Assembly: GCA_025558095.1 (NCBI GenBank)
Contig: JAIVFI010000022.1
Coordinates: 186,001 to 250,000 of the forward strand
Direction: 5' to 3'
From: Hyaloraphidium curvatum SAG 235-1
Taxonomy: Eukaryota > Fungi > Monoblepharomycota
DNA length: 64,000 nt
Of the stretch, positions 1-64,000 are shown one piece after another. Each line of letters opens with the position of its first letter. Position 1 is the stretch's first letter. A program made the translations under genes and the position numbers. The notes beneath the pieces are model-generated. The model was not told the DNA's origin, made no database searches, and saw nothing but the letters and a program-made list of their open reading frames with translations.

Positions 1-818
1 ACGGCGGCGTCGCGGACGGTGCGCATGCGCCGGAGGGCTTCCAGTTCGGACGTGTAGATCAGGGCCCGGTGCGCAGGGTCGTAGACCGGCGTGTCGGTCG
101 GGTAAACGACGATGCTGCGGAGAGCGATGCCGGGGATGGAGTCGATGATCTGGCGGAAAGCTTCGGGAACGCCCCAGAGGGCCGTCATGCTGCGAACCAC
201 GTGGTCCGGCAGGGGCAGGTGAGGCCCCTGGTACTCGTGCCAGCAGGCTTCCCAATCGACGCTCAACCTCAGGTTGCGGATGCCTTGGTGCAGGCCGGCG
301 GCGAGCGTCCACAGGCCCCTCCACGAGTCGCGGGCGCAGACGATGTCGACGTCGAGGACGTTGGGCGGCACGGCGAGCTCCCCGAGGCGGTCTCCCGTGC
401 CGTCCTCGCACTGCAGGCACAGGCGGACCAGGCTGCGGGCCCGCGCGATCGCATCCGTCAGGTGGAGCGCGCTGGCCGCCGTGAAGCCCGCCGAGAGCTC
501 CACAAGATGCGGCGCCGCGAGCTGCACCAGGCGCGCGCGCCGCCGGTCGAGCCCGGTGACGCCGAGCCGCGTGAGCTGCAGCCGCCGCACCCACGCAGCG
601 GGCTGGCCGCGGATGAGGAAGTCGAGCTGGGACGGGGCGGGGTCGCGCACGTCGCGGTGGAGCACGGGGAGCACAAGCGGGAGAAGTCGGCCGCACGTGC
701 GGCCGAGCCGCGACAGGGCCTTCGGGTCCCCGCGGGGCTTGGCTACGAACTCGGCCATCAAAGTGATGAGCTCGGGAGGCAGGTCAGAGAGTGCAGGGGC
801 GGGCTCCGGGGCGGACAT
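1..818 (-). CDS. F-box protein with LRR-like C-terminal region (3' end runs off window)
   Basis: Manual translation from ATG at 818 gives MSAPEPAPALSDLPPELITLMAEFVAKPRGDPKALSRLGRTCGRLLPLVLPVLHRDV, an F-box consensus (LSDLPxELxxxI...LxxLxxTCxxL). The frame is open to the window edge, so it is absent from the ORF track. Confidence 0.75.
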   Translation of the reverse strand, partial: MSAPEPAPALSDLPPELITLMAEFVAKPRGDPKALSRLGRTCGRLLPLVLPVLHRDVRDPAPSQLDFLIRGQPAAWVRRLQLTRLGVTGLDRRRARLVQLAAPHLVELSAGFTAASALHLTDAIARARSLVRLCLQCEDGTGDRLGELAVPPNVLDVDIVCARDSWRGLWTLAAGLHQGIRNLRLSVDWEACWHEYQGPHLPLPDHVVRSMTALWGVPEAFRQIIDSIPGIALRSIVVYPTDTPVYDPAHRALIYTSELEALRRMRTVRDAA

Positions 819-989
819 TGTGCGCGGGTTTGTGGTGACGTGGCAGAGAATCACCAGTGGTTGCAAACAAGTCAAGAGATTGGCCGCCCCAATCACACGC
901 ATGCAATGGCACGAGACGTCGCCTCCTGTACAGGATCTCGTCATCGGCCCTGCGTGATCCGTCCCGCGAAGAGGCGGGTTTCGCCTCAG

Positions 990-1574
990 TCAGCACCTCA
1001 GCTCCTCCCTGATCTGGGCGATCTGCCTCCCCCCGAACCGCGCCTCCGCCTCCCGCGCCACGACGCTCCTCGTTTTCATCCTGTCGACGTACAGCACCCC
1101 GTCGAGGTGGTCCACCTCGTGCTGCAGGATCCGCGCCGGCCACCCCGACGCGCGCCACGCGACCGGGTTGCCGTCCGCGTCCGCGCCCGCGACTTCAACC
1201 TCGAGCGCGCGCTCCACCAGCGCCGCGTAGCCGGGCACTGAAAGACAGCCCTCGAAGAACACTGCAGTCGCGTCCCCGATCTTCGTCAGCACGGGGTTCA
1301 CCACCACCCGCGTGCCGGTCTCCACCCGGCCCCTCTCCTCCCTCTCCGCCGGCGTCAACCGCGCCATCCTTTTCTCCGTGTCCTCGACAACAATGACCCG
1401 CCACGGCTCGCCGATCTGCGGCGCGGCGATGCCGACACCCGGCGCGGCGCGCAGCGATTCGAGCATCCGCGAGACGAGCGCGCGGAGACCGGGGGTGCCG
1501 AGCATCGAGGCGGGGACGGGGCGCGCGGGGGCGCGGAGGACGGGGTCGCCGGCGACGACGATGGGGTCGGGCAT
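990..1574 (-). CDS. def: Peptide deformylase
   Basis: All three PDF motifs are present: GVGIAAPQ, EGCLS and QHEVDHLDG. Likely start MPDPIVVAGDPVLR at 1574; intronless. Confidence 0.95.
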   Translation of the reverse strand: MPDPIVVAGDPVLRAPARPVPASMLGTPGLRALVSRMLESLRAAPGVGIAAPQIGEPWRVIVVEDTEKRMARLTPAEREERGRVETGTRVVVNPVLTKIGDATAVFFEGCLSVPGYAALVERALEVEVAGADADGNPVAWRASGWPARILQHEVDHLDGVLYVDRMKTRSVVAREAEARFGGRQIAQIREELRC

Positions 1575-1663
1575 CGCGGGTGGCGGGGAAGCGGGATGGG
1601 AGCACCCTCGGGGTGTGCAAACTCTGGGACGAGCGTGCCAAAGGCAGCATCCAGCCGTCAGGC

Positions 1664-3147
1664 TCACGAGCCCGGGCACACCGACTCGATCGTGAAGCTC
1701 ACCCCCGCCCCCCTGAGCACGCTCCACAGCGCCACCGACAGCGTCACGGTGGTCACCAAGAGCGTCTTTGCGAGCCCCCAGGTCACCACGATCCCCACGA
1801 AGGTCGCCCGCAGGTTGTCCGCGGCGCACAGGGACGTCAGCAGGACGACGTGTTCCCGAAGCTCTGCGGCAGCGGGCTGCCCGTGCACCCTTGCGGCCTC
1901 GGCGAGCATGGCCTGGAGCGCGGTGCGCGCATCGAGGTAGAGTGACCGGACGTCGTCGATCTGGTCGTTGGCGGCGGGAAGCTGCGCGAGGTCGACGCAG
2001 AGCTGGGCAAGGCTGATGAAGAGCCACAGGACGATCCAAAAGGGGATGCAGGAGCCCACGGCGACGTTGGCCGCGGCGCAAGCGGTCAGGACGAGGGGGC
2101 CGGCGACGGAATTCACCGTCGTGAAGGTGTTGTACGATATCGCGCTGACGGCCCGCGACGCCCGCCACCGCGATTCGTACGCCGTGTGCAGGGTGACGTA
2201 GAGCTCAGTGGTCCAGCTGTCCCCGACGGGCATGCCGTCCGCGAGGGCCGCGCGCGCGCGGGCGAGGAGTCGTGGAGGGCCAACCCGCTCGCGCGGCGGT
2301 AGATCCGGGTGCAGAGGCGCACGTCCGCGGGACTGAGCCGTGCAACGCGGATGAAGACGCCGAAGATGCTGAACGCAGCAACGGTGCAGACAAAGCACGT
2401 GCCCAGCAGTATGCCGTACCATCGTGACCAGAAGGCCGGGCCGAAGCGGACCAAGGGAGTCCACAAACAAAAGAACATGCCCGCAAGGCAGGCAGCTTGG
2501 AAAAAGCCGGGCCGGACGATACGGTCCCACAACGCCATGTTGAGGAGCCCGGAGCAGCAGGCACGGCACGTGCACTGCCGATCCCCCGGCACGTGTTCCA
2601 CGAGCTTCGATTGCGTCCCCGGGTCGCAGAGATCCAGCCACCGGCACATCTGCGAGAGGTTTGCTGCGAGAGCAGGTGCGTGACGTCTGGCCATGGCCTG
2701 CAACTTGCCAACCATGTACAAGACAATGGACATCGCCGTCAGGAAATGTAGGGCGATTGAGGCGACCCCGGTGGCCATCTGCCGGGTACTGAAGGTTCCA
2801 TCGTTGAGCGGAAATATCGTGGTGGCCGTTGCAATCTCCATGACGGCCGTGGCAACGATGCCAACTGTCACCATCGCGGGAATGGAGCCGGCGGCGCCGA
2901 GGACGCGCACGAGGCCCGCCAGCGCGCCCAGGCCCGCATCCTCCAGCCGCCTGACCACGTCGGACGGCGAGAGGAGGCCGCGCTCCGAGCCAGGGAACGC
3001 CTCGGGGTCGCCGCAACTTTTGGAGACATCGCCGCCGGCGAGGGAGCGCGGGAATGGGGCGGGCCCGTCCGCGGGCGCGGGGAAGGGGAAGACGGCCAGC
3101 AGATCCGCATCGTCCAGAAAATCGGGAAAGGCGTCGGTGGCCGCCAT
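1664..3147 (-). CDS. Putative 7TM gustatory-receptor-like (7TMIC/GRL) membrane protein, subfamily B; one frameshift near 2270
   Basis: ORF 2113..3147 gives the N-terminal TMs and a CTCRACC motif; ORF 1664..3016 gives the C-terminal TMs ending ATFVGIVVTWGLAKTLLVTTVTLSVALWSVLRG...ESVCPGS. One extra C at about 2270 (CAC GAC CTC CTC) joins the frames. Homologous to the other five copies. Confidence 0.65.
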
Positions 3148-3189
3148 GGCGAGGCGGGCGGAGGCAGTTCGACCGCTACGGGCGGCAGT

Positions 3190-3440
3190 GAAGAATCTTC
3201 GAAGAATCCATCAGGAAATCCTTCGAGTCCATCCAGAGACATCCCGAATCACCTCGAGGCTCCCAGATGCTCGAGATGCTACCAGAATCCGAGAAGACAA
3301 ATCTGGTGACATCCAGATGCAGCTCTTGGAGAGCACTTCATCCAGATGCCCCCCTGGGACATGCCTCCGTTTGAGATGTCGCCAGGGTCCGCGGTCCGGA
3401 TACAGATGCTGCCGCAGGCGGCGCCGGAGGTCTCGATGCT
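3190..3440. promoter_or_regulatory. Phased array of (A)GATG(C/T)/GAATC motifs upstream of the subfamily-B membrane gene
   Basis: AGATG at about 3265, 3274, 3315, 3344, 3374 and 3404, and CGATG at 3434. Spacing is about 30 bp in the distal part. Lies directly 5' of the ATG at 3147. Confidence 0.35.
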
Positions 3441-4599
3441 CCCGGACTCGTACAGCCATACCAGTGTTGAAACCCGTGTATTCAGCTCCACCTGGCACGT
3501 ACACTCGATGCCAACTTGTTCTATAGCCACTCCCCATCGCCTCGGCAGGCCGCGCTGTCGCCGTTGGTCGCCGTCCGCCCAGGAGCCGAACACTGAGGTC
3601 GCGGTTCGGGTCAGCAGATGAGCAAACGAGAACCCGGCGCCACGTACCTGATGATGCTGGCGACTATGAGCGAGCCTGCGGGGAAGGGAAGGAGGGAGCG
3701 GTGCGGATCAGCGAAGAGGGGACGGCGCAAGGCACCCACCCGGAGAGCTCCCCAAGACGAGGACCTGAGGGGGGAGAAGAGGAAACACGTGTCAGAAGCA
3801 CGCTTAAGCGAGGTCAGTAGCGGCGGGAGCGGCGGACATGCAGCGAGTGCGAGGAACTCGGGAACGGTTCGGCAGCAGTACCGGCGCGCCGGGGTCCCCG
3901 CCACGCGACGGATCACGGCAGCGAAATTAAGAGCGCGGAAGACGCGTTGCCGTGGGCGGCCCGGCGCGGAGACTCGGTCGAGGTTGCCCGGTCGATGCCT
4001 GAATTCTGTGTCGGTGGGGTTGATCACTCGATCTGATCACGCTCGGACCTTTCGCCGACGGAAGTGGCACAACGAGATCTTGGCTGAACAAATACAAGTA
4101 CAGTGCTTGCTCCTATTTCTACTGGGTGTCGTCTTCCTCCTCGCCGGCCTCGATCCGGGCCTGCCTCTCTGCGGCCTCCAGCTTCTCCACATCTTCAGCT
4201 CCGACGTTAGCCCACCTCCCGCGCGTTATCGCCTTGCGGCTTATGGCCTCCGCGAAGACGATGGCCGAGATGATGTCGAGGGCTTGCTTGATGATCGGCT
4301 TGGCATTTCCCCATCAAGTCGAGCTAATTGTTTCCGGGCCCGTCAGATGGCCAAGGGGATGTGACGAATGGACAAGGCCGAGGTCATCCTGCGACGCCAG
4401 GAGTTCGGGTCCGGCAAGATCTCCCGCAAACGCGGCTTCGGGGCCAAGTGCAAACACATCTCCATCTCGACGAACGCGCGCTTGACGGACGCCATCAGAA
4501 ACTACTTGGACGACAAGGTCCGCGGCTTTTCGGGCAGGCGAAAGAAGAAGAAGCGACCGAAGCTTCAGCGGCCGGAGGTGAGCCCAAAAGATCGGTTTG

Positions 4600-5095
4600 C
4601 AATGCTCTGATATACTCACAACGCGCTCCAGGTGGTGCCATATCGAACGCTGCACCTGGTTCGCGAGGATGCCGGGACTTTGGTCAAGGACACGCTCCAC
4701 GTCACGGACATGTTTTCATGGCGCTCGGCGCCAAGACTGCGTGCTCTTCCGGACTCCACGACGCCAGGGCATGGAGCTGGGCTCCACCGAGCTGTGCGTC
4801 GGCCGCATGGAGCTGCTCTTCAATGGCGACTTCGAGGACACCGCCGGCGTGGTTCGGACTTTGCACTTCGTGGCGTTGCGCCGCCACACCGTCCTCCGCG
4901 ACCGGACTCTGGAGGCTGCAAAGAGACTACTCGACGTCGGGCTTGATGGTGGTGGAGCTCAGCGCGGTCGTTCGGAGCGCGTATTTGATCCCCGACTTCG
5001 CGGTGCCCGTGGACAAGCAGGGCCGGCAAACTGCCTTCTATCTTGCGAGGCACATCGACTACGATATGTTCAAGCTTATTCCAGATGCCAAATAG
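4600..5095 (+). pseudogene. Degenerate ankyrin-like gene fragment
   Basis: Fragments in different frames resemble ankyrin helices (TLHFVAL...EAAKRLLDVG; DKQGRQTAFYLA). No coherent gene model. Confidence 0.2.
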
Positions 5096-5479
5096 AGCTT
5101 TGCTATTGTCTCGGCCCAGTCGGAGCGAAGACTCGGGAGCCCGACGGCGCGCCCCGTCTGCACCGGCACTTCACGCGCCGCGGAGTGCTTCCACCCGAAG
5201 GCGAACGATGTCGAAAGACGTGTACTAGGCCGGCAAGCTCGACGACTCGTCCGTGTTGTCTGCAGGACGCGGTGGTGGGCCGCCGAATGCTCCGCCCGCC
5301 AAGTCCGCGCCCCGCGACATCGCGCACGACCCAGAAGACAGTGCGCGCTCCTGGCCCCCCTCTGGTAGCATCTAGGTGGCCTGGAAGAACGGGTGGCCCT
5401 CTTCTGGACGCGTTGGGATGGTCACAATTGATACAGAAGCTTTGGGATGCCAGCAGATGCCGAGACCAGTTTCCTGATG

Positions 5480-5758
5480 TCAGCCCGCGCGCTTCCGAGC
5501 CAAGGTCTCGTCGCGCAGACGACTTCCCGCGCCATCCGATCTCTAGAACCCGGCGACATCTCGGATTCGAAAGATGAAAGATGGTCGAACAAACTGCTTA
5601 TCCTGGTTCGTGGATCCATGGGACCCTGCCTGCCTGCGGGACAATGTCGCTCGAGAGGAAGCTGCCTGGCTGGCTGGGCGTCGGCCGAAGTGCCGAAGTT
5701 CGTTTGAACGGCAAGCCTGGACGACGGATCGGCACGAGGGCCCGCAGACCGCAGAGCC
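5480..5758 (+). promoter_or_regulatory. Conserved upstream region shared by subfamily-A membrane genes
   Basis: Near-identical in reverse complement to about 15017-15260 (e.g. AAAGATGGTCGAACAAACTGCTTATCCTGGTT...GGGACAATGTCGCTCGAGAGGAAGCTGCCTGGCTGGCTGGGC). More diverged similarity to about 7610-7829. Confidence 0.6.
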
Positions 5759-7412
5759 ATGTCGCAGGAAGAGGACGCAGCGAAACCCGACGCGTCGTGC
5801 GGCCCGGAGACCCGCGCCCGGCGGCAGTTCCAACCGTTCACGCCTGAGGAGCTGGCCGCGCTCCTGCCGCTGAAGCCGCCCCCGCCGCCGCCGGCATTCT
5901 TCCCGGGCGACGACGATGCCTCGGACGACATCGAGAAGCTGTTGCGGCCACCGGATCCCGCTGCGGACGCGCGGGCGGCAGACCCCGGCCTGCGCGTTTT
6001 GGCACCCTTCCCGGGCCTCGCACTGTTCACGCGGATCCAGGGGTCTCTGGTGCCCTTGACTGCCTTCAGCGTGCCAATGTTTTGGCTGTGCGCGGCGGGC
6101 GTCGCCGCCGGTCTCGCGGTCGCTCTGGTGTTCCTCGCCCCGGCCGGGATCGCCCGCCAGAACCTGGCGATCGGGTTCGTATTCCCGGTCGTGCACATGC
6201 TCCTGGGAGGGGTTTTCAACGCCCAGTTGGCAGTTGGTCGCGGATTTACCTGGCAGGCGGCGCTGTGCTGGCCTCGGTCGCGCACACTCGTGCAGGCCAG
6301 ACTCGCGTTCGCCCGGGCCGGGTTTTTCGCCGACCGCTTGGCAGGGTTCCATCGGTGGATCGCCCTCTCCGGGGCAGGGTCAGGCGATGATGAAGCTCCT
6401 GGCGATTGCGAACCGGATTTCGTGCGCCATCTTGACAGGGACCCCATGTGCCCGTGTCCCCGGAAATCTTGTTCCGGGACCCTGCCACGAAATGCGCTTA
6501 CCCAGCGCGTGCTCCTGGTCGGTTCCCACACCCTACTATTCATGTTCTGCTTCCTCAGCATCCTTTGGACCCCCATCGTCACGCTCGCCGGCGGCACCTG
6601 GTCCAACGCGTGGTCGGGCACGGTGGTGACCCTGGGCCTCTGTGCCACGGTACCGCTCGTCCTCTGTCGTTTTCCCCTCCTCGTGGTGACATCCTCCGGC
6701 ATGCTCGCCACCTCGCGGCTTCGCCACCGTGCCATTGCCCTGTGTTTGGAATGCACCCTGCGAAGCTGCGCGGACGTGCTGCGTGGAGGCCCGGGTATGG
6801 ACGGTGCGGACGAGTACGCCCAGCTCGGCCCCCGTATCTGGGGGCAGGTGCGTGCCAGCGTCAGCCTCGTCAGTCTCCAGCCGAGAAACATCGCCCGTAG
6901 CATTCCCCTGCTCCTGGTCTACGGCGTGGCCAACGCAGTGAGTCCAAAATGACCGCACCGCCGGCGGGCCTTCCTGACCGCGCGGCCCATTGCAGATGGT
7001 CGGCCGCTGCGTTCCGGCATGGATCGTCGTCTACCTGGCCTGGTACCTCCTCACCCTCTTCCACGAGCTCTGGGTCGCCACCTTGATCAACGCCGAAGCC
7101 ACCGACTCGGCGTCGCAGTACGCCGCGGCCGCCTCGACCCTGAAGCGGCTGCTCCTCGCCGCGCACCCCGCATCCGGTCCCACGGCACCCTCAGGTGCCG
7201 TGGACCACGTGCGGGCGCACGCGGCGGCGCTGGAGACGCTGGCCGGTTCGGCGGCCGAGGGGGGGCGCAAGGCCAGGATCCTGGGGTTCGAGATCACGTT
7301 CGGGAGCATTCGGACGCTGTACGCCACGATCGCCACGGTCGCTTTCGCGGTGTGGGGGTTGCTCCGGGGCCTGGGCGTGGGCGTGCAAATGGAGAGCTTC
7401 TGCGGTGTCTGA
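5759..7412 (+). CDS. Putative 7TM gustatory-receptor-like (7TMIC/GRL) membrane protein, subfamily A copy 1 (about 531 aa, 2 exons)
   Basis: Exon 1 5759-6937, intron GTGAGT...CTGAC...GCAG 6938-6995, exon 2 6996-7412 in phase 0. About seven hydrophobic segments; C-terminus ARILGFEITFGSIRTLYATIATVAFAVWGLLRG. Confidence 0.75.
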
Positions 7413-7829
7413 AGCGGTGTTTCGGTACAGAGCTCTGACATATGGTGATGTTCAGCTTCGCAGGCTCATTCTAGAATGGGTTCAAAGGATTTGCCAGCAG
7501 TTCGGAAGTGCCCAGTTAATCGAGCGATGCGTCAATGGCTGCGATGGCGACGCGGGCGGGAGTGAGCGGTCCGACCGCGCGCAGCGGGCGGCAACGTAAG
7601 TGCGTGCCTTGTCGTACGACTTCCCCGGACATCCGATCTCTCGAAACCGCAACATCTCGGGTTCCCAAAAGGCCGGATATGATGTCATAATCCCTTGGTT
7701 CGCTGATGGACGTGCAGAACTGCGGGACATTGCTCGAAGCGGCGGGCTGTCGAGGCTGGCTGGAGGAAGCACCAATTGAGGAGAAAGCTTGGTGTTGGCC
7801 CGGCACGAGGGCCCGCGGACTGCCGAACC

Positions 7830-9486
7830 ATGTCGCTTGAAGAAGACGCAGCGAAGCCCGACGCTTCGGGCGGCCCGGACGCCCGAGGCCAGCGGCACTT
7901 CCAGCCCCTCATGGCGGACGAGATGGCCGCGCTCCTGCCGCTGAAGCCGCCCCCGCCGCCTCCTTCCTTCTTTGCGGAACGCGGCGACGATGCCTCGGAC
8001 GATCTCGAGAAGCTCCTGCGGCCGCCGGACACCGCAGCCGGCGCGCGGGCGGCGGACCCCGGCCTCGGCGTCCTGGCGCCCTTCCCGGGCCTGGAACTGT
8101 TCACCCGCGCACAAGCTGCTGTCATGTCGTTCTTTGCTTTGTTCATCGTGCCGATCCTCTGGTCGTGCGCGGCCGGCGTCGCTGCCAGTCTCGGGGTCGC
8201 CCTGGTCTTCCTCCTCCCGGACGGGACCCCGCCGCAAAGCCTGGCCGTCGGGTTCATTTTCCCCGTCGCGCATATCCTGCTGGCCGGTTTTCTGAACGCG
8301 CAGGTATTCGTCGCCATTGGATTTCCTTGGGCAGCGGCGCTGTTCTGGCCCTGCTCGCGGGACCTGGTGCCGACAAAACTAGCGTTCGCCCAGGGCCCGT
8401 TGTTCGCCGACAGGTTGGCAGGCTTCCATCGGTGGATCGCTCTTTCCGGCGCTGGACTCGTCGACAATGAGGCAACGACCTCCGATTACCCACGGGATCT
8501 TTTGCGCCATTTTGACGGGGACCCCATGTGCCCGTGCGCCAGAACATCCTGCTCAGGGACCCTGCCGCGAAGTGCGCTGACCCAACGCGTGCTTTTGGTC
8601 GTTTCACATACCTCTTTCTTCATGTTTTGCTACTTCACCATCCTTTGGACCCCCATCGTCACCCTTGCCAGCGACACCTGGTCCAACGCGTGGTCGGGCG
8701 CAATTGTGGCCCTGACCTTGTGTGCCACGGCCGCACTGGCCCTCTGCCGCGTACCGCATCTCACGGTGACCAGTTCCGTCATCCTGGCGACCTCGCGCCT
8801 GCGCCACCGCGCCATCGCGCTGTGCCTGGAATGCACCCTGCGCAGTTGCGCCGACGTGCTTCGGGGTGGCCCTGGGATCGACGGCGCGGACGAGTACGCG
8901 CTGCTCGGCACACGGCTGTGGGAGCAGGTGCGCGCCAACGTCGGCTACGCCAGCATCCACCCCAGGAACATCGCACGGCTCATGCCGCCGCTGCTTCTCT
9001 ACGGGGTCGTGAATGCGGTGGGTCCCAACGGCCTCGCTGATGGGCCTCGGTAACCTCACGCACAATCAGATCGTTGGCCGCTGCGTGCCGGCCTGGATCG
9101 TCGTCTACCTGGCCTGGTACCTCCTCACCCTGTTCCAGGAGCTCTGGGTCGCCGCCCTGACCAACGCCGAGGCCGCTGACTCGGCGTCACAGTACGCCGA
9201 AGCTGCTTCGGCGCTCAAGCAGCTTCTCCTCGCCGCGCACCCCGCAACCGGCCCCACGGCAGCCCCGGCCGCCGTCGAGCACGTGCGCGCGCATGCGGCA
9301 GAGCTGGAGACGCTGGCGGGGTCGGCGGCAGACGGGGGACGCAAGGCCAGGATCCTCGGGTTTGAGATCACTTTCGGGAGCATACGCACGTTGTATGCCA
9401 CGATCGCCACGGTGGCGTTCGCGGTATGGGGGCTGCTTCGGGGGCTCGGCGTGGACGTGCAGATGGAGAGCTTCTGCGGTGTTTGA
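7830..9486 (+). CDS. Putative 7TM GRL-like membrane protein, subfamily A copy 2 (about 534 aa, 2 exons)
   Basis: Tandem paralog of 5759-7412 with an intron at the same position (9018-9069, GTGGGT...CAG) and a nearly identical last exon. Confidence 0.75.
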
Positions 9487-10089
9487 AAGGGAGTGCCGAG
9501 ACGTTGCCCCGAAGACCAAAGCGATAGTTCGGTGGAACGCTGGAGTAGTCGGTGTTCGCCAACATCAAACTGTTTTCAGCTTTGCACTGGCAACCATTCC
9601 GAAGCATCCACTTCAATAGTCTGTGATCGAAGACCCACAGCTGTTCCAGAAGGATTTCGATGCCTGCATCGGAAGCGCGCTGGGCGAGATGAAGAAAATC
9701 TGGGGCATCACGGCAAGGACAATAACCAACTAAGGCTTTCGAGAGTACTTATTGTGCATTGACGTGAGTGAACACGGCCGGGCTAGAGCTTGGAACCAGC
9801 CGGGGGCTTAGGCACCTCGAAAAGTCCACGTATTCGCGGCAGATCTGCTTTCCCAGCTCACAACGTGCTCTTCCAGCGCCGCGGCCGCTCGCACGAGCAC
9901 GGCGTCCAACCTTAACAATTCCACCGATACATTCCTCCCCGTACCCCGTTCCCATCCCGCACCTCAACCCCCCTCCACCACCGGCCGGACACGCCGACTG
10001 CACCGTCACCACGGTCCCGAACGATCGGCGTGGACGCACGGATGGAGAGGCTCAGCCGTGACATTTCTCGTATTCCTTCTGCGACAATC

Positions 10090-10752
10090 CTACTTGGCAT
10101 CTTGCTTGATGCTCTCCGTGGCAGCGAGGTACAGCAGATCCAGGGCAAAGTCCGGCAACTCAGTGACAGCTGCCTTGTACTCCTCGTGTCCGTGCAGAAC
10201 TCTGATCATGTGGCTTGCCTTGAGCCCTGGGTGTGCTGGGATCCTCAGCTTCGATCCCGGCGCGGTGATTGAGTAAATCTGCCGCCAGTAGCGCAGCCAA
10301 GCCAGGTCATAATTGTCGGCATTGGATCCGCCGTCCCTGTCTTCCCGTACGAATGCCAGCGCCACGTCAGCGAGCTTGTCGAAGGACCACTTGTCCGCAA
10401 GCATGTAGATCTTCCCGACCGCTAGCTTGCGTTCCATCCACGGTTTCTCCGGCACCTTCAGCCTTTCCTTGTACAGAAACTCGATGATCGGGGCCACCGC
10501 TTCGGTCTCTTCCTCCGGAAGCTCCTTCACGCCGCTGTCGTCCTCGGCAAACTCGCCCTCCAGTGCGGCGCGCAGGAACGGCACGCGGCATGCGAGTTCC
10601 TTGTGTACGTGGATCGTCGAGCGCCTGGGACCGACCACGAGCCGTGAAATGGGGCCCATCAGAGCAGCAGCGAAGGGCGTCAGCGCCGGAGCGGCCTGCG
10701 AGGGCTCCGCATGTTGGTCCGCGCTGGCGGTCGCTTCGTCGCTCGTCGCCAT
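10090..10752 (-). CDS. BTB/POZ domain protein
   Basis: LVVGPRRSTIHVHKELACRVPFLRAALEGEFAE...ELPEEETEAVAPIIEFLY...IYMLADKW matches the fungal BTB consensus. Start MATSDE at 10752. Confidence 0.88.
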   Translation of the reverse strand: MATSDEATASADQHAEPSQAAPALTPFAAALMGPISRLVVGPRRSTIHVHKELACRVPFLRAALEGEFAEDDSGVKELPEEETEAVAPIIEFLYKERLKVPEKPWMERKLAVGKIYMLADKWSFDKLADVALAFVREDRDGGSNADNYDLAWLRYWRQIYSITAPGSKLRIPAHPGLKASHMIRVLHGHEEYKAAVTELPDFALDLLYLAATESIKQDAK

Positions 10753-10913
10753 GCGTGCTGCACGGTTGCTGAGGGAATCGCGGTTTGGCCCTTCCGGGAG
10801 GGCTTCGGATTTGGTTTGTTGACGTGTCGGTGACAACATCCTCAAAAGCCCGAGGACACACGGCGGACAGGATCCTCAAAGCGCCAAAGTCTATGATCGC
10901 AGTCCGTCCAAGA

Positions 10914-12836
10914 TCACTTTTTCGCCCACGGACTCCCGCTGTACGGCCCCGCCTTCTTCTTCCCCTTGGCCTCTTCCGTCTTTGCCTCCTCCTTCTTCTC
11001 CTCCACCTTCTCCTCCTTGGCAGGTGCCTCATCTCCCCCCCCGAGCAGCGTCGCCGGCCCGTCCGCCCCGCCCATCATCTCCTCCACCGCGTCCGCGGAC
11101 GACGCCAGCGCGGCGTCGGCCTTGGCCTTTGCCTGCGCCAGCGAGTGCCTGGCGTCGGCCGCGAGCTCCCCTGCGCGGGAGGCGAGGTGCTTCGCTTCCT
11201 CCGCCACGCTCGACGCCGCCTTGCCCGCATCCGCAGCGACCTCCTCCGATCCCGCGACCAGATCCTTGGCCATCTCGACCGCCCCCTCCACCGCCTCCTC
11301 CACCTTCTTCGCGATCCCCGCGGCGGCGTCGCCGGCGGCCTCGGCTGCATCAGCGGCCCCGCGCACCGCCTCGCCCGCCGACTTGACCGCCGATGCGAGC
11401 CCCTCCCCCGCGTCCTCGACGGCGTCCTTGGCGAGCGCGACGGCGCCGGCGGCCGCCGCGGCGGCGCGGTCTAGCAGGGACGGCCCGTCCTTCTCGGGCG
11501 CGGGCTCCGACCTGGCGGGGGCGGGCGCGACCCTGGCCGGCTTGGCCGGTTCCGACTTGGCCGGCTTAGGCTTGGGCGCAGACGCCGCGAGCGCCTCGCC
11601 CACGGCCTTCTCGCCCGGCCCCGCCGCCAGCCTGCCCTCGGCGCGCGCAAGGTGGTCGCCCGGGGCGTCCTTGCCCTTGTCCGTCTTGGCTGCCGGCACG
11701 GGGCCGGGTGATGCGGCGGGAGCAGGGGCGGGGGCGGAGGCGGCGAGCGCGGAAAGGTTGGAGGCCGCGAGGAGGGTGGCTTCGTCCTTGGCCTTTTTCT
11801 GTTGAGGCGAAGGGCGATCAGCGACAACGAATGGGGAAAGGGATAGACAACTCACCTCAGCTTCGCGGCGTGCTTCCGCGGCGGCGCGCGCCTCGATGAC
11901 CGCTTTCTCGGCCGCCTCCTCCTCGGCCTTGAGCCTCTCCAGCTCCGCCTCGCGCTCCTTGACCCTCCTCTTGCGCTCCTCCAGCTCCCTCTCCCTCTGC
12001 TCCTTCCTCGCCTCCTTCCTCTTTTTCCACCACTCGCTCTCGGGGATCATCCAGTACAGGCACAGCGCGGCCAGGCTGCCCAGCCACGCCCGCAGGTTGG
12101 CGTACCACCCCGGCGCCGCGCCCAGGCGGACCATGTACATGTCGGCGGCCAGCATGCCCGCGTGCGATGCGGAGAGGAGGTACAGCGCGGGGGAGGTGGG
12201 GAGGGAGGTGGCGAACCAGGCGACGAGGGATGGGACGACGGAGAGGGTGAAGAGGGCGCCCGGGGAGGTCGGGTTGCTGAGTAGGTCCCGGGGGAGGAGG
12301 TTGGACCAGATGGTGGGGGGCGGGGCGGTTTGCGGGGAGGGCTCGTCCTCGGCGGGTGCGGCCGGGGGCTCGTCGGCGGCGGGGGCGCCGCCAAAGGTCT
12401 TTGCCATAGCGAGGCCCCAGTACGGCCCGCCGAGGAAGGTCAGGATGACGGCGCCGTAGCCGATCCCCAGCTGCCGCCACACGTCTGCGGAGCCCGACAG
12501 CGCGGCACACGCTGCAAAGGGCAGCAGCCCCGCGACGCCGAGGATGCGCGCCTCGGCGGGCACGCCGCGCATCGAGAGGATGCTGGCGAGCGAGAAGGAG
12601 CCGGGGCCCGTGGCGGGCAGCGGCGCGGGCGGCTCCGGCTGAGAGAGGAAGAAGGAGAAGCCCGACGCGGCGCGGCGGGCGGGCGGAGGCGGGCTGCGGC
12701 GCGGCGCGGGGCGCGGGGGAAGATGCAGCGCCGACCGCGCCATCGCGGCCATCGGCGGCGCGGAGAGGCCAAAGGCCGGCCGGCGGGCGGCCAGCGGCGC
12801 AGGACGCGCGCGGACGAGTGCGGAGGACGCCCACAT
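10914..12836 (-). CDS. DUF3429/TMEM69-family mitochondrial membrane protein with coiled-coil and Ala-rich (LEA-like) C-terminal tail
   Basis: LGVAGLLPF and YGAVILTFLGGPYWGLAM motifs; Arg/Ala-rich targeting-like N-terminus; probable in-frame intron 11799-11855. Confidence 0.75.
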   Translation of the reverse strand: MWASSALVRARPAPLAARRPAFGLSAPPMAAMARSALHLPPRPAPRRSPPPPARRAASGFSFFLSQPEPPAPLPATGPGSFSLASILSMRGVPAEARILGVAGLLPFAACAALSGSADVWRQLGIGYGAVILTFLGGPYWGLAMAKTFGGAPAADEPPAAPAEDEPSPQTAPPPTIWSNLLPRDLLSNPTSPGALFTLSVVPSLVAWFATSLPTSPALYLLSASHAGMLAADMYMVRLGAAPGWYANLRAWLGSLAALCLYWMIPESEWWKKRKEARKEQRERELEERKRRVKEREAELERLKAEEEAAEKAVIEARAAAEARREAEVSCLSLSPFVVADRPSPQQKKAKDEATLLAASNLSALAASAPAPAPAASPGPVPAAKTDKGKDAPGDHLARAEGRLAAGPGEKAVGEALAASAPKPKPAKSEPAKPARVAPAPARSEPAPEKDGPSLLDRAAAAAAGAVALAKDAVEDAGEGLASAVKSAGEAVRGAADAAEAAGDAAAGIAKKVEEAVEGAVEMAKDLVAGSEEVAADAGKAASSVAEEAKHLASRAGELAADARHSLAQAKAKADAALASSADAVEEMMGGADGPATLLGGGDEAPAKEEKVEEKKEEAKTEEAKGKKKAGPYSGSPWAKK

Positions 12837-12944
12837 CGCGGGAGAGGGTGCGGTGGCGCCGGCAAGGGCTCAGGGTGCCGCGACGTGTCTGCGAAAAGGG
12901 GTTTGCCGTAGCCGCCCAGGCCATTGAACCGTGGGCTTTTTCGA

Positions 12945-13244
12945 TCCGTCAGACCTGAAAAGTGGGCTTTCAACGAGCTCGCCGAGGCCGCGCGGCTTGC
13001 GGTGTACACCCGCGGGTGCCCCCGGGCGAACCGGACGCTCCGAGCTCAGGATCTCCGCCCTCCCGGGCCTCTCGGTTTACGGTTTCGTGACCTGGCCCCG
13101 TGGGAACGCGATCTTTGCAGAGCAATCGCGGAGCTGCCCGACTTTGCCCTGGACCTGCTGTATCTCTCGGCGCAGGAGACCAAGCTTCGACCATCGGAGC
13201 CTCCCGCGGCTTCGGCCCGGGCCCCTGCCAGGGCGTCGGGGTGA
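12945..13244 (+). pseudogene. BTB gene relic (C-terminal fragment)
   Basis: EKWAFNELAEAA...RTLR...AIAELPDFALDLLYLSAQE matches the C-terminal half of the BTB genes at 10090 and 17139, but there is no BTB N-terminus or ATG. Confidence 0.65.
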
Positions 13245-13370
13245 GGCAACTCGCAGCTCAAAGGAGGCGCCCATCCGCCGGTTCGCTGCTGAAGAAGATT
13301 TCGGATCCGTCCTATAACACGGCTGCGGATCCAAGCATCCTGTGTACATCCTGTGCCGAGCACCGTAGCT

Positions 13371-15016
13371 TTAAACGCCGCAGAAGCTCTCCATCCGCAC
13401 GTCCACGCCGAGCCCCCGGAGCAACCCCCACACCGCAAACGCCACCGTGGCAATCGTGGCGTACAACGTCCGAATGCTCCCGAAGGTGATCTCAAACCCC
13501 AGGATCCTGGCCTTGCGACCGCCCTCGGCCGCCGACCCCGCCAGCGTCTCCAGCGCCGCCGCGTGCGCCCGCACGTGTTCGACGGCACGCGAAGGTGCCG
13601 TGGGACCGGATGCGGGGTGCGCGGCGAGGAGCAGCCGCTTGAGGGCCGAGGCGGCCTGGGCGTACTGCGACGCCGAGTCGGCGGCTTCGGCGTTGATCAG
13701 GGCGGCGACCCAGAGCTCGTGGAAGAGGGTAAGGAGGTACCACGCGAGGTACACGACGATCCAGGCGGGAACACAGCGGCCCACTATCTGTATGAGGGGC
13801 ACGCAGTCACGGAGGGCGGACCATGCGGCGACTTTTGGACCCACCGCGTTCACCACGCCGTAGACCACGAGCGCGGGAAAGAGCCGGGCGATGTTCCTCG
13901 GCTGGAGACTGACGAGGGTGATGCTAGCCTTCACCTGCTCCCAGATCCGCGGCCGAGCAGGGCGTACTCGTCCACACCGTCCATGCCCGGGCCGCCACGC
14001 AGCACGTCCGCGCAGCTTCGGAGGGTGCATTCCAAACACAGGGCAATGGCGCGGTGGCGAAGCCGCGAGGTGGAGAGCATGCCAGAGGATGTCACCGCGA
14101 GGAGGGGCAGGCGACAGAGGATTAGCGGTACGGTGGCACACAGGCCCAGGGCCACCACCGCGCCCGACCACGCGTTGGACCACGTGTCGGCGGCTAGGGT
14201 GACGATGGGGGTCCAAAGAATGCTGACGAAGCAGAACATGAAGAGGAGCGAGTGCGAAACGACGACGAGCAGACGTTGCCCCAGGGCGCTCCCAGGGAGT
14301 TTACCGGCGCAAGCCTTCCTGGCGCAGGGGCACATGGGGTCCCCGGCAAAGTGGCGCACGAGATCCCGCTGGCCATGGTCAGCGGCTTCATCGTCGACGG
14401 TCCCGACACCAGAAAGAGCGATCCACCGATGAAAGCCCGCCAATCTGTTTGCGAACCACGGGCCCTGGGCGATCGCTAGCCTGGCCTGTACGAGGCTGCG
14501 CGACCGGGGCCAGCAAAGTGCCTCTGCCCACGACGATCCACGAATGACGTGGCCTTCAGCTTGGAAAATCCCGACAACCAGCATGTGCGCGACAGGGAAA
14601 GCGAACCCAACAGCAAGGCTCGCCGTCGGGCTCCCGTCCGCGACCAGGAATACCAAGGCGACCGCGAGGCCGGCGGCGATGCCGGCAGTGCAAATCCAAG
14701 CCAAGGTCACATTGAACGCCATCAACGGCGTTATAGAACCCTGCACTCGGGTGAACAGCTCCAAGCCCGGGAAGGGCGCCAGCACGCCGAGGCCGGGGTC
14801 CGCCGCCCGCGCGCCGGCCGCGGTGTCCGGCGGCCGCAGGAGCTTCTCGAGGTCGTCCGAAGCCTCGTCGTCGCCCGGGAAGAATGCCGGCGGCGGCGGG
14901 GGCGGCTTCAGCGGCAGGAGCGCGGCCAGCTCGTCCGCCGTGAAGGGCTGGAAGTGCCGCCGGGCGCGCGTTTCCGGGCCGCCCTCGACGGGCTTTGCTG
15001 CGTTCTCCTGCGACAT
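13371..15016 (-). CDS. Putative 7TM GRL-like membrane protein, subfamily A copy 3; one frameshift near 13950
   Basis: Inverted paralog of copies 1 and 2; conserved intron 13788-13844. One base is missing at G-P-R-I-W (GGCCGCGGATCTGG), splitting ORFs 13931..15175 and 13371..14216. Confidence 0.7.
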
Positions 15017-15269
15017 GGCTCTGCGGTCTCGGGCCCTCGTGCCGATCCGTCGTCCAGGCTTGCCGTTCAAACGAACTGCGGCCCAGCCAGCCAGGCAGCT
15101 TCCTCTCGAGCGACATTGTCCCGCAGGCAGGGTCCCATGGATCCGAGAACCAGGATAAGCAGTTTGTTCGACCATCTTTCGAATCCGATATGCTCCAGGT
15201 TCCAGAGATCGGATGGCTGGGGATGTCGTCTGGCGGGCGACGAGGCCTTGGCGCGGAGCGGGCGGTTGG

Positions 15270-15851
15270 AACGCAGACAGCGAGCCCGTCGGCGACCGCT
15301 GGACAACTGAGGTCTACGTCACTCTGCACACGGCGTACGAACAGCGGTGGCGCGCGGCCCGCGCCGTAACCGCGCTCTCCTACAACAGCTTCACAACGGT
15401 GACTTCCGTCGCCACCCCCCTCGTCCTGACCACGTGCGCCGTGGCCAACGTCGCCGTGGGCTCCTGCATTCCCTTATGGATCATCGTCTGGCTCCTCGTC
15501 ACCCTCAGCCGGCTCTACATCGACCTCGCGCAGCTCCCGGCGGCCAACGACCAGATTGACAGCATCCTCTCCCTCTACCTCGACGCCCGGACTGCACTCC
15601 AGGCCATGCTCACCCAGGCCGCGCGGGTGCAAGGGCAACCCGCCGCCGCTGAGCTGCGCGAACACGTCGTCCTGCTGACCTCCTTTTGCGCCGCTGACAA
15701 CCTGCGGGCAACCTTCGTGGGGATCGTGGTGACCTGGGGCTTGGCAAAGACGCTGCTGGCGACCACCGTGACGCTCTCGGTGGCGCTTTGGAGCGTGCTC
15801 AGGGGGGCGGGGATGAGCTTCACGATCGAGTCGGTCTGTCCGAGCTATTGA
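15270..15851 (+). pseudogene. 5'-truncated copy of the subfamily-B membrane gene
   Basis: PVGDRWTTEVYVTLHTAYEQRWRAARAV...ESVCPSY is highly similar to 1664-2240 (minus) but lacks the N-terminal ~290 aa. It is fused directly to the upstream region of copy 3. Confidence 0.75.
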
Positions 15852-16035
15852 GAAGGGAGGGAGGGACGCTTGCTGATGAAGGACTGGGACGCCTGGCACG
15901 CCAACAAGCAAGATATATTTCGTAACGTTGAAGAGCATCATCGCATGCCGTGCACGACGGATTCGACTGAATGGGATTCGCGTCCCCGCCCGTCTCAGAG
16001 CCCAACTCGAAACCTTAGACCTTCCCCGCCCCGCG

Positions 16036-16944
16036 ATGGCCGAGGACCGGCATCTCCAACGCCTCGAATTTCAGGTGGACTCCTATCAGAAGTTCCTGGC
16101 CGGGCTCGAGAACCCGACGGAGGAGCAGCTCGCGGAGTTCAGCAAAAGGATGGCGGCGCTGGACGCGTACCGGGACGGCCGAACGGGCACCGGGCCGGCG
16201 GTCAAGGCCGAACCCGGGACAGAGAATCATGGGACGCGGGCGGCAAACGGGGAAGGCGCGGGTTCGGCGGGCGGGGAGTCCGCGGGGGGTGCGGGAGCGG
16301 GGTCTGCCGGCGACGGGCCGAGGAACGCGAGGAAAATGAGGGTCACCGGTGGGCTCTTTTCGGGCGCTCAGTCGGGAGCTTCCTGGGTTATTGATCCCCG
16401 CGTGTTGCCATAGTCCGCCCCCAGTCCAGCTCGCACCAGGAAGTCAGTGGGTGCCATCGCTTGCTACGGAACCGACCGCCTTCCAATACCGCTGCCCAGC
16501 GTTCGTCGTCAAGGCCTCCTCCAAGTTCTCCAAGATCTTCGTACGATCTCCCTCCCGCTCCCACGCCGTCGGGCACTGACCTGTTCGCCCGCGCGCCAGG
16601 AGGAGTACGAGAGGAAGTGCAATGCGGTGTGCCCGTCGCCACGCCGGCCGAACGGTAGCGTTGACCGGCTCCTTTGCCTTTTGTCAGGCATCGGGTGTGT
16701 TCAGGTATCACTACGACGGCGCAAGACTCCGCAAGGACCAGACTGTGGGCGAGGTGGGCCCCGTTCGCGCCTCTCCGCCGGCCCAGGCGCCTACGACGCT
16801 GATTGCCGCTCTTCCGCATCAGATAGAGCCGGATGACGACGGTAGGTCCGCTGCTGAAGGCGCCGCAGCGCGGCTACTCAATTCTGCGTCGAAGAAATGG
16901 TCGTCGACGCCTTCCAGGAGGCGGCGGTGGGGGGTCGTTGCTGA
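16036..16944 (+). CDS. Divergent SUMO-like ubiquitin-fold protein with ~100-aa N-terminal extension (7 exons)
   Basis: Splicing six GT-AG introns (about 16349-16413, 16448-16499, 16541-16599, 16628-16687, 16754-16822, 16842-16893) yields ...MRVTVRPQSSSHQEVTFVVKASSKFSKIFEEYERKCNAASGVFRYHYDGARLRKDQTVGEIEPDDDEMVVDAFQEAAVGGRC*, colinear with SUMO and ending GG-RC. Confidence 0.8.
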
Positions 16945-17138
16945 AGACGTGGTGCGAGCATAAGCATCGCGCGCCGTTCCACATCGCCTTCTGAAGCAGC
17001 ATGGTTGGTAGTCAGTGTTAGAGCACTAGCGAGGCGGGGAGCGCGGCTGGTTCAGGGTGGAGCTGTGCATTCTTTGCGGCGGGGCCATGGCGGTATGGGT
17101 GAGAAAGCCACTATACCGACCGCCGCGAAAACCAAACC

Positions 17139-17949
17139 ATGCAGCCCACTCTCGCGCCTTCGAGCGCCTCCGTTGAGCGGCCCCGCTTCCGCTTCGCCGC
17201 TCCCCTGTTCTTCGGCGCGGACAGCGCGCCGCCGACGCCGCACGGACCGCTCACGGCGTTCGTGTCGAGCCTCCGCGGGCCCGTCGCGCGACTCGTCGTC
17301 GGCCCAGAGAAGGTCAATCTTCACGTGCACAAGGAACTCGCGTGCCGTGTGCCGTTCCTGCGCGCCGCGCTCGACGGCGAGTTCGCTGAGGCCGCGAGCG
17401 GGGTGGTCGAGCTGCCTCACAAGCAGCCCGGAGGCGGTCGGGCCGCTGGTCGAGTACCTCTACACCCGCAGGCTGAACGTCACGCCCTGGAACGAGTTCG
17501 ATCGAAAGCTCGCGTACGCCAAGGTCCGCGTGCTTGCGGGGAAGTGGGCGTTCGACGAGTTGGAGGAGATTGCCCTCTCGTTCGCCACGGGTAAAATGCT
17601 GCGGTTCTCGGTTCCCTCCGCTGTGGACGCGTCGAGGGACAAGATGCTGCGAAAGGAACACGAGATGAAGCACCTCGCGTACCTAAAGGAGATCTACCAG
17701 ATCAGCCCGTCTGGCTCCATGCTTCGTATCCCCGCTGAAGCGTCGTTCAAGGCCTGCGACCTGATCAGGGAACTGAAGGGGACCGAAGAGCTCGAGACCG
17801 CGATTGCAGAGGTGCCGGAGCTCGCTGTCGATCTCCTGTACCGTGCCGCACAGGAGGAGGAGGATGCCAAGAAGCCAACCAGCCCCGAAAGTGCCGAAGC
17901 AGCGGTTCCCAGGGACCGACCCGGGTTCGTTTTCCAGGTCCCGCGCTAA
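17139..17949 (+). CDS. BTB/POZ domain protein (paralog of 10090-10752); one frameshift near 17428
   Basis: LVVGPEKVNLHVHKELACRVPFLRAALDGEFAE in ORF 17139..17594 continues as EAVGPLVEYLY...LAGKWAFDEL in ORF 17005..17949. Extra C in CAGCCCGGAG. Confidence 0.8.
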
Positions 17950-18026
17950 GCGGACACCTATTGCGTACCCTCGGAACATCTGCGGGCCAATTAATCGGCC
18001 AGATAGACGCGCGAATCCTGTGTAAT

Positions 18027-19661
18027 CTAGTTATCAACCATCTCGGGGGTCATAACGATCACCGTCGGCTTCCCCTTCCCCCAGCACCCCCCGATCGCCC
18101 TCCCCAGCGCCTCCAGATCCCCCGGCCTCTCCGCATCGCACCCGAACCCCCTCGCCACGGCCTCGAAGTCCGGATTCCGCGCCCGCACCGCGTTGGGCTC
18201 GATCCCCTTGCGCACCATGTCGTCCCTGATCTCCCCGAGCGCTGAATTATCCCACACCAGCACCGCCAGGTCCATCCCGAGCTCGGCGGCGGTGGAGAGC
18301 TCGGGAAGCGTGTAGCCGAAGCCGTAGTCGCCCACCAGCACCGCCGCGGGGACGCCGGGGCGGGCGAGGGAGGCGCCAATGGCGGCGGGCAACGCAAAGC
18401 CGAGGGTGCCGAAGCCCACAGGGTGCAAGTACGTGCGGGGCGCGTAGACGGGGAAGATCTCGTTGGCGGCATAGGCGGGCTGGGTCATGTCGGTGGCGAG
18501 GATGCAGTCCTGCGGGAGGGCGGCGCGGATGGCCGCGAGAAGGTGGCGCATGATGCCGCGGAGGGGATCGTCGAAGGAGGGTTCGGTGTCGAGGTAGGTC
18601 TTGACGAGCTGGGCCGAGCGCTCGAAACGTTCTCCTGTGTCGAGGTGTGCGGGAAGGGCCGCTAGGATGGCGGAGAGCGCGGCTGAGGCGTCGGCGAGGA
18701 TGGCGACCTCGGCCGGGTAAGGGCGGGCCAGGACGGCGGGATCCAGGTCGATCCGGATCATGTGCTTGCCAAAAATCGGCGGCTCCGGGGAGTAAAAGTC
18801 CGTTTCCGCCAGCTCGCTCCCGACGACCAGCACGACGTCCGCCGATGAAAGCAGTTCGCGTGCAGCAGCCTGCGGCATGCGCGCACCAAGGCACAGGGGA
18901 TGATCCGAGGACACGACGCCCTTGCCGGCGACGGTCGTGAGCACGGGGCATCCCAGCCTGTCCACGAGCGCGACGGCCTGCGCGGATGCGTCCACGGCGC
19001 CTCCGCCAAAGACAATGATCGGCCGCTCGGCAGAGGAAAGCAAGGCGGCCGCCTCCTCGATAAGTCCCGGATCGGGAAACGCCCGTCGCGGCAGCGCTTG
19101 CTTCCGAAAGGCCGCCGTCTTGGCCCCCAGGACGTCGATGGGCAGCTCGATGTAGGCAGGCCGAGGCCGCGCGGCCTTCATCCCGGCAAAAGCAGCAGCC
19201 ACGGCCTGCTCGACGTCGGCCGGAGCCGTCGGGCCGAAAGAGTACTCGGTTACAGCGGCGGCCGCTCCCCTCTGGCTCCGCATCTCGTGCAGCCTGCCCC
19301 GTCCCTGCGCCGAATCGGCGATGTCCAGCGACGACGACAGCAGCAGCACCGGCGACGAGTCCGAGTACGCCTGCGCGAGCCCCGTCAGCGCGTTGAGGAC
19401 GCCCGGGCCCGTAATCGAAATCGCCACGCCCGGGCGGCCCGACGCGCGGGTAAAGCCATCCGCCATGAATGCCGCACCCTGCTCGTGCCGCGCGAGCACG
19501 TGCTTTATGCCCGACGCGGGCAGCGCCCGGTAGAGCTCCACATTGTGCACTCCGGGGATGCCGAACGCGTGCGTGACGCCGTAGTCGCGGAGCAGGTGGA
19601 CGAGGGCCTCCCCGACGGAGGAAGGTCCGTGAACGTCGGTGGACGCGTTGGAGTGCTCCAT
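18027..19661 (-). CDS. aruI: ThDP-dependent 2-oxoacid decarboxylase, 5-guanidino-2-oxopentanoate (2-ketoarginine) decarboxylase-like
   Basis: FGIPGVHNVELY, RHEQGAAFMADG, ITGPG, GRGRLHE, GFGTLGFALPAAIGA and the ThDP motif GDYG...WDN. Intronless, 544 aa. Substrate assignment is from family resemblance. Confidence 0.75.
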   Translation of the reverse strand: MEHSNASTDVHGPSSVGEALVHLLRDYGVTHAFGIPGVHNVELYRALPASGIKHVLARHEQGAAFMADGFTRASGRPGVAISITGPGVLNALTGLAQAYSDSSPVLLLSSSLDIADSAQGRGRLHEMRSQRGAAAAVTEYSFGPTAPADVEQAVAAAFAGMKAARPRPAYIELPIDVLGAKTAAFRKQALPRRAFPDPGLIEEAAALLSSAERPIIVFGGGAVDASAQAVALVDRLGCPVLTTVAGKGVVSSDHPLCLGARMPQAAARELLSSADVVLVVGSELAETDFYSPEPPIFGKHMIRIDLDPAVLARPYPAEVAILADASAALSAILAALPAHLDTGERFERSAQLVKTYLDTEPSFDDPLRGIMRHLLAAIRAALPQDCILATDMTQPAYAANEIFPVYAPRTYLHPVGFGTLGFALPAAIGASLARPGVPAAVLVGDYGFGYTLPELSTAAELGMDLAVLVWDNSALGEIRDDMVRKGIEPNAVRARNPDFEAVARGFGCDAERPGDLEALGRAIGGCWGKGKPTVIVMTPEMVDN

Positions 19662-19943
19662 CTTCGCGATTCGTGGTCGTCCTGCGACTGACTCGCGTCG
19701 CGTGTTTATGCGAGCCCGGCGCCTGCCGCCGCTTCTACAAATCTCCTTCCTAGTTCCTGCAGATTCAGGCTACACTGGAAGGTCCTCGAGCCCTGGCATT
19801 ATTGAGAGTAGCTAGATACCTCAATGCCGCGCCCGACGACAGAAACAAGCAAGCCGGCGGAGACCTATAGTCGCAGTCGCCGCTTCGTCCTGTATTCGCC
19901 TTGAACCCAGTTCAAAGTGCCAGGCAAGCAAGCCAGCCACTCC

Positions 19944-20859
19944 TCACGGTCCGGGACAGATGGTCTCGGGGGTAAACAAGACACCGAATCCGCGCATGAT
20001 CGACCACGCCGCCAGCGCAATAGTCAAGGTGGTCACCCCAATCGTCTCGACAGCACCAAAAGTGACTTCAAACCCCAAGAACGTCCCCATCTGCGACACG
20101 GAATCGGGTTGCGAGAAGGCTGCAAGCATGTCCCGATGCGCCAGAAGCGATAGCTTGATCTGTTCCGGTGGATTCCGCCCAATCAGCAGCAGCGTGCGGA
20201 CCCTGGCAGCGGCGAGCACGCGCGCGAGGTTGCGCACGCCAGCATTGGCACCGGCAATGGAAAGAAGGTCGTTGGCGAGAATAGATACCAAGAGAAGCAC
20301 CAACCCGAGCTGCCAGAGCGCGATGCACCCGGCTCCAGCGGCGTTGATGGCGGCCTCCAGAAGATACACGGCCAAGAGGGCCACCAGCACCGTTCGCCCG
20401 GCGGAGGCACCGGGGGCTTGGGAGGGCCAGGTTTCGGCGACGGATCGGTAAAGTGCAACGTAGGGTTCGTCGGACGGTTGGCAGACATTGTGCCGCGTTC
20501 CCGGTGCTTGCGGAGGCGGAACACGCCGCCGGCTTCCTCGTTGAGAATCCACGTGCAGCGACGATGGGAGCCCAGTAGATCGACTGAACCAGCATTCGCT
20601 GACCGGTGTAGCGGGCATATGGGTTCAGGGCCAGCCCGAGCCTCGCCAGCCGTTGCAGCGCGGGCCACGGTGCCAGCCCCGCAAGCAGGTCCCGGGGCTC
20701 GAGCAGCGCGTCCGCTGCGGGGTCTGCGGAGGATTTGGACTGTTTGGAGTCGCCCACACGCTCGGTTGCCGGCGGTCCTCCAGGGAACACCGCGAGCGTT
20801 TCGGCGCGCGTGAGTTGCAGCGGCGCCGGCGGCGTGTCGCTGCCCGGCGGCGGGTCCAT
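19944..20859 (-). pseudogene. Degenerate, internally deleted GRL-like membrane gene (third subfamily)
   Basis: The N-terminus (LAVFP...LLEPRDLLAGLAPWPAL) and QSIYWAPIV resemble the family. The C-terminus in another frame ends GTFLGFEVTFGAVETIGVTTLTIALAAWSIMRG...ETICPGP. About 300 codons versus about 500 in intact copies. Confidence 0.6.
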
Positions 20860-21265
20860 CTTGACCACGTGCAATCGCGGGGCAAGGGGGCTCCGAGTCG
20901 CGGTCGCCCAAAAACCACAGGAGACGGTCTGACGGAGTTGCTGAACCTGGCGTGGAAGCAACCGCCCCAAAGCCAGAGCGTCAAGATCATCGCATTACCT
21001 CCCTGCAATTTGTAGTCGGCCTTAATTGTAGCTTGCACAAAGTCTCGAGCCCCGCCAGACGCGTGGAAGCGGCCCTCCATGGGCGGGGAACGCGTTGTAG
21101 TCCTCCGTCGAATGGCGTGGACTTGGGGACGCCCAAACTCGACTGAGCTCACTGCGCCTAGCATTGCCCAGCTATCCCCGGGCCTCCCACCCGTAAATGC
21201 TGACCACGCTACGCTCGCCAGATTACCTGGCCCAGATCACTTCCATTCCTCCCAACACCCGGGTC

Positions 21266-21906
21266 TCAAGCAGCAGCGGCCTTGGCCGCCTTCTGCGCCT
21301 CCATCTTCTTCTTGAACTCCTCCATGCTGTATTTGGCCATCGCCTCCTCGGCCGTGAGCGTGCCCGCAACCAGCTCGTCCAGCATCTCCTCGCACAGAGC
21401 CACGGGGTGCCCGATCCACACGATCTTGCCCGCGGCGTCAATTGCAAACGCGGCTGGAATCCCGCGCTGCCCGGCGGGCCTCATCCAGGTGTCGGCGAAG
21501 CCCGTGCCGTCGTCCGCGTCCGCGTCCTCGTCCTCCAGGGCCACCGGGTAACGCATCGTCTCCTTCCCGCCGTTCTCCACCCAGTCCACCGCTGCCTCGG
21601 GCGAGCGCTCGAAGACGTTAACGCCGACAAAGTCAATCTTGTCGCCGTACGCGTCCCAGAGCTTGGACAGGTGCGGCATGGCGACCTGCGAGGGTTGCGG
21701 GCCAAGGCACCGTCAGACCGACATCCAAGAAGGACAATGCGGCCCCGAACCTTGCAGGGGAAGCACCACGACGCCCAGGCTTCGACGATTGCCGGGCGGC
21801 CAGGAATGGACGGCTTGTTCCCCCGCACCATTTTGAGGCTCGCGGGGAAGGGCGGCGCGGCGTCGCCGGGCTTGAGCGTCGGCGCGGGTCCGGAAGGCGG
21901 TGCCAT
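21266..21906 (-). CDS. TlpA/redoxin-family thioredoxin-like disulfide reductase
   Basis: LKPGDAAP...VEAWASWCFPCK|VAMPHLSKL...GIPAAFAIDAAGKIVWIGHP; intron 21686-21750. Confidence 0.88.
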
Positions 21907-22217
21907 TCTTGCTGCGGGTTTCTTCGCTGCTTCGCGGCGCGTTGAGTCCCGGAAGTTGGGGTGCGCTTTGGACCCTGACCCTCGGCCCCTGTTCTTGGCC
22001 GGTGTCGCTTACCAAGCGGCTCTTCAGCGTACCGCGACGACTTTGGCGTCAGCAAGACCGCACAAGACGGGATGCAAATGTGTTGCTCTTCCTATCGCCC
22101 GCCACGGCACTCGCAGTACGCTCTAGCCGTCGGTCGTCCCAACTGCCGCCCACCTACACCTGCCTCAGTATATCCCTACCGCTGCATCGCCGGCCGCTCT
22201 AGCACCAGTCGTCGCAC

Positions 22218-23783
22218 CTACACCCTGCTCCAGATCTTCCATCCCGCCCGCTTCATCCGCACCATGAAGATGAACGCCGCGGCCAGGAACATCATGCTTC
22301 CTCCGAACATCATCATTCCCAGATAGCTCTGCTGCACCGTCCCGTCCGGCGCCGTCGTGGTCTGGATAAGCATCCCCGCCAGCGGCGGCCCGACGAGGTC
22401 GGCGAAGGCGCCGGCCGAGTAGAGCAGCCCGATGGCCGAGGAGATGGATGCGATCCCCACGACCTCGGCGAGGCAGGTGGACATGAGGCTGACGAAGCCG
22501 CCGCTGTTGAACGAGAAAAACATGCCGAAGAAGATGAGGCCGCCAAAGGTCGTCATGAAGGGCCAAATCAGCAGCATCGCGAGCGCGGCCAGGAGGGCGG
22601 AGCTCAGGAACGAGTTGAAGTGCCCGACATAGTCCGAAAGGTAGCCGATGACGATCCGGCCCAGCGTCGATCCCAGGTTGGTCAGCCCCAGGATGATGGC
22701 GCCCTGGTTCTGCGAGAGCCCGAACGTCGCCGCGAGCGTGGACATGAAGAACGGCGGGAGGAAGAACCCGAAGAAGCAAAAGAACTGCGAGAACCAGAGC
22801 ATGACGAACTGCGGGATCCTAAAGTATGAGAAGTTGAACAGCTTCCCGCCCCTGCCGACCGCCTTGTACCGCGTTCGGAGCAGCGCAGCGCAGACCGTGT
22901 TGACGGCCAGCACCATGAGTGCGGTGATGCGCAGCGCCCACTGGACCGACAAAACGTTGATCAGGTACTGCGTAAACGGGCTCAGGGCAAGGCCGCCGAT
23001 CCCGGTCCCGCTCACGGCTAAGCCGACGGCGAGGCCGCGCCGTTTGCTGAACCAGGTCACGACCGTCCCCATAAAAGGGAAATAGGCTACGCTCTGGCCT
23101 AGTCCCAATAGCACGCCCTGCGAAAGGAACGTCTGCCAGTAGGCGGTCGAAAAGCTCGCCAGGAGGAGGCCGAGGAAGCACATGACGCCGCCGACGAAGC
23201 ACACTATCCGGGCGTCGAACATCTCCGCGAGCCGGCCGGAAACGGGGCCGAACCCCGGGCACAGGGCCACCATCGTCGATCCGATGAGGGTTATGGCCGT
23301 GAGGCTCATCCCGGGGAAGAAGTTCGATTCGGCGTAGTAGCGGGCATAGACCCCCCAGCAGTACTGGGGCCCGATGACGATCACGTGGACCATGAAGAGG
23401 CACGCGACGAGCACCCAGCCCCAACCGCCGTCGGGAGGCGGCCCGGGGCCGGAATCGGGCGCCGGATTGCTCTCTCCGGCGGCAGCTTTCCCCGGTGCTG
23501 CTCCCGCGCCATCGTAGGCGAGCTCCAGGTCCCTTTTGGCCTCGCCACCGTCGGCCTGGGTGCCGTCCGCGGAAGGGCGCCCAATTCCGGCGTCCGGAGG
23601 CTCGGAGCGGTGATCCGGGGCAGACACCGCGGCCGTGGCGGGAAGCGGCGAAAGTCCGGCATCGGCCGAGTCCCCCGGCGCAGACGTCACGTCCGCCGCG
23701 CACACGCCTGGCGATTCTGGCAAAGCGCTTGCTGCCGAAGAATTGCCGGGATTTCGGTCCGCAGACGCGGCCGAGGACGACAT
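22218..23783 (-). CDS. MFS monocarboxylate transporter (MCT/Mch family)
   Basis: PPPDGGWGW motif, WFSKRRGLAVGLAVSGTGIGG and GRIVIGYLSD; about 12 TM segments. Confidence 0.93.
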   Translation of the reverse strand: MSSSAASADRNPGNSSAASALPESPGVCAADVTSAPGDSADAGLSPLPATAAVSAPDHRSEPPDAGIGRPSADGTQADGGEAKRDLELAYDGAGAAPGKAAAGESNPAPDSGPGPPPDGGWGWVLVACLFMVHVIVIGPQYCWGVYARYYAESNFFPGMSLTAITLIGSTMVALCPGFGPVSGRLAEMFDARIVCFVGGVMCFLGLLLASFSTAYWQTFLSQGVLLGLGQSVAYFPFMGTVVTWFSKRRGLAVGLAVSGTGIGGLALSPFTQYLINVLSVQWALRITALMVLAVNTVCAALLRTRYKAVGRGGKLFNFSYFRIPQFVMLWFSQFFCFFGFFLPPFFMSTLAATFGLSQNQGAIILGLTNLGSTLGRIVIGYLSDYVGHFNSFLSSALLAALAMLLIWPFMTTFGGLIFFGMFFSFNSGGFVSLMSTCLAEVVGIASISSAIGLLYSAGAFADLVGPPLAGMLIQTTTAPDGTVQQSYLGMMMFGGSMMFLAAAFIFMVRMKRAGWKIWSRV

Positions 23784-24059
23784 TGCGGGAGACGGGGTGG
23801 CGGGTCTGGCGGCGAATGATGAACCGCATTCCGCACGCCGCCCGCCCGCAAGCCCGTCGGTGACTCGGTATCGAGGTCAAGATCATTGAAAGACAATCTA
23901 CAGCAATTGCACTAAGCTTCATCGACCAGCTCGTGGGATCTTGAGTCTGGCATCCGCTTCGTCCGGTGGCAGAAATGTCTCCATCGCCATGCCCCGTTCC
24001 AGCGACCGGCATTCCATCGCCACGTCCCGTTTCGGCAGCCAGCATCCCCTTCTCTTTCA

Positions 24060-24532
24060 TCAAATGGCTGCCAGCGCCCTCTCCAGTTTCTCCCTCACCC
24101 CGCCCGCGACCTCCTTCAGCTCCGCACTCTGCGCCATCCCGAGCACCGCGTCCGGGTCCATTATCTCCACGTGCACCGCGCCTGCCGTGTCCTGCCGCAC
24201 GACGATGTTGCAGGGGAGCAGCGCTCCGGCCTCGGGCTCGACCGACAGCGCGTGGAAGGCGTAGTTGGGGTTGCACGCGCCGAGGATCTTGTAGGGGGGC
24301 ATGTCCTTGTTGAGCTTCTTCTGCGGGTCGGAAGAGGGTGCCGCCGAACGGGTCAGAACATGCCGCACGCGGGGAAGACGAGGCGGGGCCTGCCCACCTT
24401 CATCGTCGCGGCGATGTCGATTTCGGTGAGGACGCCGAATCCCTCGGTCGCGAGCGCAGCGGTGGCCGCCTTGACGGCCTCGTCAAAGGACTTGGCGACC
24501 ACCTTGCCGAACGTGTAGCTCTTGTGCGACAT
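24060..24532 (-). CDS. DUF302 domain protein
   Basis: MSHKSYTFGKVVAKSFDEAV...EGFGVLTEIDIAATMK|KKLNKDMPPYKILGACNP...GALLPCNIVVRQ is the DUF302 signature; intron 24321-24397. Confidence 0.9.
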
Positions 24533-24934
24533 TACTGTTCCCGCCGTCTATGAGGATGGGGCGGAAGGTGCTGTTGTTTGGCGCGGTGCTTTGTCAGCCT
24601 CCGACTCCGTATCGAGTCATCCGGGACTTCGTTCTCGCGGAGGTCTCGAATTCAAGCAGCTTATTCCCTATTGCATGGTGATGGCTCGAACGTCGGCGCG
24701 CATCAATGTTCATCCGGTGTCGGGTCCGGATTTGATCACGCAGGCAGTGTGGCGGATCGGACGTGACGCCGCAGTCGCCGAACTCAACCGTCAACGCCCA
24801 ACCGTGGCGGAGCACCATTGGAAAGGTTCGCGCTTCGAGATCAGCGGTGATTGATGTGGGACGCAAGGACCCGACCGATCGCCCGCCGGGACTATCGGTG
24901 CTTGACCGCCGTTGGTGTCTTGGACGCAGACGCC

Positions 24935-26067
24935 GGGGGCAGCTTCGAGACCAATACGCTCTGTCTGCATTGCCGCGAATACGACTCTGGTATCTTCTAC
25001 ATGTCTCCAACAGCTGCAAGTTAGGCCGAGGCCCTGTCCATCTACGGTATCGATATCCAGCGCAAGTACGCGAGTCCGGTCCGATCAGTGCGACGCCTCG
25101 GGCAGCGAGGTCGAGGACGCCCTTGTGGCGGTCGAGTTGACGACGGCGACGTAGGGCTCGGCGAGCTCGACGGCCCTGCGCGCGAGCCTGCGGGCAGGGA
25201 AGCGCCAGCAGTCGGGCACGGGGCAGCCGCCGCCCTGGCCGAACTCCTGCGCGTAGCGGTCGCCGACCTTGGCCGAGCCCATGCAGGTGAAGGCGGGGTC
25301 GAGAAGGGTCTTGCGGTGGCCGGGCGAGCCCATGAAGGAGTCTGTCGGGGCCCGGGAGAGGCAGATTAGTGGGACGATCGCAGGCAGGAGGCGGCGATCG
25401 GCACGCACCCATGGCCCACTCGATGGTGGTCTGGCCGCCGGCGACGTTCTCTCCGATCTTGGCGTAGCCGAGGGGCGCGAGGCGGGTGAGGGGGTTGGAG
25501 CCGTCGCTGGGCGAGGTGGGAGCGACGCGTCAGCGATCGGCGAAAAGGCAGGCAAGCGATCATGTCGCAAGAGGCCAGGCCGCCCAAGGCAGGGAGTAGA
25601 GGGGCTTCCTGGCCACGCCCGCGGTGCGAAGAAGTGGGCGCGAGTACCGACCTGCCAAAGTGCGACACGGTGCGAGTGTTGTACAGGTCCCACGCCACGC
25701 GCTGCGCGACCTCCTGCAGCCCGGGCGCGAAGCCGAGCGGCGCGACGCCGGCCTTTGCGCGCGCGTCGTTGACGAGGCAGATGAAAGGGTCGTGGTACGC
25801 GAGCGCGGGCGCGGCGAGGAGGGCGAGAGAGGCGGCGAGGAGGAGTGCGCGGGCCATGGCGGAGGCGGCGAGCGGTGGGCAGAAGGGGTAGTGGAGGAAA
25901 TGGAGTGATGAAGGAGAAGTGGAGAGTGATGAGAGGAGGAGACGCCCTTTTGTAGTCGCGGTTCGTCGAGGTCGCGCCTCAGGGTCGCGAACCGCCGATC
26001 GTGTTTGCCCGAGATCCCCTTCTCAACTTCGATCCCGCCACCAACCTCAAACAAACAACGCAAAGTG
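24935..26067 (-). repeat. Inverted segmental duplication, copy 1 (pairs with 44522-45661)
   Basis: Reverse complement aligns with 44522-45661 across the 3' flank, CAP exons, intron 2 and the upstream region. Confidence 0.92.
25085..25857 (-). CDS. Secreted CAP/SCP (PR-1-like) protein, copy 1 (3 exons)
   Basis: Signal peptide MARALLLAASLALLAAPALA; LVNDARAKAG, SHFG|SDGS, GENVAGGQ, FMGSPGHRKTLL. Confidence 0.9.
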
Positions 26068-26135
26068 AAAGACGAGATCTGGCCCAAGAAGATACAATAA
26101 TACAGATCATTCTTTCGTTCTCCGGCCCCAGCAGC

Positions 26136-26585
26136 TCACCGCCAGTGCGGCGGCCCTCCCGGGAAAATGGGCCCCGTGTACCCAACCAGCACCCCGTCCG
26201 CCGTCACCATTGTCCCGAAATGGAACCCCGATCCGCCGCCCGCGACGGAGTCCTGGAAGAGCGGCCGGGCGTACACCTTGTCCAAGCCACTCCACAGTCC
26301 GTACTCGTCCTCGTCGAGGGTGACGCCGAACCACGCTCCCTGCTCCAGCCAGATCTTCTTGGGGCTGCCGGGGGGATTCCAGCGCCCTGCGCACGGCCGG
26401 GACAGCGCGGCTGGAAAGGTTGGCGAAGGGCCAGCGGAGGACAAGCTCGTCGAGCCCTTCGGGGAGGTCGAGGAGGAGGTCGCGCGATGTCGTGAGGTAA
26501 TCCAGATCCAACCGCTTTAGCCCCAAGGACTTCAAGGAAGCCCATGCGGCGGCGTCCAGGTCCTCCTGCCGCGAGCGGAAGAAGT
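26136..26585 (-). pseudogene. 5'-truncated relic paralogous to the C-terminus of the F-box-like gene at 43269
   Basis: DLDAAAWASLKSLGLKRLDLD...LLLDLPEGLDELVLR matches DLDPAAWASIKTLGLKRLDLD...LLLDLP at about 44060-44190. Frameshift in the G run at about 26370; no N-terminus. Confidence 0.65.
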
Positions 26586-26674
26586 TGAGCTGATGGCTGC
26601 GAGATATGGATCGTCCCTGCCGCCGACGCAACATCGATCGAGGCACAAGAGATCGATTACGTCAAAATAGCAAG

Positions 26675-27750
26675 CTACCGTCTGAGCGAATACGCCAGAT
26701 TAGCCAGGATGGTATCGCCGAGCCCCTCATCGGGCTGCAGAAACTCGTTGATGTCCACGTCGCCCGATCCGTCGTGGTCAAACAGTCCCCAGATGTTGTC
26801 GACCATCTCACGCGTCTCGCGGACGCGCGCGAGGTCGGTGGAGAGGCGGAAGGTCTTGATGAGGGCGCGGACGACTTCCTCCTGGAACGGGCCGAGGAGA
26901 CGAGGTGAGAGACTTCGACGGCGTTGCAACCGCCCTATGGGCCCGTTCGACCCACCTTGTCCAGCTCCTGCGACCCGTCTTCGTCCCAATACTCGAACCA
27001 GGCCCTCAGGTTGTTGTGGTTCAGCGGCGGCGGCTCGGGCCTGTCGCCCGAGCGCCGGAACTTGTCCCGCACGTAGACCAGGAGCCCCTGCGGCCCGCAG
27101 AGCTCCTCGTACGACAGCTCCCCGGACGAATCCGTGTCCCAGCGGGTCCAGAAGGAGTCCACGTCGCGCTCCAGGGCGCGGTAATCAATCGGCAATAGCG
27201 CCTTTAGAACGGAAACCACTTCGAACTTCGAAAGTGACCCATTCGCGTCACCGTCCACGGCATCGAAGAAGCCACGGGGATCGGCATCGTATGCCGGCAC
27301 CGGCCGCACCTTGGCGAAGGGGCGGCGGCAGGCGGGGCAGAGGGCGTGGCGAGCGGTAACAAGGCTCTCCGCACAAGTCAAATGCATGAAGTGGGGGCAC
27401 GTCCGGCGGTTCTCGGCCGACGCGAAGACAGCGGCCGGATACTTGTGCATCTCGTCGAAGCACAGGAGGCACTCGGCGTGCTCGACGGCCACGTTCTCCT
27501 CCTCGGGCGGTGCGGGCGCGGGGGGCGCTGTCTGGCCGGGCGGCGGCGGCGGCGGCGGCCTCGCGGGGGCGGCGGCGACCTCCTCGAGGTACGACGCGGG
27601 AACGAAGCCCGCTTCGGCGCCCGCGGCGCGGCGCACGCGGATCCAGCCGCCCGACTCGGCGGCCTCGCGGACGAGCGGCTCGCCCGCGCGCACGCTCAGT
27701 TCGCCCGGGCCGCCGGCCGCAAAGTCAAAGAGCGCCTTCATCGAGGCCAT
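26675..27750 (-). CDS. SH3 + proline-rich + RING finger + four EF-hand protein
   Basis: ALFDF...ELS...GW...GFVPASYL (SH3); CLLC...CPHFMHLTC...CPAC (RING-H2); EF loops DGDANGSLSKFE, DTDSSGELSYEE, DEDGSQELDKEE, DHDGSGDVDINE; intron 26882-26955. Confidence 0.88.
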
Positions 27751-28035
27751 GTCGCTCTGGCGCGTCGGGCAGGTCGCGTTTGCAGACAGGAACTCAACAA
27801 TGGAGTCTGAGTCGGTCACGCGCCACGCGCACCGCAGCGCAACCGCCGCCGCCTCACGCTTTTCTTGATCTCTGAGGTGCCCTACTCCGTTCAGATAATT
27901 CATGCGAATGATCGCTACTGTGCATATGTACACTGATCGTCGTAGACCCTCATATGAGAACGATAGTCTAGGCCACCAGGCTAGCCACCGCGAGAACCCC
28001 ATCTTTTCCGTACCGGCGCATCCGCTCCGAGACGA

Positions 28036-30165
28036 TCACGAGAGAGCCATGCCGAGGGCCACCAGGCCGGCCACTGCCGAGAACCCCGCCCTGTGCGCAC
28101 CCGCAGCCCCGCTGGGCACGGATCCGGCGCACGGCAGCGAAAAGTTGCTGCGGAAGACGGCGTCCGCGCCGATCTTGCACCAACCGGCCTCCAGCTGGTT
28201 GCAGACCATGCCCGCCTCCCCGCTCACGTGGGGCTCGGGCTCGCCCTGGGCCAGCTTGATGCACCCGGGGCCCGCATACCAGCTGCATTTCGTGGCGTCC
28301 GGGCCCTGGCACTGAACCGTGCCTCCCTCCGCGGCTTTCCCGATGCTGCGCACGCGAAGCGAGTTCCCCTTGTCCTGGCAGGACTGGATGCAGGTCCAGG
28401 CGCCGGGTGCACCGCACTGCACCTCCACGGCGTTGGGGTTGGCAAAAACGCGGGCCGCGGAGGAGCACCAGCCGGAAGAGTACTGCTCGCAGACCATCCC
28501 GCTCTGCCGGGGCTCCTCCTCGTTGGGCGCCAGCTGGCTGCACTTGGCGTCCAAGTACCACGAGCAGGCGGTCGCGTTCGGGCCGTCGCACTGCAGCCGG
28601 GCCGGCAGGCTGTTGAGCTGCTTCACGTTGACGTACCGCCCCATGTCGGTGCACGATTTGACGCAGGTGAACCCCGTCCCCACGTCGTCCGCCGGGGGCT
28701 GCGGCACCACGGTGCCGTTCCATGCGCAGGGCTGCATGCTGGGGTTGCTCGAGATGCACACCGGGTCGTAGAATTCTGGGTCGTGTTCCCAGCAGGGCTT
28801 CTTGGCGCCGTACTGGAGCTCGAGGCGGCAGATGCCCATGGCGTTGCCGCACTTGCACATGAAGGTGGAGTTGCGCGAGACCAGAACGGGCACGGGGCCC
28901 TCGAAGAGGTTGCCGCCCAGCTCGACGTTCTTGATCTGCGAGCAGGTGGTGAGGTCCGGGAACGGGCCGCTGAGGCTGTTGCGGCCGAGGTCGAGGTCGA
29001 AGAGGTCGGGGAGCTTGGGGATCCAGGCCGGGAAGGTGCCGCTGAGCTGGTTGTCGTTCAGGAAGATGGCCTGCAGGCCACGAAGCTCCTCGATGGTGCC
29101 GGCGGGGGTGTTTATGTCGCCCTTCAGCTTCAGCGAGGTCGCGAAGAGCTTAATCACGCCCCATGGGCCGCACTTCACGCCTGCCATTTGCCGCATCAGT
29201 TTGCTGCATGCTCACCATAGCCAGAGAATCGACTCACGTGGGCTCTCGCAGCACGTGTTGCCAGCAGGCCAGACGTCCTTGTCGTCCGCGCCGTGCGACT
29301 TGAGCCAGACGCGGAGCAGGTCACACTGCTCCGTGGTCGATTTCATACCGTACTGGCTGTATGGTGCCGGGAGATCGCCCCAGTGTGGCAGATTCATCGG
29401 CGGGATCGTCGGCGAGCTCGGGTCGGGCGCCGATCCCGTGCACTCGGCCAGGCCGGCGACGCACGACGGGGGTGTGAAGGCTTCGTAGCTGTTGTAGTGG
29501 CACATGCCGCCGTTCGGGGTGGTGTTGCAGACGACGGTCTTGGCGGGGATCGGGGGAAGGTATCCGCCGAGCCTGGTGCTCGAGACGTCGAGACTGACGA
29601 GGTTGGGCAGGAGGATGTCCAGGCGGGGAAGCTGTCCCGAGATGCCGGTGCGCGACAGGTTGACGGCGCGGAGTGTATTGCCGGCGCCCTTGAGCCAGCG
29701 GGGGAAGGTGCCGGAGAGGCCGCTGTTGCCGCCAAAGTCGATGGAGGTCCAAGCGGCCGTCGCCAGTGCTGACGACTGCTGCGCGCTCGGGTCGATGAAG
29801 GCGTTGGAGTTGATGTCGCCGTTCAGTCCGGAGTTCCATTTGATGGCATCGAGGACGCCGTTGACGCAGGTGATCGTCCGGATCCGGGACGCTTCGGAGG
29901 CATCCCAGTTGCAGCAGCCCGTCGAGTCGGCGGGGAGCGGCCGGTCCCACAGCTGCGCCTCGGGGACGCCGTGCGAGCGGAGGAATAGAAGCAGCGGTAG
30001 GCATTTCGAGTACCAGTAGGCGTTCTGGTTGTACTGGCGGGGGGCGAGCGAGTGTTCGGTCGGGAAGGCGGCGGCGCCCGCGGCGGCCGCGAGGAGGGCG
30101 GCCCCGACGAGCAGCGCCACGGGGGTGCCGCGCCGCAAGGCGCGAGCGTGCGTGGTGCTTGGCAT
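28036..30165 (-). CDS. Secreted, probably GPI-anchored LRR protein with two LRR modules and two Cys-rich repeats
   Basis: Signal peptide; plant-type LRRs (LNDNQLSGTFP, LGRNSLSGPFP, LSRTGISGQLP); duplicated capping motif CxxLxxxLxSHG...W...CC; two repeats TCxxSCxDxG...QCxGPxATxCSWY...C...GMVCxQxxxGWC; hydrophobic C-terminal tail; intron 29181-29237. Confidence 0.85.
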
Positions 30166-30507
30166 TGGTTGTGGGTGATTTGAGTGAAGTTTGGAACGAG
30201 GGGAGGATGTGACTCCCCGTGACGTCGTGCCCAGGGATCCCTGTGGCGAAGCTGTCGGTTCCCATTCGCGGAAACGGATGCCGCACACGGCCGCCACCGC
30301 GGCAAGTGCTGCGTGGTGCACGAAGGGACCTTCAAGAGTACCTTTTTCTCTCGCTGTGGCAATTCGGTTCGGATTCATGCACTGCAGCGCCGCAGGAAGC
30401 TCCTCAGGGACCGGCCCCCCAGCCCCAATCTGACCAACCGGACCATGATTCACCAACACTGCATTCTGGGGCATACAGCACGGCGGCCCATCTTGTCCCC
30501 GTGCCGA

Positions 30508-32275
30508 TCACATGAAGCGCTCCCACCCGCTGGACCAGTCCGAGCTCCGCACCGACTTGCCCGTGAACTCGACCCGCACCCGCTCCCCCACGGCTGCCTG
30601 CACCTCTTCGGCCCCGAGCTCCCCCTTGCCGATCACGGTGATCTTCTCGAGGCCCGGCGCGTTGAACCCGGCGAAGACGTCGCCCGTCGATCCGGGGAAG
30701 AGGGCGAACGGCGGGGTGCCCTCCCCTCCGCGCTGTCCGATCCGGAGCACTTTGAGGCCGGGGAAGTCGCCGTGGAGGGAGAGCTTGCTTCCGGTCTCCT
30801 CGACCGTGATGCGCTCCAGGGTAGGCCCGATCGTCGAAGAGATGAGGCCGAGCAAGGCGAGAGGGGGCGTGTCGATGGTCTTGCCCGTCTCGCGATCCCA
30901 CTTGCAAATGGAGCTCTCCAACGAGTGGATGCCGAGACTGCGGATCTTTCTGTCCAGGGGTGCAGCGTTGTTGGTGACAACGGCCACCTTCTTGGCTTCT
31001 CCGTCGGAGTCTCCCGCGGCCACGATCTCCTTGCGGGTCCGGAACCTCGGGTCCTGCGCCTGTTCGGCATTCATGGTCACGTTTCCGAGGCACAGGTGCT
31101 CGACCGAGGGCGCGACTCCGAGCAGGCGCAGGAGTAGGATCGTAGAAACGCGGCCGGTGACGCAGAGCTTCTTGATGCTCGAGAAAGCCGAGCCGCGCCC
31201 GATGTCGAAGAGCTTCTGGACATTGTCTGCCTCGAGCATGAGCGTCGTCACGCGGGGGTGGGCGGTGATGATGCTGGCGAGGGGAGAGGCGTCGACCCGA
31301 TGGCGCCAGCCGCTGTAGAGGCGTGCGTTTTGGATCCGCAGAGCCTTGAGATGGGGAAATTGGAGGCGGTCGATGAAGCCGTAGTGGATGAAATCCTTGC
31401 CCATCTGTAGGAGGAAGTCAGCGCCAAGTCAGCATCCGACTGCAACTAGGAACGCGCCAGAGTCAGGTCCTCGATGTGCTGCTGCGTCTTCAGGACTTTC
31501 TTCTCGACAACCGCGTTAGACGAGGAGCGACATGCCCCGCAAGCAAGTGTTTGAACCTTCATTGTGGTCATGTGAACGACGTCGTCGTCGACGACCAGCG
31601 ACCGCAGGCTGTTCTTGACGATGCTCTCCGCAACCGAGCCCAGGGTCGTCTTGGTGAGCCAGGCGTTCGGGTCGGGCTTGTTCCTGGGCTTCTGCACCTT
31701 GACGAGGACGAGGGAGCGCCAGATTTCGGGCTGGGTCTGTCCGAGCTCGCGGAAGTAGCGGCAGGTCTGGTGCGAACGTACCATTAGGAGATTCAGTCCT
31801 TCGAGAGGCATGTTAGAACGCACCCGGAGACACAGGAGGCGATCGCGGAGGCCGAGATTCTGGAAGATCGCGACGAGGATCTGCCGTGCGAAGAAAGGGA
31901 GATCGGGTTACCCCCGCAAGATCCGGCATCCCCCCCACATTCCCGCACCTCGACGGGGAACTGCGTCAGGCTCTTGGAGATCACGCTCGTGAGGGTGACG
32001 CGCAGTTCGTCGGGCGAGACGGCCGTCCCGTTCTTGGCTGAGTCGTAGATCAGCTGATTCAGCCTCTTCCGCGGCAGAAGCTCGATCGTCCGCGAGAGTT
32101 CCTCGTCCGCCGTTAGCACATGCTTGAACAGGGCATCGGCGGGGCCGGCGGGGCGTGCGGACGTGGCGGTCGGGTCAGGGGGAGTTCGGCGCGCGGCGGC
32201 CGGCGCGCGCACCGGCTTGCCCCCGCGCTTCCCGGTCTTGGCGGCTGCGGCCTTCGTCTTCTTCTTGGGCGGCAT
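30508..32275 (-). CDS. Multi-exon F-box protein with LRR-like C-terminus
   Basis: MPPKKKTK start; SLTQFPVE|ILVAIFQNLGLRDRLLCLR...TCRYFREL...IWRSL is an F-box across an intron. The last exon is ORF 30508..31404. Internal exon boundaries are approximate. Confidence 0.7.
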
Positions 32276-32387
32276 TGCGGCGGCGGCGGCGGTCGTCTGC
32301 GCGTCGTTCGACGGCGCGGTTGTGCGACGGTCCGCGGCTGATCGATGAACGGGAGTCGACGCGTCCCCACAATCAAGCCGGCCGAGA

Positions 32388-33583
32388 ATGCCGCCGAGCG
32401 GGTCGTCCGAGGCGGCGCACGCCAACGGCAGTGACAAAGCGGCAGAGGACAATCTCGTCTACAAGGCGCAGACGCCCTCTCCCGCCGAGTACATCGCTTT
32501 CGGCTCGCGGGAGACGGATGCCACAGGCCACGTTACGGCCGTTCCCGAGTTCATTCCCAGGCCGCCTACCTTTCCCTCGTTGCTGGAGGTGCGCAAGGAC
32601 AGACTCAACAAGCTCGCAGCCGGGTTCCGTGTCTTTGGGAAGCAGGGCTGGGGCTTCGGCAACAACGGCCATATCTCCGTCCGCGACCCCATCAAGGACG
32701 GCTGCTTTTGGATGAACCCGTGGGCCTGTAGGCGTTGTAGATGGGTCTGGAGCTCACCGCTTGGCGGTCAGATACGGCGTGCCTTTCTCGAAGATGAAGG
32801 TCTCGGACCTCGTGCTCGTGAATGGGGAAGGGGACGTCATCTACGGCCGCTATCCCACCGTCAACCCGGCCGGCTGGGCCATTCACCACTCGTACGTACC
32901 TCTGCCTGGTGGATCATGTCAAGATCCTGAGTGCCCTTTCCCTCTTTCCAGGCTGCACCTGGCGCGTTCCAACGTCATCTCCGCCGCGCACGCGCACACG
33001 CCCGACGGCACCGCCTTCTCGGCCTTCGGCATCCCGCTCATCCCCTACGCCCAGGACTCGGCGGCCATCTACGAGCGCCACGTCGTGTTCGACGGCATGC
33101 CGCTCATCGGCGACACGGTCGAGGCGGGCAAGATGGCTGCGCTGCTGGGCGAGAAGAATGTCGTGATCCTCGCCAGGAATCGTGGGTCGTCCCCGGACCG
33201 TTTGGCTGCCGAATATCTGATTGTGGGCTAGACGGCCTGTTTACCGTCGGCGAGACTGTCGAGGAGGCCCTCTGGTGGTTCATTCGTGAGCACTTCCCCA
33301 AGGAGCTTGGTTTGGCCTTTTTGACAACCACCTACGCCAGTCACCGAGCGAGTCTGCGCCTACCAGCTGCGGATCATGTCGGCGTCCGCCAAGCAGGCGC
33401 CCGTTCCGGTGCCGCACGACATCGCGGTCAAGAGCCGGGACGGCGGGCTTGCGGGGCCTTTGGCGGGTTACTTTGGATTCGTGCCGCACTACGCGTGGGT
33501 AGCCAGTCGCGGGGCTTGTTTTTCCGGAGCTGATCAATTCCCACAGGGAGATTGTCGCCGAGCAGCCCGACCTTCTCGAGTAA
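32388..33583 (+). CDS. Class II aldolase/adducin-family protein (multi-exon)
   Basis: GHISVRDP...FWMNP|YGVPFS...SDLVLVN...NPAGWAIHHS|LHLAR...AAHAHTPDGTAFS; ends EIVAEQPDLLE*. Confidence 0.88.
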
Positions 33584-33704
33584 GGCTGGACATGATTTCT
33601 GAGTTAGTGTTGGAGGACCAAGACTTTGGCGAGGATGAATCGGAGTAGAAGATAGATGTTGGCCACGCCCGTGAATGTCTATAGAAGTGCTTTGTTGCCA
33701 ACGA

Positions 33705-35155
33705 TTACGCCTCGAGCTTCGGGTGCACCTTGTGGAACTCGGTCGCTCCCTGGAAAGCATGGCCGGCCTTGAGCACCGTCCCGTCCGCCCACCTCGCGCC
33801 CACGATCTGGAACCCGATCGGCCCGTCCGCCGTCATCCCGCACGGCAGCGTGAGGCACGGCAGACCCGTCATGTCGATCGGCGACGTGTGCATGACCACC
33901 TCCGCCAGGTCCACGGCGGGAGCGTCGTGAGCAAAGGCTGAGGCGGGAAGGGTGTCGCCGGGGAGCACGGGGAGCACGAGCACGTCGCACTGGGCGAACA
34001 GGGCGTCGAACTGCCCGCGCAGGTCGGCGCGGAGGATGTCGGCCTTGGCGACGGCGGTGCAGGGAATCATGGGCGCCAGCTCGAGGGTCGACTTGAGGGG
34101 TCCGTACTCGGATGCGCGCGAAGGGAAGGTGTCCTCGTGGACGGCAGCACATTCGGCGACGCAAAGGGGTTCCCAGGCCTTGGAAGCGGCGAGCATGTCG
34201 GGGAGGGTAATGTCCACCGTGGTCCCGCCGAGCGAGGTGAGCGTCTTCACGGCGGCATCGAGGGCTTGCTGCGTGGCCGGGCCGGTCTTTGCCAGGACGT
34301 TCTTGTCGATGCCGATCTTCAGCCCCTTGATGCCGCCCGCGAGCTGGCCGACGTAGTCCGGAACGGCGTCGAGAACCGCCGTCGGATCGTCCGGGTCCGG
34401 TCCGGCAATGGCACCGAGCACGGCGGCGCAGTCCTCGGCGGTGCGGCACATGGGTCCAATGTGGTCCAGGGTGGGGGAAAGCGCAAAGACGCCGGCGCGG
34501 GAGACGCGGCCCCAGGTGGGCTTGTGGCCCGTGAGGCCGTTCATGTTTGACGGGAAGCGGATCGAGCCGCCTGCATGTTCGTCAGTTAGGGCTCGTAACT
34601 CGCAATCGAACGACAGAACGAACCCGTGTCACTCCCAAGCGATGCGTAGCACAATCCCGCCGCGGTGGCGACGCCCGATCCGCTCGACGACGCTCCGCTC
34701 CAGGTCTTGGGATTCCACGGGTTCACGGGCACTTTGTTCTCGTGGTGGTGCCTCGCCAGGGCACCCTCGGTGAGCTGCAGCTTGCCCACGATCACGGCGC
34801 CGGCTTCCTTGAGCTTGCGCACGACACCCGAGTCTTTCGCCGCCACATGATCCTTCCTGACGAGCGGCATGCCCGCGAGGGTCGGGACGCCGGCGACATC
34901 GCAAAGGTCCTTGACGGCCACGGGAACACCGTGAAGCGGGCCGCGGGACTTTCCAGCCTTGAGCTCCGCGTCGGCAGCGCGAGCATCGGCCAGAGCGGAA
35001 TCGGCAAGGACCTTGGCGTAGCTGTGCAGCTTCGCATCATGCTTGGAGATTCGGTCGAGCAGGTCGTGCGTGGCGGCTTCGGAGGTTATCTTGCCGGCGG
35101 CGATGCGGCGGCCGAGCTCGACGGCAGGCAGAAAGGCTAGGTCGTCGGACGACAT
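33705..35155 (-). CDS. Amidase signature (AS) family amidase
   Basis: GPLHGVPVAVKDL, GASSSGSG and GSDTG|GSIRFPS...GHKPTWGRVSR (Ser-cisSer-Lys triad); intron 34571-34623. Confidence 0.93.
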
Positions 35156-35335
35156 CGCTAATCGGAAATAGAGCTTCTGAATACGGTTACTCAATCGACG
35201 ATTCGCATTCAAGGCCCGGCATGCGTACCTTTGTACCTTTCGAGGTGTCTCCCAGACCTGATTGCCGCCGTGGACGGGCGGCCGATCAGCTTCGATCGCG
35301 ACACGATCCGTCGCCCTGCAACCTCATAGGCAACG

Positions 35336-36637
35336 ATGCGGACTTTATTTCATCTCAATCTATTTGCGGAGGCCATCTGTAGAATCCGACCTCCTCCGGT
35401 TCCCGCGATCGCCGGCTTGAGGCCTTCCTGGGCCTCGCTGTCTCCCGCGTCGCTTTACCGGTCGCTGGGCCCTCTGCGAAGCGAGTTTATTGTTGCAAGT
35501 GGCGCTTGCACGGCGAGCAAGCGGCATTTCGTAGTGCGGTTGGGCTCTGTGCGGCAAGTTGGCGGATCCGTCGTAGACCTGAGGCCACCTGTTCGTCTGG
35601 CGAGCACGGAGGCCAACTCTGCTCCCCCGGCGCTATCTCCTTCGTCGGCTGCAGCTTCTCCTTCCTCAGTCCCGCACGATGTCATCGCCTCCTCGTCTTT
35701 CCTCACCCCGCCGGAAGCCACCGCCTACCTCCTGAGCTCCTCGCACGCCAAGTGCTCCCGACCCCCGGGCACAACCTTCCTCGCCTCCTTTTTGGGCGGC
35801 GCGTACCTCGCTTTCGGCGGCATGCTGAGCCTGGTGGTCGCTGGCGGCTGTGCAGGCTTGCTGCCGCCGGGCCTGGTGACCCTGCTCGGCGCGGCCGTGT
35901 TCCCCGTCGGACTGTCCATGATTGTCTTTAGCGGGACTGATCTGCTGACGGGGAACATGATGTACGGGACGGTGCCGCTGCTGAACCTCACGGGAGAGCA
36001 GCTGCGCGGGGAAGAGGGCGCCAAGGCGGGCGGGGAGCTGGCCAGGATCCTGTGGTTCAGCTTCCTCGGGAACCTGGTCGGCAGCGCCTTCCTTGCCCTT
36101 GCTTTGGGAGCTTACGGCGGAGTGGCGGAGAACGCGGCCGTCGCGGCCTGGGTTTCGAAGCTGGCGGCCAAGAAATGCGCTCTGCCGTGGTTCACGGCTT
36201 TCGCCAGGGGCGTTGGAGCCAATTGGGTGAGCTCTGTTCCATCGGAGTAGGCAATTCGCTGGCTGAAACTTGGCTCCGCAGCTCGTTTGCTTGGCCGTCT
36301 ACATGTCAATGTGCTCCAGGACAGCAGGCGGAAAGATCGCCTCGCTGTGGCTGCCCATAATGACCTTTGTCGCCCTGGGATTCGGTAAGCCGTGGTTTGC
36401 CCGCCTCAACTCCTCGTCTGACTCTGCAACCGTCCAGAACACTCCGTCGCCAACATGTTCACCATCCCGCTCGGCATGTACCTGACGAGCGGCACCCCGG
36501 ACGCCCTCGGCGTCGCGGACCTCTTCGGCAACCTCGTCCCCGTCATTGCCGGCAACATGGTCGGGGCCGCGTTGTTCGTAGGGTGGGGACAGTGGCGGCT
36601 GACGATGGGGGCGAGGAAGCTGGCCCGGAAGCTATAG
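35336..36637 (+). CDS. Formate/nitrite transporter (FNT) family channel with N-terminal extension
   Basis: FPVGL...GTDLLTGN, GNLVG, GVGANW|LVCLAV, FVALGF|EHSVANMF and GNMVG motifs; two introns (about 36227-36281 and 36385-36437). Start codon uncertain. Confidence 0.9.
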
Positions 36638-36662
36638 ATTCGCAATCTACAGGCAGATGTCT

Positions 36663-37774
36663 TCACTTTGCAGACCCCAGCCGCAAGTTGTTGAGCCGTG
36701 CCCTGTCCACCTGGGCCTGGGGGTTCCATGGCACAGTAGGGGCAGCACCTGTCCCACTGCAAAAGGGGCATGGCAAGCGGGGCCTGGCACCAGGCGCACT
36801 CACGGCCCTTTGCGCCGCCTCGGAGCAGCTCCTGACACCTTTCCGCGCGGCCAGAAAAGGGGCCGGAGATCGCGTCCTTCACGTTCAGCGCTTCCAGCTC
36901 GGAAAGAAGATGGCCCAGGTCGGGATCGTTGGGAAACTGCTTGAGGCCGTCCTTCAGGTGCATTTTGGCACGCGGGAGGTCGCCGTAGCCGAGGTAGCCC
37001 CTCGCCCGCCGGTGCCAAGCTTTCTTGGATTCGGGATCCAGCATCGAGGCCTTGCCGGCATCCTGGACAACGTCGACAAATAGGAGGTAGGCCTCCTTGC
37101 TCATCGCTCCCTCCTTCGTCTCTTCGGCGATGGCCAGCTTCAGCTTGGCCGCCGCCATGTTGTTGAACCCCCGCGCGTCCTGCATGTGTGCCAGCGACCC
37201 CTCGTACAGCTCCAGCGCCTTTTTGGTAACGTTACCCTTGCGGAACTCCTCGTTTCCTTGCTCGCGGAGCTTTCCTGCCGCTTCGCGGCGCGCCGATCCT
37301 TTCGACCGCGTCTTGTTCTCCTCCTCCTTCAGCCGTTCGACCAGCTTCAGGCGCGACGGATGGTCCTTCGGGGGCCCCTTTATGAACGGCCCTTCCTGCC
37401 GCCCTGCGGAGCGCTGAATAGCCCCATCTGTCCGGAACGTCCACCCTCGCCCCGCGGTCCAGCAGCAGCTCCGCCACGTCGGGCGAGTAGAAGCAGCCCA
37501 GGATCAGCGGCGTCTCGGCCATCTTGTTCTTGGCCTCGATGTCGGCGCCCCTGTCCAGCAGCAGCTCCGCGCAGGCGCGCGCGTCGTAGAAGGCGCAGAG
37601 GTGGAGGAGGGTGAACGTGTCCTCGTCCCGGTCGTCGATGGCGCGGAGGCCGCCGTCGTCGAGGAGCGCGGCGAGGGCGGCGGCGTCGCCGGCGCTGACG
37701 GCTTCGCGCATTCGGGCGGCGACGGCGGCGCGCGACAACGGTTTGGAGGAGGAGGAGGATTTTTTCGGAGGCAT
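36663..37774 (-). CDS. Ankyrin-repeat + TPR protein with C-terminal CxxC...CPxC zinc-binding motif; frameshift(s)
   Basis: TLLHLCA...LLLDRGADIEAKNKMAETPL (ankyrin); LREQGNEEFRKG...ALELY...KAWHRRARGY (TPR); CAWC...CPYC. Frame change near 37400, probably also near 36722. Confidence 0.72.
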
Positions 37775-37939
37775 ACTCGGCCGGGATTCGGTGGACCAAC
37801 GATTCGGAATGGACAAGAAGGAGGTGCGACACAAACGATCCACGGTTCCGTTAAGTTGACGCTGGCCGAAACCGCGCAGGCAGCCTTTTGAAGAGGCAGG
37901 ACAACTTAAGGGTCGTAAGGGAATCTTTACAGCATCGCC

Positions 37940-38774
37940 ATGTCCTGGACGCCCGGCTGCGGCCGCCCGCGGCGGTGGGACCTCATGACCTCCTCCGAAA
38001 TCGGCGCGATGGTGTCCTCCGGCATGGACTGCGCGGTGCTGCCCGTCGGCGCGACGGAGCAGCACGGCGCACATCTCGCCACGGGATGCGATACGCTCAG
38101 CCCCGAAAGCGTGGCGTGGCTGGCGAGCGCGCGGACGGGGGTGCCGGTGCTGCCCGCGATCCCGTATGGAATCTCGGTCGGGCACAGGCCCGGGACGGGG
38201 GGCTGGCCGGGGACAATCACGGTTTCGTGCGAGACGCTGATCAGGCTCGTCGTCGGTGGGTCTCTGGTCCTGCTGCACGCGTCTCCGCGCGTCTCACTGG
38301 CCTCCAGAGGTGGCACGCGGCGCCGTCGCTTCCGGAATCACGCGCCTGATCTTCCTCAACGGGAACGGCCCCAACGTTCCGCCCCTGGAGTGCGCGCGGA
38401 TCCAGCTCCGCGGCGAGTTCCCCGATGGCCGGTTCCGGGTTATCTCCCTTTTCGACCTCTCGCAGCGCGTTCAGAGGCACTACTTCTCGGACGCCCTGGA
38501 CATCCACGCCAACCGCGGCGAGACCTCCCTGCTCATGCACCTCGTGCCCGAAGCGGTGCGGCCCGAGCTGGTCGTGGACGAGGACGACGTGACGCCCGAC
38601 CTGGTGTTTTCCTACGACATGCTGAGGACGACCAGGTCCGGGGTCGTGGGGAAGGCGAGGGAGGCGAGCGCCGAAGACGGCAAGGTGCTCGCGGACATGC
38701 TGGTGGACGACTTTGCGGCGCTGCTGGAGCGGGCCGTCAAGGAGGAGTGGCCGAAGCCGCCGGGACCAAAGTGA
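37940..38774 (+). CDS. Creatininase/creatinine amidohydrolase-family protein
   Basis: LPVGATEQHGAHL...D, YGISVGH...PGTI, LNGNGPN and HANRGETS; intron about 38256-38307. Confidence 0.88.
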
Positions 38775-39025
38775 ACCGGGGTGGGAGAGGGCGAGAGAGT
38801 GTGGACTAATATACCGGCCCCTTGGAGGAGCGGTTCGGGCTCCCCCCCCTGTTCGCCGGCCCAGACTGTCGGAGTGCACGATTTTCTATTGTTTCCGGTC
38901 CACGAAACGGCATTGTGGGGCAGCCCGGGGGCAGCAAACAGCCGGGAGTCGGGGCGAGCCCCTGCCTCGACTTTGCCTCTTTTGACGGTTCCGCGCACCC
39001 GGTCGCGCCCAAACACACCTCCAAA

Positions 39026-40069
39026 ATGTTCCGGTTCCTCGGCGCGGCGCTGCAGGTTATCGGGCTGAACCGGGCGCAGAAGGAAACGGAGGTTGCGGAG
39101 GGTGGCGAGGACGCGGGCGAGGCGGCCGAGGTCGCGGACGCCGTCGAGGAGGAGGTCGTCGCCGAGGAGGTCGCCGTCGTCGTCACGCCGCCCGAGGAGC
39201 CCGAGGAGAAGCCGAAGGCGAAGGGCCGAGCGAAGCCCAAGAAGGAGGAGAAGGAGGCGTCGCCGCCGAAGGCGAAGGAGGAGCTGAAGCCGCCGCCGCG
39301 CAAGGGCCGCGCGAGCAGGAGCCCGTCGCCGGCGAAGCCCGAGGAGCCAAAGCCGCGCTCGCCCGCCCGCGGCAAGAAGGCTGCCGAGGTCGAGAAGGAG
39401 GAGCCGAAGCCGGAGCCCAAGTCGGGCCGCAAGGGCCGCAAAACCCCGGCAAAGGCGGCCACCCCCGAGCCCGAGGAGGAGGAGGAGGGTGGGTTGCCCT
39501 GCTCTCCTGCCCCTTTGATTTCTTTGCTCATATCGCCCTTATTGGCAGACGCCTCGTTCGCCCCTTCGCCCGGCGAGGCCGCCAAGAAGCGCAAGTCGGG
39601 CGGGACCCCCGCTAAGGCCGAGCCCACGCCGAGCAAGAAGGCCCGCACGTCCGAGCGGCAGCGCGCCCCGGCAAACAAGTGGGACGACGACGAGATCAAG
39701 GCGCTCGAGGCCGGCGTCAAGAAGTGGGTTGCGCGGGCTCGCTTCGGCCGAACCGTTTTGACAGGTGCCTGCCCCCCTTCGTCTTCGACCCGCGATCGCA
39801 TTCGCTCCCTCCTGCTTTAACTCATCGCCATCTCTGCACTTTTCTCCTTCCATCTTGCTGCCCCTCGCCTCTTCTCTCCGCACTCTACTCCCTCCGACCC
39901 TCCCTCCAGGCACGGCTCCGCCTGGATCCGCATCCTCTCCGACCCCGCCTTCGCGCACACCCTCCGGGGCCGCACCAACGTGCAGCTCAAGGATCGCGCC
40001 CGGATCGAGAAGAAGCACGCGATCGAGCGGGACGGCGACCCGGGGGTGTGGGCGTGCGCGAGCAACTAG
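39026..40069 (+). CDS. Myb/SANT (telobox-type) DNA-binding protein with long Lys/Glu/Pro-rich N-terminus
   Basis: KWDDDEIKALEAGVKK|HGSAWIRIL...LRGRTNVQLKDRAR resembles the TRF/telobox LKDKxRN motif; SPxR/TPxK sites; introns about 39489-39548 and 39724-39909. Confidence 0.8.
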
Positions 40070-40260
40070 CACCCCGCGTGCCCGCGGGAGAAAGGACTTT
40101 TGCGGCCGGGCAGGGACCGGCGGATTCTTGTGGACGCCGGTGATGGCGGGTGTAGATAGACCGCCGCGGGCGGCAATGTTTGCCTAGCTAATCGCGTAAT
40201 CGTAACGTTCGAAGCTGCCTCGACTGAATCACAACGAAGACCCGAAAGACCGTCGGATTC

Positions 40261-41080
40261 ATCAAGGCCCTTTGCCATCACGATTTTCCGCAAGCAGACC
40301 CTTTTTCCGAAACAGATGCCGCCCCGAGTCTCCGGCATTGTTCCTTGTGCCTCGGTCAGTCCAAGACTTGGCACTTCCGCGAACAGTAGTGCACGGATTT
40401 GCAGCAAGAACAGCGCTGAAACTCCGTCTTTGGATCCGATGATAGCATTCGGCATGTCGCACACCTTGTGTTGCACGCGAGGTGATTCTCAAAGGCCGTG
40501 TCGCGACCACCCAAAAGGTGGGTCCCTTTCACCAGGCCGTGCTCCGCCACCGACGATTTTGTTTCGAGTGCGATGCGGCAGGTCTCCTTGGTACAGCGAG
40601 GAAACACTTACACGCTCGCGATCTGCGTGCCGTCGGCCATGTAGCCCGCGGCGGCGCTGGAGCAATGCTTGGAAGGATCGGCCTCGGCGAACGATGCGCA
40701 CTGGTACTCGCTGCCCGGTTTGCGGATGGATTCCAACGTGATCGAGAAAACGATGTCCTCGAGGGCACGGTGGCTTTGGTCCCTGGAGCCTCCACTCCGC
40801 CCTCCAGTGACGTGTAGGGGAAACCTTCCTGCACGACAGGGTACCGGCCGGTGGCTCCTGCGAGGCAGCAAAGGCGCAAGACCAGTCGTCGTTATGTCGA
40901 TGGAAGGAACTTCACGGCTGCTGCAGAAGATATGGTTTGTCGGGGTGTGCGCGCAGGCCGATTCGCCGGGCCTCTATGACGAGCAGCAAACCGCGAGCGA
41001 CACGTCATCCAATCCAACTACTTTCAAACAGAAATCATCCCCGGCATATCCTCTCCCGGAGCCATACCAGAGAAACATCA
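40261..41080 (-). pseudogene. MYND zinc-finger pseudogene
   Basis: CATC...FQRCSCCKSVHYCSRKCQVLD*PRHKEQC: the conserved Trp of D-W-x-x-H-K is TGA (40356-40358). Upstream frames are broken and the 5' limit is uncertain. Confidence 0.7.
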
Positions 41081-41248
41081 TGAAACATTGTACCAGCTGC
41101 CATTATTTGGCCACGACGCCCAGGAAAAAGAGGCTTCCGCGGTTCCGCGGATGCCGCAGACGCGAGAGGCTTTCTCGCCTCCACCATATATAAACTAAAC
41201 ACTTCCGGCCATCACCTCATCTCCCCCGCAACCACCAAGAAAGCAGAA

Positions 41249-41890
41249 ATGTCCGACCCCAACGCGTACGTTCTTGACTTATCGACGTTCCCGCCCTGCC
41301 ACTCACCCTCTCGCCGTGCCAGCCCTGGCCTCGCGTCGCGCCTCGCCTCGGGCCTCGCCTCGGGCCTCCACAGCATCAGCGACACGGTCCAGAACGCCCT
41401 CAGCGGCGGCGGCGAAGCAGATGACCGCATCGCAAGGGGCATGTCGACCACGGCCGGGCCCAACACAGACGCGTCGCGGTTCACGGGAACTTCGGGCGGA
41501 GCCGTGGGCGGCAGAGACGTGAGCGACGTGCCCAGCGCTGGTCCGGTGCGTTCATCAACACGCACTTGCACTATCCGAATGCTTATTTTCTGCTCTCGCC
41601 AAGGACGCCGTTGCCGGACCCGGCGCCGTGGCTCCTGCGCCTCCGACCGCCACCCCCGAGCAGGCGCAGAAGAACAGGGAGGAGCGGGAGTTCAAAGACT
41701 CTCCCGTCGCCGTGCTGGGGAGCGGTGAGCATGTGCCGGCGACCGGTGGGACGAACGAAGTGGGCGAGCCGATGATCAGGGCCGAAGGAAAGGTGTGTGA
41801 TCTTCGGTTTGGGGCGTGCGGGATGGCGTACTGAAGCTGACCCACATTCTGATCCAGGACTGGAGGGCCAGCCCGACTACGCACTCGTGA
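41249..41890 (+). CDS. Small hydrophilic Gly/Ala-rich protein (multi-exon, unknown function)
   Basis: GT-AG introns join SGLHSISDTVQNAL..., DAVAGPG...QKNREEREFKDSP... and DWRASPTTHS*. No known domain recognised. Confidence 0.55.
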
Positions 41891-41996
41891 GAGGGTAGAA
41901 TGGGCCAGAAATCAGACGAACTGCGCGACGTTGTCTTTGTTCTTCCAATCCATTTATCATCTCATTGCACTCAGTTGCACCGTGCCAAAGATAGCT

Positions 41997-43160
41997 TCAC
42001 TTCATTGCTAACCAGCTCAGCGCCACGGCCAAGCTCGTGGCCACGTTCAAGCTGTCGCTGCCCTCGCTCATAGGGATCCTCACTTTGACGTCGGCCCTCT
42101 CCAGCGTTGGCTTCTGCAGCCCCGGCCCTTCCGCCCCCAGGATGATCGCAATCTTCCTCGGGGTCCGGCGCAGATCCGCGGAAAGATCACGGATGTCCAC
42201 GGCCGAGGGGTGCGGCGTCATCGCGATCGTCAGGAAGCCCGCGCGCTTGATCGCCTCCAGGTCGTCGTCGCTCTCGGTTGGCGGGGCAATTGGGGAAGAG
42301 GCGGCGGCGAAGGCGTCCGGGTCGATGTTGGGGTGCAAAGATCCCGCCGCAAGGCCGCGGAAATAGAGGTCCGATGCCGCGTAGAGGGAAGGATCGGCGC
42401 CGTACTGCCCCACGGCAGGATCGGCGGCCGCGAGTTCGTCCATCTCGCCTTCGTCAGCCAACGCTTTGGCATCGTCCGGATGCGGCGAAACAGGCGCCCG
42501 GCCGGCTTGCCCGTCGTGGGAACGTCGCCGGCCGGAGGGTTTGGCGCCCCAGTGCGTGGGCCAGTTGTTCAGCACGCCAAAAGGAACTCGCAGGGCGTGT
42601 CCGACGCTGACCCTGAGAGCCTTCCGGTATAATGGGTGGCAGGAGTCCCGCGTGAGCAGAACGGCGGCCTCGCTGCAGTCCACGAAGCAGGCCAGATTGC
42701 GAAAGACTGAGCCGACATTGTCCATGTTTATGACGCGGTCGCAGACCACCACCACGCGGGCACTCGACAGCACATCCTCCAAAGGCAGCGGAGAAGGCAC
42801 TTTGGCAGCCGCCAGCACGCCCCGGTGAAAGTTGAAACCAGAGAGCTTCTCGAGGTCCGGAGCAGGGCACACGTAGACGGGCACCCGCGCTCGAGACCTC
42901 CTCCCCAGCAAGTCCAGTGCTCCACGCAGTTTGTCCCTGTGGTGCGGCGTGACCACGACAGCCGTTACGTCGAACGGCGAGGCAATGAGGTGCCGCACGA
43001 CCGTCTCGCCCTCGGCGACGAAGACCGCCGCCGCTCCGCGCTGTTCGGCCAGCCGAAGCCGAGCATCCTTCAAATCCCGGAACGGCGCCAGCCGAGCATC
43101 GTCCCCATTCACGTCGATCAGCTCCACGCCGGCTCCGTTTGCCGGAGCAGGCGAGTTCAT
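41997..43160 (-). CDS. SpoU/TrmH-family (SPOUT) RNA 2'-O-methyltransferase with ~100-aa insertion
   Basis: FVAEG, GFNFHRGVLA, NMDNVGSVFRN, PLYRKALRVSVG, LGAEGPGL and RIPM...SLNVA motifs; start MNSPAP at 43160. Confidence 0.9.
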   Translation of the reverse strand: MNSPAPANGAGVELIDVNGDDARLAPFRDLKDARLRLAEQRGAAAVFVAEGETVVRHLIASPFDVTAVVVTPHHRDKLRGALDLLGRRSRARVPVYVCPAPDLEKLSGFNFHRGVLAAAKVPSPLPLEDVLSSARVVVVCDRVINMDNVGSVFRNLACFVDCSEAAVLLTRDSCHPLYRKALRVSVGHALRVPFGVLNNWPTHWGAKPSGRRRSHDGQAGRAPVSPHPDDAKALADEGEMDELAAADPAVGQYGADPSLYAASDLYFRGLAAGSLHPNIDPDAFAAASSPIAPPTESDDDLEAIKRAGFLTIAMTPHPSAVDIRDLSADLRRTPRKIAIILGAEGPGLQKPTLERADVKVRIPMSEGSDSLNVATSLAVALSWLAMK

Positions 43161-43268
43161 TGTGGTCTCCGCGTTAGCGTCGCTTTGTTTACATCTCCAG
43201 TCACCCCGCGTAAAGGTGTTGCTACTGTAGCTGCACTCGCCCGCTGAACAGTGGACGATAACGCCCCG

Positions 43269-44428
43269 ATGGCGCCTCGGATGCGCCAGCGCTCGACGAG
43301 GGCCCGATCCCGAAAGCAAGCTGCCGATGCCCGCGGCGCCGCGTCCGAGATTCCGACGCTCCTTCCGGAGATTGTCTCCCGCATCCTTGACATCCTTCTC
43401 TTTGCCGGAGCCCATGGCACTATCTTCCGCATGCTCACTGTGAGCCGGGAGTTCTACCATCTCACGATGCGGAAGCTCTATTACTGCTTGACATTCAAAG
43501 GTCCCAACTCCCGCATCCTGGACTTCGTCCGTCCCGGTTTCTACGAAGGACGTTTTGGGTACATCAAAAACCTGGAGCTGTATCGATCGGCCGTCAAACG
43601 GGGCGGGGATGCGACGTGGGAACTCCTGGAGAGATGCCTGCCGACATTGAGGGTCTTCTACATTCACCTTGATTGCGCGGCAGAAGCGCGCAGGTTTTGG
43701 GCCTCGGTTGAGAATGTGCCCCCGCCGGTGCTCGAGGAGCTGAGGCTTGAAATTGGCAATGACGCGGACCAGGAGACTCCTACGGACCTTGCACTTCCTT
43801 CGTCGCTCCAGAAAATCACTATTAAGCTCGCCGACGAGGAGGACGAGTGTATCCGCATCGTGCGATTGCTCGAGACGGGCGGTGCACATGTCGGACGGAT
43901 CTCGCTGGACGGCATTCTCCCCAACGAACAGTGGTCAGCGCTCCTCCCGCGTATCCGTGGCGTCACCGTCCCTGCTACGGAACTCCCCGCTCTGCTCGCA
44001 GTTCCTGACCTCCAACTAGACACGTTGGGAATCGACTTTTACTCCTCGGAATCGCGTGATCTGGATCCCGCTGCCTGGGCTTCAATCAAGACCCTGGGGC
44101 TCAAGCGACTGGATCTGGACAACCCCAACACCGCGAGCAAACTCCTGCTCGATCTCCCCCGGGACTTGAGGAGCTCGTGCTGCGCCGGCCACGTCCCGAC
44201 CTTGGCCGGGCCGGCCAGTCCAAGGTCCGCGCGGCTCTCCGATCCGCCGGCGCGCCCGCGATCGTCGTGCTGGAACCCGGGGATTTTTTCGACCACCACG
44301 TCGAGGAGAGCGAATGGGACATGTGGAAGGGGCTGGACAACATGGAGGTGCGGTGGCTCGGCGAAGACTATGATGCTGGTTCCGGTGCCGGTTCCGGTGC
44401 CAAGAGCGCGGTAGTTTTGCCGTTTTGA
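43269..44428 (+). CDS. F-box-like protein with LRR-like region; frameshift near 44160
   Basis: PTLLPEIVSRILDIL...MLTVSREFYHL...LY (F-box-like). Restoring one C in the run at 44155-44160 gives LPPGLEELVLRRP, matching the paralog at 26136-26585. Confidence 0.6.
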
Positions 44429-44521
44429 TCGCGGAGATGGGCGCCAAACTGGTTGTCAGCTGCTGTGGGTGGGACCGTAATGTAGTGAACTGTATCTTGT
44501 TGAATTGAGCCTCGTCGTTAC

Positions 44522-45661
44522 ACACTTTTGCGTTGTTTGTTTGAGTGTTGGTGGCGGGATCGAAGTTGAAAGGGGATCTCGGGCAAACACGATCGGTGGT
44601 TCGCGACCCTGAGGCGCGACCTCGACGAACCGCGACTACAAAAGGGAGTCTCCTCCTCTCATCACTCTCCACTTCTCCTTCATCACTCCATTTCCTCCAC
44701 TACCCCTTCTGCCCACCGCTCGCCGCCCCCGCCATGGCCCGCGCGCTCCTCCTCGCCGCCTCTCTCGCCTTCCTCGCCGCGCCCGCGCTCGCGTACCACG
44801 ACCCGTTCATCTGCCTCGTCAACGACGCGCGCGCAAAGGCCGGCGTCGCGCCGCTCGGCTTCGCGCCCGGGCTGCAGGAGGTCGCGCAGCGCGTGGCGTG
44901 GGACCTGTACAACACCCGCACCGTGTCGCACTTTGGCAGGTCGGTAACTCGCGGGCACTTCTTCGCACCGCGGGCGTGGACAGGAAGCCCACCTGCCCTG
45001 CCTTGGACGGCCTGGCCTCGTTCTTGCGACACGATCGCCTGCCTGCCATTTCGCCGATCGTTGACGCGTCGTTCCCACCTCCCACCAGCGACGGCTCCAA
45101 CCCCCTCACCCGCCTCGCGCCCCTCGGCTACGCCAAGATCGGAGAGAACGTCGCCGGCGGCCAGACCACCATCGAGTGGGCCATGGGTGCGTGCCGATCG
45201 CCGCCTCCTGCCTGCGATCGTCCCACTAATCTGCCTCTCCCGGGCCCCGACAGACTCCTTCATGGGCTCGCCCGGCCACCGCAAGACCCTTCTCGACCCC
45301 GCCTTCACCTGCATGGGCTCGGCCAAGGTCGGCGACCGCTACGCGCAGGAGTTCGGCCAGGGCGGCGGCTGCCCCGTGCCCGACTGCTGGCGCTTCCCTG
45401 CCCGCAGGCTCGCGCGCAGGGCCGTCGAGCTCGCCGAGCCCTACGTCGCCGTCGTCAACTCGACCGCCACAAGGGCGTCCTCGACCTCGCTGCCCGAGGC
45501 GTCGCACTGATCGGACCGGACTCGCGTACTTGCGCTGGATATCGATACCGTAGATGGATAAGGCCTCGGCCTAACTTGAAGCCGTTGGAGACATGTAGAA
45601 GATACCAGAGTCGTATTCGCGGCAATGAAAACAGAGCCTATTGATCTCGAAGCTGCCCCCC
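44522..45661 (+). repeat. Inverted segmental duplication, copy 2 (pairs with 24935-26067)
   Basis: See copy 1. Confidence 0.92.
44734..45510 (+). CDS. Secreted CAP/SCP protein, copy 2 (3 exons)
   Basis: Almost identical protein to 25085-25857; introns about 44940-45088 and 45188-45253. Confidence 0.9.
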   Translation: MARALLLAASLAFLAAPALAYHDPFICLVNDARAKAGVAPLGFAPGLQEVAQRVAWDLYNTRTVSHFGRSVTRGHFFAPRAWTGSPPALPWTAWPRSCDTIACLPFRRSLTRRSHLPPATAPTPSPASRPSATPRSERTSPAARPPSSGPWVRADRRLLPAIVPLICLSRAPTDSFMGSPGHRKTLLDPAFTCMGSAKVGDRYAQEFGQGGGCPVPDCWRFPARRLARRAVELAEPYVAVVNSTATRASSTSLPEASH

Positions 45662-45706
45662 GCGCGCAATTTCTCCATCCGAAGCACATCCTGCCCGCCA
45701 AATCCA

Positions 45707-46715
45707 CTAGAGGCTCGCCTTGCCCCTCACATACCGCCCCATGGAGCTGTCCGGTGCAGGGTACGGCACCGCCTCCCCAGCGTCGCCTGCGACGACGAAC
45801 GCTCCCCCGCGCACCGACTGGTCGCGCACGCACTTGACCACCGCTTCTGCGACGGCCCGCGGGGGCGTGTAACCCCCGAGCAGCTCGACCGCGGGGCCGA
45901 TCGCCTTTGCAAAGGCTTCCTTGGTCCGCGGGGGGTCCTGCAAGCAATGGGGCGTTCAGCAGCGGCCCATCGGAAGGCTGCTGCAGACGCACCCCGGGTC
46001 TGAGGCCCTCTTTCTGCACCATGGGCGTCCACACCAGGCCGGGTAGCACCACAGCACAACGTACGGGGGATTTCCCGCGGGCCATGGCGTCCAGGGTCGC
46101 CTGGAGGGTTTCAACGAAGGTTATCTGCGCGGACTTGCACGCGGCGTCTGGGGCCGGCAATCGGGCAATGAGGCGCATCCGCGCGGCAAATAGCAAAGAG
46201 GACATACAGGAGAAGCCCGAGGATGGGGCCATGACGATGCGCTCCTGGGGGTTGCCCGCGTGGATGCCGCCGAGCGAGGAGACGGCGACGAACACGCCGG
46301 GCGCCTTTGCCCGCAGCCAGTGCGTGGCCGCCAGCCGGCCCAGAAGCATGAAGCCGACCAAGTTGCCCTGCACGACCCGCATCCACGCGTCGTCGCGTGC
46401 ACCGCGCAGGATCCCCGGCGCAGGATCGCCCACGAAGCCGGCGTTCGCGACGACGACGTCCAGCCCCCCAAGGCGCGCCGCGGCGGCATCGAACGCGCCG
46501 CGAACGCTGTCGGGATCGCACACATCGCACCGCACGAAGCAGACCGAGCCCGCGCCGTGGACGGCCTCGAGCGCCGCGACCGCCGCCGCGCCGTTCGCCT
46601 CGTTCCGGTTCAGGATGGCCACTTTTGCGCCAAGGGACAGCAACAGTTGGACGATCTCGCGACCCATTCCCTCCGTGCCGCCCGTTACGAGGGCACGCGC
46701 ACCGCGGAGCTCCAT
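45707..46715 (-). CDS. Short-chain dehydrogenase/reductase (15-hydroxyprostaglandin dehydrogenase-like)
   Basis: TGGTEGMG, NAG, SSLGG and a catalytic Y-A-A-C-K split by an intron; last exon ends MGRYVRGKASL*. Confidence 0.88.
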
Positions 46716-47193
46716 CGTTGCTGGCGGGCGTGGTGGCAAGCTTCCCGCGAACGTTCCGCCAACACCAGCTCGCCGCCCTCCGACCGAGTTCTGCCTCCCA
46801 ACACGCGCCGTGGCAAAGCTGCGGAGTCCGTGAAGGCGAGTGCTTAGTGCAGGGCGGTCTGACGGAATGGATGTGTGTGAAGATGATCCGCAGGAGAGTA
46901 TTAGCAACACGTGCAGGATGAGCGTGAACACGCGAAGGACCAACAACAGCATTCTTGACTTGATGTCGATGGGTTTGTGTGTGAGACACGATTCTATTTG
47001 ATGCTTGCTTGAAATGACTATGCCTCTTCGTTGGTCAGAATGGTGTACTGGGATGGTCAGCGCGAGGTCGGCGTTTTAAGAGAGTTGCCTTCCAGCAGCG
47101 CAGCGCTGAACTAGCGCTTGACTCGGACGCGAAGTCGTCCAATGAAAATGTGAGCGCCAGCTTACTCTCGATCGTTAGTCGATGTCGATGTTA

Positions 47194-47226
47194 CAGTTTC
47201 GATCCAGTTTCGATCCGGTTTCGATC
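47194..47226. repeat. Three tandem 11-bp units C(A/G)GTTTCGATC within a TCGAT-rich intergenic patch
   Basis: CAGTTTCGATC CAGTTTCGATC CGGTTTCGATC; additional TCGAT at about 47168, 47179 and 47185. Confidence 0.8.
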
Positions 47227-47693
47227 CGATCAACGAAAAAACGGCCTTGACTTGTTGTCGCGGGCCACAACACGATGCGCTCCGCCAAAACAGCGTTCGT
47301 CCAACGATTTCGGAGCTCGAACATGAATTTTTCGCGAATCGACCGCGAAGTCGGGCCCATGTGTCACATGCCCCGGCCCTCTTCGCGGCCGGCCCCCGGG
47401 CCCCGGCAGCGGGCCGCGTGGTGCCAGCGGCGCTGCACTGCGGCCGGCGAGGCGGCGGGCGGCGCTCCGGCGGCGGGCGATGCGTGTGACCGCGGCGGCC
47501 GGTAGGGATCGCGGCGGCCGTTTCGGCTCTATCGCCCAGCACACAGCAACGAGAGAACTCGCGCGCACCGCCCAGCGCCGCCCGGTCGGTTCCCCGCCCC
47601 GTCGTCGTGTGCCCGCATCGGGCGCCCTCACACGCGTCCGCCCCCGCCCCGCCGGCGCCAGATCTACATAGCCCGCCGCACACGGCCCCTCCA

Positions 47694-48557
47694 ATGACCG
47701 ACACGCCCCGGCTGCCCGCCGCCGCGCCCCCTGCGACGCCCGCCGACGCAGACACGACAGACTCCGAAGCCGCCGAGCCCGGTAGGTCCCCGCCGCCCCC
47801 CGCGCGTCTTGGGTGGGGTCTGACTCGGTAGCCGTCCCAGAACGTCCCGCCACGCCGGTGCTCGCGTCCGCCTCGCTGCAGACCACGCCGGCGTCCTCCC
47901 CGGCGCGCCGAAGCCATGACGACAGGCCCGCAGGGTCTAGCGGTGTCTGTAAGAGGCTCCTCCGGGCCAATGGGGAAAACGGACAAGATGATCACCAAGA
48001 CAAGAGGACGCGTCTCGACGAGGCCAACGAAGGCGCCAGGGACACTTTTCAAGATGTCCCCGACCTGCTCTCGGCCCTGGAGGGCGACGACGACGCCGCC
48101 CTTTCGAAGCTCGATGCCGAAGCTGCCTGGATCTTGCAGACGCTCCCAGACGGTGGGTCCCGCGCTCCCGGGGCCGCTTTGCACGCTGACGCCGCTTACG
48201 GGCAGAGCCCTTCTTGCCCGACCCACCCCCGCACGGCCACCTGAAAATGCAAGGCTGGCTCGAGAGGCTTTTCGAGGAAGATAGCTCGACTTTCGTTTCC
48301 ACGGGCTACGCCGACGAGCCGGAGGACGGTGGCTACGGGTCCGACACCGAGACGAGCACCGCCGGGGACTGCAGCGGCGACGAGGACGACGCTGGTGAGT
48401 GTCCTACTTTACCGCGTGGCACCAGCGCTGATTGGAGGGACAAGCAGGGCTTTTCGACCTGGAGTTCGAGAACTGCTACGAGGACGAGGACGTCTTCTAT
48501 GGGCTGCAGCGCCACGGTCGCTCCGGCCTCTTCCCGTCTAGGGAAAGCAATGAGTGA
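47694..48557 (+). CDS. Hypothetical acidic protein (4 exons)
   Basis: ATG at 47694; plausible GT-AG introns join the frames; Asp/Glu-rich; ends GLFPSRESNE*. No family recognised. Confidence 0.45.
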
Positions 48558-48662
48558 GGGCTACCGGCTACGGACCGGTATGGGAATCCACGTTGTATAC
48601 TAGCACCGCACATACATTATGGCAACAGTCCGCTCCTGCCTCATCATTCATATCCGATTCTT

Positions 48663-49770
48663 CTAGGAAAGCGCGCTCTTCACCGCGGCCGCGAGCACCC
48701 CGATGAGCTCGTCCGGGCCCGGGTTGTGGCCGATCTGCTGGGTAGCGAAGCCGTGCAGCTGCCCCGGCCAGTCGTGGTACTCCACAGGGATGCCCAGCGA
48801 CACCAACTTCTCGGCGTAGGCCACGCCTTCCGAGTACAAGGGGTCGGCGCCGCAGGTGATGACCAGGGCAGGCGGCAGCCCTGCAAACATGGAGTCCGGG
48901 GCGAGGAGGGGGGACGCAAGAGGGTGGTCCCGCGCAAGAGAGCCGGGGGCGGAAAAGTAGTGTCCCATGAACCTTTCAATCGCATGTCAGCTTCGAGGGA
49001 AGGATGGTGAAGGAAAAGGCAACACAATCTCACCAGACCATGGAAGCAAGCTCGAGCAGCAGGCCCTTCTCGTTCGCCTTCAGGCTCTTGTGCCGCTCGG
49101 TGTTGATCGTGAGGTCGACGGAGGGGTAGATGAGCAGCTGGAGCTTGATCGGGCAGGGCCTGTTCTGCGCCACGATCGCGGCGTAGTTGCCTCCCGCCGA
49201 ATCCCCGCTCACAATAATCTTGTCGCGGTCGATACCCAAGGATTCAGCCCTTTCGTAGGCAAAGCGCGTGGCCGACAGGCAATCGACCAGGCCCCGAGGG
49301 AAGGGGTGCTCAGGGGCGAGTCCGTAACCGACAGAGATGACGGCGCACCCCGAGGCGTTGCATAAGAGCCTGCAAAAGGGATCGTGCGTGTTGAGGCTGC
49401 CGAGCACCCAACCGCCGCCCTACAACACCATTAGCTGGTTTTCGAGGCCCGTGGCTCGTACACCAACGTGGAAGAAGAGAATGAGCGGCTCCGGTGCGTC
49501 GCCCTCCTTGCGGTTCGAGTACAGCCGGCAGGGCACGCCTCCGAGCTCCACATCTTCCACTTTGCCAACAGAAGCAGGGGGTACGGCGGGTTTGCGCGCT
49601 TCCCGCGCCGCGCGGGCTTCGGCGACGGTGCCGGCCCCGAGGGGCGGCAAACCGGCCTTGGCAGCCAGCTCCAGGAACTTGAGGGCATCCTTATCCAACC
49701 GATGGTCCATGTAATCGGCATACCCGTCCCGAGGCTCGTGTACAACGGCCTCCAGAGCCGCGGGTGACAT
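48663..49770 (-). CDS. Hormone-sensitive-lipase-family alpha/beta hydrolase (esterase)
   Basis: FFH|GGGWVLGS, YGLAPEHPFP, GDSAGG, DPL and HGF catalytic motifs; two introns. Confidence 0.92.
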
Positions 49771-49978
49771 TCCGGAGGGCCTTTCGGAGCGACTGCTTCC
49801 AAGAGGCAGGGGCAGAACGAAGGTGCCAAATAGACTACGGAGCTTCTTCGCAAGATAATTCCGTGCCCCAATAGGACGCGGAGGACAGGACGCCGTCCGG
49901 TTCTTCGGGTGGCAGCGGTGGTTGACGGCGCGCCCGAACCTCACTCCCCAAACATCCTCGGAGCAACGCGTCAACGCC

Positions 49979-50586
49979 ATGTCCGCCGCCGGGAGCATCG
50001 CCAGGCTGGCTCTTCTTTGCCTTGCCCTCTTCGTCGGGTGCGGCTCGCCGTCGCACGGGCGCACGGCGCGCTCCGCTCACGACCTAGACTAGCTACGTCT
50101 GGTGGAACCAACCGGCGGAGGAATCGAAGATCTGCTACACGATCGAGGGTTTCGCCGGCTGCGGCTTCTTTGAACGCGCCAAGGCGGTGTGTTCCTTCCG
50201 CTCACGTGTGCGGAATGCCGGGGCTGACGCGTCCGCAGATGGGGAACAAGCTGAAGGCCAGCGACGAGGTGCTTTAGCCGCGGTTTTCCGAGGTCCTGGG
50301 CACGACTTGACTTCCGTTCAGTTCCGTATCACGATCCGCGAGAGCCCACAAAGATCCGAGTATGTCGGGCAGCGCCTTCCCGAACTCAACAAGGTACGAC
50401 GGCCAGGCGCGTCACGGACTCACCGCTGACGACCCTTCCATTGCTGCCTAGGTGGTCAAGGGTGCCGGGTCGCACCGCACGAGCCCCTTCGTGTACACCG
50501 GCTGCGGCGAGGACGACAAGCGGTACGTGGGGGGAGCTTCGGAGTTCATTGAACGGGTCAAGACTCTCCACAAGGAGTTTGCGTGA
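49979..50586 (+). CDS. Small glutaredoxin/thioredoxin-fold protein with N-terminal signal or anchor (5 exons)
   Basis: Spliced product MSAAGSIARLALLCLALFVGYVWWNQPAEESKICYTIEGFAGCGFFERAKAMGNKLKASDEFRITIRESPQRSEYVGQRLPELNKVVKGAGSHRTSPFVYTGCGEDDKRYVGGASEFIERVKTLHKEFA*. CGFF, TSP (cis-Pro) and VGG motifs. Confidence 0.7.
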
Positions 50587-50720
50587 TCATCTTCGAGCTA
50601 TGTACACGGGAAAGAGATGTTTGGTATGTCTTGTGTCGAAGTCGAGTGTCAGAGAATCCAGAAAGAAACGTCCGTCGCCCTGTGCCGAAGCAACCGCCGC
50701 CGACATCCTTGCTCGAGCCC

Positions 50721-53461
50721 TCAATCGTCGCCGTCCGCCTCGCTCCCCTTCTCGTCCTCTTCGCCCTCGTCCGCTTCCCCCTCCGCCTCCCTCCCCGCCC
50801 TGCTCTTCTCCTGGTTCGCCACCAGCACCTGCTTCGAGTACGCCTCGGCCAGCTCCGCCGAGGTCGTCGCCTCCTCGACGCCCTTGTCGTCCCTGACCCT
50901 GACGAAGCGCGGGAACCGCATCGACACGCCCCGGTCCTCCGACGCGAGCCCGCGCGCGGCCGTGTGCACGGGGGAGAGGGTGAGGTCCGCGCCGCGGATC
51001 TCCCAGACCACCGAGGGCTCGAACCACAGGTCGCACTCGTAGGGGGTGACGTAGTAGGGCTTCTTTTCGGCCGCGAGGAGGCCGGATTCCTCGGAAAAGA
51101 CGGAGAGCTGCTTCTTGTAGAAGTCGTCGCTGAAGCCCGAGATGGCTTTGCAGACGGCCTCGATCTGCTCCGTATCCGGATTCCAGCAGCCGAGCAGGAA
51201 CGGGCTGTGGGCGCGGGGAAAGGCAGTCAGACCAAGCTCCGCACAGCCTTCCGCCCTGGACCCACCTGTACCACCCCTTCTTCCTCCCGTTGCCCCACCA
51301 CGCACCCATGACCACCAGATCGAACGTCCTGAACCCCGCGTCGTAGTCCCTCTTCACCTTGAGCCACGAATCCGTTCTCCGGTCCGCCTCGTACGTCGCC
51401 ACCAGCTGCCCCCTCTTCTCGGCCTCCCCCGCCGGAGCGTCGGCGTCGTCCAGCAGCTTGAGCATCAGCCCCTCGGCGCCCTCCTCGAGTGCCGTGGAGA
51501 GGAAGGCCAGCACGGTGTCGTGGTTCTCGGCCGATGCAACGGAGCGCATCCGCCGCACCTGCGCGAACCGGTCCGGCACCTCGTCGAACGCCGCGTCCAG
51601 CTTCTCCAGCCTCCCGCGCAGCGGCGTCCGCAGCAGGCTCTCCCCGTCGAGGTACATCAGGTCGAACGCAAACACCTTGGCCCGCTCCTTGAGCTCCTCC
51701 TCCTTCACGGCCTTGCGCGGGCGGTTGGTGAGCGTCTGGAACGGGAGGATGTGCTGCTTTGCCGGGTCCCATGCGACCACCTCGGCGTCCATGATGTACG
51801 TCCCCGTGCCCGGCCGCTCCGCGAGCCGCAGCGCCGAGACGATGTCCGGGTACCGCGCCGTGACGTCCTCAAGGTTGCGCGAAAAGATCCTGTAGCCACC
51901 TCCCTCCATCCTGTGCACCTGCGCGCGCATGCCGTCGTACTTGTAGTCCGCCGCGAACGCGCGGCCCTCGATCTTGGCCAGCGCCTCGGCGAGGTCGCGC
52001 GTGATCCGGCCGAGCATGGGGCGGATCGGGACCCCGGGCTCGCAGGAGCACGCGGCGGGCAGGCCCTCGGGGCCGACGGCGGGGTCCAGCAGCCGGGGGA
52101 CGAGAATGTCGTAGTTGGGCAGGCGGGCAAAGACCTCCTTGACCGATGCTTCGGCGCGCTTGGCGCGGTCACGGACGGTTTCCTGCTGGCGGAGGGTGCG
52201 CAGGGTGGGGGGGAGGTCGTCCCAGAGGGACTTGATGACGACGGCGTGGGCGAGGGCCGTGAGCGCCGTCGTCTGTGGAATCAAGCGCGGAGGGTGACAT
52301 CAGAAACAGATCGATGTCAATCCCCGTGAGCGGTCCCACCTTGGTCGCGCCGATCCGGATGTGCGAGATGAGCGTCCTCGTCAGGTACCTGATCTCCTCC
52401 CCCCTCGCGGCGACCAGCATTCCTTTCACCAGGTTCGCCTTCTCCTCCACGGCCCCCTGCCCGCTCAACCCCGCGATCTTCCTCAGCGCCGCGTAGACCC
52501 CCCTCACGCTCAGCGGCTTGGGCGCGAACAGCGTGCGCTGCTTCACCCTGAGCTCCATCGCCACGTCGCCCAGGTCCCCCAGCCGGTCGTACAGCGCCTT
52601 GAGCGTGTCGGACCCGGCGCCGGTGGCCTCGCGGATGGCCTTGGTCATCACCTGCGCGCCGACGCCGAGCTCGATGCCCTCGTAGGAGGGGGCGATGCGG
52701 TTGGAGCAGAGGTAGAGGAACGGGATGACGTCCGCGGGGGAGCGGGCGAGCAGCGTGCGGAAGGCGTTGGCGAGGATGGATACCGAGGCGGTGCGGCCCT
52801 TTTCGGCGGCGACCGCTGCGAACGCGGAAGCGCAGAAGCTGTACGGGGCGGGGCCGCCGGCGGGCCAGTCGGGGAAGGGGTGGTGCGGGTCGTAGGAGAA
52901 GGGCTTGGCGGTGAGGTGCGTGCCGCCGGGGCCGGCAGCGGCGGCGGTCAGCGTGAGGAGGGCGGGGGCTGCTCCCGGGGAGGAAGAGGCGGGGCCGGGA
53001 GCGGCAGGTGGAGTCGGCGGCGATGAGACGCCGGCGACCGGGGCGGCATTGGGTGGCGCGGCCTGCGTCGGCGACGAGGAGATGACGACGACGGAGGCAC
53101 CATTTGCTGGCTCCGTGGGCCTCTCGTGCGGCTCATCGGCGCGTCCTTCGCCGTCCGAGCGCGACACGTCTGCGGTGCCGGTGTCCCCCGCGACCGTTTC
53201 TCCCCCGGCAACTGCCCCGTTCGAGCCCGACCCCTCGATCTTTGCCCTCTTGACCGGCGGCCCCCGGTCCTCGGGCGCCGCATCGCCGTCGCTGTCGAGG
53301 TCCACGACCTCGGGCGGTTTGCCCGATCGCGGGTCGGCCTTTGCGGGCGACGCGGCCGGCGACGCGAAGAACGAGTCCAGCCGCGTCTGGCCGGCCTGCG
53401 GGCCGCCGCCGCGCTTCTTGGCCGGCGACGGAGCGGCCCGCTTGGCGCCCTTCGGGGGCAT
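50721..53461 (-). CDS. ATP-dependent DNA ligase, LIG1 family (LIG6/Adl1-like paralog)
   Basis: PIP-box QTRLDSFF; motif I DYKYDGMRAQVH; EGLMLK; WLKVKRDY; DLVVMGAWWGNGRKKGWY|SPFLLGC; SMRFPRF; two introns. Confidence 0.93.
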
Positions 53462-53576
53462 CGCGCGAGATCTCTCCGACTGTTTGGTTGCGAATTCGTG
53501 TAGCTGCGCCGCTAAGCTCCAACGACGGAGTCAGGCGCGGCTTAGCGAAATTCGGGGACGCCGAACAAAACACGCG

Positions 53577-56500
53577 ATGCTCGTCCTCCGGACGGCGACG
53601 CGGGGCGGCTCCACGCGGGGGGCGGTGCGGCTCGCGGCGCACGCCGATGAGCGGCGGCGGCGGGCGCGGCGGCGGTTCCATGGCGGCGGGAGCGAGGCGC
53701 CCACCGTCGGCGGCGCACCCCGCGCCGCGTCGCCTTCGCCATCGGCGGGCAAATCGGGACTGGGACGATTAGGCTCTGTCGCAGGCAGCTTGGGAACTTT
53801 GCCTCAGGGCACCGGCAGGGGAGAGTCGTCGGCCAGGCTGGACTCGCCGACGAGGCGCTTCGCACGGTCGGTGGCCACCGCCGCAGCACCGGTGGGGCCG
53901 CCCCCGCCCGTGCCGTGGCAGATGCCGCGGACGCACTGGCATCCCGTGTCCGGGGACTCGTTCGACGAGCCGCAGGCCGCACAGGCCGCCGGCTGGGACT
54001 ACCTCGCCGAGATCACGCACGAGATCTTTGCCGGCGCCGACCCGCTCTCGGACCACGTGCACGCCGCCGAGCTGTACGTCGGCACGGAACGGCGGCCCGC
54101 CCCGGGCCGCGTGCTGCAGGACACGGCGGCGCTGATGTTCGTCAAGCTCGAAGCCGGCGACGTGGTGGGCGGGCACGCGCTGCTGCGGCAGATGTTCGTG
54201 CGCCACCCCGAGGACGCCGCCGTGGGGCCGTGGCGCGATCCGCGGCTGCATTTCGCGGTGCTGTCGCATCTGATGCTGGCAAAGGACGACTGGAGGATGG
54301 GCTGGGACTGGTATTGTCTTTCCGTTGGGCGGCGGCAGCCGCCAGACTTCGCGCAGGGCGCCCGACGCGGCGCCCGCTGGACCGACCTCGGCCTCGCCGA
54401 CTACTCGGCCCTGCCGCCGCTCGTGCACGGCACGTACGTCATGGCCGTCGTCGCGCGCGGCCTGGCACGGGCGTACGAGCGCGCGGCCTCCTCCCCAACG
54501 GAGCGATCCGACGTCCTCCGGACCCTCGAGATCGTCGTATCGGACCTGCGCCTGCTCTTCGGCACCGACGAGGCCTACATGTGGCGGCAGTTTTTCTCGG
54601 TGGAGCTGGCGCCGGACGACGACGCGGCGGTTGCGGACTGGGCGGTGTTCAGGCGCGCCGCGGAGGAGCTGGGGATCGCGGTGCCCGAGCCGCTGCCCGA
54701 GGTGGCGAGCGAACTGGACGAACTGCTGACCGCCAGGGAGGACGAGATGGTCGCGCAGGAGGAGGAGTCGGATGAGAGCCAGCTGCGGAAGGAGGAGGAG
54801 GGGGTGAGCTGGCGCACTTGCGCCCTTTTCTGTCATTCACTGACCGCGCCCGCCTTCCTTCCAGTCGCTCGGCGTCCGCCTGATCCGCCAGCTTCTCTCG
54901 CACCTCGAGCCCAACACCGGCCCCGGCGGCTACCGCAACCAGGTCCGCCTCGAATCCTCCGCCCGCGCCCTCTCGCAGTTCGAATCCCACCTCGAAATCT
55001 CCAAGCTCCGCACCGCCGGCGTCCTGCGCATGCATACCCGCCTCGGCCGCCTCATGTGGGCCTGGCACACGGCGCTCAAGGCCGAGCTGGAGCGGGAGCT
55101 CGCGGCCCCCGGGCGGGCGCCGGAGCACGTGGAGCTGCTGCGGCACCTCAAGCCGCACACCATGTCGAGCGTGGCGGTGGTCACCGTGCTCAGGTGCCTG
55201 CAGTCCTCGGGGCTCGCGGCGATGCCGGATTCGTCCGCCGAGGCGGCGTTCGAGGCGGACTACTCCGGCGCCACCATGGCCGCGCTGGTCAACGTGTGCC
55301 AGCTCATCGGGCGCGGCGTCGAGGTCGAGCACGGCCTGGCGAGCCTCGAGACGGCGTCGGACGGGGCGGCACGGCGCGCGGCGAGGCAGCTCGAGGCGGT
55401 GCTCAGGAAGGCGCGCGGGGAGCGGTCCAGCTTCGCTTCGTTGCTCGCGGTGCGCGGGGCCGTGGCCCGCGCGGAGAGGGAGACGAAGGAGGGGATCCGC
55501 GCCGGGGACTGGAGCCTGGTGATGCAGGTCAAGGTCGGCGCGTACCTGCTGGACCTGCTGGTCAAGACGGCGCGGATCGACATCGACGACTTCGGGGCGC
55601 CGCGGGAGCCGGTGCCGTGCTTCGAGGTGGCGACGGCGCGCAAGAAGGGGTCGTGGCGGATCGGGATCCTGAGGACCAAGAACGGGCTGACAAAGATCCT
55701 GTCGTCCGAGCCCGTTTCTTCGGAACCCGTGTACCTGCCGATGGTGGTCAAGCCCAAACCGTGGGTGAGCTACAACTCGGGGGGCTACTACACCATTCCA
55801 GGTACGTGAAGCTTCGTCGATGCGTCGGATGGAGCGGTGCCTAACCCTGCTGTCCCGCAGTCGACGTCGTTCGCCTCCAGACGACTGATCGAGAAGCGCT
55901 CCAGCTCATCAAGGACGCGGACGAGCGCGGCCACCTGGACCGCGTGTACCTCGGACTCGATATCCTCGGCGATACCCCCTGGAAGGTCAACGATCAGGTG
56001 CTCGCGGTGGTGCAGGACCTGTGGGCGACGGGCGAGGCCGTCGCCGGCCTGCCGTCGGGCATCCCGATCGAGGTGCCCCCGGAGCCGACCGAGACCGACC
56101 GCCTCGAGCTCGGGCCGGACGAGTTCCGCGCCCTCCGCCGGCAGTACCTCGCGGCCGCCAAGGCCGAGATGGAGCGCTACTCGATGCGCTGCTCCGAGAG
56201 CTATGCGGTCGAGATCGCCCGCAGCTTCGCGGGGCGGACGCTCTACTTCCCCCACAACGTCGACTTCCGGGGCCGCGCGTACCCCATCCCCACCCACCTG
56301 AACCACATGCGCAACGACCTCACGCGCGGGTTGCTCTCCTTCGGCCAGGGCAGGAAGCTGGGTGCTCGCGGCTTCTGGTGGCTGCACGTGCACATGGCAA
56401 ACGTGTGCGGGACCAACAAGCTGGACCTGGAGGGCCGCAAGGCGTGGACCGAGGCGCGGATGGAGGACATTTTGGACTCGGCGGACAACCCGCTGACGGG

Positions 56501-58031
56501 GCGCAAGTGGTGGATGGCGCAGGAGAAGCCGTTCCAGTGCCTGGCCGCGTGCATCGAGCTCGCCGCCGCGATGAGGCACCCCGATGGGCCCGAGGAGTAC
56601 GTTTCGTTCCTGCCGGTCCACCAGGACGGCACGTGCAACGGGCTTCAGCACTATGCGGCGCTCGGCGGGGACCGCGAGGGCGGGAAGCAGGTCAACGTGG
56701 TCCCGGGTCCCAAGCCGGGCGACGTCTACTCGGGCGTGGCCGAGATCGTGGCCAAGCTGGTGCGCAAGGACTACGAGCGTGCGGTCCAGGAGGAGGCGCT
56801 CACGGGGAACAAGCCCACGGATCCGGATCTCGTCGCCGCGACCTTGATGCACGACAAGATCACGCGCAAGCTGATCAAGCAGACCGTCATGACCAACACG
56901 TACGGCGTGACGCTGATCGGCGCCAAGGATCAGATCCGGGCGCGGTTACGCGAGAACAGGGGCAAAGACCACGACATGGACGAGGAGCAGATTTCGCGCT
57001 GCGCGCTCTACGTGGCCCACAAGGTGTTCGCTGCTCTCGGCCAGACGTTTGCCGGTGCCAAGAAGCTGCAGGCTTGGATGAACGATACCGCGGCATTGAT
57101 TGGCAAGAGCATCAACCAGACTCACCTGCCCAAGCATGCGGTGGTGAGGACCGAGGTCGTGAGGAAGATGGGGTTGTTGCCGGCCTCGGCGAATGCTGCC
57201 TTGGAGGAAGCGAGTGCCTCGGATGGGCACGCGTCTTTGTCAATCGCCGCCGCTTCCTCGTCGGCAACCGAGGAAGGGAGCGCGGCACGCTACGATGCCG
57301 TTCGGCTTCCGTTCTCATCGCTCGTCACCATCGGGCCGATCGAGTCGGATGATTCTTCTCCCGATACGGTGGCTGCGACGCAGCCTGTCACCTGGACGTC
57401 CCCCGTCGGACTTCCCGTCATGCAACCGTACCGGAAGCTGGGCCAGAGCCGCATCCAGACCGCGTTGGCCGCCATCACGGTCAACGACCCGACGAAGCCC
57501 GGTCCTGTCAACGCTCGCAAGCAGTCGACGGCTTTCCCGCCGAACTTTGTTCACTCCCTGGACGCGGCGCACATGCTCTTCACGGCCATTTCCATGAAGC
57601 AGGCCAACCTCGCCTTTGCTGCCGTGCACGACAGCTTTTGGACCCACGCCGTGGACGTGGACGAGATGTCTCGGATCATCCGCGAGGAGTTTGTCCGTGT
57701 GCACGAGGGCGGCGAAGTGCTCAAGGCGCTCTATCGCGAGTTTGTCGCTCGCTATTCGGCGCTGGGCCAGTGCTCCCCCGTCAAGCTCCGCATGACGGTG
57801 GCCCAGGCTAAAGCCGTCGAAGCCGAAGTGGCCAGAATCATGGACACCAAGGCCAAGGCGGTCCGCCGCAAGAAGGGCGCTTGGGATCCAGACTCGGTTA
57901 GCGTCGCGCCCGAGGGCGAGGAGCCCACGGTCGAGATGGAGGTGTGGACGCAGCTGGCTGTGCCCGAGCTTCCGCAGCGGGGTCCGCTGGACATCCGGGA
58001 GGTTTTGGACAGTACTTTCTTCTTCCACTGA
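53577..58031 (+). CDS. RPO41: Mitochondrial single-subunit (T3/T7-type) RNA polymerase
   Basis: Arg-rich presequence; YLPMVVKPKPW, DFRGRAYP, HQDGTCNGLQHY, RKLIKQTVMTNTYG, PPNFVHSLDAAH, VHDSFWTH and C-terminal FFH; introns about 54804-54863 and 55803-55860. Confidence 0.96.
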
Positions 58032-58226
58032 GGGATTCGCTGGGGCAGGAACGGGCTATTTGCGCTTGGGTCAACTGTCTGCGGTATACCTGGAGTCAAT
58101 CACGGAAAACTCTGTCAATCGACGGCAAATGTACACCTGTAATGCTTCTATACACGCTATGATGATTCCAAAGGCTTTGGTATTAATTGCGGCGTGGTAT
58201 CATTCTCGAACGGTGTCGAACTTCAA

Positions 58227-60506
58227 TCAATGGGCCCTCGGGGCGCTCTTCGCTATCTCCGGCAGACCGTCAACGGGAGAGGCTTTCGAGAATTCCACCG
58301 AGGGGTTCTTTCGGATCACGCCGCTGACTTTGCGCGATCCCATGGGCGACCTTTGGCTGACCGGAGTCTCGGCCACCGATCGGGGGCGGGAGTAACCCTG
58401 CCAGTTGCCGGAGGTCCTGCGAGAAGACCGCAGCTCCTGGGCCTGATCCCGCGCTTCGCGCTCGGAGACGTAGAGCGGGACGAAATCGGAGAAGACGCCG
58501 CCGCCGCGGGCGAACTTGAGCTTCGGGAGCTTGTCGTCTTTCGGGTTCTTGTACTCGTCCTTGTCCTCCCACTCCATCGGTGCAGGGTCCTGGTAGTCAA
58601 TGTGCGTCTTCCGATCCCAGCCGCCGGTCGAGGTGGACATCTTGGACCGAACGGACGACCTCGAACAGGTCGAGTCGGTCGAGGTACGCCTCGCGTGCCT
58701 GGGCCTCGAGGGGGTCGACGGCACCCTGTTGGGCGATCCCATTCCCGTGAGATCGGGCAGGGACCCCAGGATGGATTGCTCGTGCTCGAGGGTGACGGTG
58801 ACCTTGATCGACTCTTCCTCGATCCGCTGCGCAATCATACGCTTGCGCTCTTGCCGTGCCGCAGTCCGGGCCGTGTGCGCCCGCCAAGCCGTCTGGACTT
58901 TGGCGGCGCTCTCGTGCCTGATCTGGCGCCGGCGGGCAACCCGGAAGGCGATCTCGGCGCGCAGCATATGGCCGCGCCAAGCAGCAACGACCTTGCTGTC
59001 GAGCCGCTGCAAGTGGTCGCCCCGGGTGAGCTGGAACTTGGCAAAGGAGTGCCGCGTCTTGTGCCTGCGGTAAGCCCTCTGGATGGCCAGAGCTGCCCTC
59101 GTGCGCTTCGGAAGGGTGCGGATATCGATGCGCGCCTGGACGGCTTTGCGGAGTCGATAGGCGCGGAACGCCCTCTGAACGACCTTTGCTGCAGAAGTTC
59201 TTCTCTCCTCGTAACGACGCCGACGGAGCTCTGCGCGAGAGGTGACTTCGCGGCGAAGGTGGGTGCTTCGCCAACTCCGTTGCACAGTGCGAGCGGCGCT
59301 CGCGGCGCGGGCCTTCTCCCTGGAGAGCACCACGGCAAGAAACTCCGCGTGAATGCTGACGGAGGCGTTGGCAATCTGGCTCCGGAACCGGTGGCGGCGG
59401 AAGGCCCGCTGGATGATCTGAACGGCCCGAGCGATTGCTTCATCGTCGCCAATCGTTATCGAGGAAGTGGAGGCCATAATGTCCGTGGCCGGCATAGCTG
59501 CAGCGGCAGACGCCTCTGAAGGGAGCTCTGAAGCCGTGGTGTCTGCCAGTCCAAGGCTTTCGTGACTCGGAACGGTGTCCAGCAGCTTCAACGACAAATG
59601 CGACCTGACGAACCGCTGGATCGTCACCGCGGCCTCGTGCACGGCCTCGGTCTCGGCCACCGTCGGTGAAACTGTGTCGCTACCAGGCGATACAGGCGAG
59701 ACAGGCGTAACTTCCGGCTGCGGCGAGCGGGCGTCGTCGGCATCCGCGTCGCCAGATGCAATGACGCTCTTCCCGAACTTGGCAAGTCCCACGGTCTTGG
59801 CCCACATGCGGCCAATTCCTTTGCCGAATGCATCGAAGCCCTTCTTCTTCTTTGCCTTTTTGGCCTCGCCGTCGACTCCGGCGGGGAGGCTGGTCACGCC
59901 AAAGTCGCCGGGCACCACAAAGTTGAAGGCATTCCCATTCTTGGAGGACCTCTTGAACGCCCAGTTCGAGCGATGAACGAGCTCTTGCGGCGAGGCAGAC
60001 TTGGAGCGGGAGGAAGAAAGGAGCGAGCGGGTGGGCGACACTGGCCGCGACTCGACCGCACCGGTCTGCACCCTCAATGCCGGCTGTTCTGCAGGCGGTG
60101 ACGTCGGAGCAGCCTGCTGCTCCGCAGCAATCATGGGAACGGGCTCCGTCTCCCCGGGTCCGCTTTTGCGGGGGGCCAGCGGCTGGTCGTCGTCGTCTTC
60201 GTCGCCCTCAGTGTCCGGGCTAGTCTCCCTTGCAGGAGCGTCCACGGGCTTCGCCAGCTCCCGATCGGGGCTTCCCGATGCCGCAGTTCCATCATCATCG
60301 CTGTCGCATGCCGCGATGGGCGAAGCGGCGACGTGGAGAGCGGGTTCGGCGGGGGCGAGCATGCCGCCGCTGGCCACGATTTGCACGAGGTAACGGAGCT
60401 CCTCCTCGCTCTTGGGCGAGGAAGTGAGGCTGGAAAGAACGTTGTCTCTCGATTCTCTGTCGCGAGCTGCCACCAGCGTCCCGTGGCCGGAGTCGCCGGC
60501 GTCCAT
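58227..60506 (-). CDS. Multi-IQ-motif (calmodulin-binding) protein with disordered termini
   Basis: About 7 IQ motifs (AAVTIQRFVRSH, IIQRAFRRH, VQRSWRST, VQRAFRAY, IQRAYRRH, VAAWRGH, VQTAWRAH). Confidence 0.85.
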   Translation of the reverse strand: MDAGDSGHGTLVAARDRESRDNVLSSLTSSPKSEEELRYLVQIVASGGMLAPAEPALHVAASPIAACDSDDDGTAASGSPDRELAKPVDAPARETSPDTEGDEDDDDQPLAPRKSGPGETEPVPMIAAEQQAAPTSPPAEQPALRVQTGAVESRPVSPTRSLLSSSRSKSASPQELVHRSNWAFKRSSKNGNAFNFVVPGDFGVTSLPAGVDGEAKKAKKKKGFDAFGKGIGRMWAKTVGLAKFGKSVIASGDADADDARSPQPEVTPVSPVSPGSDTVSPTVAETEAVHEAAVTIQRFVRSHLSLKLLDTVPSHESLGLADTTASELPSEASAAAAMPATDIMASTSSITIGDDEAIARAVQIIQRAFRRHRFRSQIANASVSIHAEFLAVVLSREKARAASAARTVQRSWRSTHLRREVTSRAELRRRRYEERRTSAAKVVQRAFRAYRLRKAVQARIDIRTLPKRTRAALAIQRAYRRHKTRHSFAKFQLTRGDHLQRLDSKVVAAWRGHMLRAEIAFRVARRRQIRHESAAKVQTAWRAHTARTAARQERKRMIAQRIEEESIKVTVTLEHEQSILGSLPDLTGMGSPNRVPSTPSRPRHARRTSTDSTCSRSSVRSKMSTSTGGWDRKTHIDYQDPAPMEWEDKDEYKNPKDDKLPKLKFARGGGVFSDFVPLYVSEREARDQAQELRSSRRTSGNWQGYSRPRSVAETPVSQRSPMGSRKVSGVIRKNPSVEFSKASPVDGLPEIAKSAPRAH

Positions 60507-60880
60507 CGAGTGTTTAGCTTTGGGGACCGGTTCGGGGATTGTTTGGACGTCAATGCCAAGTGAGGGTCCTGCCTAGCCACAACGACGAGCAGAGGTCGCT
60601 TCGAAACATGGAGTACGTGGATCTGCAATGACCTCTATAGATCCTCTTGTGTTTCTGATTGGTTGTAGCTGGACGTAGATGGGCAAGGCCGCCCACGGAT
60701 TCAGAAGACGAGGCAGGCCATTCAGCTCACATTCCATGGTCAGTACGTCGGGATCGTGAAGCGCATGAATCCAATGAAATGATCTTGGAATGAATGCTGG
60801 AGCCGGTCTCGGTGAAGCAGATAGTAGGTGCGGGCGGGTTTCACTTCTCCAGATCCGCTTGCGCGTCTCTTCCACCACCA

Positions 60881-62959
60881 ATGTCCCTCTCGACGCTGGT
60901 TAGCCAGCGCTTATTTTTGTCGCGGACACGAGCCTTGCCTTATGGTCTATCCGGGCGTTCCTCCCTCGCGCGATGCGGGCCAGGAAGGTCGCATTTTGCG
61001 GCCAGCTTCGCGACCTCCCCCGGACACGCCGGACCACCTCTGCCCCGGCGCGGACCCATCCGGCGGCTCGGCAGGGTGCTCAAGTACCTGTTTGGATTAT
61101 CGGTGCTCGGAGTTGCCGGGACCGGGGCCTACTTTACGGCCACGGATCCCACCTTCCCGCGTCGTGTCGGTCGGGCGTTCAAGATCTACCGCGGGTTCGC
61201 GTCCATGTTCCTGGACTACAAGGTGGTCGAGTACAGCGACCTCTATATCCGCAAGGAGGACGAAAAGGTCTTGGAGGCGCGCTACAATGAGCTCCACGAG
61301 AAATACGCGCCCCGCGTCGTAGCGCTCGTGCTCGACCTCAGGGGCGCGTGGGTCAAATTTGCTCAAGTCGTTGCTTCGCGTCCAGAGTTCGCTCCGGAGT
61401 CGTACAGGAAGGCTCTGAAGCCGCTGCTGGATTCGGTGCCGCCGCTTCCTTTCTCGACGATCGAGGAGACCATCTTGGGCTCGCTGAACGTTTCGGACCT
61501 TTCCGAGATCTTTGCCTCCGTGGACACGGACTCTTTGGGAGCGGCTTCGGTGTCGCAGGTTCATGCTGCCCAACTGCGGGACCCCGCTTCTCTCGTCGAT
61601 CGGCCGGGCACCGAGCCTCGACTGGTCACGGACGTGGTAATCAAGGTTCGATATCCGGATGCCGTCGAGAACTTCTCGCTCGATTTGAGGACGATGAAGC
61701 AAATCGTGGCCCTCGCCCGGCCGCAGCTGCTGCCTGCGCAGCAGGAGGTGGAGAAGATGATAATGCGCGAGTTGGACTTCAACGAGGAATCCGCCTCGCT
61801 CACGGAAATCGGGAACGCGATACGTGCCGATCCGCTGGGGAGGTTCGGCAACGTCGTGGTCCCGCATCCCATACCGGGGCTGTGCACGGACAGCACGATC
61901 GTCATGGGTGAGCCCTTTGCGGTCTTGTTTTTTCCTGAGGCTGTACTCACCGCTCCAACAGAACGCCTATACGGGGAGAAGCTCGCCGACGGCGTCCAGC
62001 GCCACTACGAGATCATCGCGGCCGGGATGGGGACGACGGTTGACGAGCTCAAGGAACGAGTTACAGGCCGTTTCTTTGGCGCTTTCGGCCGCCGTCCCGC
62101 TGCTCCGAAGGACGGGGCCGCAGGCGACTCGAAAACATCTGAGCTGCCTCCACTACAGGACATCAACTGGAACTCGGGTATATCTTCATACCTCTCCCTT
62201 TTGCGCGCGGCTTTGACCATAGTCACGCCTTTTGAGCTTGTTTCTTTCGCGTGGTCGTACGTTCGCGTGATTTGGTACGAGTCTTTCGGATGGTGGCTCG
62301 GGCCAACGATGTGGAACGGCTCCGTTGCTCTGTTCGGGCTCGCGGAGCGGAAGGAGCTGCCCCTGAGGCCGCTGCCCGTGAACCACGCCAGCATGTTCTC
62401 GGATATTGCGGTCGTTCATGGCTTTGAGGTTCTTGAGCTGGGTCACTTCAATGGAGATCCGCACCCCGGCAATCTCTGGCTCACCACCGACGGGCGCATC
62501 GGGTTGCTAGACTACGGGGCTACTGCGACGCTCCCGCGCAACCAGCGGCTGGCACTGGCGCGCCTGGTCCTGCTCCTAAACCGATCGGGCGAGCCGGACA
62601 AACCTGGGATCGTTAGGGAGATGAAAGAGCTCGGCTTCTCGATGTCGTTCGCCGGGGACGAAGCCCCCGAGGAATCGGCGCAGAGGGAAGACGACTTCCT
62701 CTACAGGATCGCGACGGGCTTGCTCACCGCCCGCGGTTTCGGCGGGCGGAGGCACGGCCAGCAGGGCGACAGGAAGAGCAGGCCCATGTTCGAGTCCGTG
62801 CCGGACAGGTTCTTCCTGATCGCGCGGGTTGTCGGTCTGCTGCGAGGATTGGCGTTCCAGCTTGGACTAGGCAACGTTGATATGGCGAGAGAGTGGAACC
62901 GGAGCGCGGAGCGGGCACTAGAGATGGCGGCGAGAGAGGAAGTTGGGGCGCAAGGTTGA
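60881..62959 (+). CDS. ABC1/UbiB (ADCK) atypical kinase, mitochondrial-type N-terminus
   Basis: VKFAQ, LGAASVSQVH, VIKVRYP, ELDFNEE, NGDPHPGN and LLDYG; in-frame intron 61908-61961. Confidence 0.92.
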   Translation: MSLSTLVSQRLFLSRTRALPYGLSGRSSLARCGPGRSHFAASFATSPGHAGPPLPRRGPIRRLGRVLKYLFGLSVLGVAGTGAYFTATDPTFPRRVGRAFKIYRGFASMFLDYKVVEYSDLYIRKEDEKVLEARYNELHEKYAPRVVALVLDLRGAWVKFAQVVASRPEFAPESYRKALKPLLDSVPPLPFSTIEETILGSLNVSDLSEIFASVDTDSLGAASVSQVHAAQLRDPASLVDRPGTEPRLVTDVVIKVRYPDAVENFSLDLRTMKQIVALARPQLLPAQQEVEKMIMRELDFNEESASLTEIGNAIRADPLGRFGNVVVPHPIPGLCTDSTIVMGEPFAVLFFPEAVLTAPTERLYGEKLADGVQRHYEIIAAGMGTTVDELKERVTGRFFGAFGRRPAAPKDGAAGDSKTSELPPLQDINWNSGISSYLSLLRAALTIVTPFELVSFAWSYVRVIWYESFGWWLGPTMWNGSVALFGLAERKELPLRPLPVNHASMFSDIAVVHGFEVLELGHFNGDPHPGNLWLTTDGRIGLLDYGATATLPRNQRLALARLVLLLNRSGEPDKPGIVREMKELGFSMSFAGDEAPEESAQREDDFLYRIATGLLTARGFGGRRHGQQGDRKSRPMFESVPDRFFLIARVVGLLRGLAFQLGLGNVDMAREWNRSAERALEMAAREEVGAQG

Positions 62960-63141
62960 AAGCAGAACGATGTACGAGCAGGAGTGCGGAGCCGGCGTGG
63001 AGATGGCGGCAAAGGTGACACTGCAGATGCAACAAAGAGCTCTAGAGACGGTGGTTGCTTTACAGGTCGTGAGTTGTAGAGGGTATGAAGCCCAATGACG
63101 AGATGCCGTGCCAGGATATCGGAGGGTGCCCCTTCGAAGCA

Positions 63142-63632
63142 CTAGTACAACGCCTGAATGTCTTTCGACAGCTTCATCGCGTCCTTCAGAGGCAATGGCG
63201 CCGGAATTACGTCTGCAAACGCCATAATTAGACGCGCCACTGGGCGAACCGAAGGGAACCCACCTCTAAGGAACTCGAGCTGCTCGATGTCTCTCACGGC
63301 CGCAGCGATGTCCTTGTACATGACCGTTTTCCGCTTGTCCTTCTGCGCGTACTCGTAAGCCCGCTCCAGAAGGTAGCCGAGGAAGATCTCCTGCAGAAGC
63401 GGCCGCCTTAAGCCAACGTTCCCGCCCGGAAGGAAGGAGGGCCCACGGTCGAGAAGGCGACGGCCACCACGCCGTCCTGCGACAGCTTCTGCACGTCCTT
63501 GTCCTCCTTCATGATTTTGCGGACGCGGCTGAGCGGGAAGCTCGGAGCGGTGGCCTTGGCGGCCGACTCGTCGGCGGCCCCCTCTGCGGGCTCGCCGGGC
63601 GGGGACGCGAGGCCCGACGGCGTCGACGCCAT
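63142..63632 (-). CDS. H2A-like histone-fold protein (Dpb3/POLE4/CHRAC15-like)
   Basis: FPLSRVRKIMKEDKDV...|EIFLGYL...KRKTVMYKDIAAAVRDIEQLEFL|DVIP; two introns. Confidence 0.88.
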
Positions 63633-63894
63633 GGCGCGGGTCGGGACGAGCGCGGCTGGATGCCCGGAGGCCGGTGGGCGAAACGCCGGCGGTCCGCGGC
63701 ACCGGCTGCAAAATGGAAAGGCCGAAGTGCGAGATGATGGCCGCGGGCAGAAGGACTCAGGGCCGACGACGCTTCGAATCAACCAGCGGCGAATCCCGGT
63801 ACAGAGCTACGGAGAACTCATTTTCCATTGAGGGCATTGCTCAAAGTCGGGCACGCAAGTTCCTGGCGGCCCCGGCTGCCCTTCTCCGCGGCCC

Positions 63895-64000
63895 ATGGCC
63901 TTCGTCGAGCGGCATGGCCACCGCCTAGTTCTGAACGGCCGGCCGTTCCGATTCGTCGGCGTCAACATTCCGAACCTGCACATAATCGAAGATGGACCTC
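63895..64000 (+). CDS. Glycoside hydrolase family 5 (mannanase-like), 5' end only
   Basis: MAFVERHGHRLVLNGRPFRFVGVNIPNLHIIED matches the GH5 N-terminal FV.R.G..L.L.G.PFRF.G.N motif; runs off window. Confidence 0.7.
   Translation, partial: MAFVERHGHRLVLNGRPFRFVGVNIPNLHIIEDGP

What the first reader, a model, noticed from the sequence alone, without database searches (positions are those of the whole stretch)
1664..20859. Clustered, expanding family of putative gustatory/odorant-receptor-like 7TM ion channels in a fungus-like genome
Seen: six paralogs or relics in 19 kb (1664-3147, 5759-7412, 7830-9486, 13371-15016, 15270-15851, 19944-20859), forming three subfamilies. Intact copies are about 500-535 aa, lack a signal peptide and have about seven hydrophobic helices, with long loops after TM2 and TM4. 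A conserved 'A..N' follows TM6, and the conserved C-terminal segment is a hairpin plus helix (ILGFEITFGSIRTLYATIATVAFAVW / FVGIVVTWGLAKTLLVTTVTLSVALW / FLGFEVTFGAVETIGVTTLTIALAAW). Established: insect GR/OR receptors, eukaryotic GRLs (including chytrid homologs) and plant DUF3537 proteins share an inverted 7TM topology whose most conserved part is the split TM7 (G-F-x-[ILV]-[DT] hairpin then pore helix). Inference: this is a lineage-specific repertoire of ligand-gated chemosensory channels. The pore/anchor half is nearly invariant among subfamily A copies while TM1-TM4, the ligand-pocket side, diverges, as in insect receptor arrays.
Basis: partly seen in the sequence, partly recalled or inferred. 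Interest (0 to 1): 0.9.

Follow-up and report, generated by a model that had tools for sequence, protein, structure and literature searches.

The report
Huge insect-receptor-like channel family in a fungus
The six gene copies belong to a family of at least about 240 (probably 300-500) membrane proteins, so far found only in the aquatic fungus Hyaloraphidium curvatum, whose predicted shape matches insect smell and taste receptor channels although no sequence search links them.

Summary
The window (Hyaloraphidium curvatum, contig C22) holds exactly six copies at the stated coordinates, in three subfamilies.

- **State of the copies:** only two are intact (5759-7412, 531 aa; 7830-9486, 534 aa). 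Two carry a single 1-nt frameshift, and two are truncated relics.
- **Expression:** transcript contigs cover copies 1 and 2 and confirm the 58-nt intron of copy 2.
- **Family size:** two searches of the organism's own genome gave 508 and 534 candidate loci. All 300 scored matches were significant, and I count about 240 distinct loci. A profile search of 1.84 billion proteins gave 461 hits, and all 20 I sampled were H. curvatum.
- **Sequence links:** Pfam and PDB sequence profiles find nothing.
- **Architecture:** seven TM helices, N-terminus inside by the positive-inside rule, long cytoplasmic loops, long TM4-6, and TM7 split by a beta-hairpin.
- **Conservation:** TM7b is the most conserved part (dN/dS 0.01-0.04) and TM1-TM2 the least (0.36-0.50).

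My reading is a new, sequence-orphan, massively expanded 7TMIC family. Channel and chemosensory function is inferred, and the tetramer test gave no verdict. Other first-stage readers noted the family elsewhere in this genome; nobody had followed it up.

The parts
1664..3147 (-). Copy 1 (subfamily B). It is full length but has a 1-nt deletion near 2270, in the cytoplasmic extension of TM4, that shifts the frame. It is transcribed. A possible 68-nt GT..AG interval (2284-2217) would restore the frame but is not spliced out in the transcript contig.
   Evidence: Two frames. tblastn frame switch. DNA alignment with the intact paralogs L071 and L072. A collinear RNA contig covers 1708-3196 with no differences from the genome.
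5759..6937 (+). Copy 2 (subfamily A), exon 1, 393 codons. It encodes the N-terminal cytoplasmic domain with the EELAALLP motif (5837-5869), TM1 to TM4, the His/Asp/Cys motif H-x3-D-x2-CPC-x4-C (6428-6472) in loop IL1, the WTP motif (6563-6583) and TM5.
   Evidence: Translation. RNA contig 5887-6937 joined to 6996. Helix mapping from alignment A2 and model m415e1b5ee238.
6938..6995 (+). 58-nt GT..AG intron of copy 2, in the TM5-TM6 extracellular loop. The position is conserved in copy 3 (9018-9069) and copy 4 (13788-13844).
   Evidence: Joint 6937 to 6996 in the transcript contig. GT/AG at the homologous sites.
6996..7412 (+). Copy 2, exon 2, 138 codons plus the stop. It encodes TM6 (7017-7163, with the near-invariant Asn in the LINAE stretch, 7077-7097), TM7a (7191-7250), the beta-hairpin (7251-7298), TM7b (7299-7370) and the C-terminal Cys tail (7392-7409). 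The spliced product is 531 aa.
7830..9486 (+). Copy 3 (subfamily A), intact: exon 1 7830-9017, intron 9018-9069, exon 2 9070-9486, giving 534 aa. The NCBI model DFJ74DRAFT_770267 (P0002, 458 aa) lacks a central segment and the end of TM7b.
13371..15016 (-). Copy 4 (subfamily A). A 1-nt deletion near 13951 breaks the frame, and the intron lies at 13788-13844. Apart from the deletion, both frames stay open, so it is a recent pseudogene or an assembly error.
15213..15851 (+). Copy 5 (subfamily B). Only the C-terminal half is present (TM5-TM7, homology from about 15276). It is 84% identical to copy 1 in the last 140 aa and is a truncated relic.
19944..20859 (-). Copy 6 (subfamily C). It is a relic with an internal deletion of about 190 aa (TM2-TM4). 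The N-terminal part lies at 20838-20509 and the C-terminal part at 20480-19950.

Best explanation
The six loci are members, pseudogenes and relics of a very large gene family of Hyaloraphidium curvatum (Monoblepharidomycetes). At least about 240 loci are verified, and the total is probably 300-500.

The proteins are about 480-550 aa long and have the fold of the 7TM ion-channel (7TMIC) superfamily that includes insect odorant and gustatory receptors:
- the N-terminus is in the cytoplasm;
- there are seven TM helices;
- the extracellular loops are very short;
- three long cytoplasmic loops and long extensions of TM4, TM5 and TM6 form a helical 'anchor' bundle together with TM7a;
- a beta-hairpin separates TM7a from TM7b, the most conserved segment.

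Shown: the copies, their state, transcription, the family size, purifying selection with a TM7b-conserved and TM1-TM2-variable gradient, and the fold match.

Inferred:
- Subunits assemble through the anchor bundle into tetramers, with the Thr-rich TM7b lining a central cation pore.
- The variable TM1-TM4 half forms a ligand pocket, so the repertoire acts as ligand-gated sensory channels.
- The near-invariant H-x3-D-x2-CPC-x4-C motif in cytoplasmic loop IL1 binds a metal such as zinc.
- Two near-invariant extracellular Cys, one in the TM5-TM6 loop and one in the C-terminal tail, form a disulfide.
- The family evolves by tandem and dispersed duplication with frequent gene death.

My odds are about 0.8 for membership of the 7TMIC fold superfamily and about 0.45 for ligand-gated sensory channel function.
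For: - **Organism:**
- **Copies:**
- **Family size:** 508 and 534 first-look loci, with 150 + 150 scored, all at E <= 2.5e-12 and E <= 3e-17. There are 461 profile hits among 1.84 billion representatives, 297 of them at E <= 1e-30. All 20 sampled are single-member H. curvatum clusters.
- **Models:** pLDDT 89.8 with pTM 0.88, and pLDDT 86.0 with pTM 0.87. They come from paralogs only 27% identical and from different alignments.
- **Foldseek:** the top 7 and top 9 PDB hits are OR/GR, with probability up to 0.98.
- **Topology:** the long loops each carry 7.9-11.1 K+R, the short loops 0.3-0.9.
- **Split TM7 with hairpin** in both models.
- **Selection in subfamily A:** dN/dS 0.26 for exon 1 (copy 2 vs copy 3), 0.09-0.11 for exon 2, 0.01-0.04 for the hairpin plus TM7b, and 0.36-0.50 for TM1-TM2.
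- **Family-wide identity:** 44% in TM7b against 15-21% in the membrane parts of TM1-TM5.
- **Transcription and splicing:**
Against: - No sequence-level link exists. Pfam 7tm_6, 7tm_7 and DUF3537 give no hit even at E <= 10 in 43 members, and the family profile finds no OR/GR among PDB sequences.
- Foldseek E-values are 0.06-0.3 and TM-scores 0.28-0.43, below the usual 0.5.
- The animal GRL TM7 motif is absent.
- The tetramer prediction gave no verdict.
- H. curvatum lacks flagellated zoospores (my own knowledge), so a role in chemotaxis is not obvious.
- No functional data of any kind exist.
- The models are of intronless paralogs, not of the window's own spliced proteins.
Confidence: 0.6

Rival explanations
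1. The proteins have the 7TMIC fold and are homologous, but they are not chemoreceptors. They could be channels or scaffolds of internal membranes, sensors of intracellular signals acting through the large cytoplasmic bundle and the His/Cys motif, or a diversifying self/non-self or defence-type repertoire.
For: - Most non-insect 7TMICs have no known function, and the authors who named the superfamily say channel activity is unproven for most of them (PMC9998090).
- The extracellular loops are minimal, while more than half of the protein is cytoplasmic.
- The organism is a non-motile plankter (my own knowledge).
- Large birth-and-death families are also typical of recognition and immune genes.
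Against: - In insect ORs the ligand pocket lies inside the TM bundle, so short loops do not argue against ligand sensing (established knowledge).
- The variable part here is the membrane-embedded TM1-TM5, and the conserved part is TM7b, the same gradient as in insect receptor families.
Confidence: 0.25
2. The resemblance is convergent. This would be an unrelated seven-helix membrane family whose long helices happen to superimpose on OR/GR structures.
For: - There is no detectable sequence similarity.
- Foldseek TM-scores are below 0.5.
Against: - In two independent models, out of 48,161 chains every match of more than 300 aligned residues is an OR, Orco or GR, and each aligns in the same order along both chains over 82-96% of the chain.
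- The rare hallmarks all co-occur: N-terminus inside, short extracellular loops, long TM4-6, and TM7a-hairpin-TM7b.
- Accepted 7TMIC members such as PHTF score in the same range.
Confidence: 0.1
3. The family is selfish or decaying repeat DNA, for example an ORF carried by a mobile element, with no function for the cell.
For: There are hundreds of dispersed copies, and four of the six copies in this window are broken or truncated.
Against: - Copies are only about 25% identical on average, far too diverged for an active repeat.
- Purifying selection is clear, with dN/dS 0.09-0.26 at dS 0.3-0.7.
- No transposase or other element domains were found, and the neighbours are ordinary genes.
- The genes are transcribed and correctly spliced.
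- The predicted fold is confident and membrane-embedded.
Confidence: 0.03

Closest known systems
Insect odorant receptors and Orco (MhOR5 7LIC/7LID, AaegOR10 8V00/8V02, AgamOR28 8V3C/8V3D, A. pisum OR5-Orco 8Z9A/8Z9Z, Orco 6C70)
   Different: - There is no sequence similarity (6-11% identity in the structural alignments) and no Pfam 7tm_6 hit.
- The proteins are about 100-150 aa longer, with a longer four-helix cytoplasmic bundle and an 80-aa IL1 that carries a His/Asp/Cys motif.
- They have a conserved N-terminal E-W-x-A-L-[LF]-P motif and a conserved extracellular Cys pair.
- No co-receptor-like conserved member has been identified.
- They occur in a fungus.
Insect gustatory receptors (BmGr9 8VC1/8VC2/8UVT, Gr43a 8JM9/8X84, Gr64a 8JME)
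   Different: There is no Pfam 7tm_7 or Trehalose_recp hit. The TM7 motif (T/S)Y-h5-(Q/K/E)(F/L/M) is absent; the family consensus of TM7b is R-T-x2-V-T-x2-T-V-x2-G-L-W.
Chytrid GRLs (SpunGRL1 and SpalGRL1 of Spizellomyces; Benton et al. 2020, PMC7746228)
   Same: These are the only fungal 7TMICs described by sequence. They also come from a zoosporic-lineage fungus, and they too keep only a remnant of the TM7 motif.
   Different: Each species has a single gene, against hundreds here. Those proteins were detectable by sequence search with GRLs, whereas this family is not.
PHTF / Class-B eukaryotic 7TMICs (Benton & Himmel 2023; Himmel et al. 2023 preprint)
   Different: PHTF genes are single-copy or low-copy and conserved, not expanded repertoires. 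No Pfam hit to the PHTF domain was found. Placement in Class A or Class B could not be tested, because neither AlphaFold DB nor PHTF models were available.
Plant DUF3537 proteins
   Same: They belong to the 7TMIC superfamily, have long intracellular loops, and have an unrecognisable TM7 motif.
   Different: They form small families of 4-12 genes. No PF12056 hit was found.

Membership tests
7TMIC superfamily (criteria of Benton & Himmel 2023 and Himmel et al. 2023) | Seven transmembrane helices | tested here: met
   The family-mean hydropathy profile shows seven TM segments. Both AF2 models have seven membrane-length helices, with TM7 split.
7TMIC superfamily (criteria of Benton & Himmel 2023 and Himmel et al. 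2023) | [quoted passage not shown] | tested here: met
   Positive-inside rule: the N-terminus and the three long loops carry 7.9-11.1 K+R each, while the short loops and the C-terminal tail carry 0.3-0.9. The models superimpose on ORs in the same N-to-C order. DeepTMHMM was not available.
7TMIC superfamily (criteria of Benton & Himmel 2023 and Himmel et al. 2023) | Intracellular loops longer than extracellular loops | tested here: met
   IL1 is about 84 aa, IL2 about 102 aa and IL3 about 82 aa. EL1 and EL2 are about 9-10 aa, the TM5-TM6 turn (EL3) is only a few residues in L036 (variable in the family), and the C-terminal tail is 8 aa.
7TMIC superfamily (criteria of Benton & Himmel 2023 and Himmel et al. 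2023) | Long TM4, TM5 and TM6 projecting into the cytoplasm (anchor domain) | tested here: met
   Model 1 helices: 242-267 plus 272-306, 339-386 and 391-440. Model 2 helices: 276-300 plus 306-335, 346-392 and 418-466. Short PDB hits to four-helix bundles map onto this region.
7TMIC superfamily (criteria of Benton & Himmel 2023 and Himmel et al. 2023) | TM7 split into cytoplasmic TM7a and membrane TM7b | tested here: met
   Model 1: helix 448-474, two short strands at about 479-484, helix 487-510. Model 2: helix 476-494, two short strands at about 500-505, helix 508-531.
7TMIC superfamily (criteria of Benton & Himmel 2023 and Himmel et al. 2023) | TM-score of 0.5 or more to a known member | tested here: inconclusive
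   Foldseek TM-scores are 0.28-0.43 normalised by target. The ESM Atlas search found two unnamed cnidarian clusters at 0.60 and 0.51 normalised by target. TM-align on the trimmed core was not possible.
7TMIC superfamily (criteria of Benton & Himmel 2023 and Himmel et al. 2023) | Homotetramer or heterotetramer with TM7b lining the pore | tested here: inconclusive
   Complex prediction with four copies of residues 339-524 gave no verdict. The chain's own fold was uncertain, and the alignment was not used.
7TMIC superfamily (criteria of Benton & Himmel 2023 and Himmel et al. 2023) | Ligand-gated cation conductance | not testable with these tools
   This needs electrophysiology of expressed proteins.
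Animal Gr/GRL and insect Or families (Pfam 7tm_7, 7tm_6, Trehalose_recp) | Match to the family HMM | tested here: not met
   No hit at E <= 1 for the window pieces and none at E <= 10 for 43 members. The family profile finds no OR/GR chain among PDB sequences.
Animal Gr/GRL and insect Or families (Pfam 7tm_7, 7tm_6, Trehalose_recp) | TM7 motif (T/S)Y-h5-(Q/K/E)(F/L/M) | tested here: not met
   The consensus of 139 sequences in TM7b has no conserved Tyr or the terminal polar/aromatic pair. The motif definition comes from PMC7746228.
Plant DUF3537 (PF12056) | Match to the family HMM | tested here: not met
PHTF-like Class-B 7TMICs | Sequence or structural clustering with PHTF | not testable with these tools
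   No Pfam hit to the PHTF domain. No PHTF structure exists in the PDB, and AlphaFold DB was not on hand. A long IL1 is a shared trait only.
G-protein-coupled receptors | N-terminus outside the cell and a GPCR helix bundle | tested here: not met
   The positive-inside rule gives an inside N-terminus. No GPCR appears among the listed matches of either model.

The most novel reading that the evidence does not exclude
Hyaloraphidium curvatum, a non-flagellate planktonic fungus, carries the largest 7TMIC repertoire known outside animals. Several hundred ligand-gated sensory channels would have expanded independently of insect ORs and GRs, with the same division of labour (conserved TM7b pore, variable TM1-TM4 pocket). 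They would add a fungal-specific cytoplasmic metal-binding His/Cys module and an N-terminal motif that couple the channel to intracellular partners.
Probability: 0.4. Interest if true: 0.9.

Novelty: new variant of a known kind. Interest (0 to 1): 0.8.

Why it matters
Outside animals, 7TMICs have been reported as single genes or small families. Fungi were represented by one GRL in each of two Spizellomyces species and by sparse structure-screen hits in chytrids and blastoclads. No paper I found links Hyaloraphidium to this superfamily.

A repertoire of hundreds of genes in a 32-Mb fungal genome would show that massive 'chemoreceptor-style' expansion of this fold is not an animal invention. It would give an independent natural experiment on which parts of the fold tolerate change. 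It would also raise the question of what a non-motile plankter senses with so many channels.

Many members are intronless and about 500 aa long, so they are convenient for expression and cryo-EM. That would make the long-standing question of whether non-insect 7TMICs are ion channels directly testable. The finding also shows that sequence-orphan paralog families can supply the co-variation that confident structure prediction needs.

Tried and rejected
- **Pfam:** scans of the window pieces and of 43 members gave only scattered chance hits.
- **PDB sequences:** the family profile gave only a chance Rop hit at E 0.52.
- **Word-indexed protein search, three tries:** an exon, alignment A1, and the region 385-524. 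All were swamped by common Ala/Leu/Pro-rich words and returned only 1-3 H. curvatum proteins. They say nothing about other species.
- **Metagenome scan:** The scan with the C-terminal alignment A3 matched 221 patterns but found no relative.
- **ESM Atlas feature search:** only unnamed, mostly prokaryotic clusters (top score 0.91; the commonest phylum is Heimdallarchaeota). The query's recognition value was low, so this is a lead only.
- **Tetramer:** Complex prediction with four copies of residues 339-524 gave no verdict, and I count it neither way.
- **Intron in copy 1:** I considered that its frame switch was an intron. A 68-nt GT..AG interval exists, but the transcript contig is collinear with the genome, and intact paralogs read straight through with one more base. 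I therefore read it as a frameshift.
- **Rejected readings:** a mobile-element origin and a GPCR reading (see the rival explanations and the membership test).
- I searched the exons separately by reference, and intronless paralogs (L036, L005) stood in for the structure predictions.

Full report
**Where and what**

The window is G000:C22:186001-250000 of a 31.9-Mb, 55-contig genome. A database match names the organism as Hyaloraphidium curvatum: NCBI hypothetical protein DFJ74DRAFT_770267 is the model of one of the copies. GC content is about 65% throughout.

**The observation**

tblastn with 36 full-length paralogs finds exactly six family loci in the 64 kb, all within the first 21 kb. The last 140 residues give three subfamilies:
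- A = copies at 5759, 7830 and 13371, 88-93% identical to each other;
- B = copies at 1664 and 15213, 84% identical;
- C = the copy at 19944;
- between subfamilies, identity is 31-40%.

The copies are interspersed with ordinary genes: a peptide deformylase, a DUF3429 protein and a ThDP enzyme. A further intact copy (L036, 524 aa) lies about 5 kb upstream of the window.

**Gene models**

The one public run that holds this DNA behaves as a transcriptome. Its contigs skip three short GT..AG (or CT..AC) intervals, and their depth varies about 100-fold.

| Copy | Structure | State |
|---|---|---|
| 2 | 5759-6937, 58-nt intron 6938-6995, 6996-7412 | intact, 531 aa; a contig joins 6937 to 6996 |
| 3 | 7830-9017, intron 9018-9069, 9070-9486 | intact, 534 aa; same intron position |
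| 4 | 13371-15016 (-), intron 13788-13844 | 1-nt deletion near 13951 relative to copies 2 and 3 |
| 1 | 1664-3147 (-) | changes frame near 2270 |
| 5 | 15213-15851 | C-terminal half only |
| 6 | 19944-20859 (-) | lacks about 190 central residues |

- In subfamily A the intron lies in the TM5-TM6 loop.
- For copy 1, the intact intronless paralogs L071 (514 aa) and L072 (502 aa) read straight through with one more base. A transcript contig covers 1708-3196 collinearly with no differences from the genome. Copy 1 is therefore a transcribed, recently frameshifted gene.
- Overall the window holds two intact genes, two very young pseudogenes and two relics, which is a birth-and-death pattern.
Exons were used separately by reference.

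**Family size and range**

- A search of the organism's own genome with the C-terminal exon of copy 2 gave 508 first-look candidates. All 150 scored matches had E <= 2.5e-12.
- The same search with the C-terminus of copy 1 gave 534 candidates, and all 150 scored had E <= 3e-17.
- By my reading of the two lists, they share about 60 loci, so roughly 240 distinct loci are verified. About half sit in single open frames of 480-600 aa.
- A profile of 43 sequences searched exhaustively against 1.84 billion cluster representatives found 461 proteins at E <= 1e-3, 414 at E <= 1e-10 and 297 at E <= 1e-30.
- All 20 that I looked up are single-member clusters named as H. curvatum hypothetical proteins.
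- The weakest hits could not be listed, so distant relatives in other species are not excluded.
- A metagenome scan with the subfamily-A C-terminus found nothing.

**Sequence features**

Alignments of 43 and 139 members show these conserved features:
- an N-terminal E-W-x-A-L-[LF]-P motif;
- H-x3-D-x2-CPC-x4-C in the loop after TM2, with His, Asp and the three Cys each present in at least 90% of sequences;
- W-T-P between TM3 and TM4;
- R-L-x2-R-A after TM4;
- N-x-A-x-G-x-C-x-P-A between TM5 and TM6;
- a near-invariant Asn at the cytoplasmic end of the membrane part of TM6;
- the C-terminal block [R/K]-F-x-G-F-x-V-x2-G-x2-R-T-x2-V-T-x2-T-V-x2-G-L-W-x2-L-R-G-x-G-V ... C-P.

Family-mean hydropathy gives seven TM segments. 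Loops of about 84, 102 and 82 aa follow TM2, TM4 and TM6, and the other loops are about 10 aa or less. K+R counts are 7.9-11.1 in the N-terminus and each long loop, against 0.3-0.9 in the short loops and the tail. This places the N-terminus and all long loops in the cytoplasm. No signal peptide is present.

**Fold**

- AlphaFold2, run without templates on L036 with the 43-row alignment, gave pLDDT 89.8 and pTM 0.88.
- On L005, which is 27% identical to L036 and is the closest intronless relative of subfamily A, with 139 rows it gave pLDDT 86.0 and pTM 0.87.
- Both models show TM1 to TM4, a cytoplasmic continuation of TM4, very long TM5 and TM6 helices (about 47-50 residues), a cytoplasmic helix (TM7a), two short strands forming a hairpin, and a final membrane helix (TM7b). 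A short strand in the C-terminal tail pairs with one in the TM5-TM6 loop.
- An all-against-all structural alignment with 48,161 PDB representatives ranked insect receptors first for both models (table below).
- Each receptor match aligns 306-349 residues in the same order along both chains, from about residue 45-80 to about residue 510-545 of the model.
- The only other hits of comparable Z are bundles of 210 residues or fewer (syntaxin, designed proteins and the like), nearly all aligned to the cytoplasmic helices.
- Foldseek independently puts ORs and GRs in the top 7 and top 9 places (probability up to 0.98), but with weak E-values (0.06-0.3) and TM-scores of 0.28-0.43.
- In the ESM Atlas the two nearest models are unnamed cnidarian clusters, with TM-scores of 0.60 and 0.51 normalised by target.

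|---|---|---|
| AaegOR10 | 13.2 | 13.5 |
| AgamOR28 | 12.5 | 12.7 |
| MhOR5 | 12.4 | 12.8 |
| A. pisum OR5-Orco complex, chain 8z9z_D | 11.5 | 12.4 |
| A. pisum OR5-Orco complex, chain 8z9a_A | 11.1 | 11.8 |
| BmGr9 | 10.5 | 10.5 |
| Gr43a | 10.2 | 10.8 |
| Gr64a | not listed | 9.8 |

Two points are from my own knowledge. The AlphaFold2 weights predate the first Orco structure, so the fold is unlikely to have been recalled from training. Butterwick et al. 2018 described a beta-hairpin between S7a and S7b of Orco.

Caveats:
- no TM-score to a known member reaches 0.5;
- the models are of paralogs, not of the window's own proteins.

**No sequence link**

Pfam gives nothing for the window pieces or for 43 members, even at E <= 10. 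The family profile finds no receptor among PDB sequences. The animal GRL TM7 motif is absent. Membership is therefore at the level of the fold superfamily only, and I do not file the family under Gr, Or, GRL or DUF3537. Whether it belongs to Class A or to the PHTF-like Class B of Himmel et al. could not be tested. A long IL1 is shared with PHTF.

**Selection**

Within subfamily A, dS is 0.3-0.8:

| Region | dN/dS | Amino-acid identity |
|---|---|---|
| Exon 1 (copy 2 vs copy 3) | 0.26 | 71% |
| Exon 2 | 0.09-0.11 | 88-93% |
| TM1-TM2 | 0.36-0.50 | 53-57% |
| Hairpin plus TM7b | 0.01-0.04 | 95-98% |

Across 135 full-length paralogs, mean pairwise identity is 44% in TM7b and 43% in the tail, against 15-21% in the membrane parts of TM1-TM5. 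It reflects selection rather than gene conversion, because synonymous sites in TM7b have diverged.

**Mechanism (inferred)**

By analogy with solved ORs and GRs:
- subunits would tetramerise through the cytoplasmic bundle (the TM4-6 extensions plus TM7a);
- TM7b, which carries Thr at i, i+4 and i+7, would line the central pore;
- the variable outer half of TM1-TM4/6 would form the ligand pocket;
- the His/Asp/Cys motif is cytoplasmic, so it more likely binds a metal than forms disulfides;
- the two near-invariant extracellular Cys lie next to the strands that pair in the models and may form a disulfide.

The only multimer test I could run gave no verdict.

**Literature**

No paper in the library links Hyaloraphidium with gustatory receptors or 7TMICs. 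Fungal 7TMICs described so far are one GRL in each of two Spizellomyces species and unspecified chytrid and blastoclad hits in a structure screen.

**Verdict**

This is a real, expressed and very large family, so far seen only in H. curvatum. It has the 7TMIC fold and novel sequence features. Its function as ligand-gated sensory channels is plausible but untested.

Noticed in passing
window 3207-5461: Strongly expressed gene(s) lie between copies 1 and 2, with word depth up to about 2100 against 45-118 for the receptor copies. Introns are at 3593-3647 (CT..AC, so minus strand) and 4576-4629 (GT..AG). The transcript contigs differ from the genome by several SNPs, a 6-nt deletion at 4716 and an 8-nt insertion after 4896, so they may come from an allele or a close paralog. 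Pfam finds nothing for the ORFs 3618-4361 and 4597-5574.
   Followed up: partly
window 7830-9486 (P0002): The NCBI gene model for copy 3 (DFJ74DRAFT_770267, 458 aa) omits about 95 residues, including the His/Cys motif and TM3, and replaces the end of TM7b with unrelated residues. It is probably mis-spliced. No database model was returned for copy 2. Counts of the family from annotated proteomes will therefore be unreliable.
   Followed up: partly
window 993-1574 (-): An intronless peptide deformylase ORF (Pfam Pep_deformylase, E 4e-45) lies directly next to copy 1.
   Followed up: no
window 18030-19661 (-) and 10917-12836 (-): A three-domain ThDP-dependent enzyme (TPP_enzyme_N, _M and _C) and a 640-aa ORF with DUF3429 lie between the receptor copies. 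These are ordinary neighbours with no mobile-element signature.
   Followed up: no
G000 C17:638874-639272 / C47:84343-84741, C17:659815-660213 / C47:105286-105684, C30:61802-62185 / C48:17351-17734: Pairs of family loci on different contigs have identical scores and spacing. This suggests that the small contigs C47 and C48 are alternative haplotypes or duplicated assembly pieces of C17 and C30, which would slightly inflate the locus counts.
   Followed up: no
L036 protein (C22, about 5 kb upstream of the window): In the ESM Atlas feature search, the nearest cluster (score 0.91) is an unnamed 455-aa family whose commonest labelled phylum is Heimdallarchaeota. Himmel et al. report eukaryote-like 7TMICs in that group. 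The query's recognition value was low, so this is only a lead.
   Followed up: no
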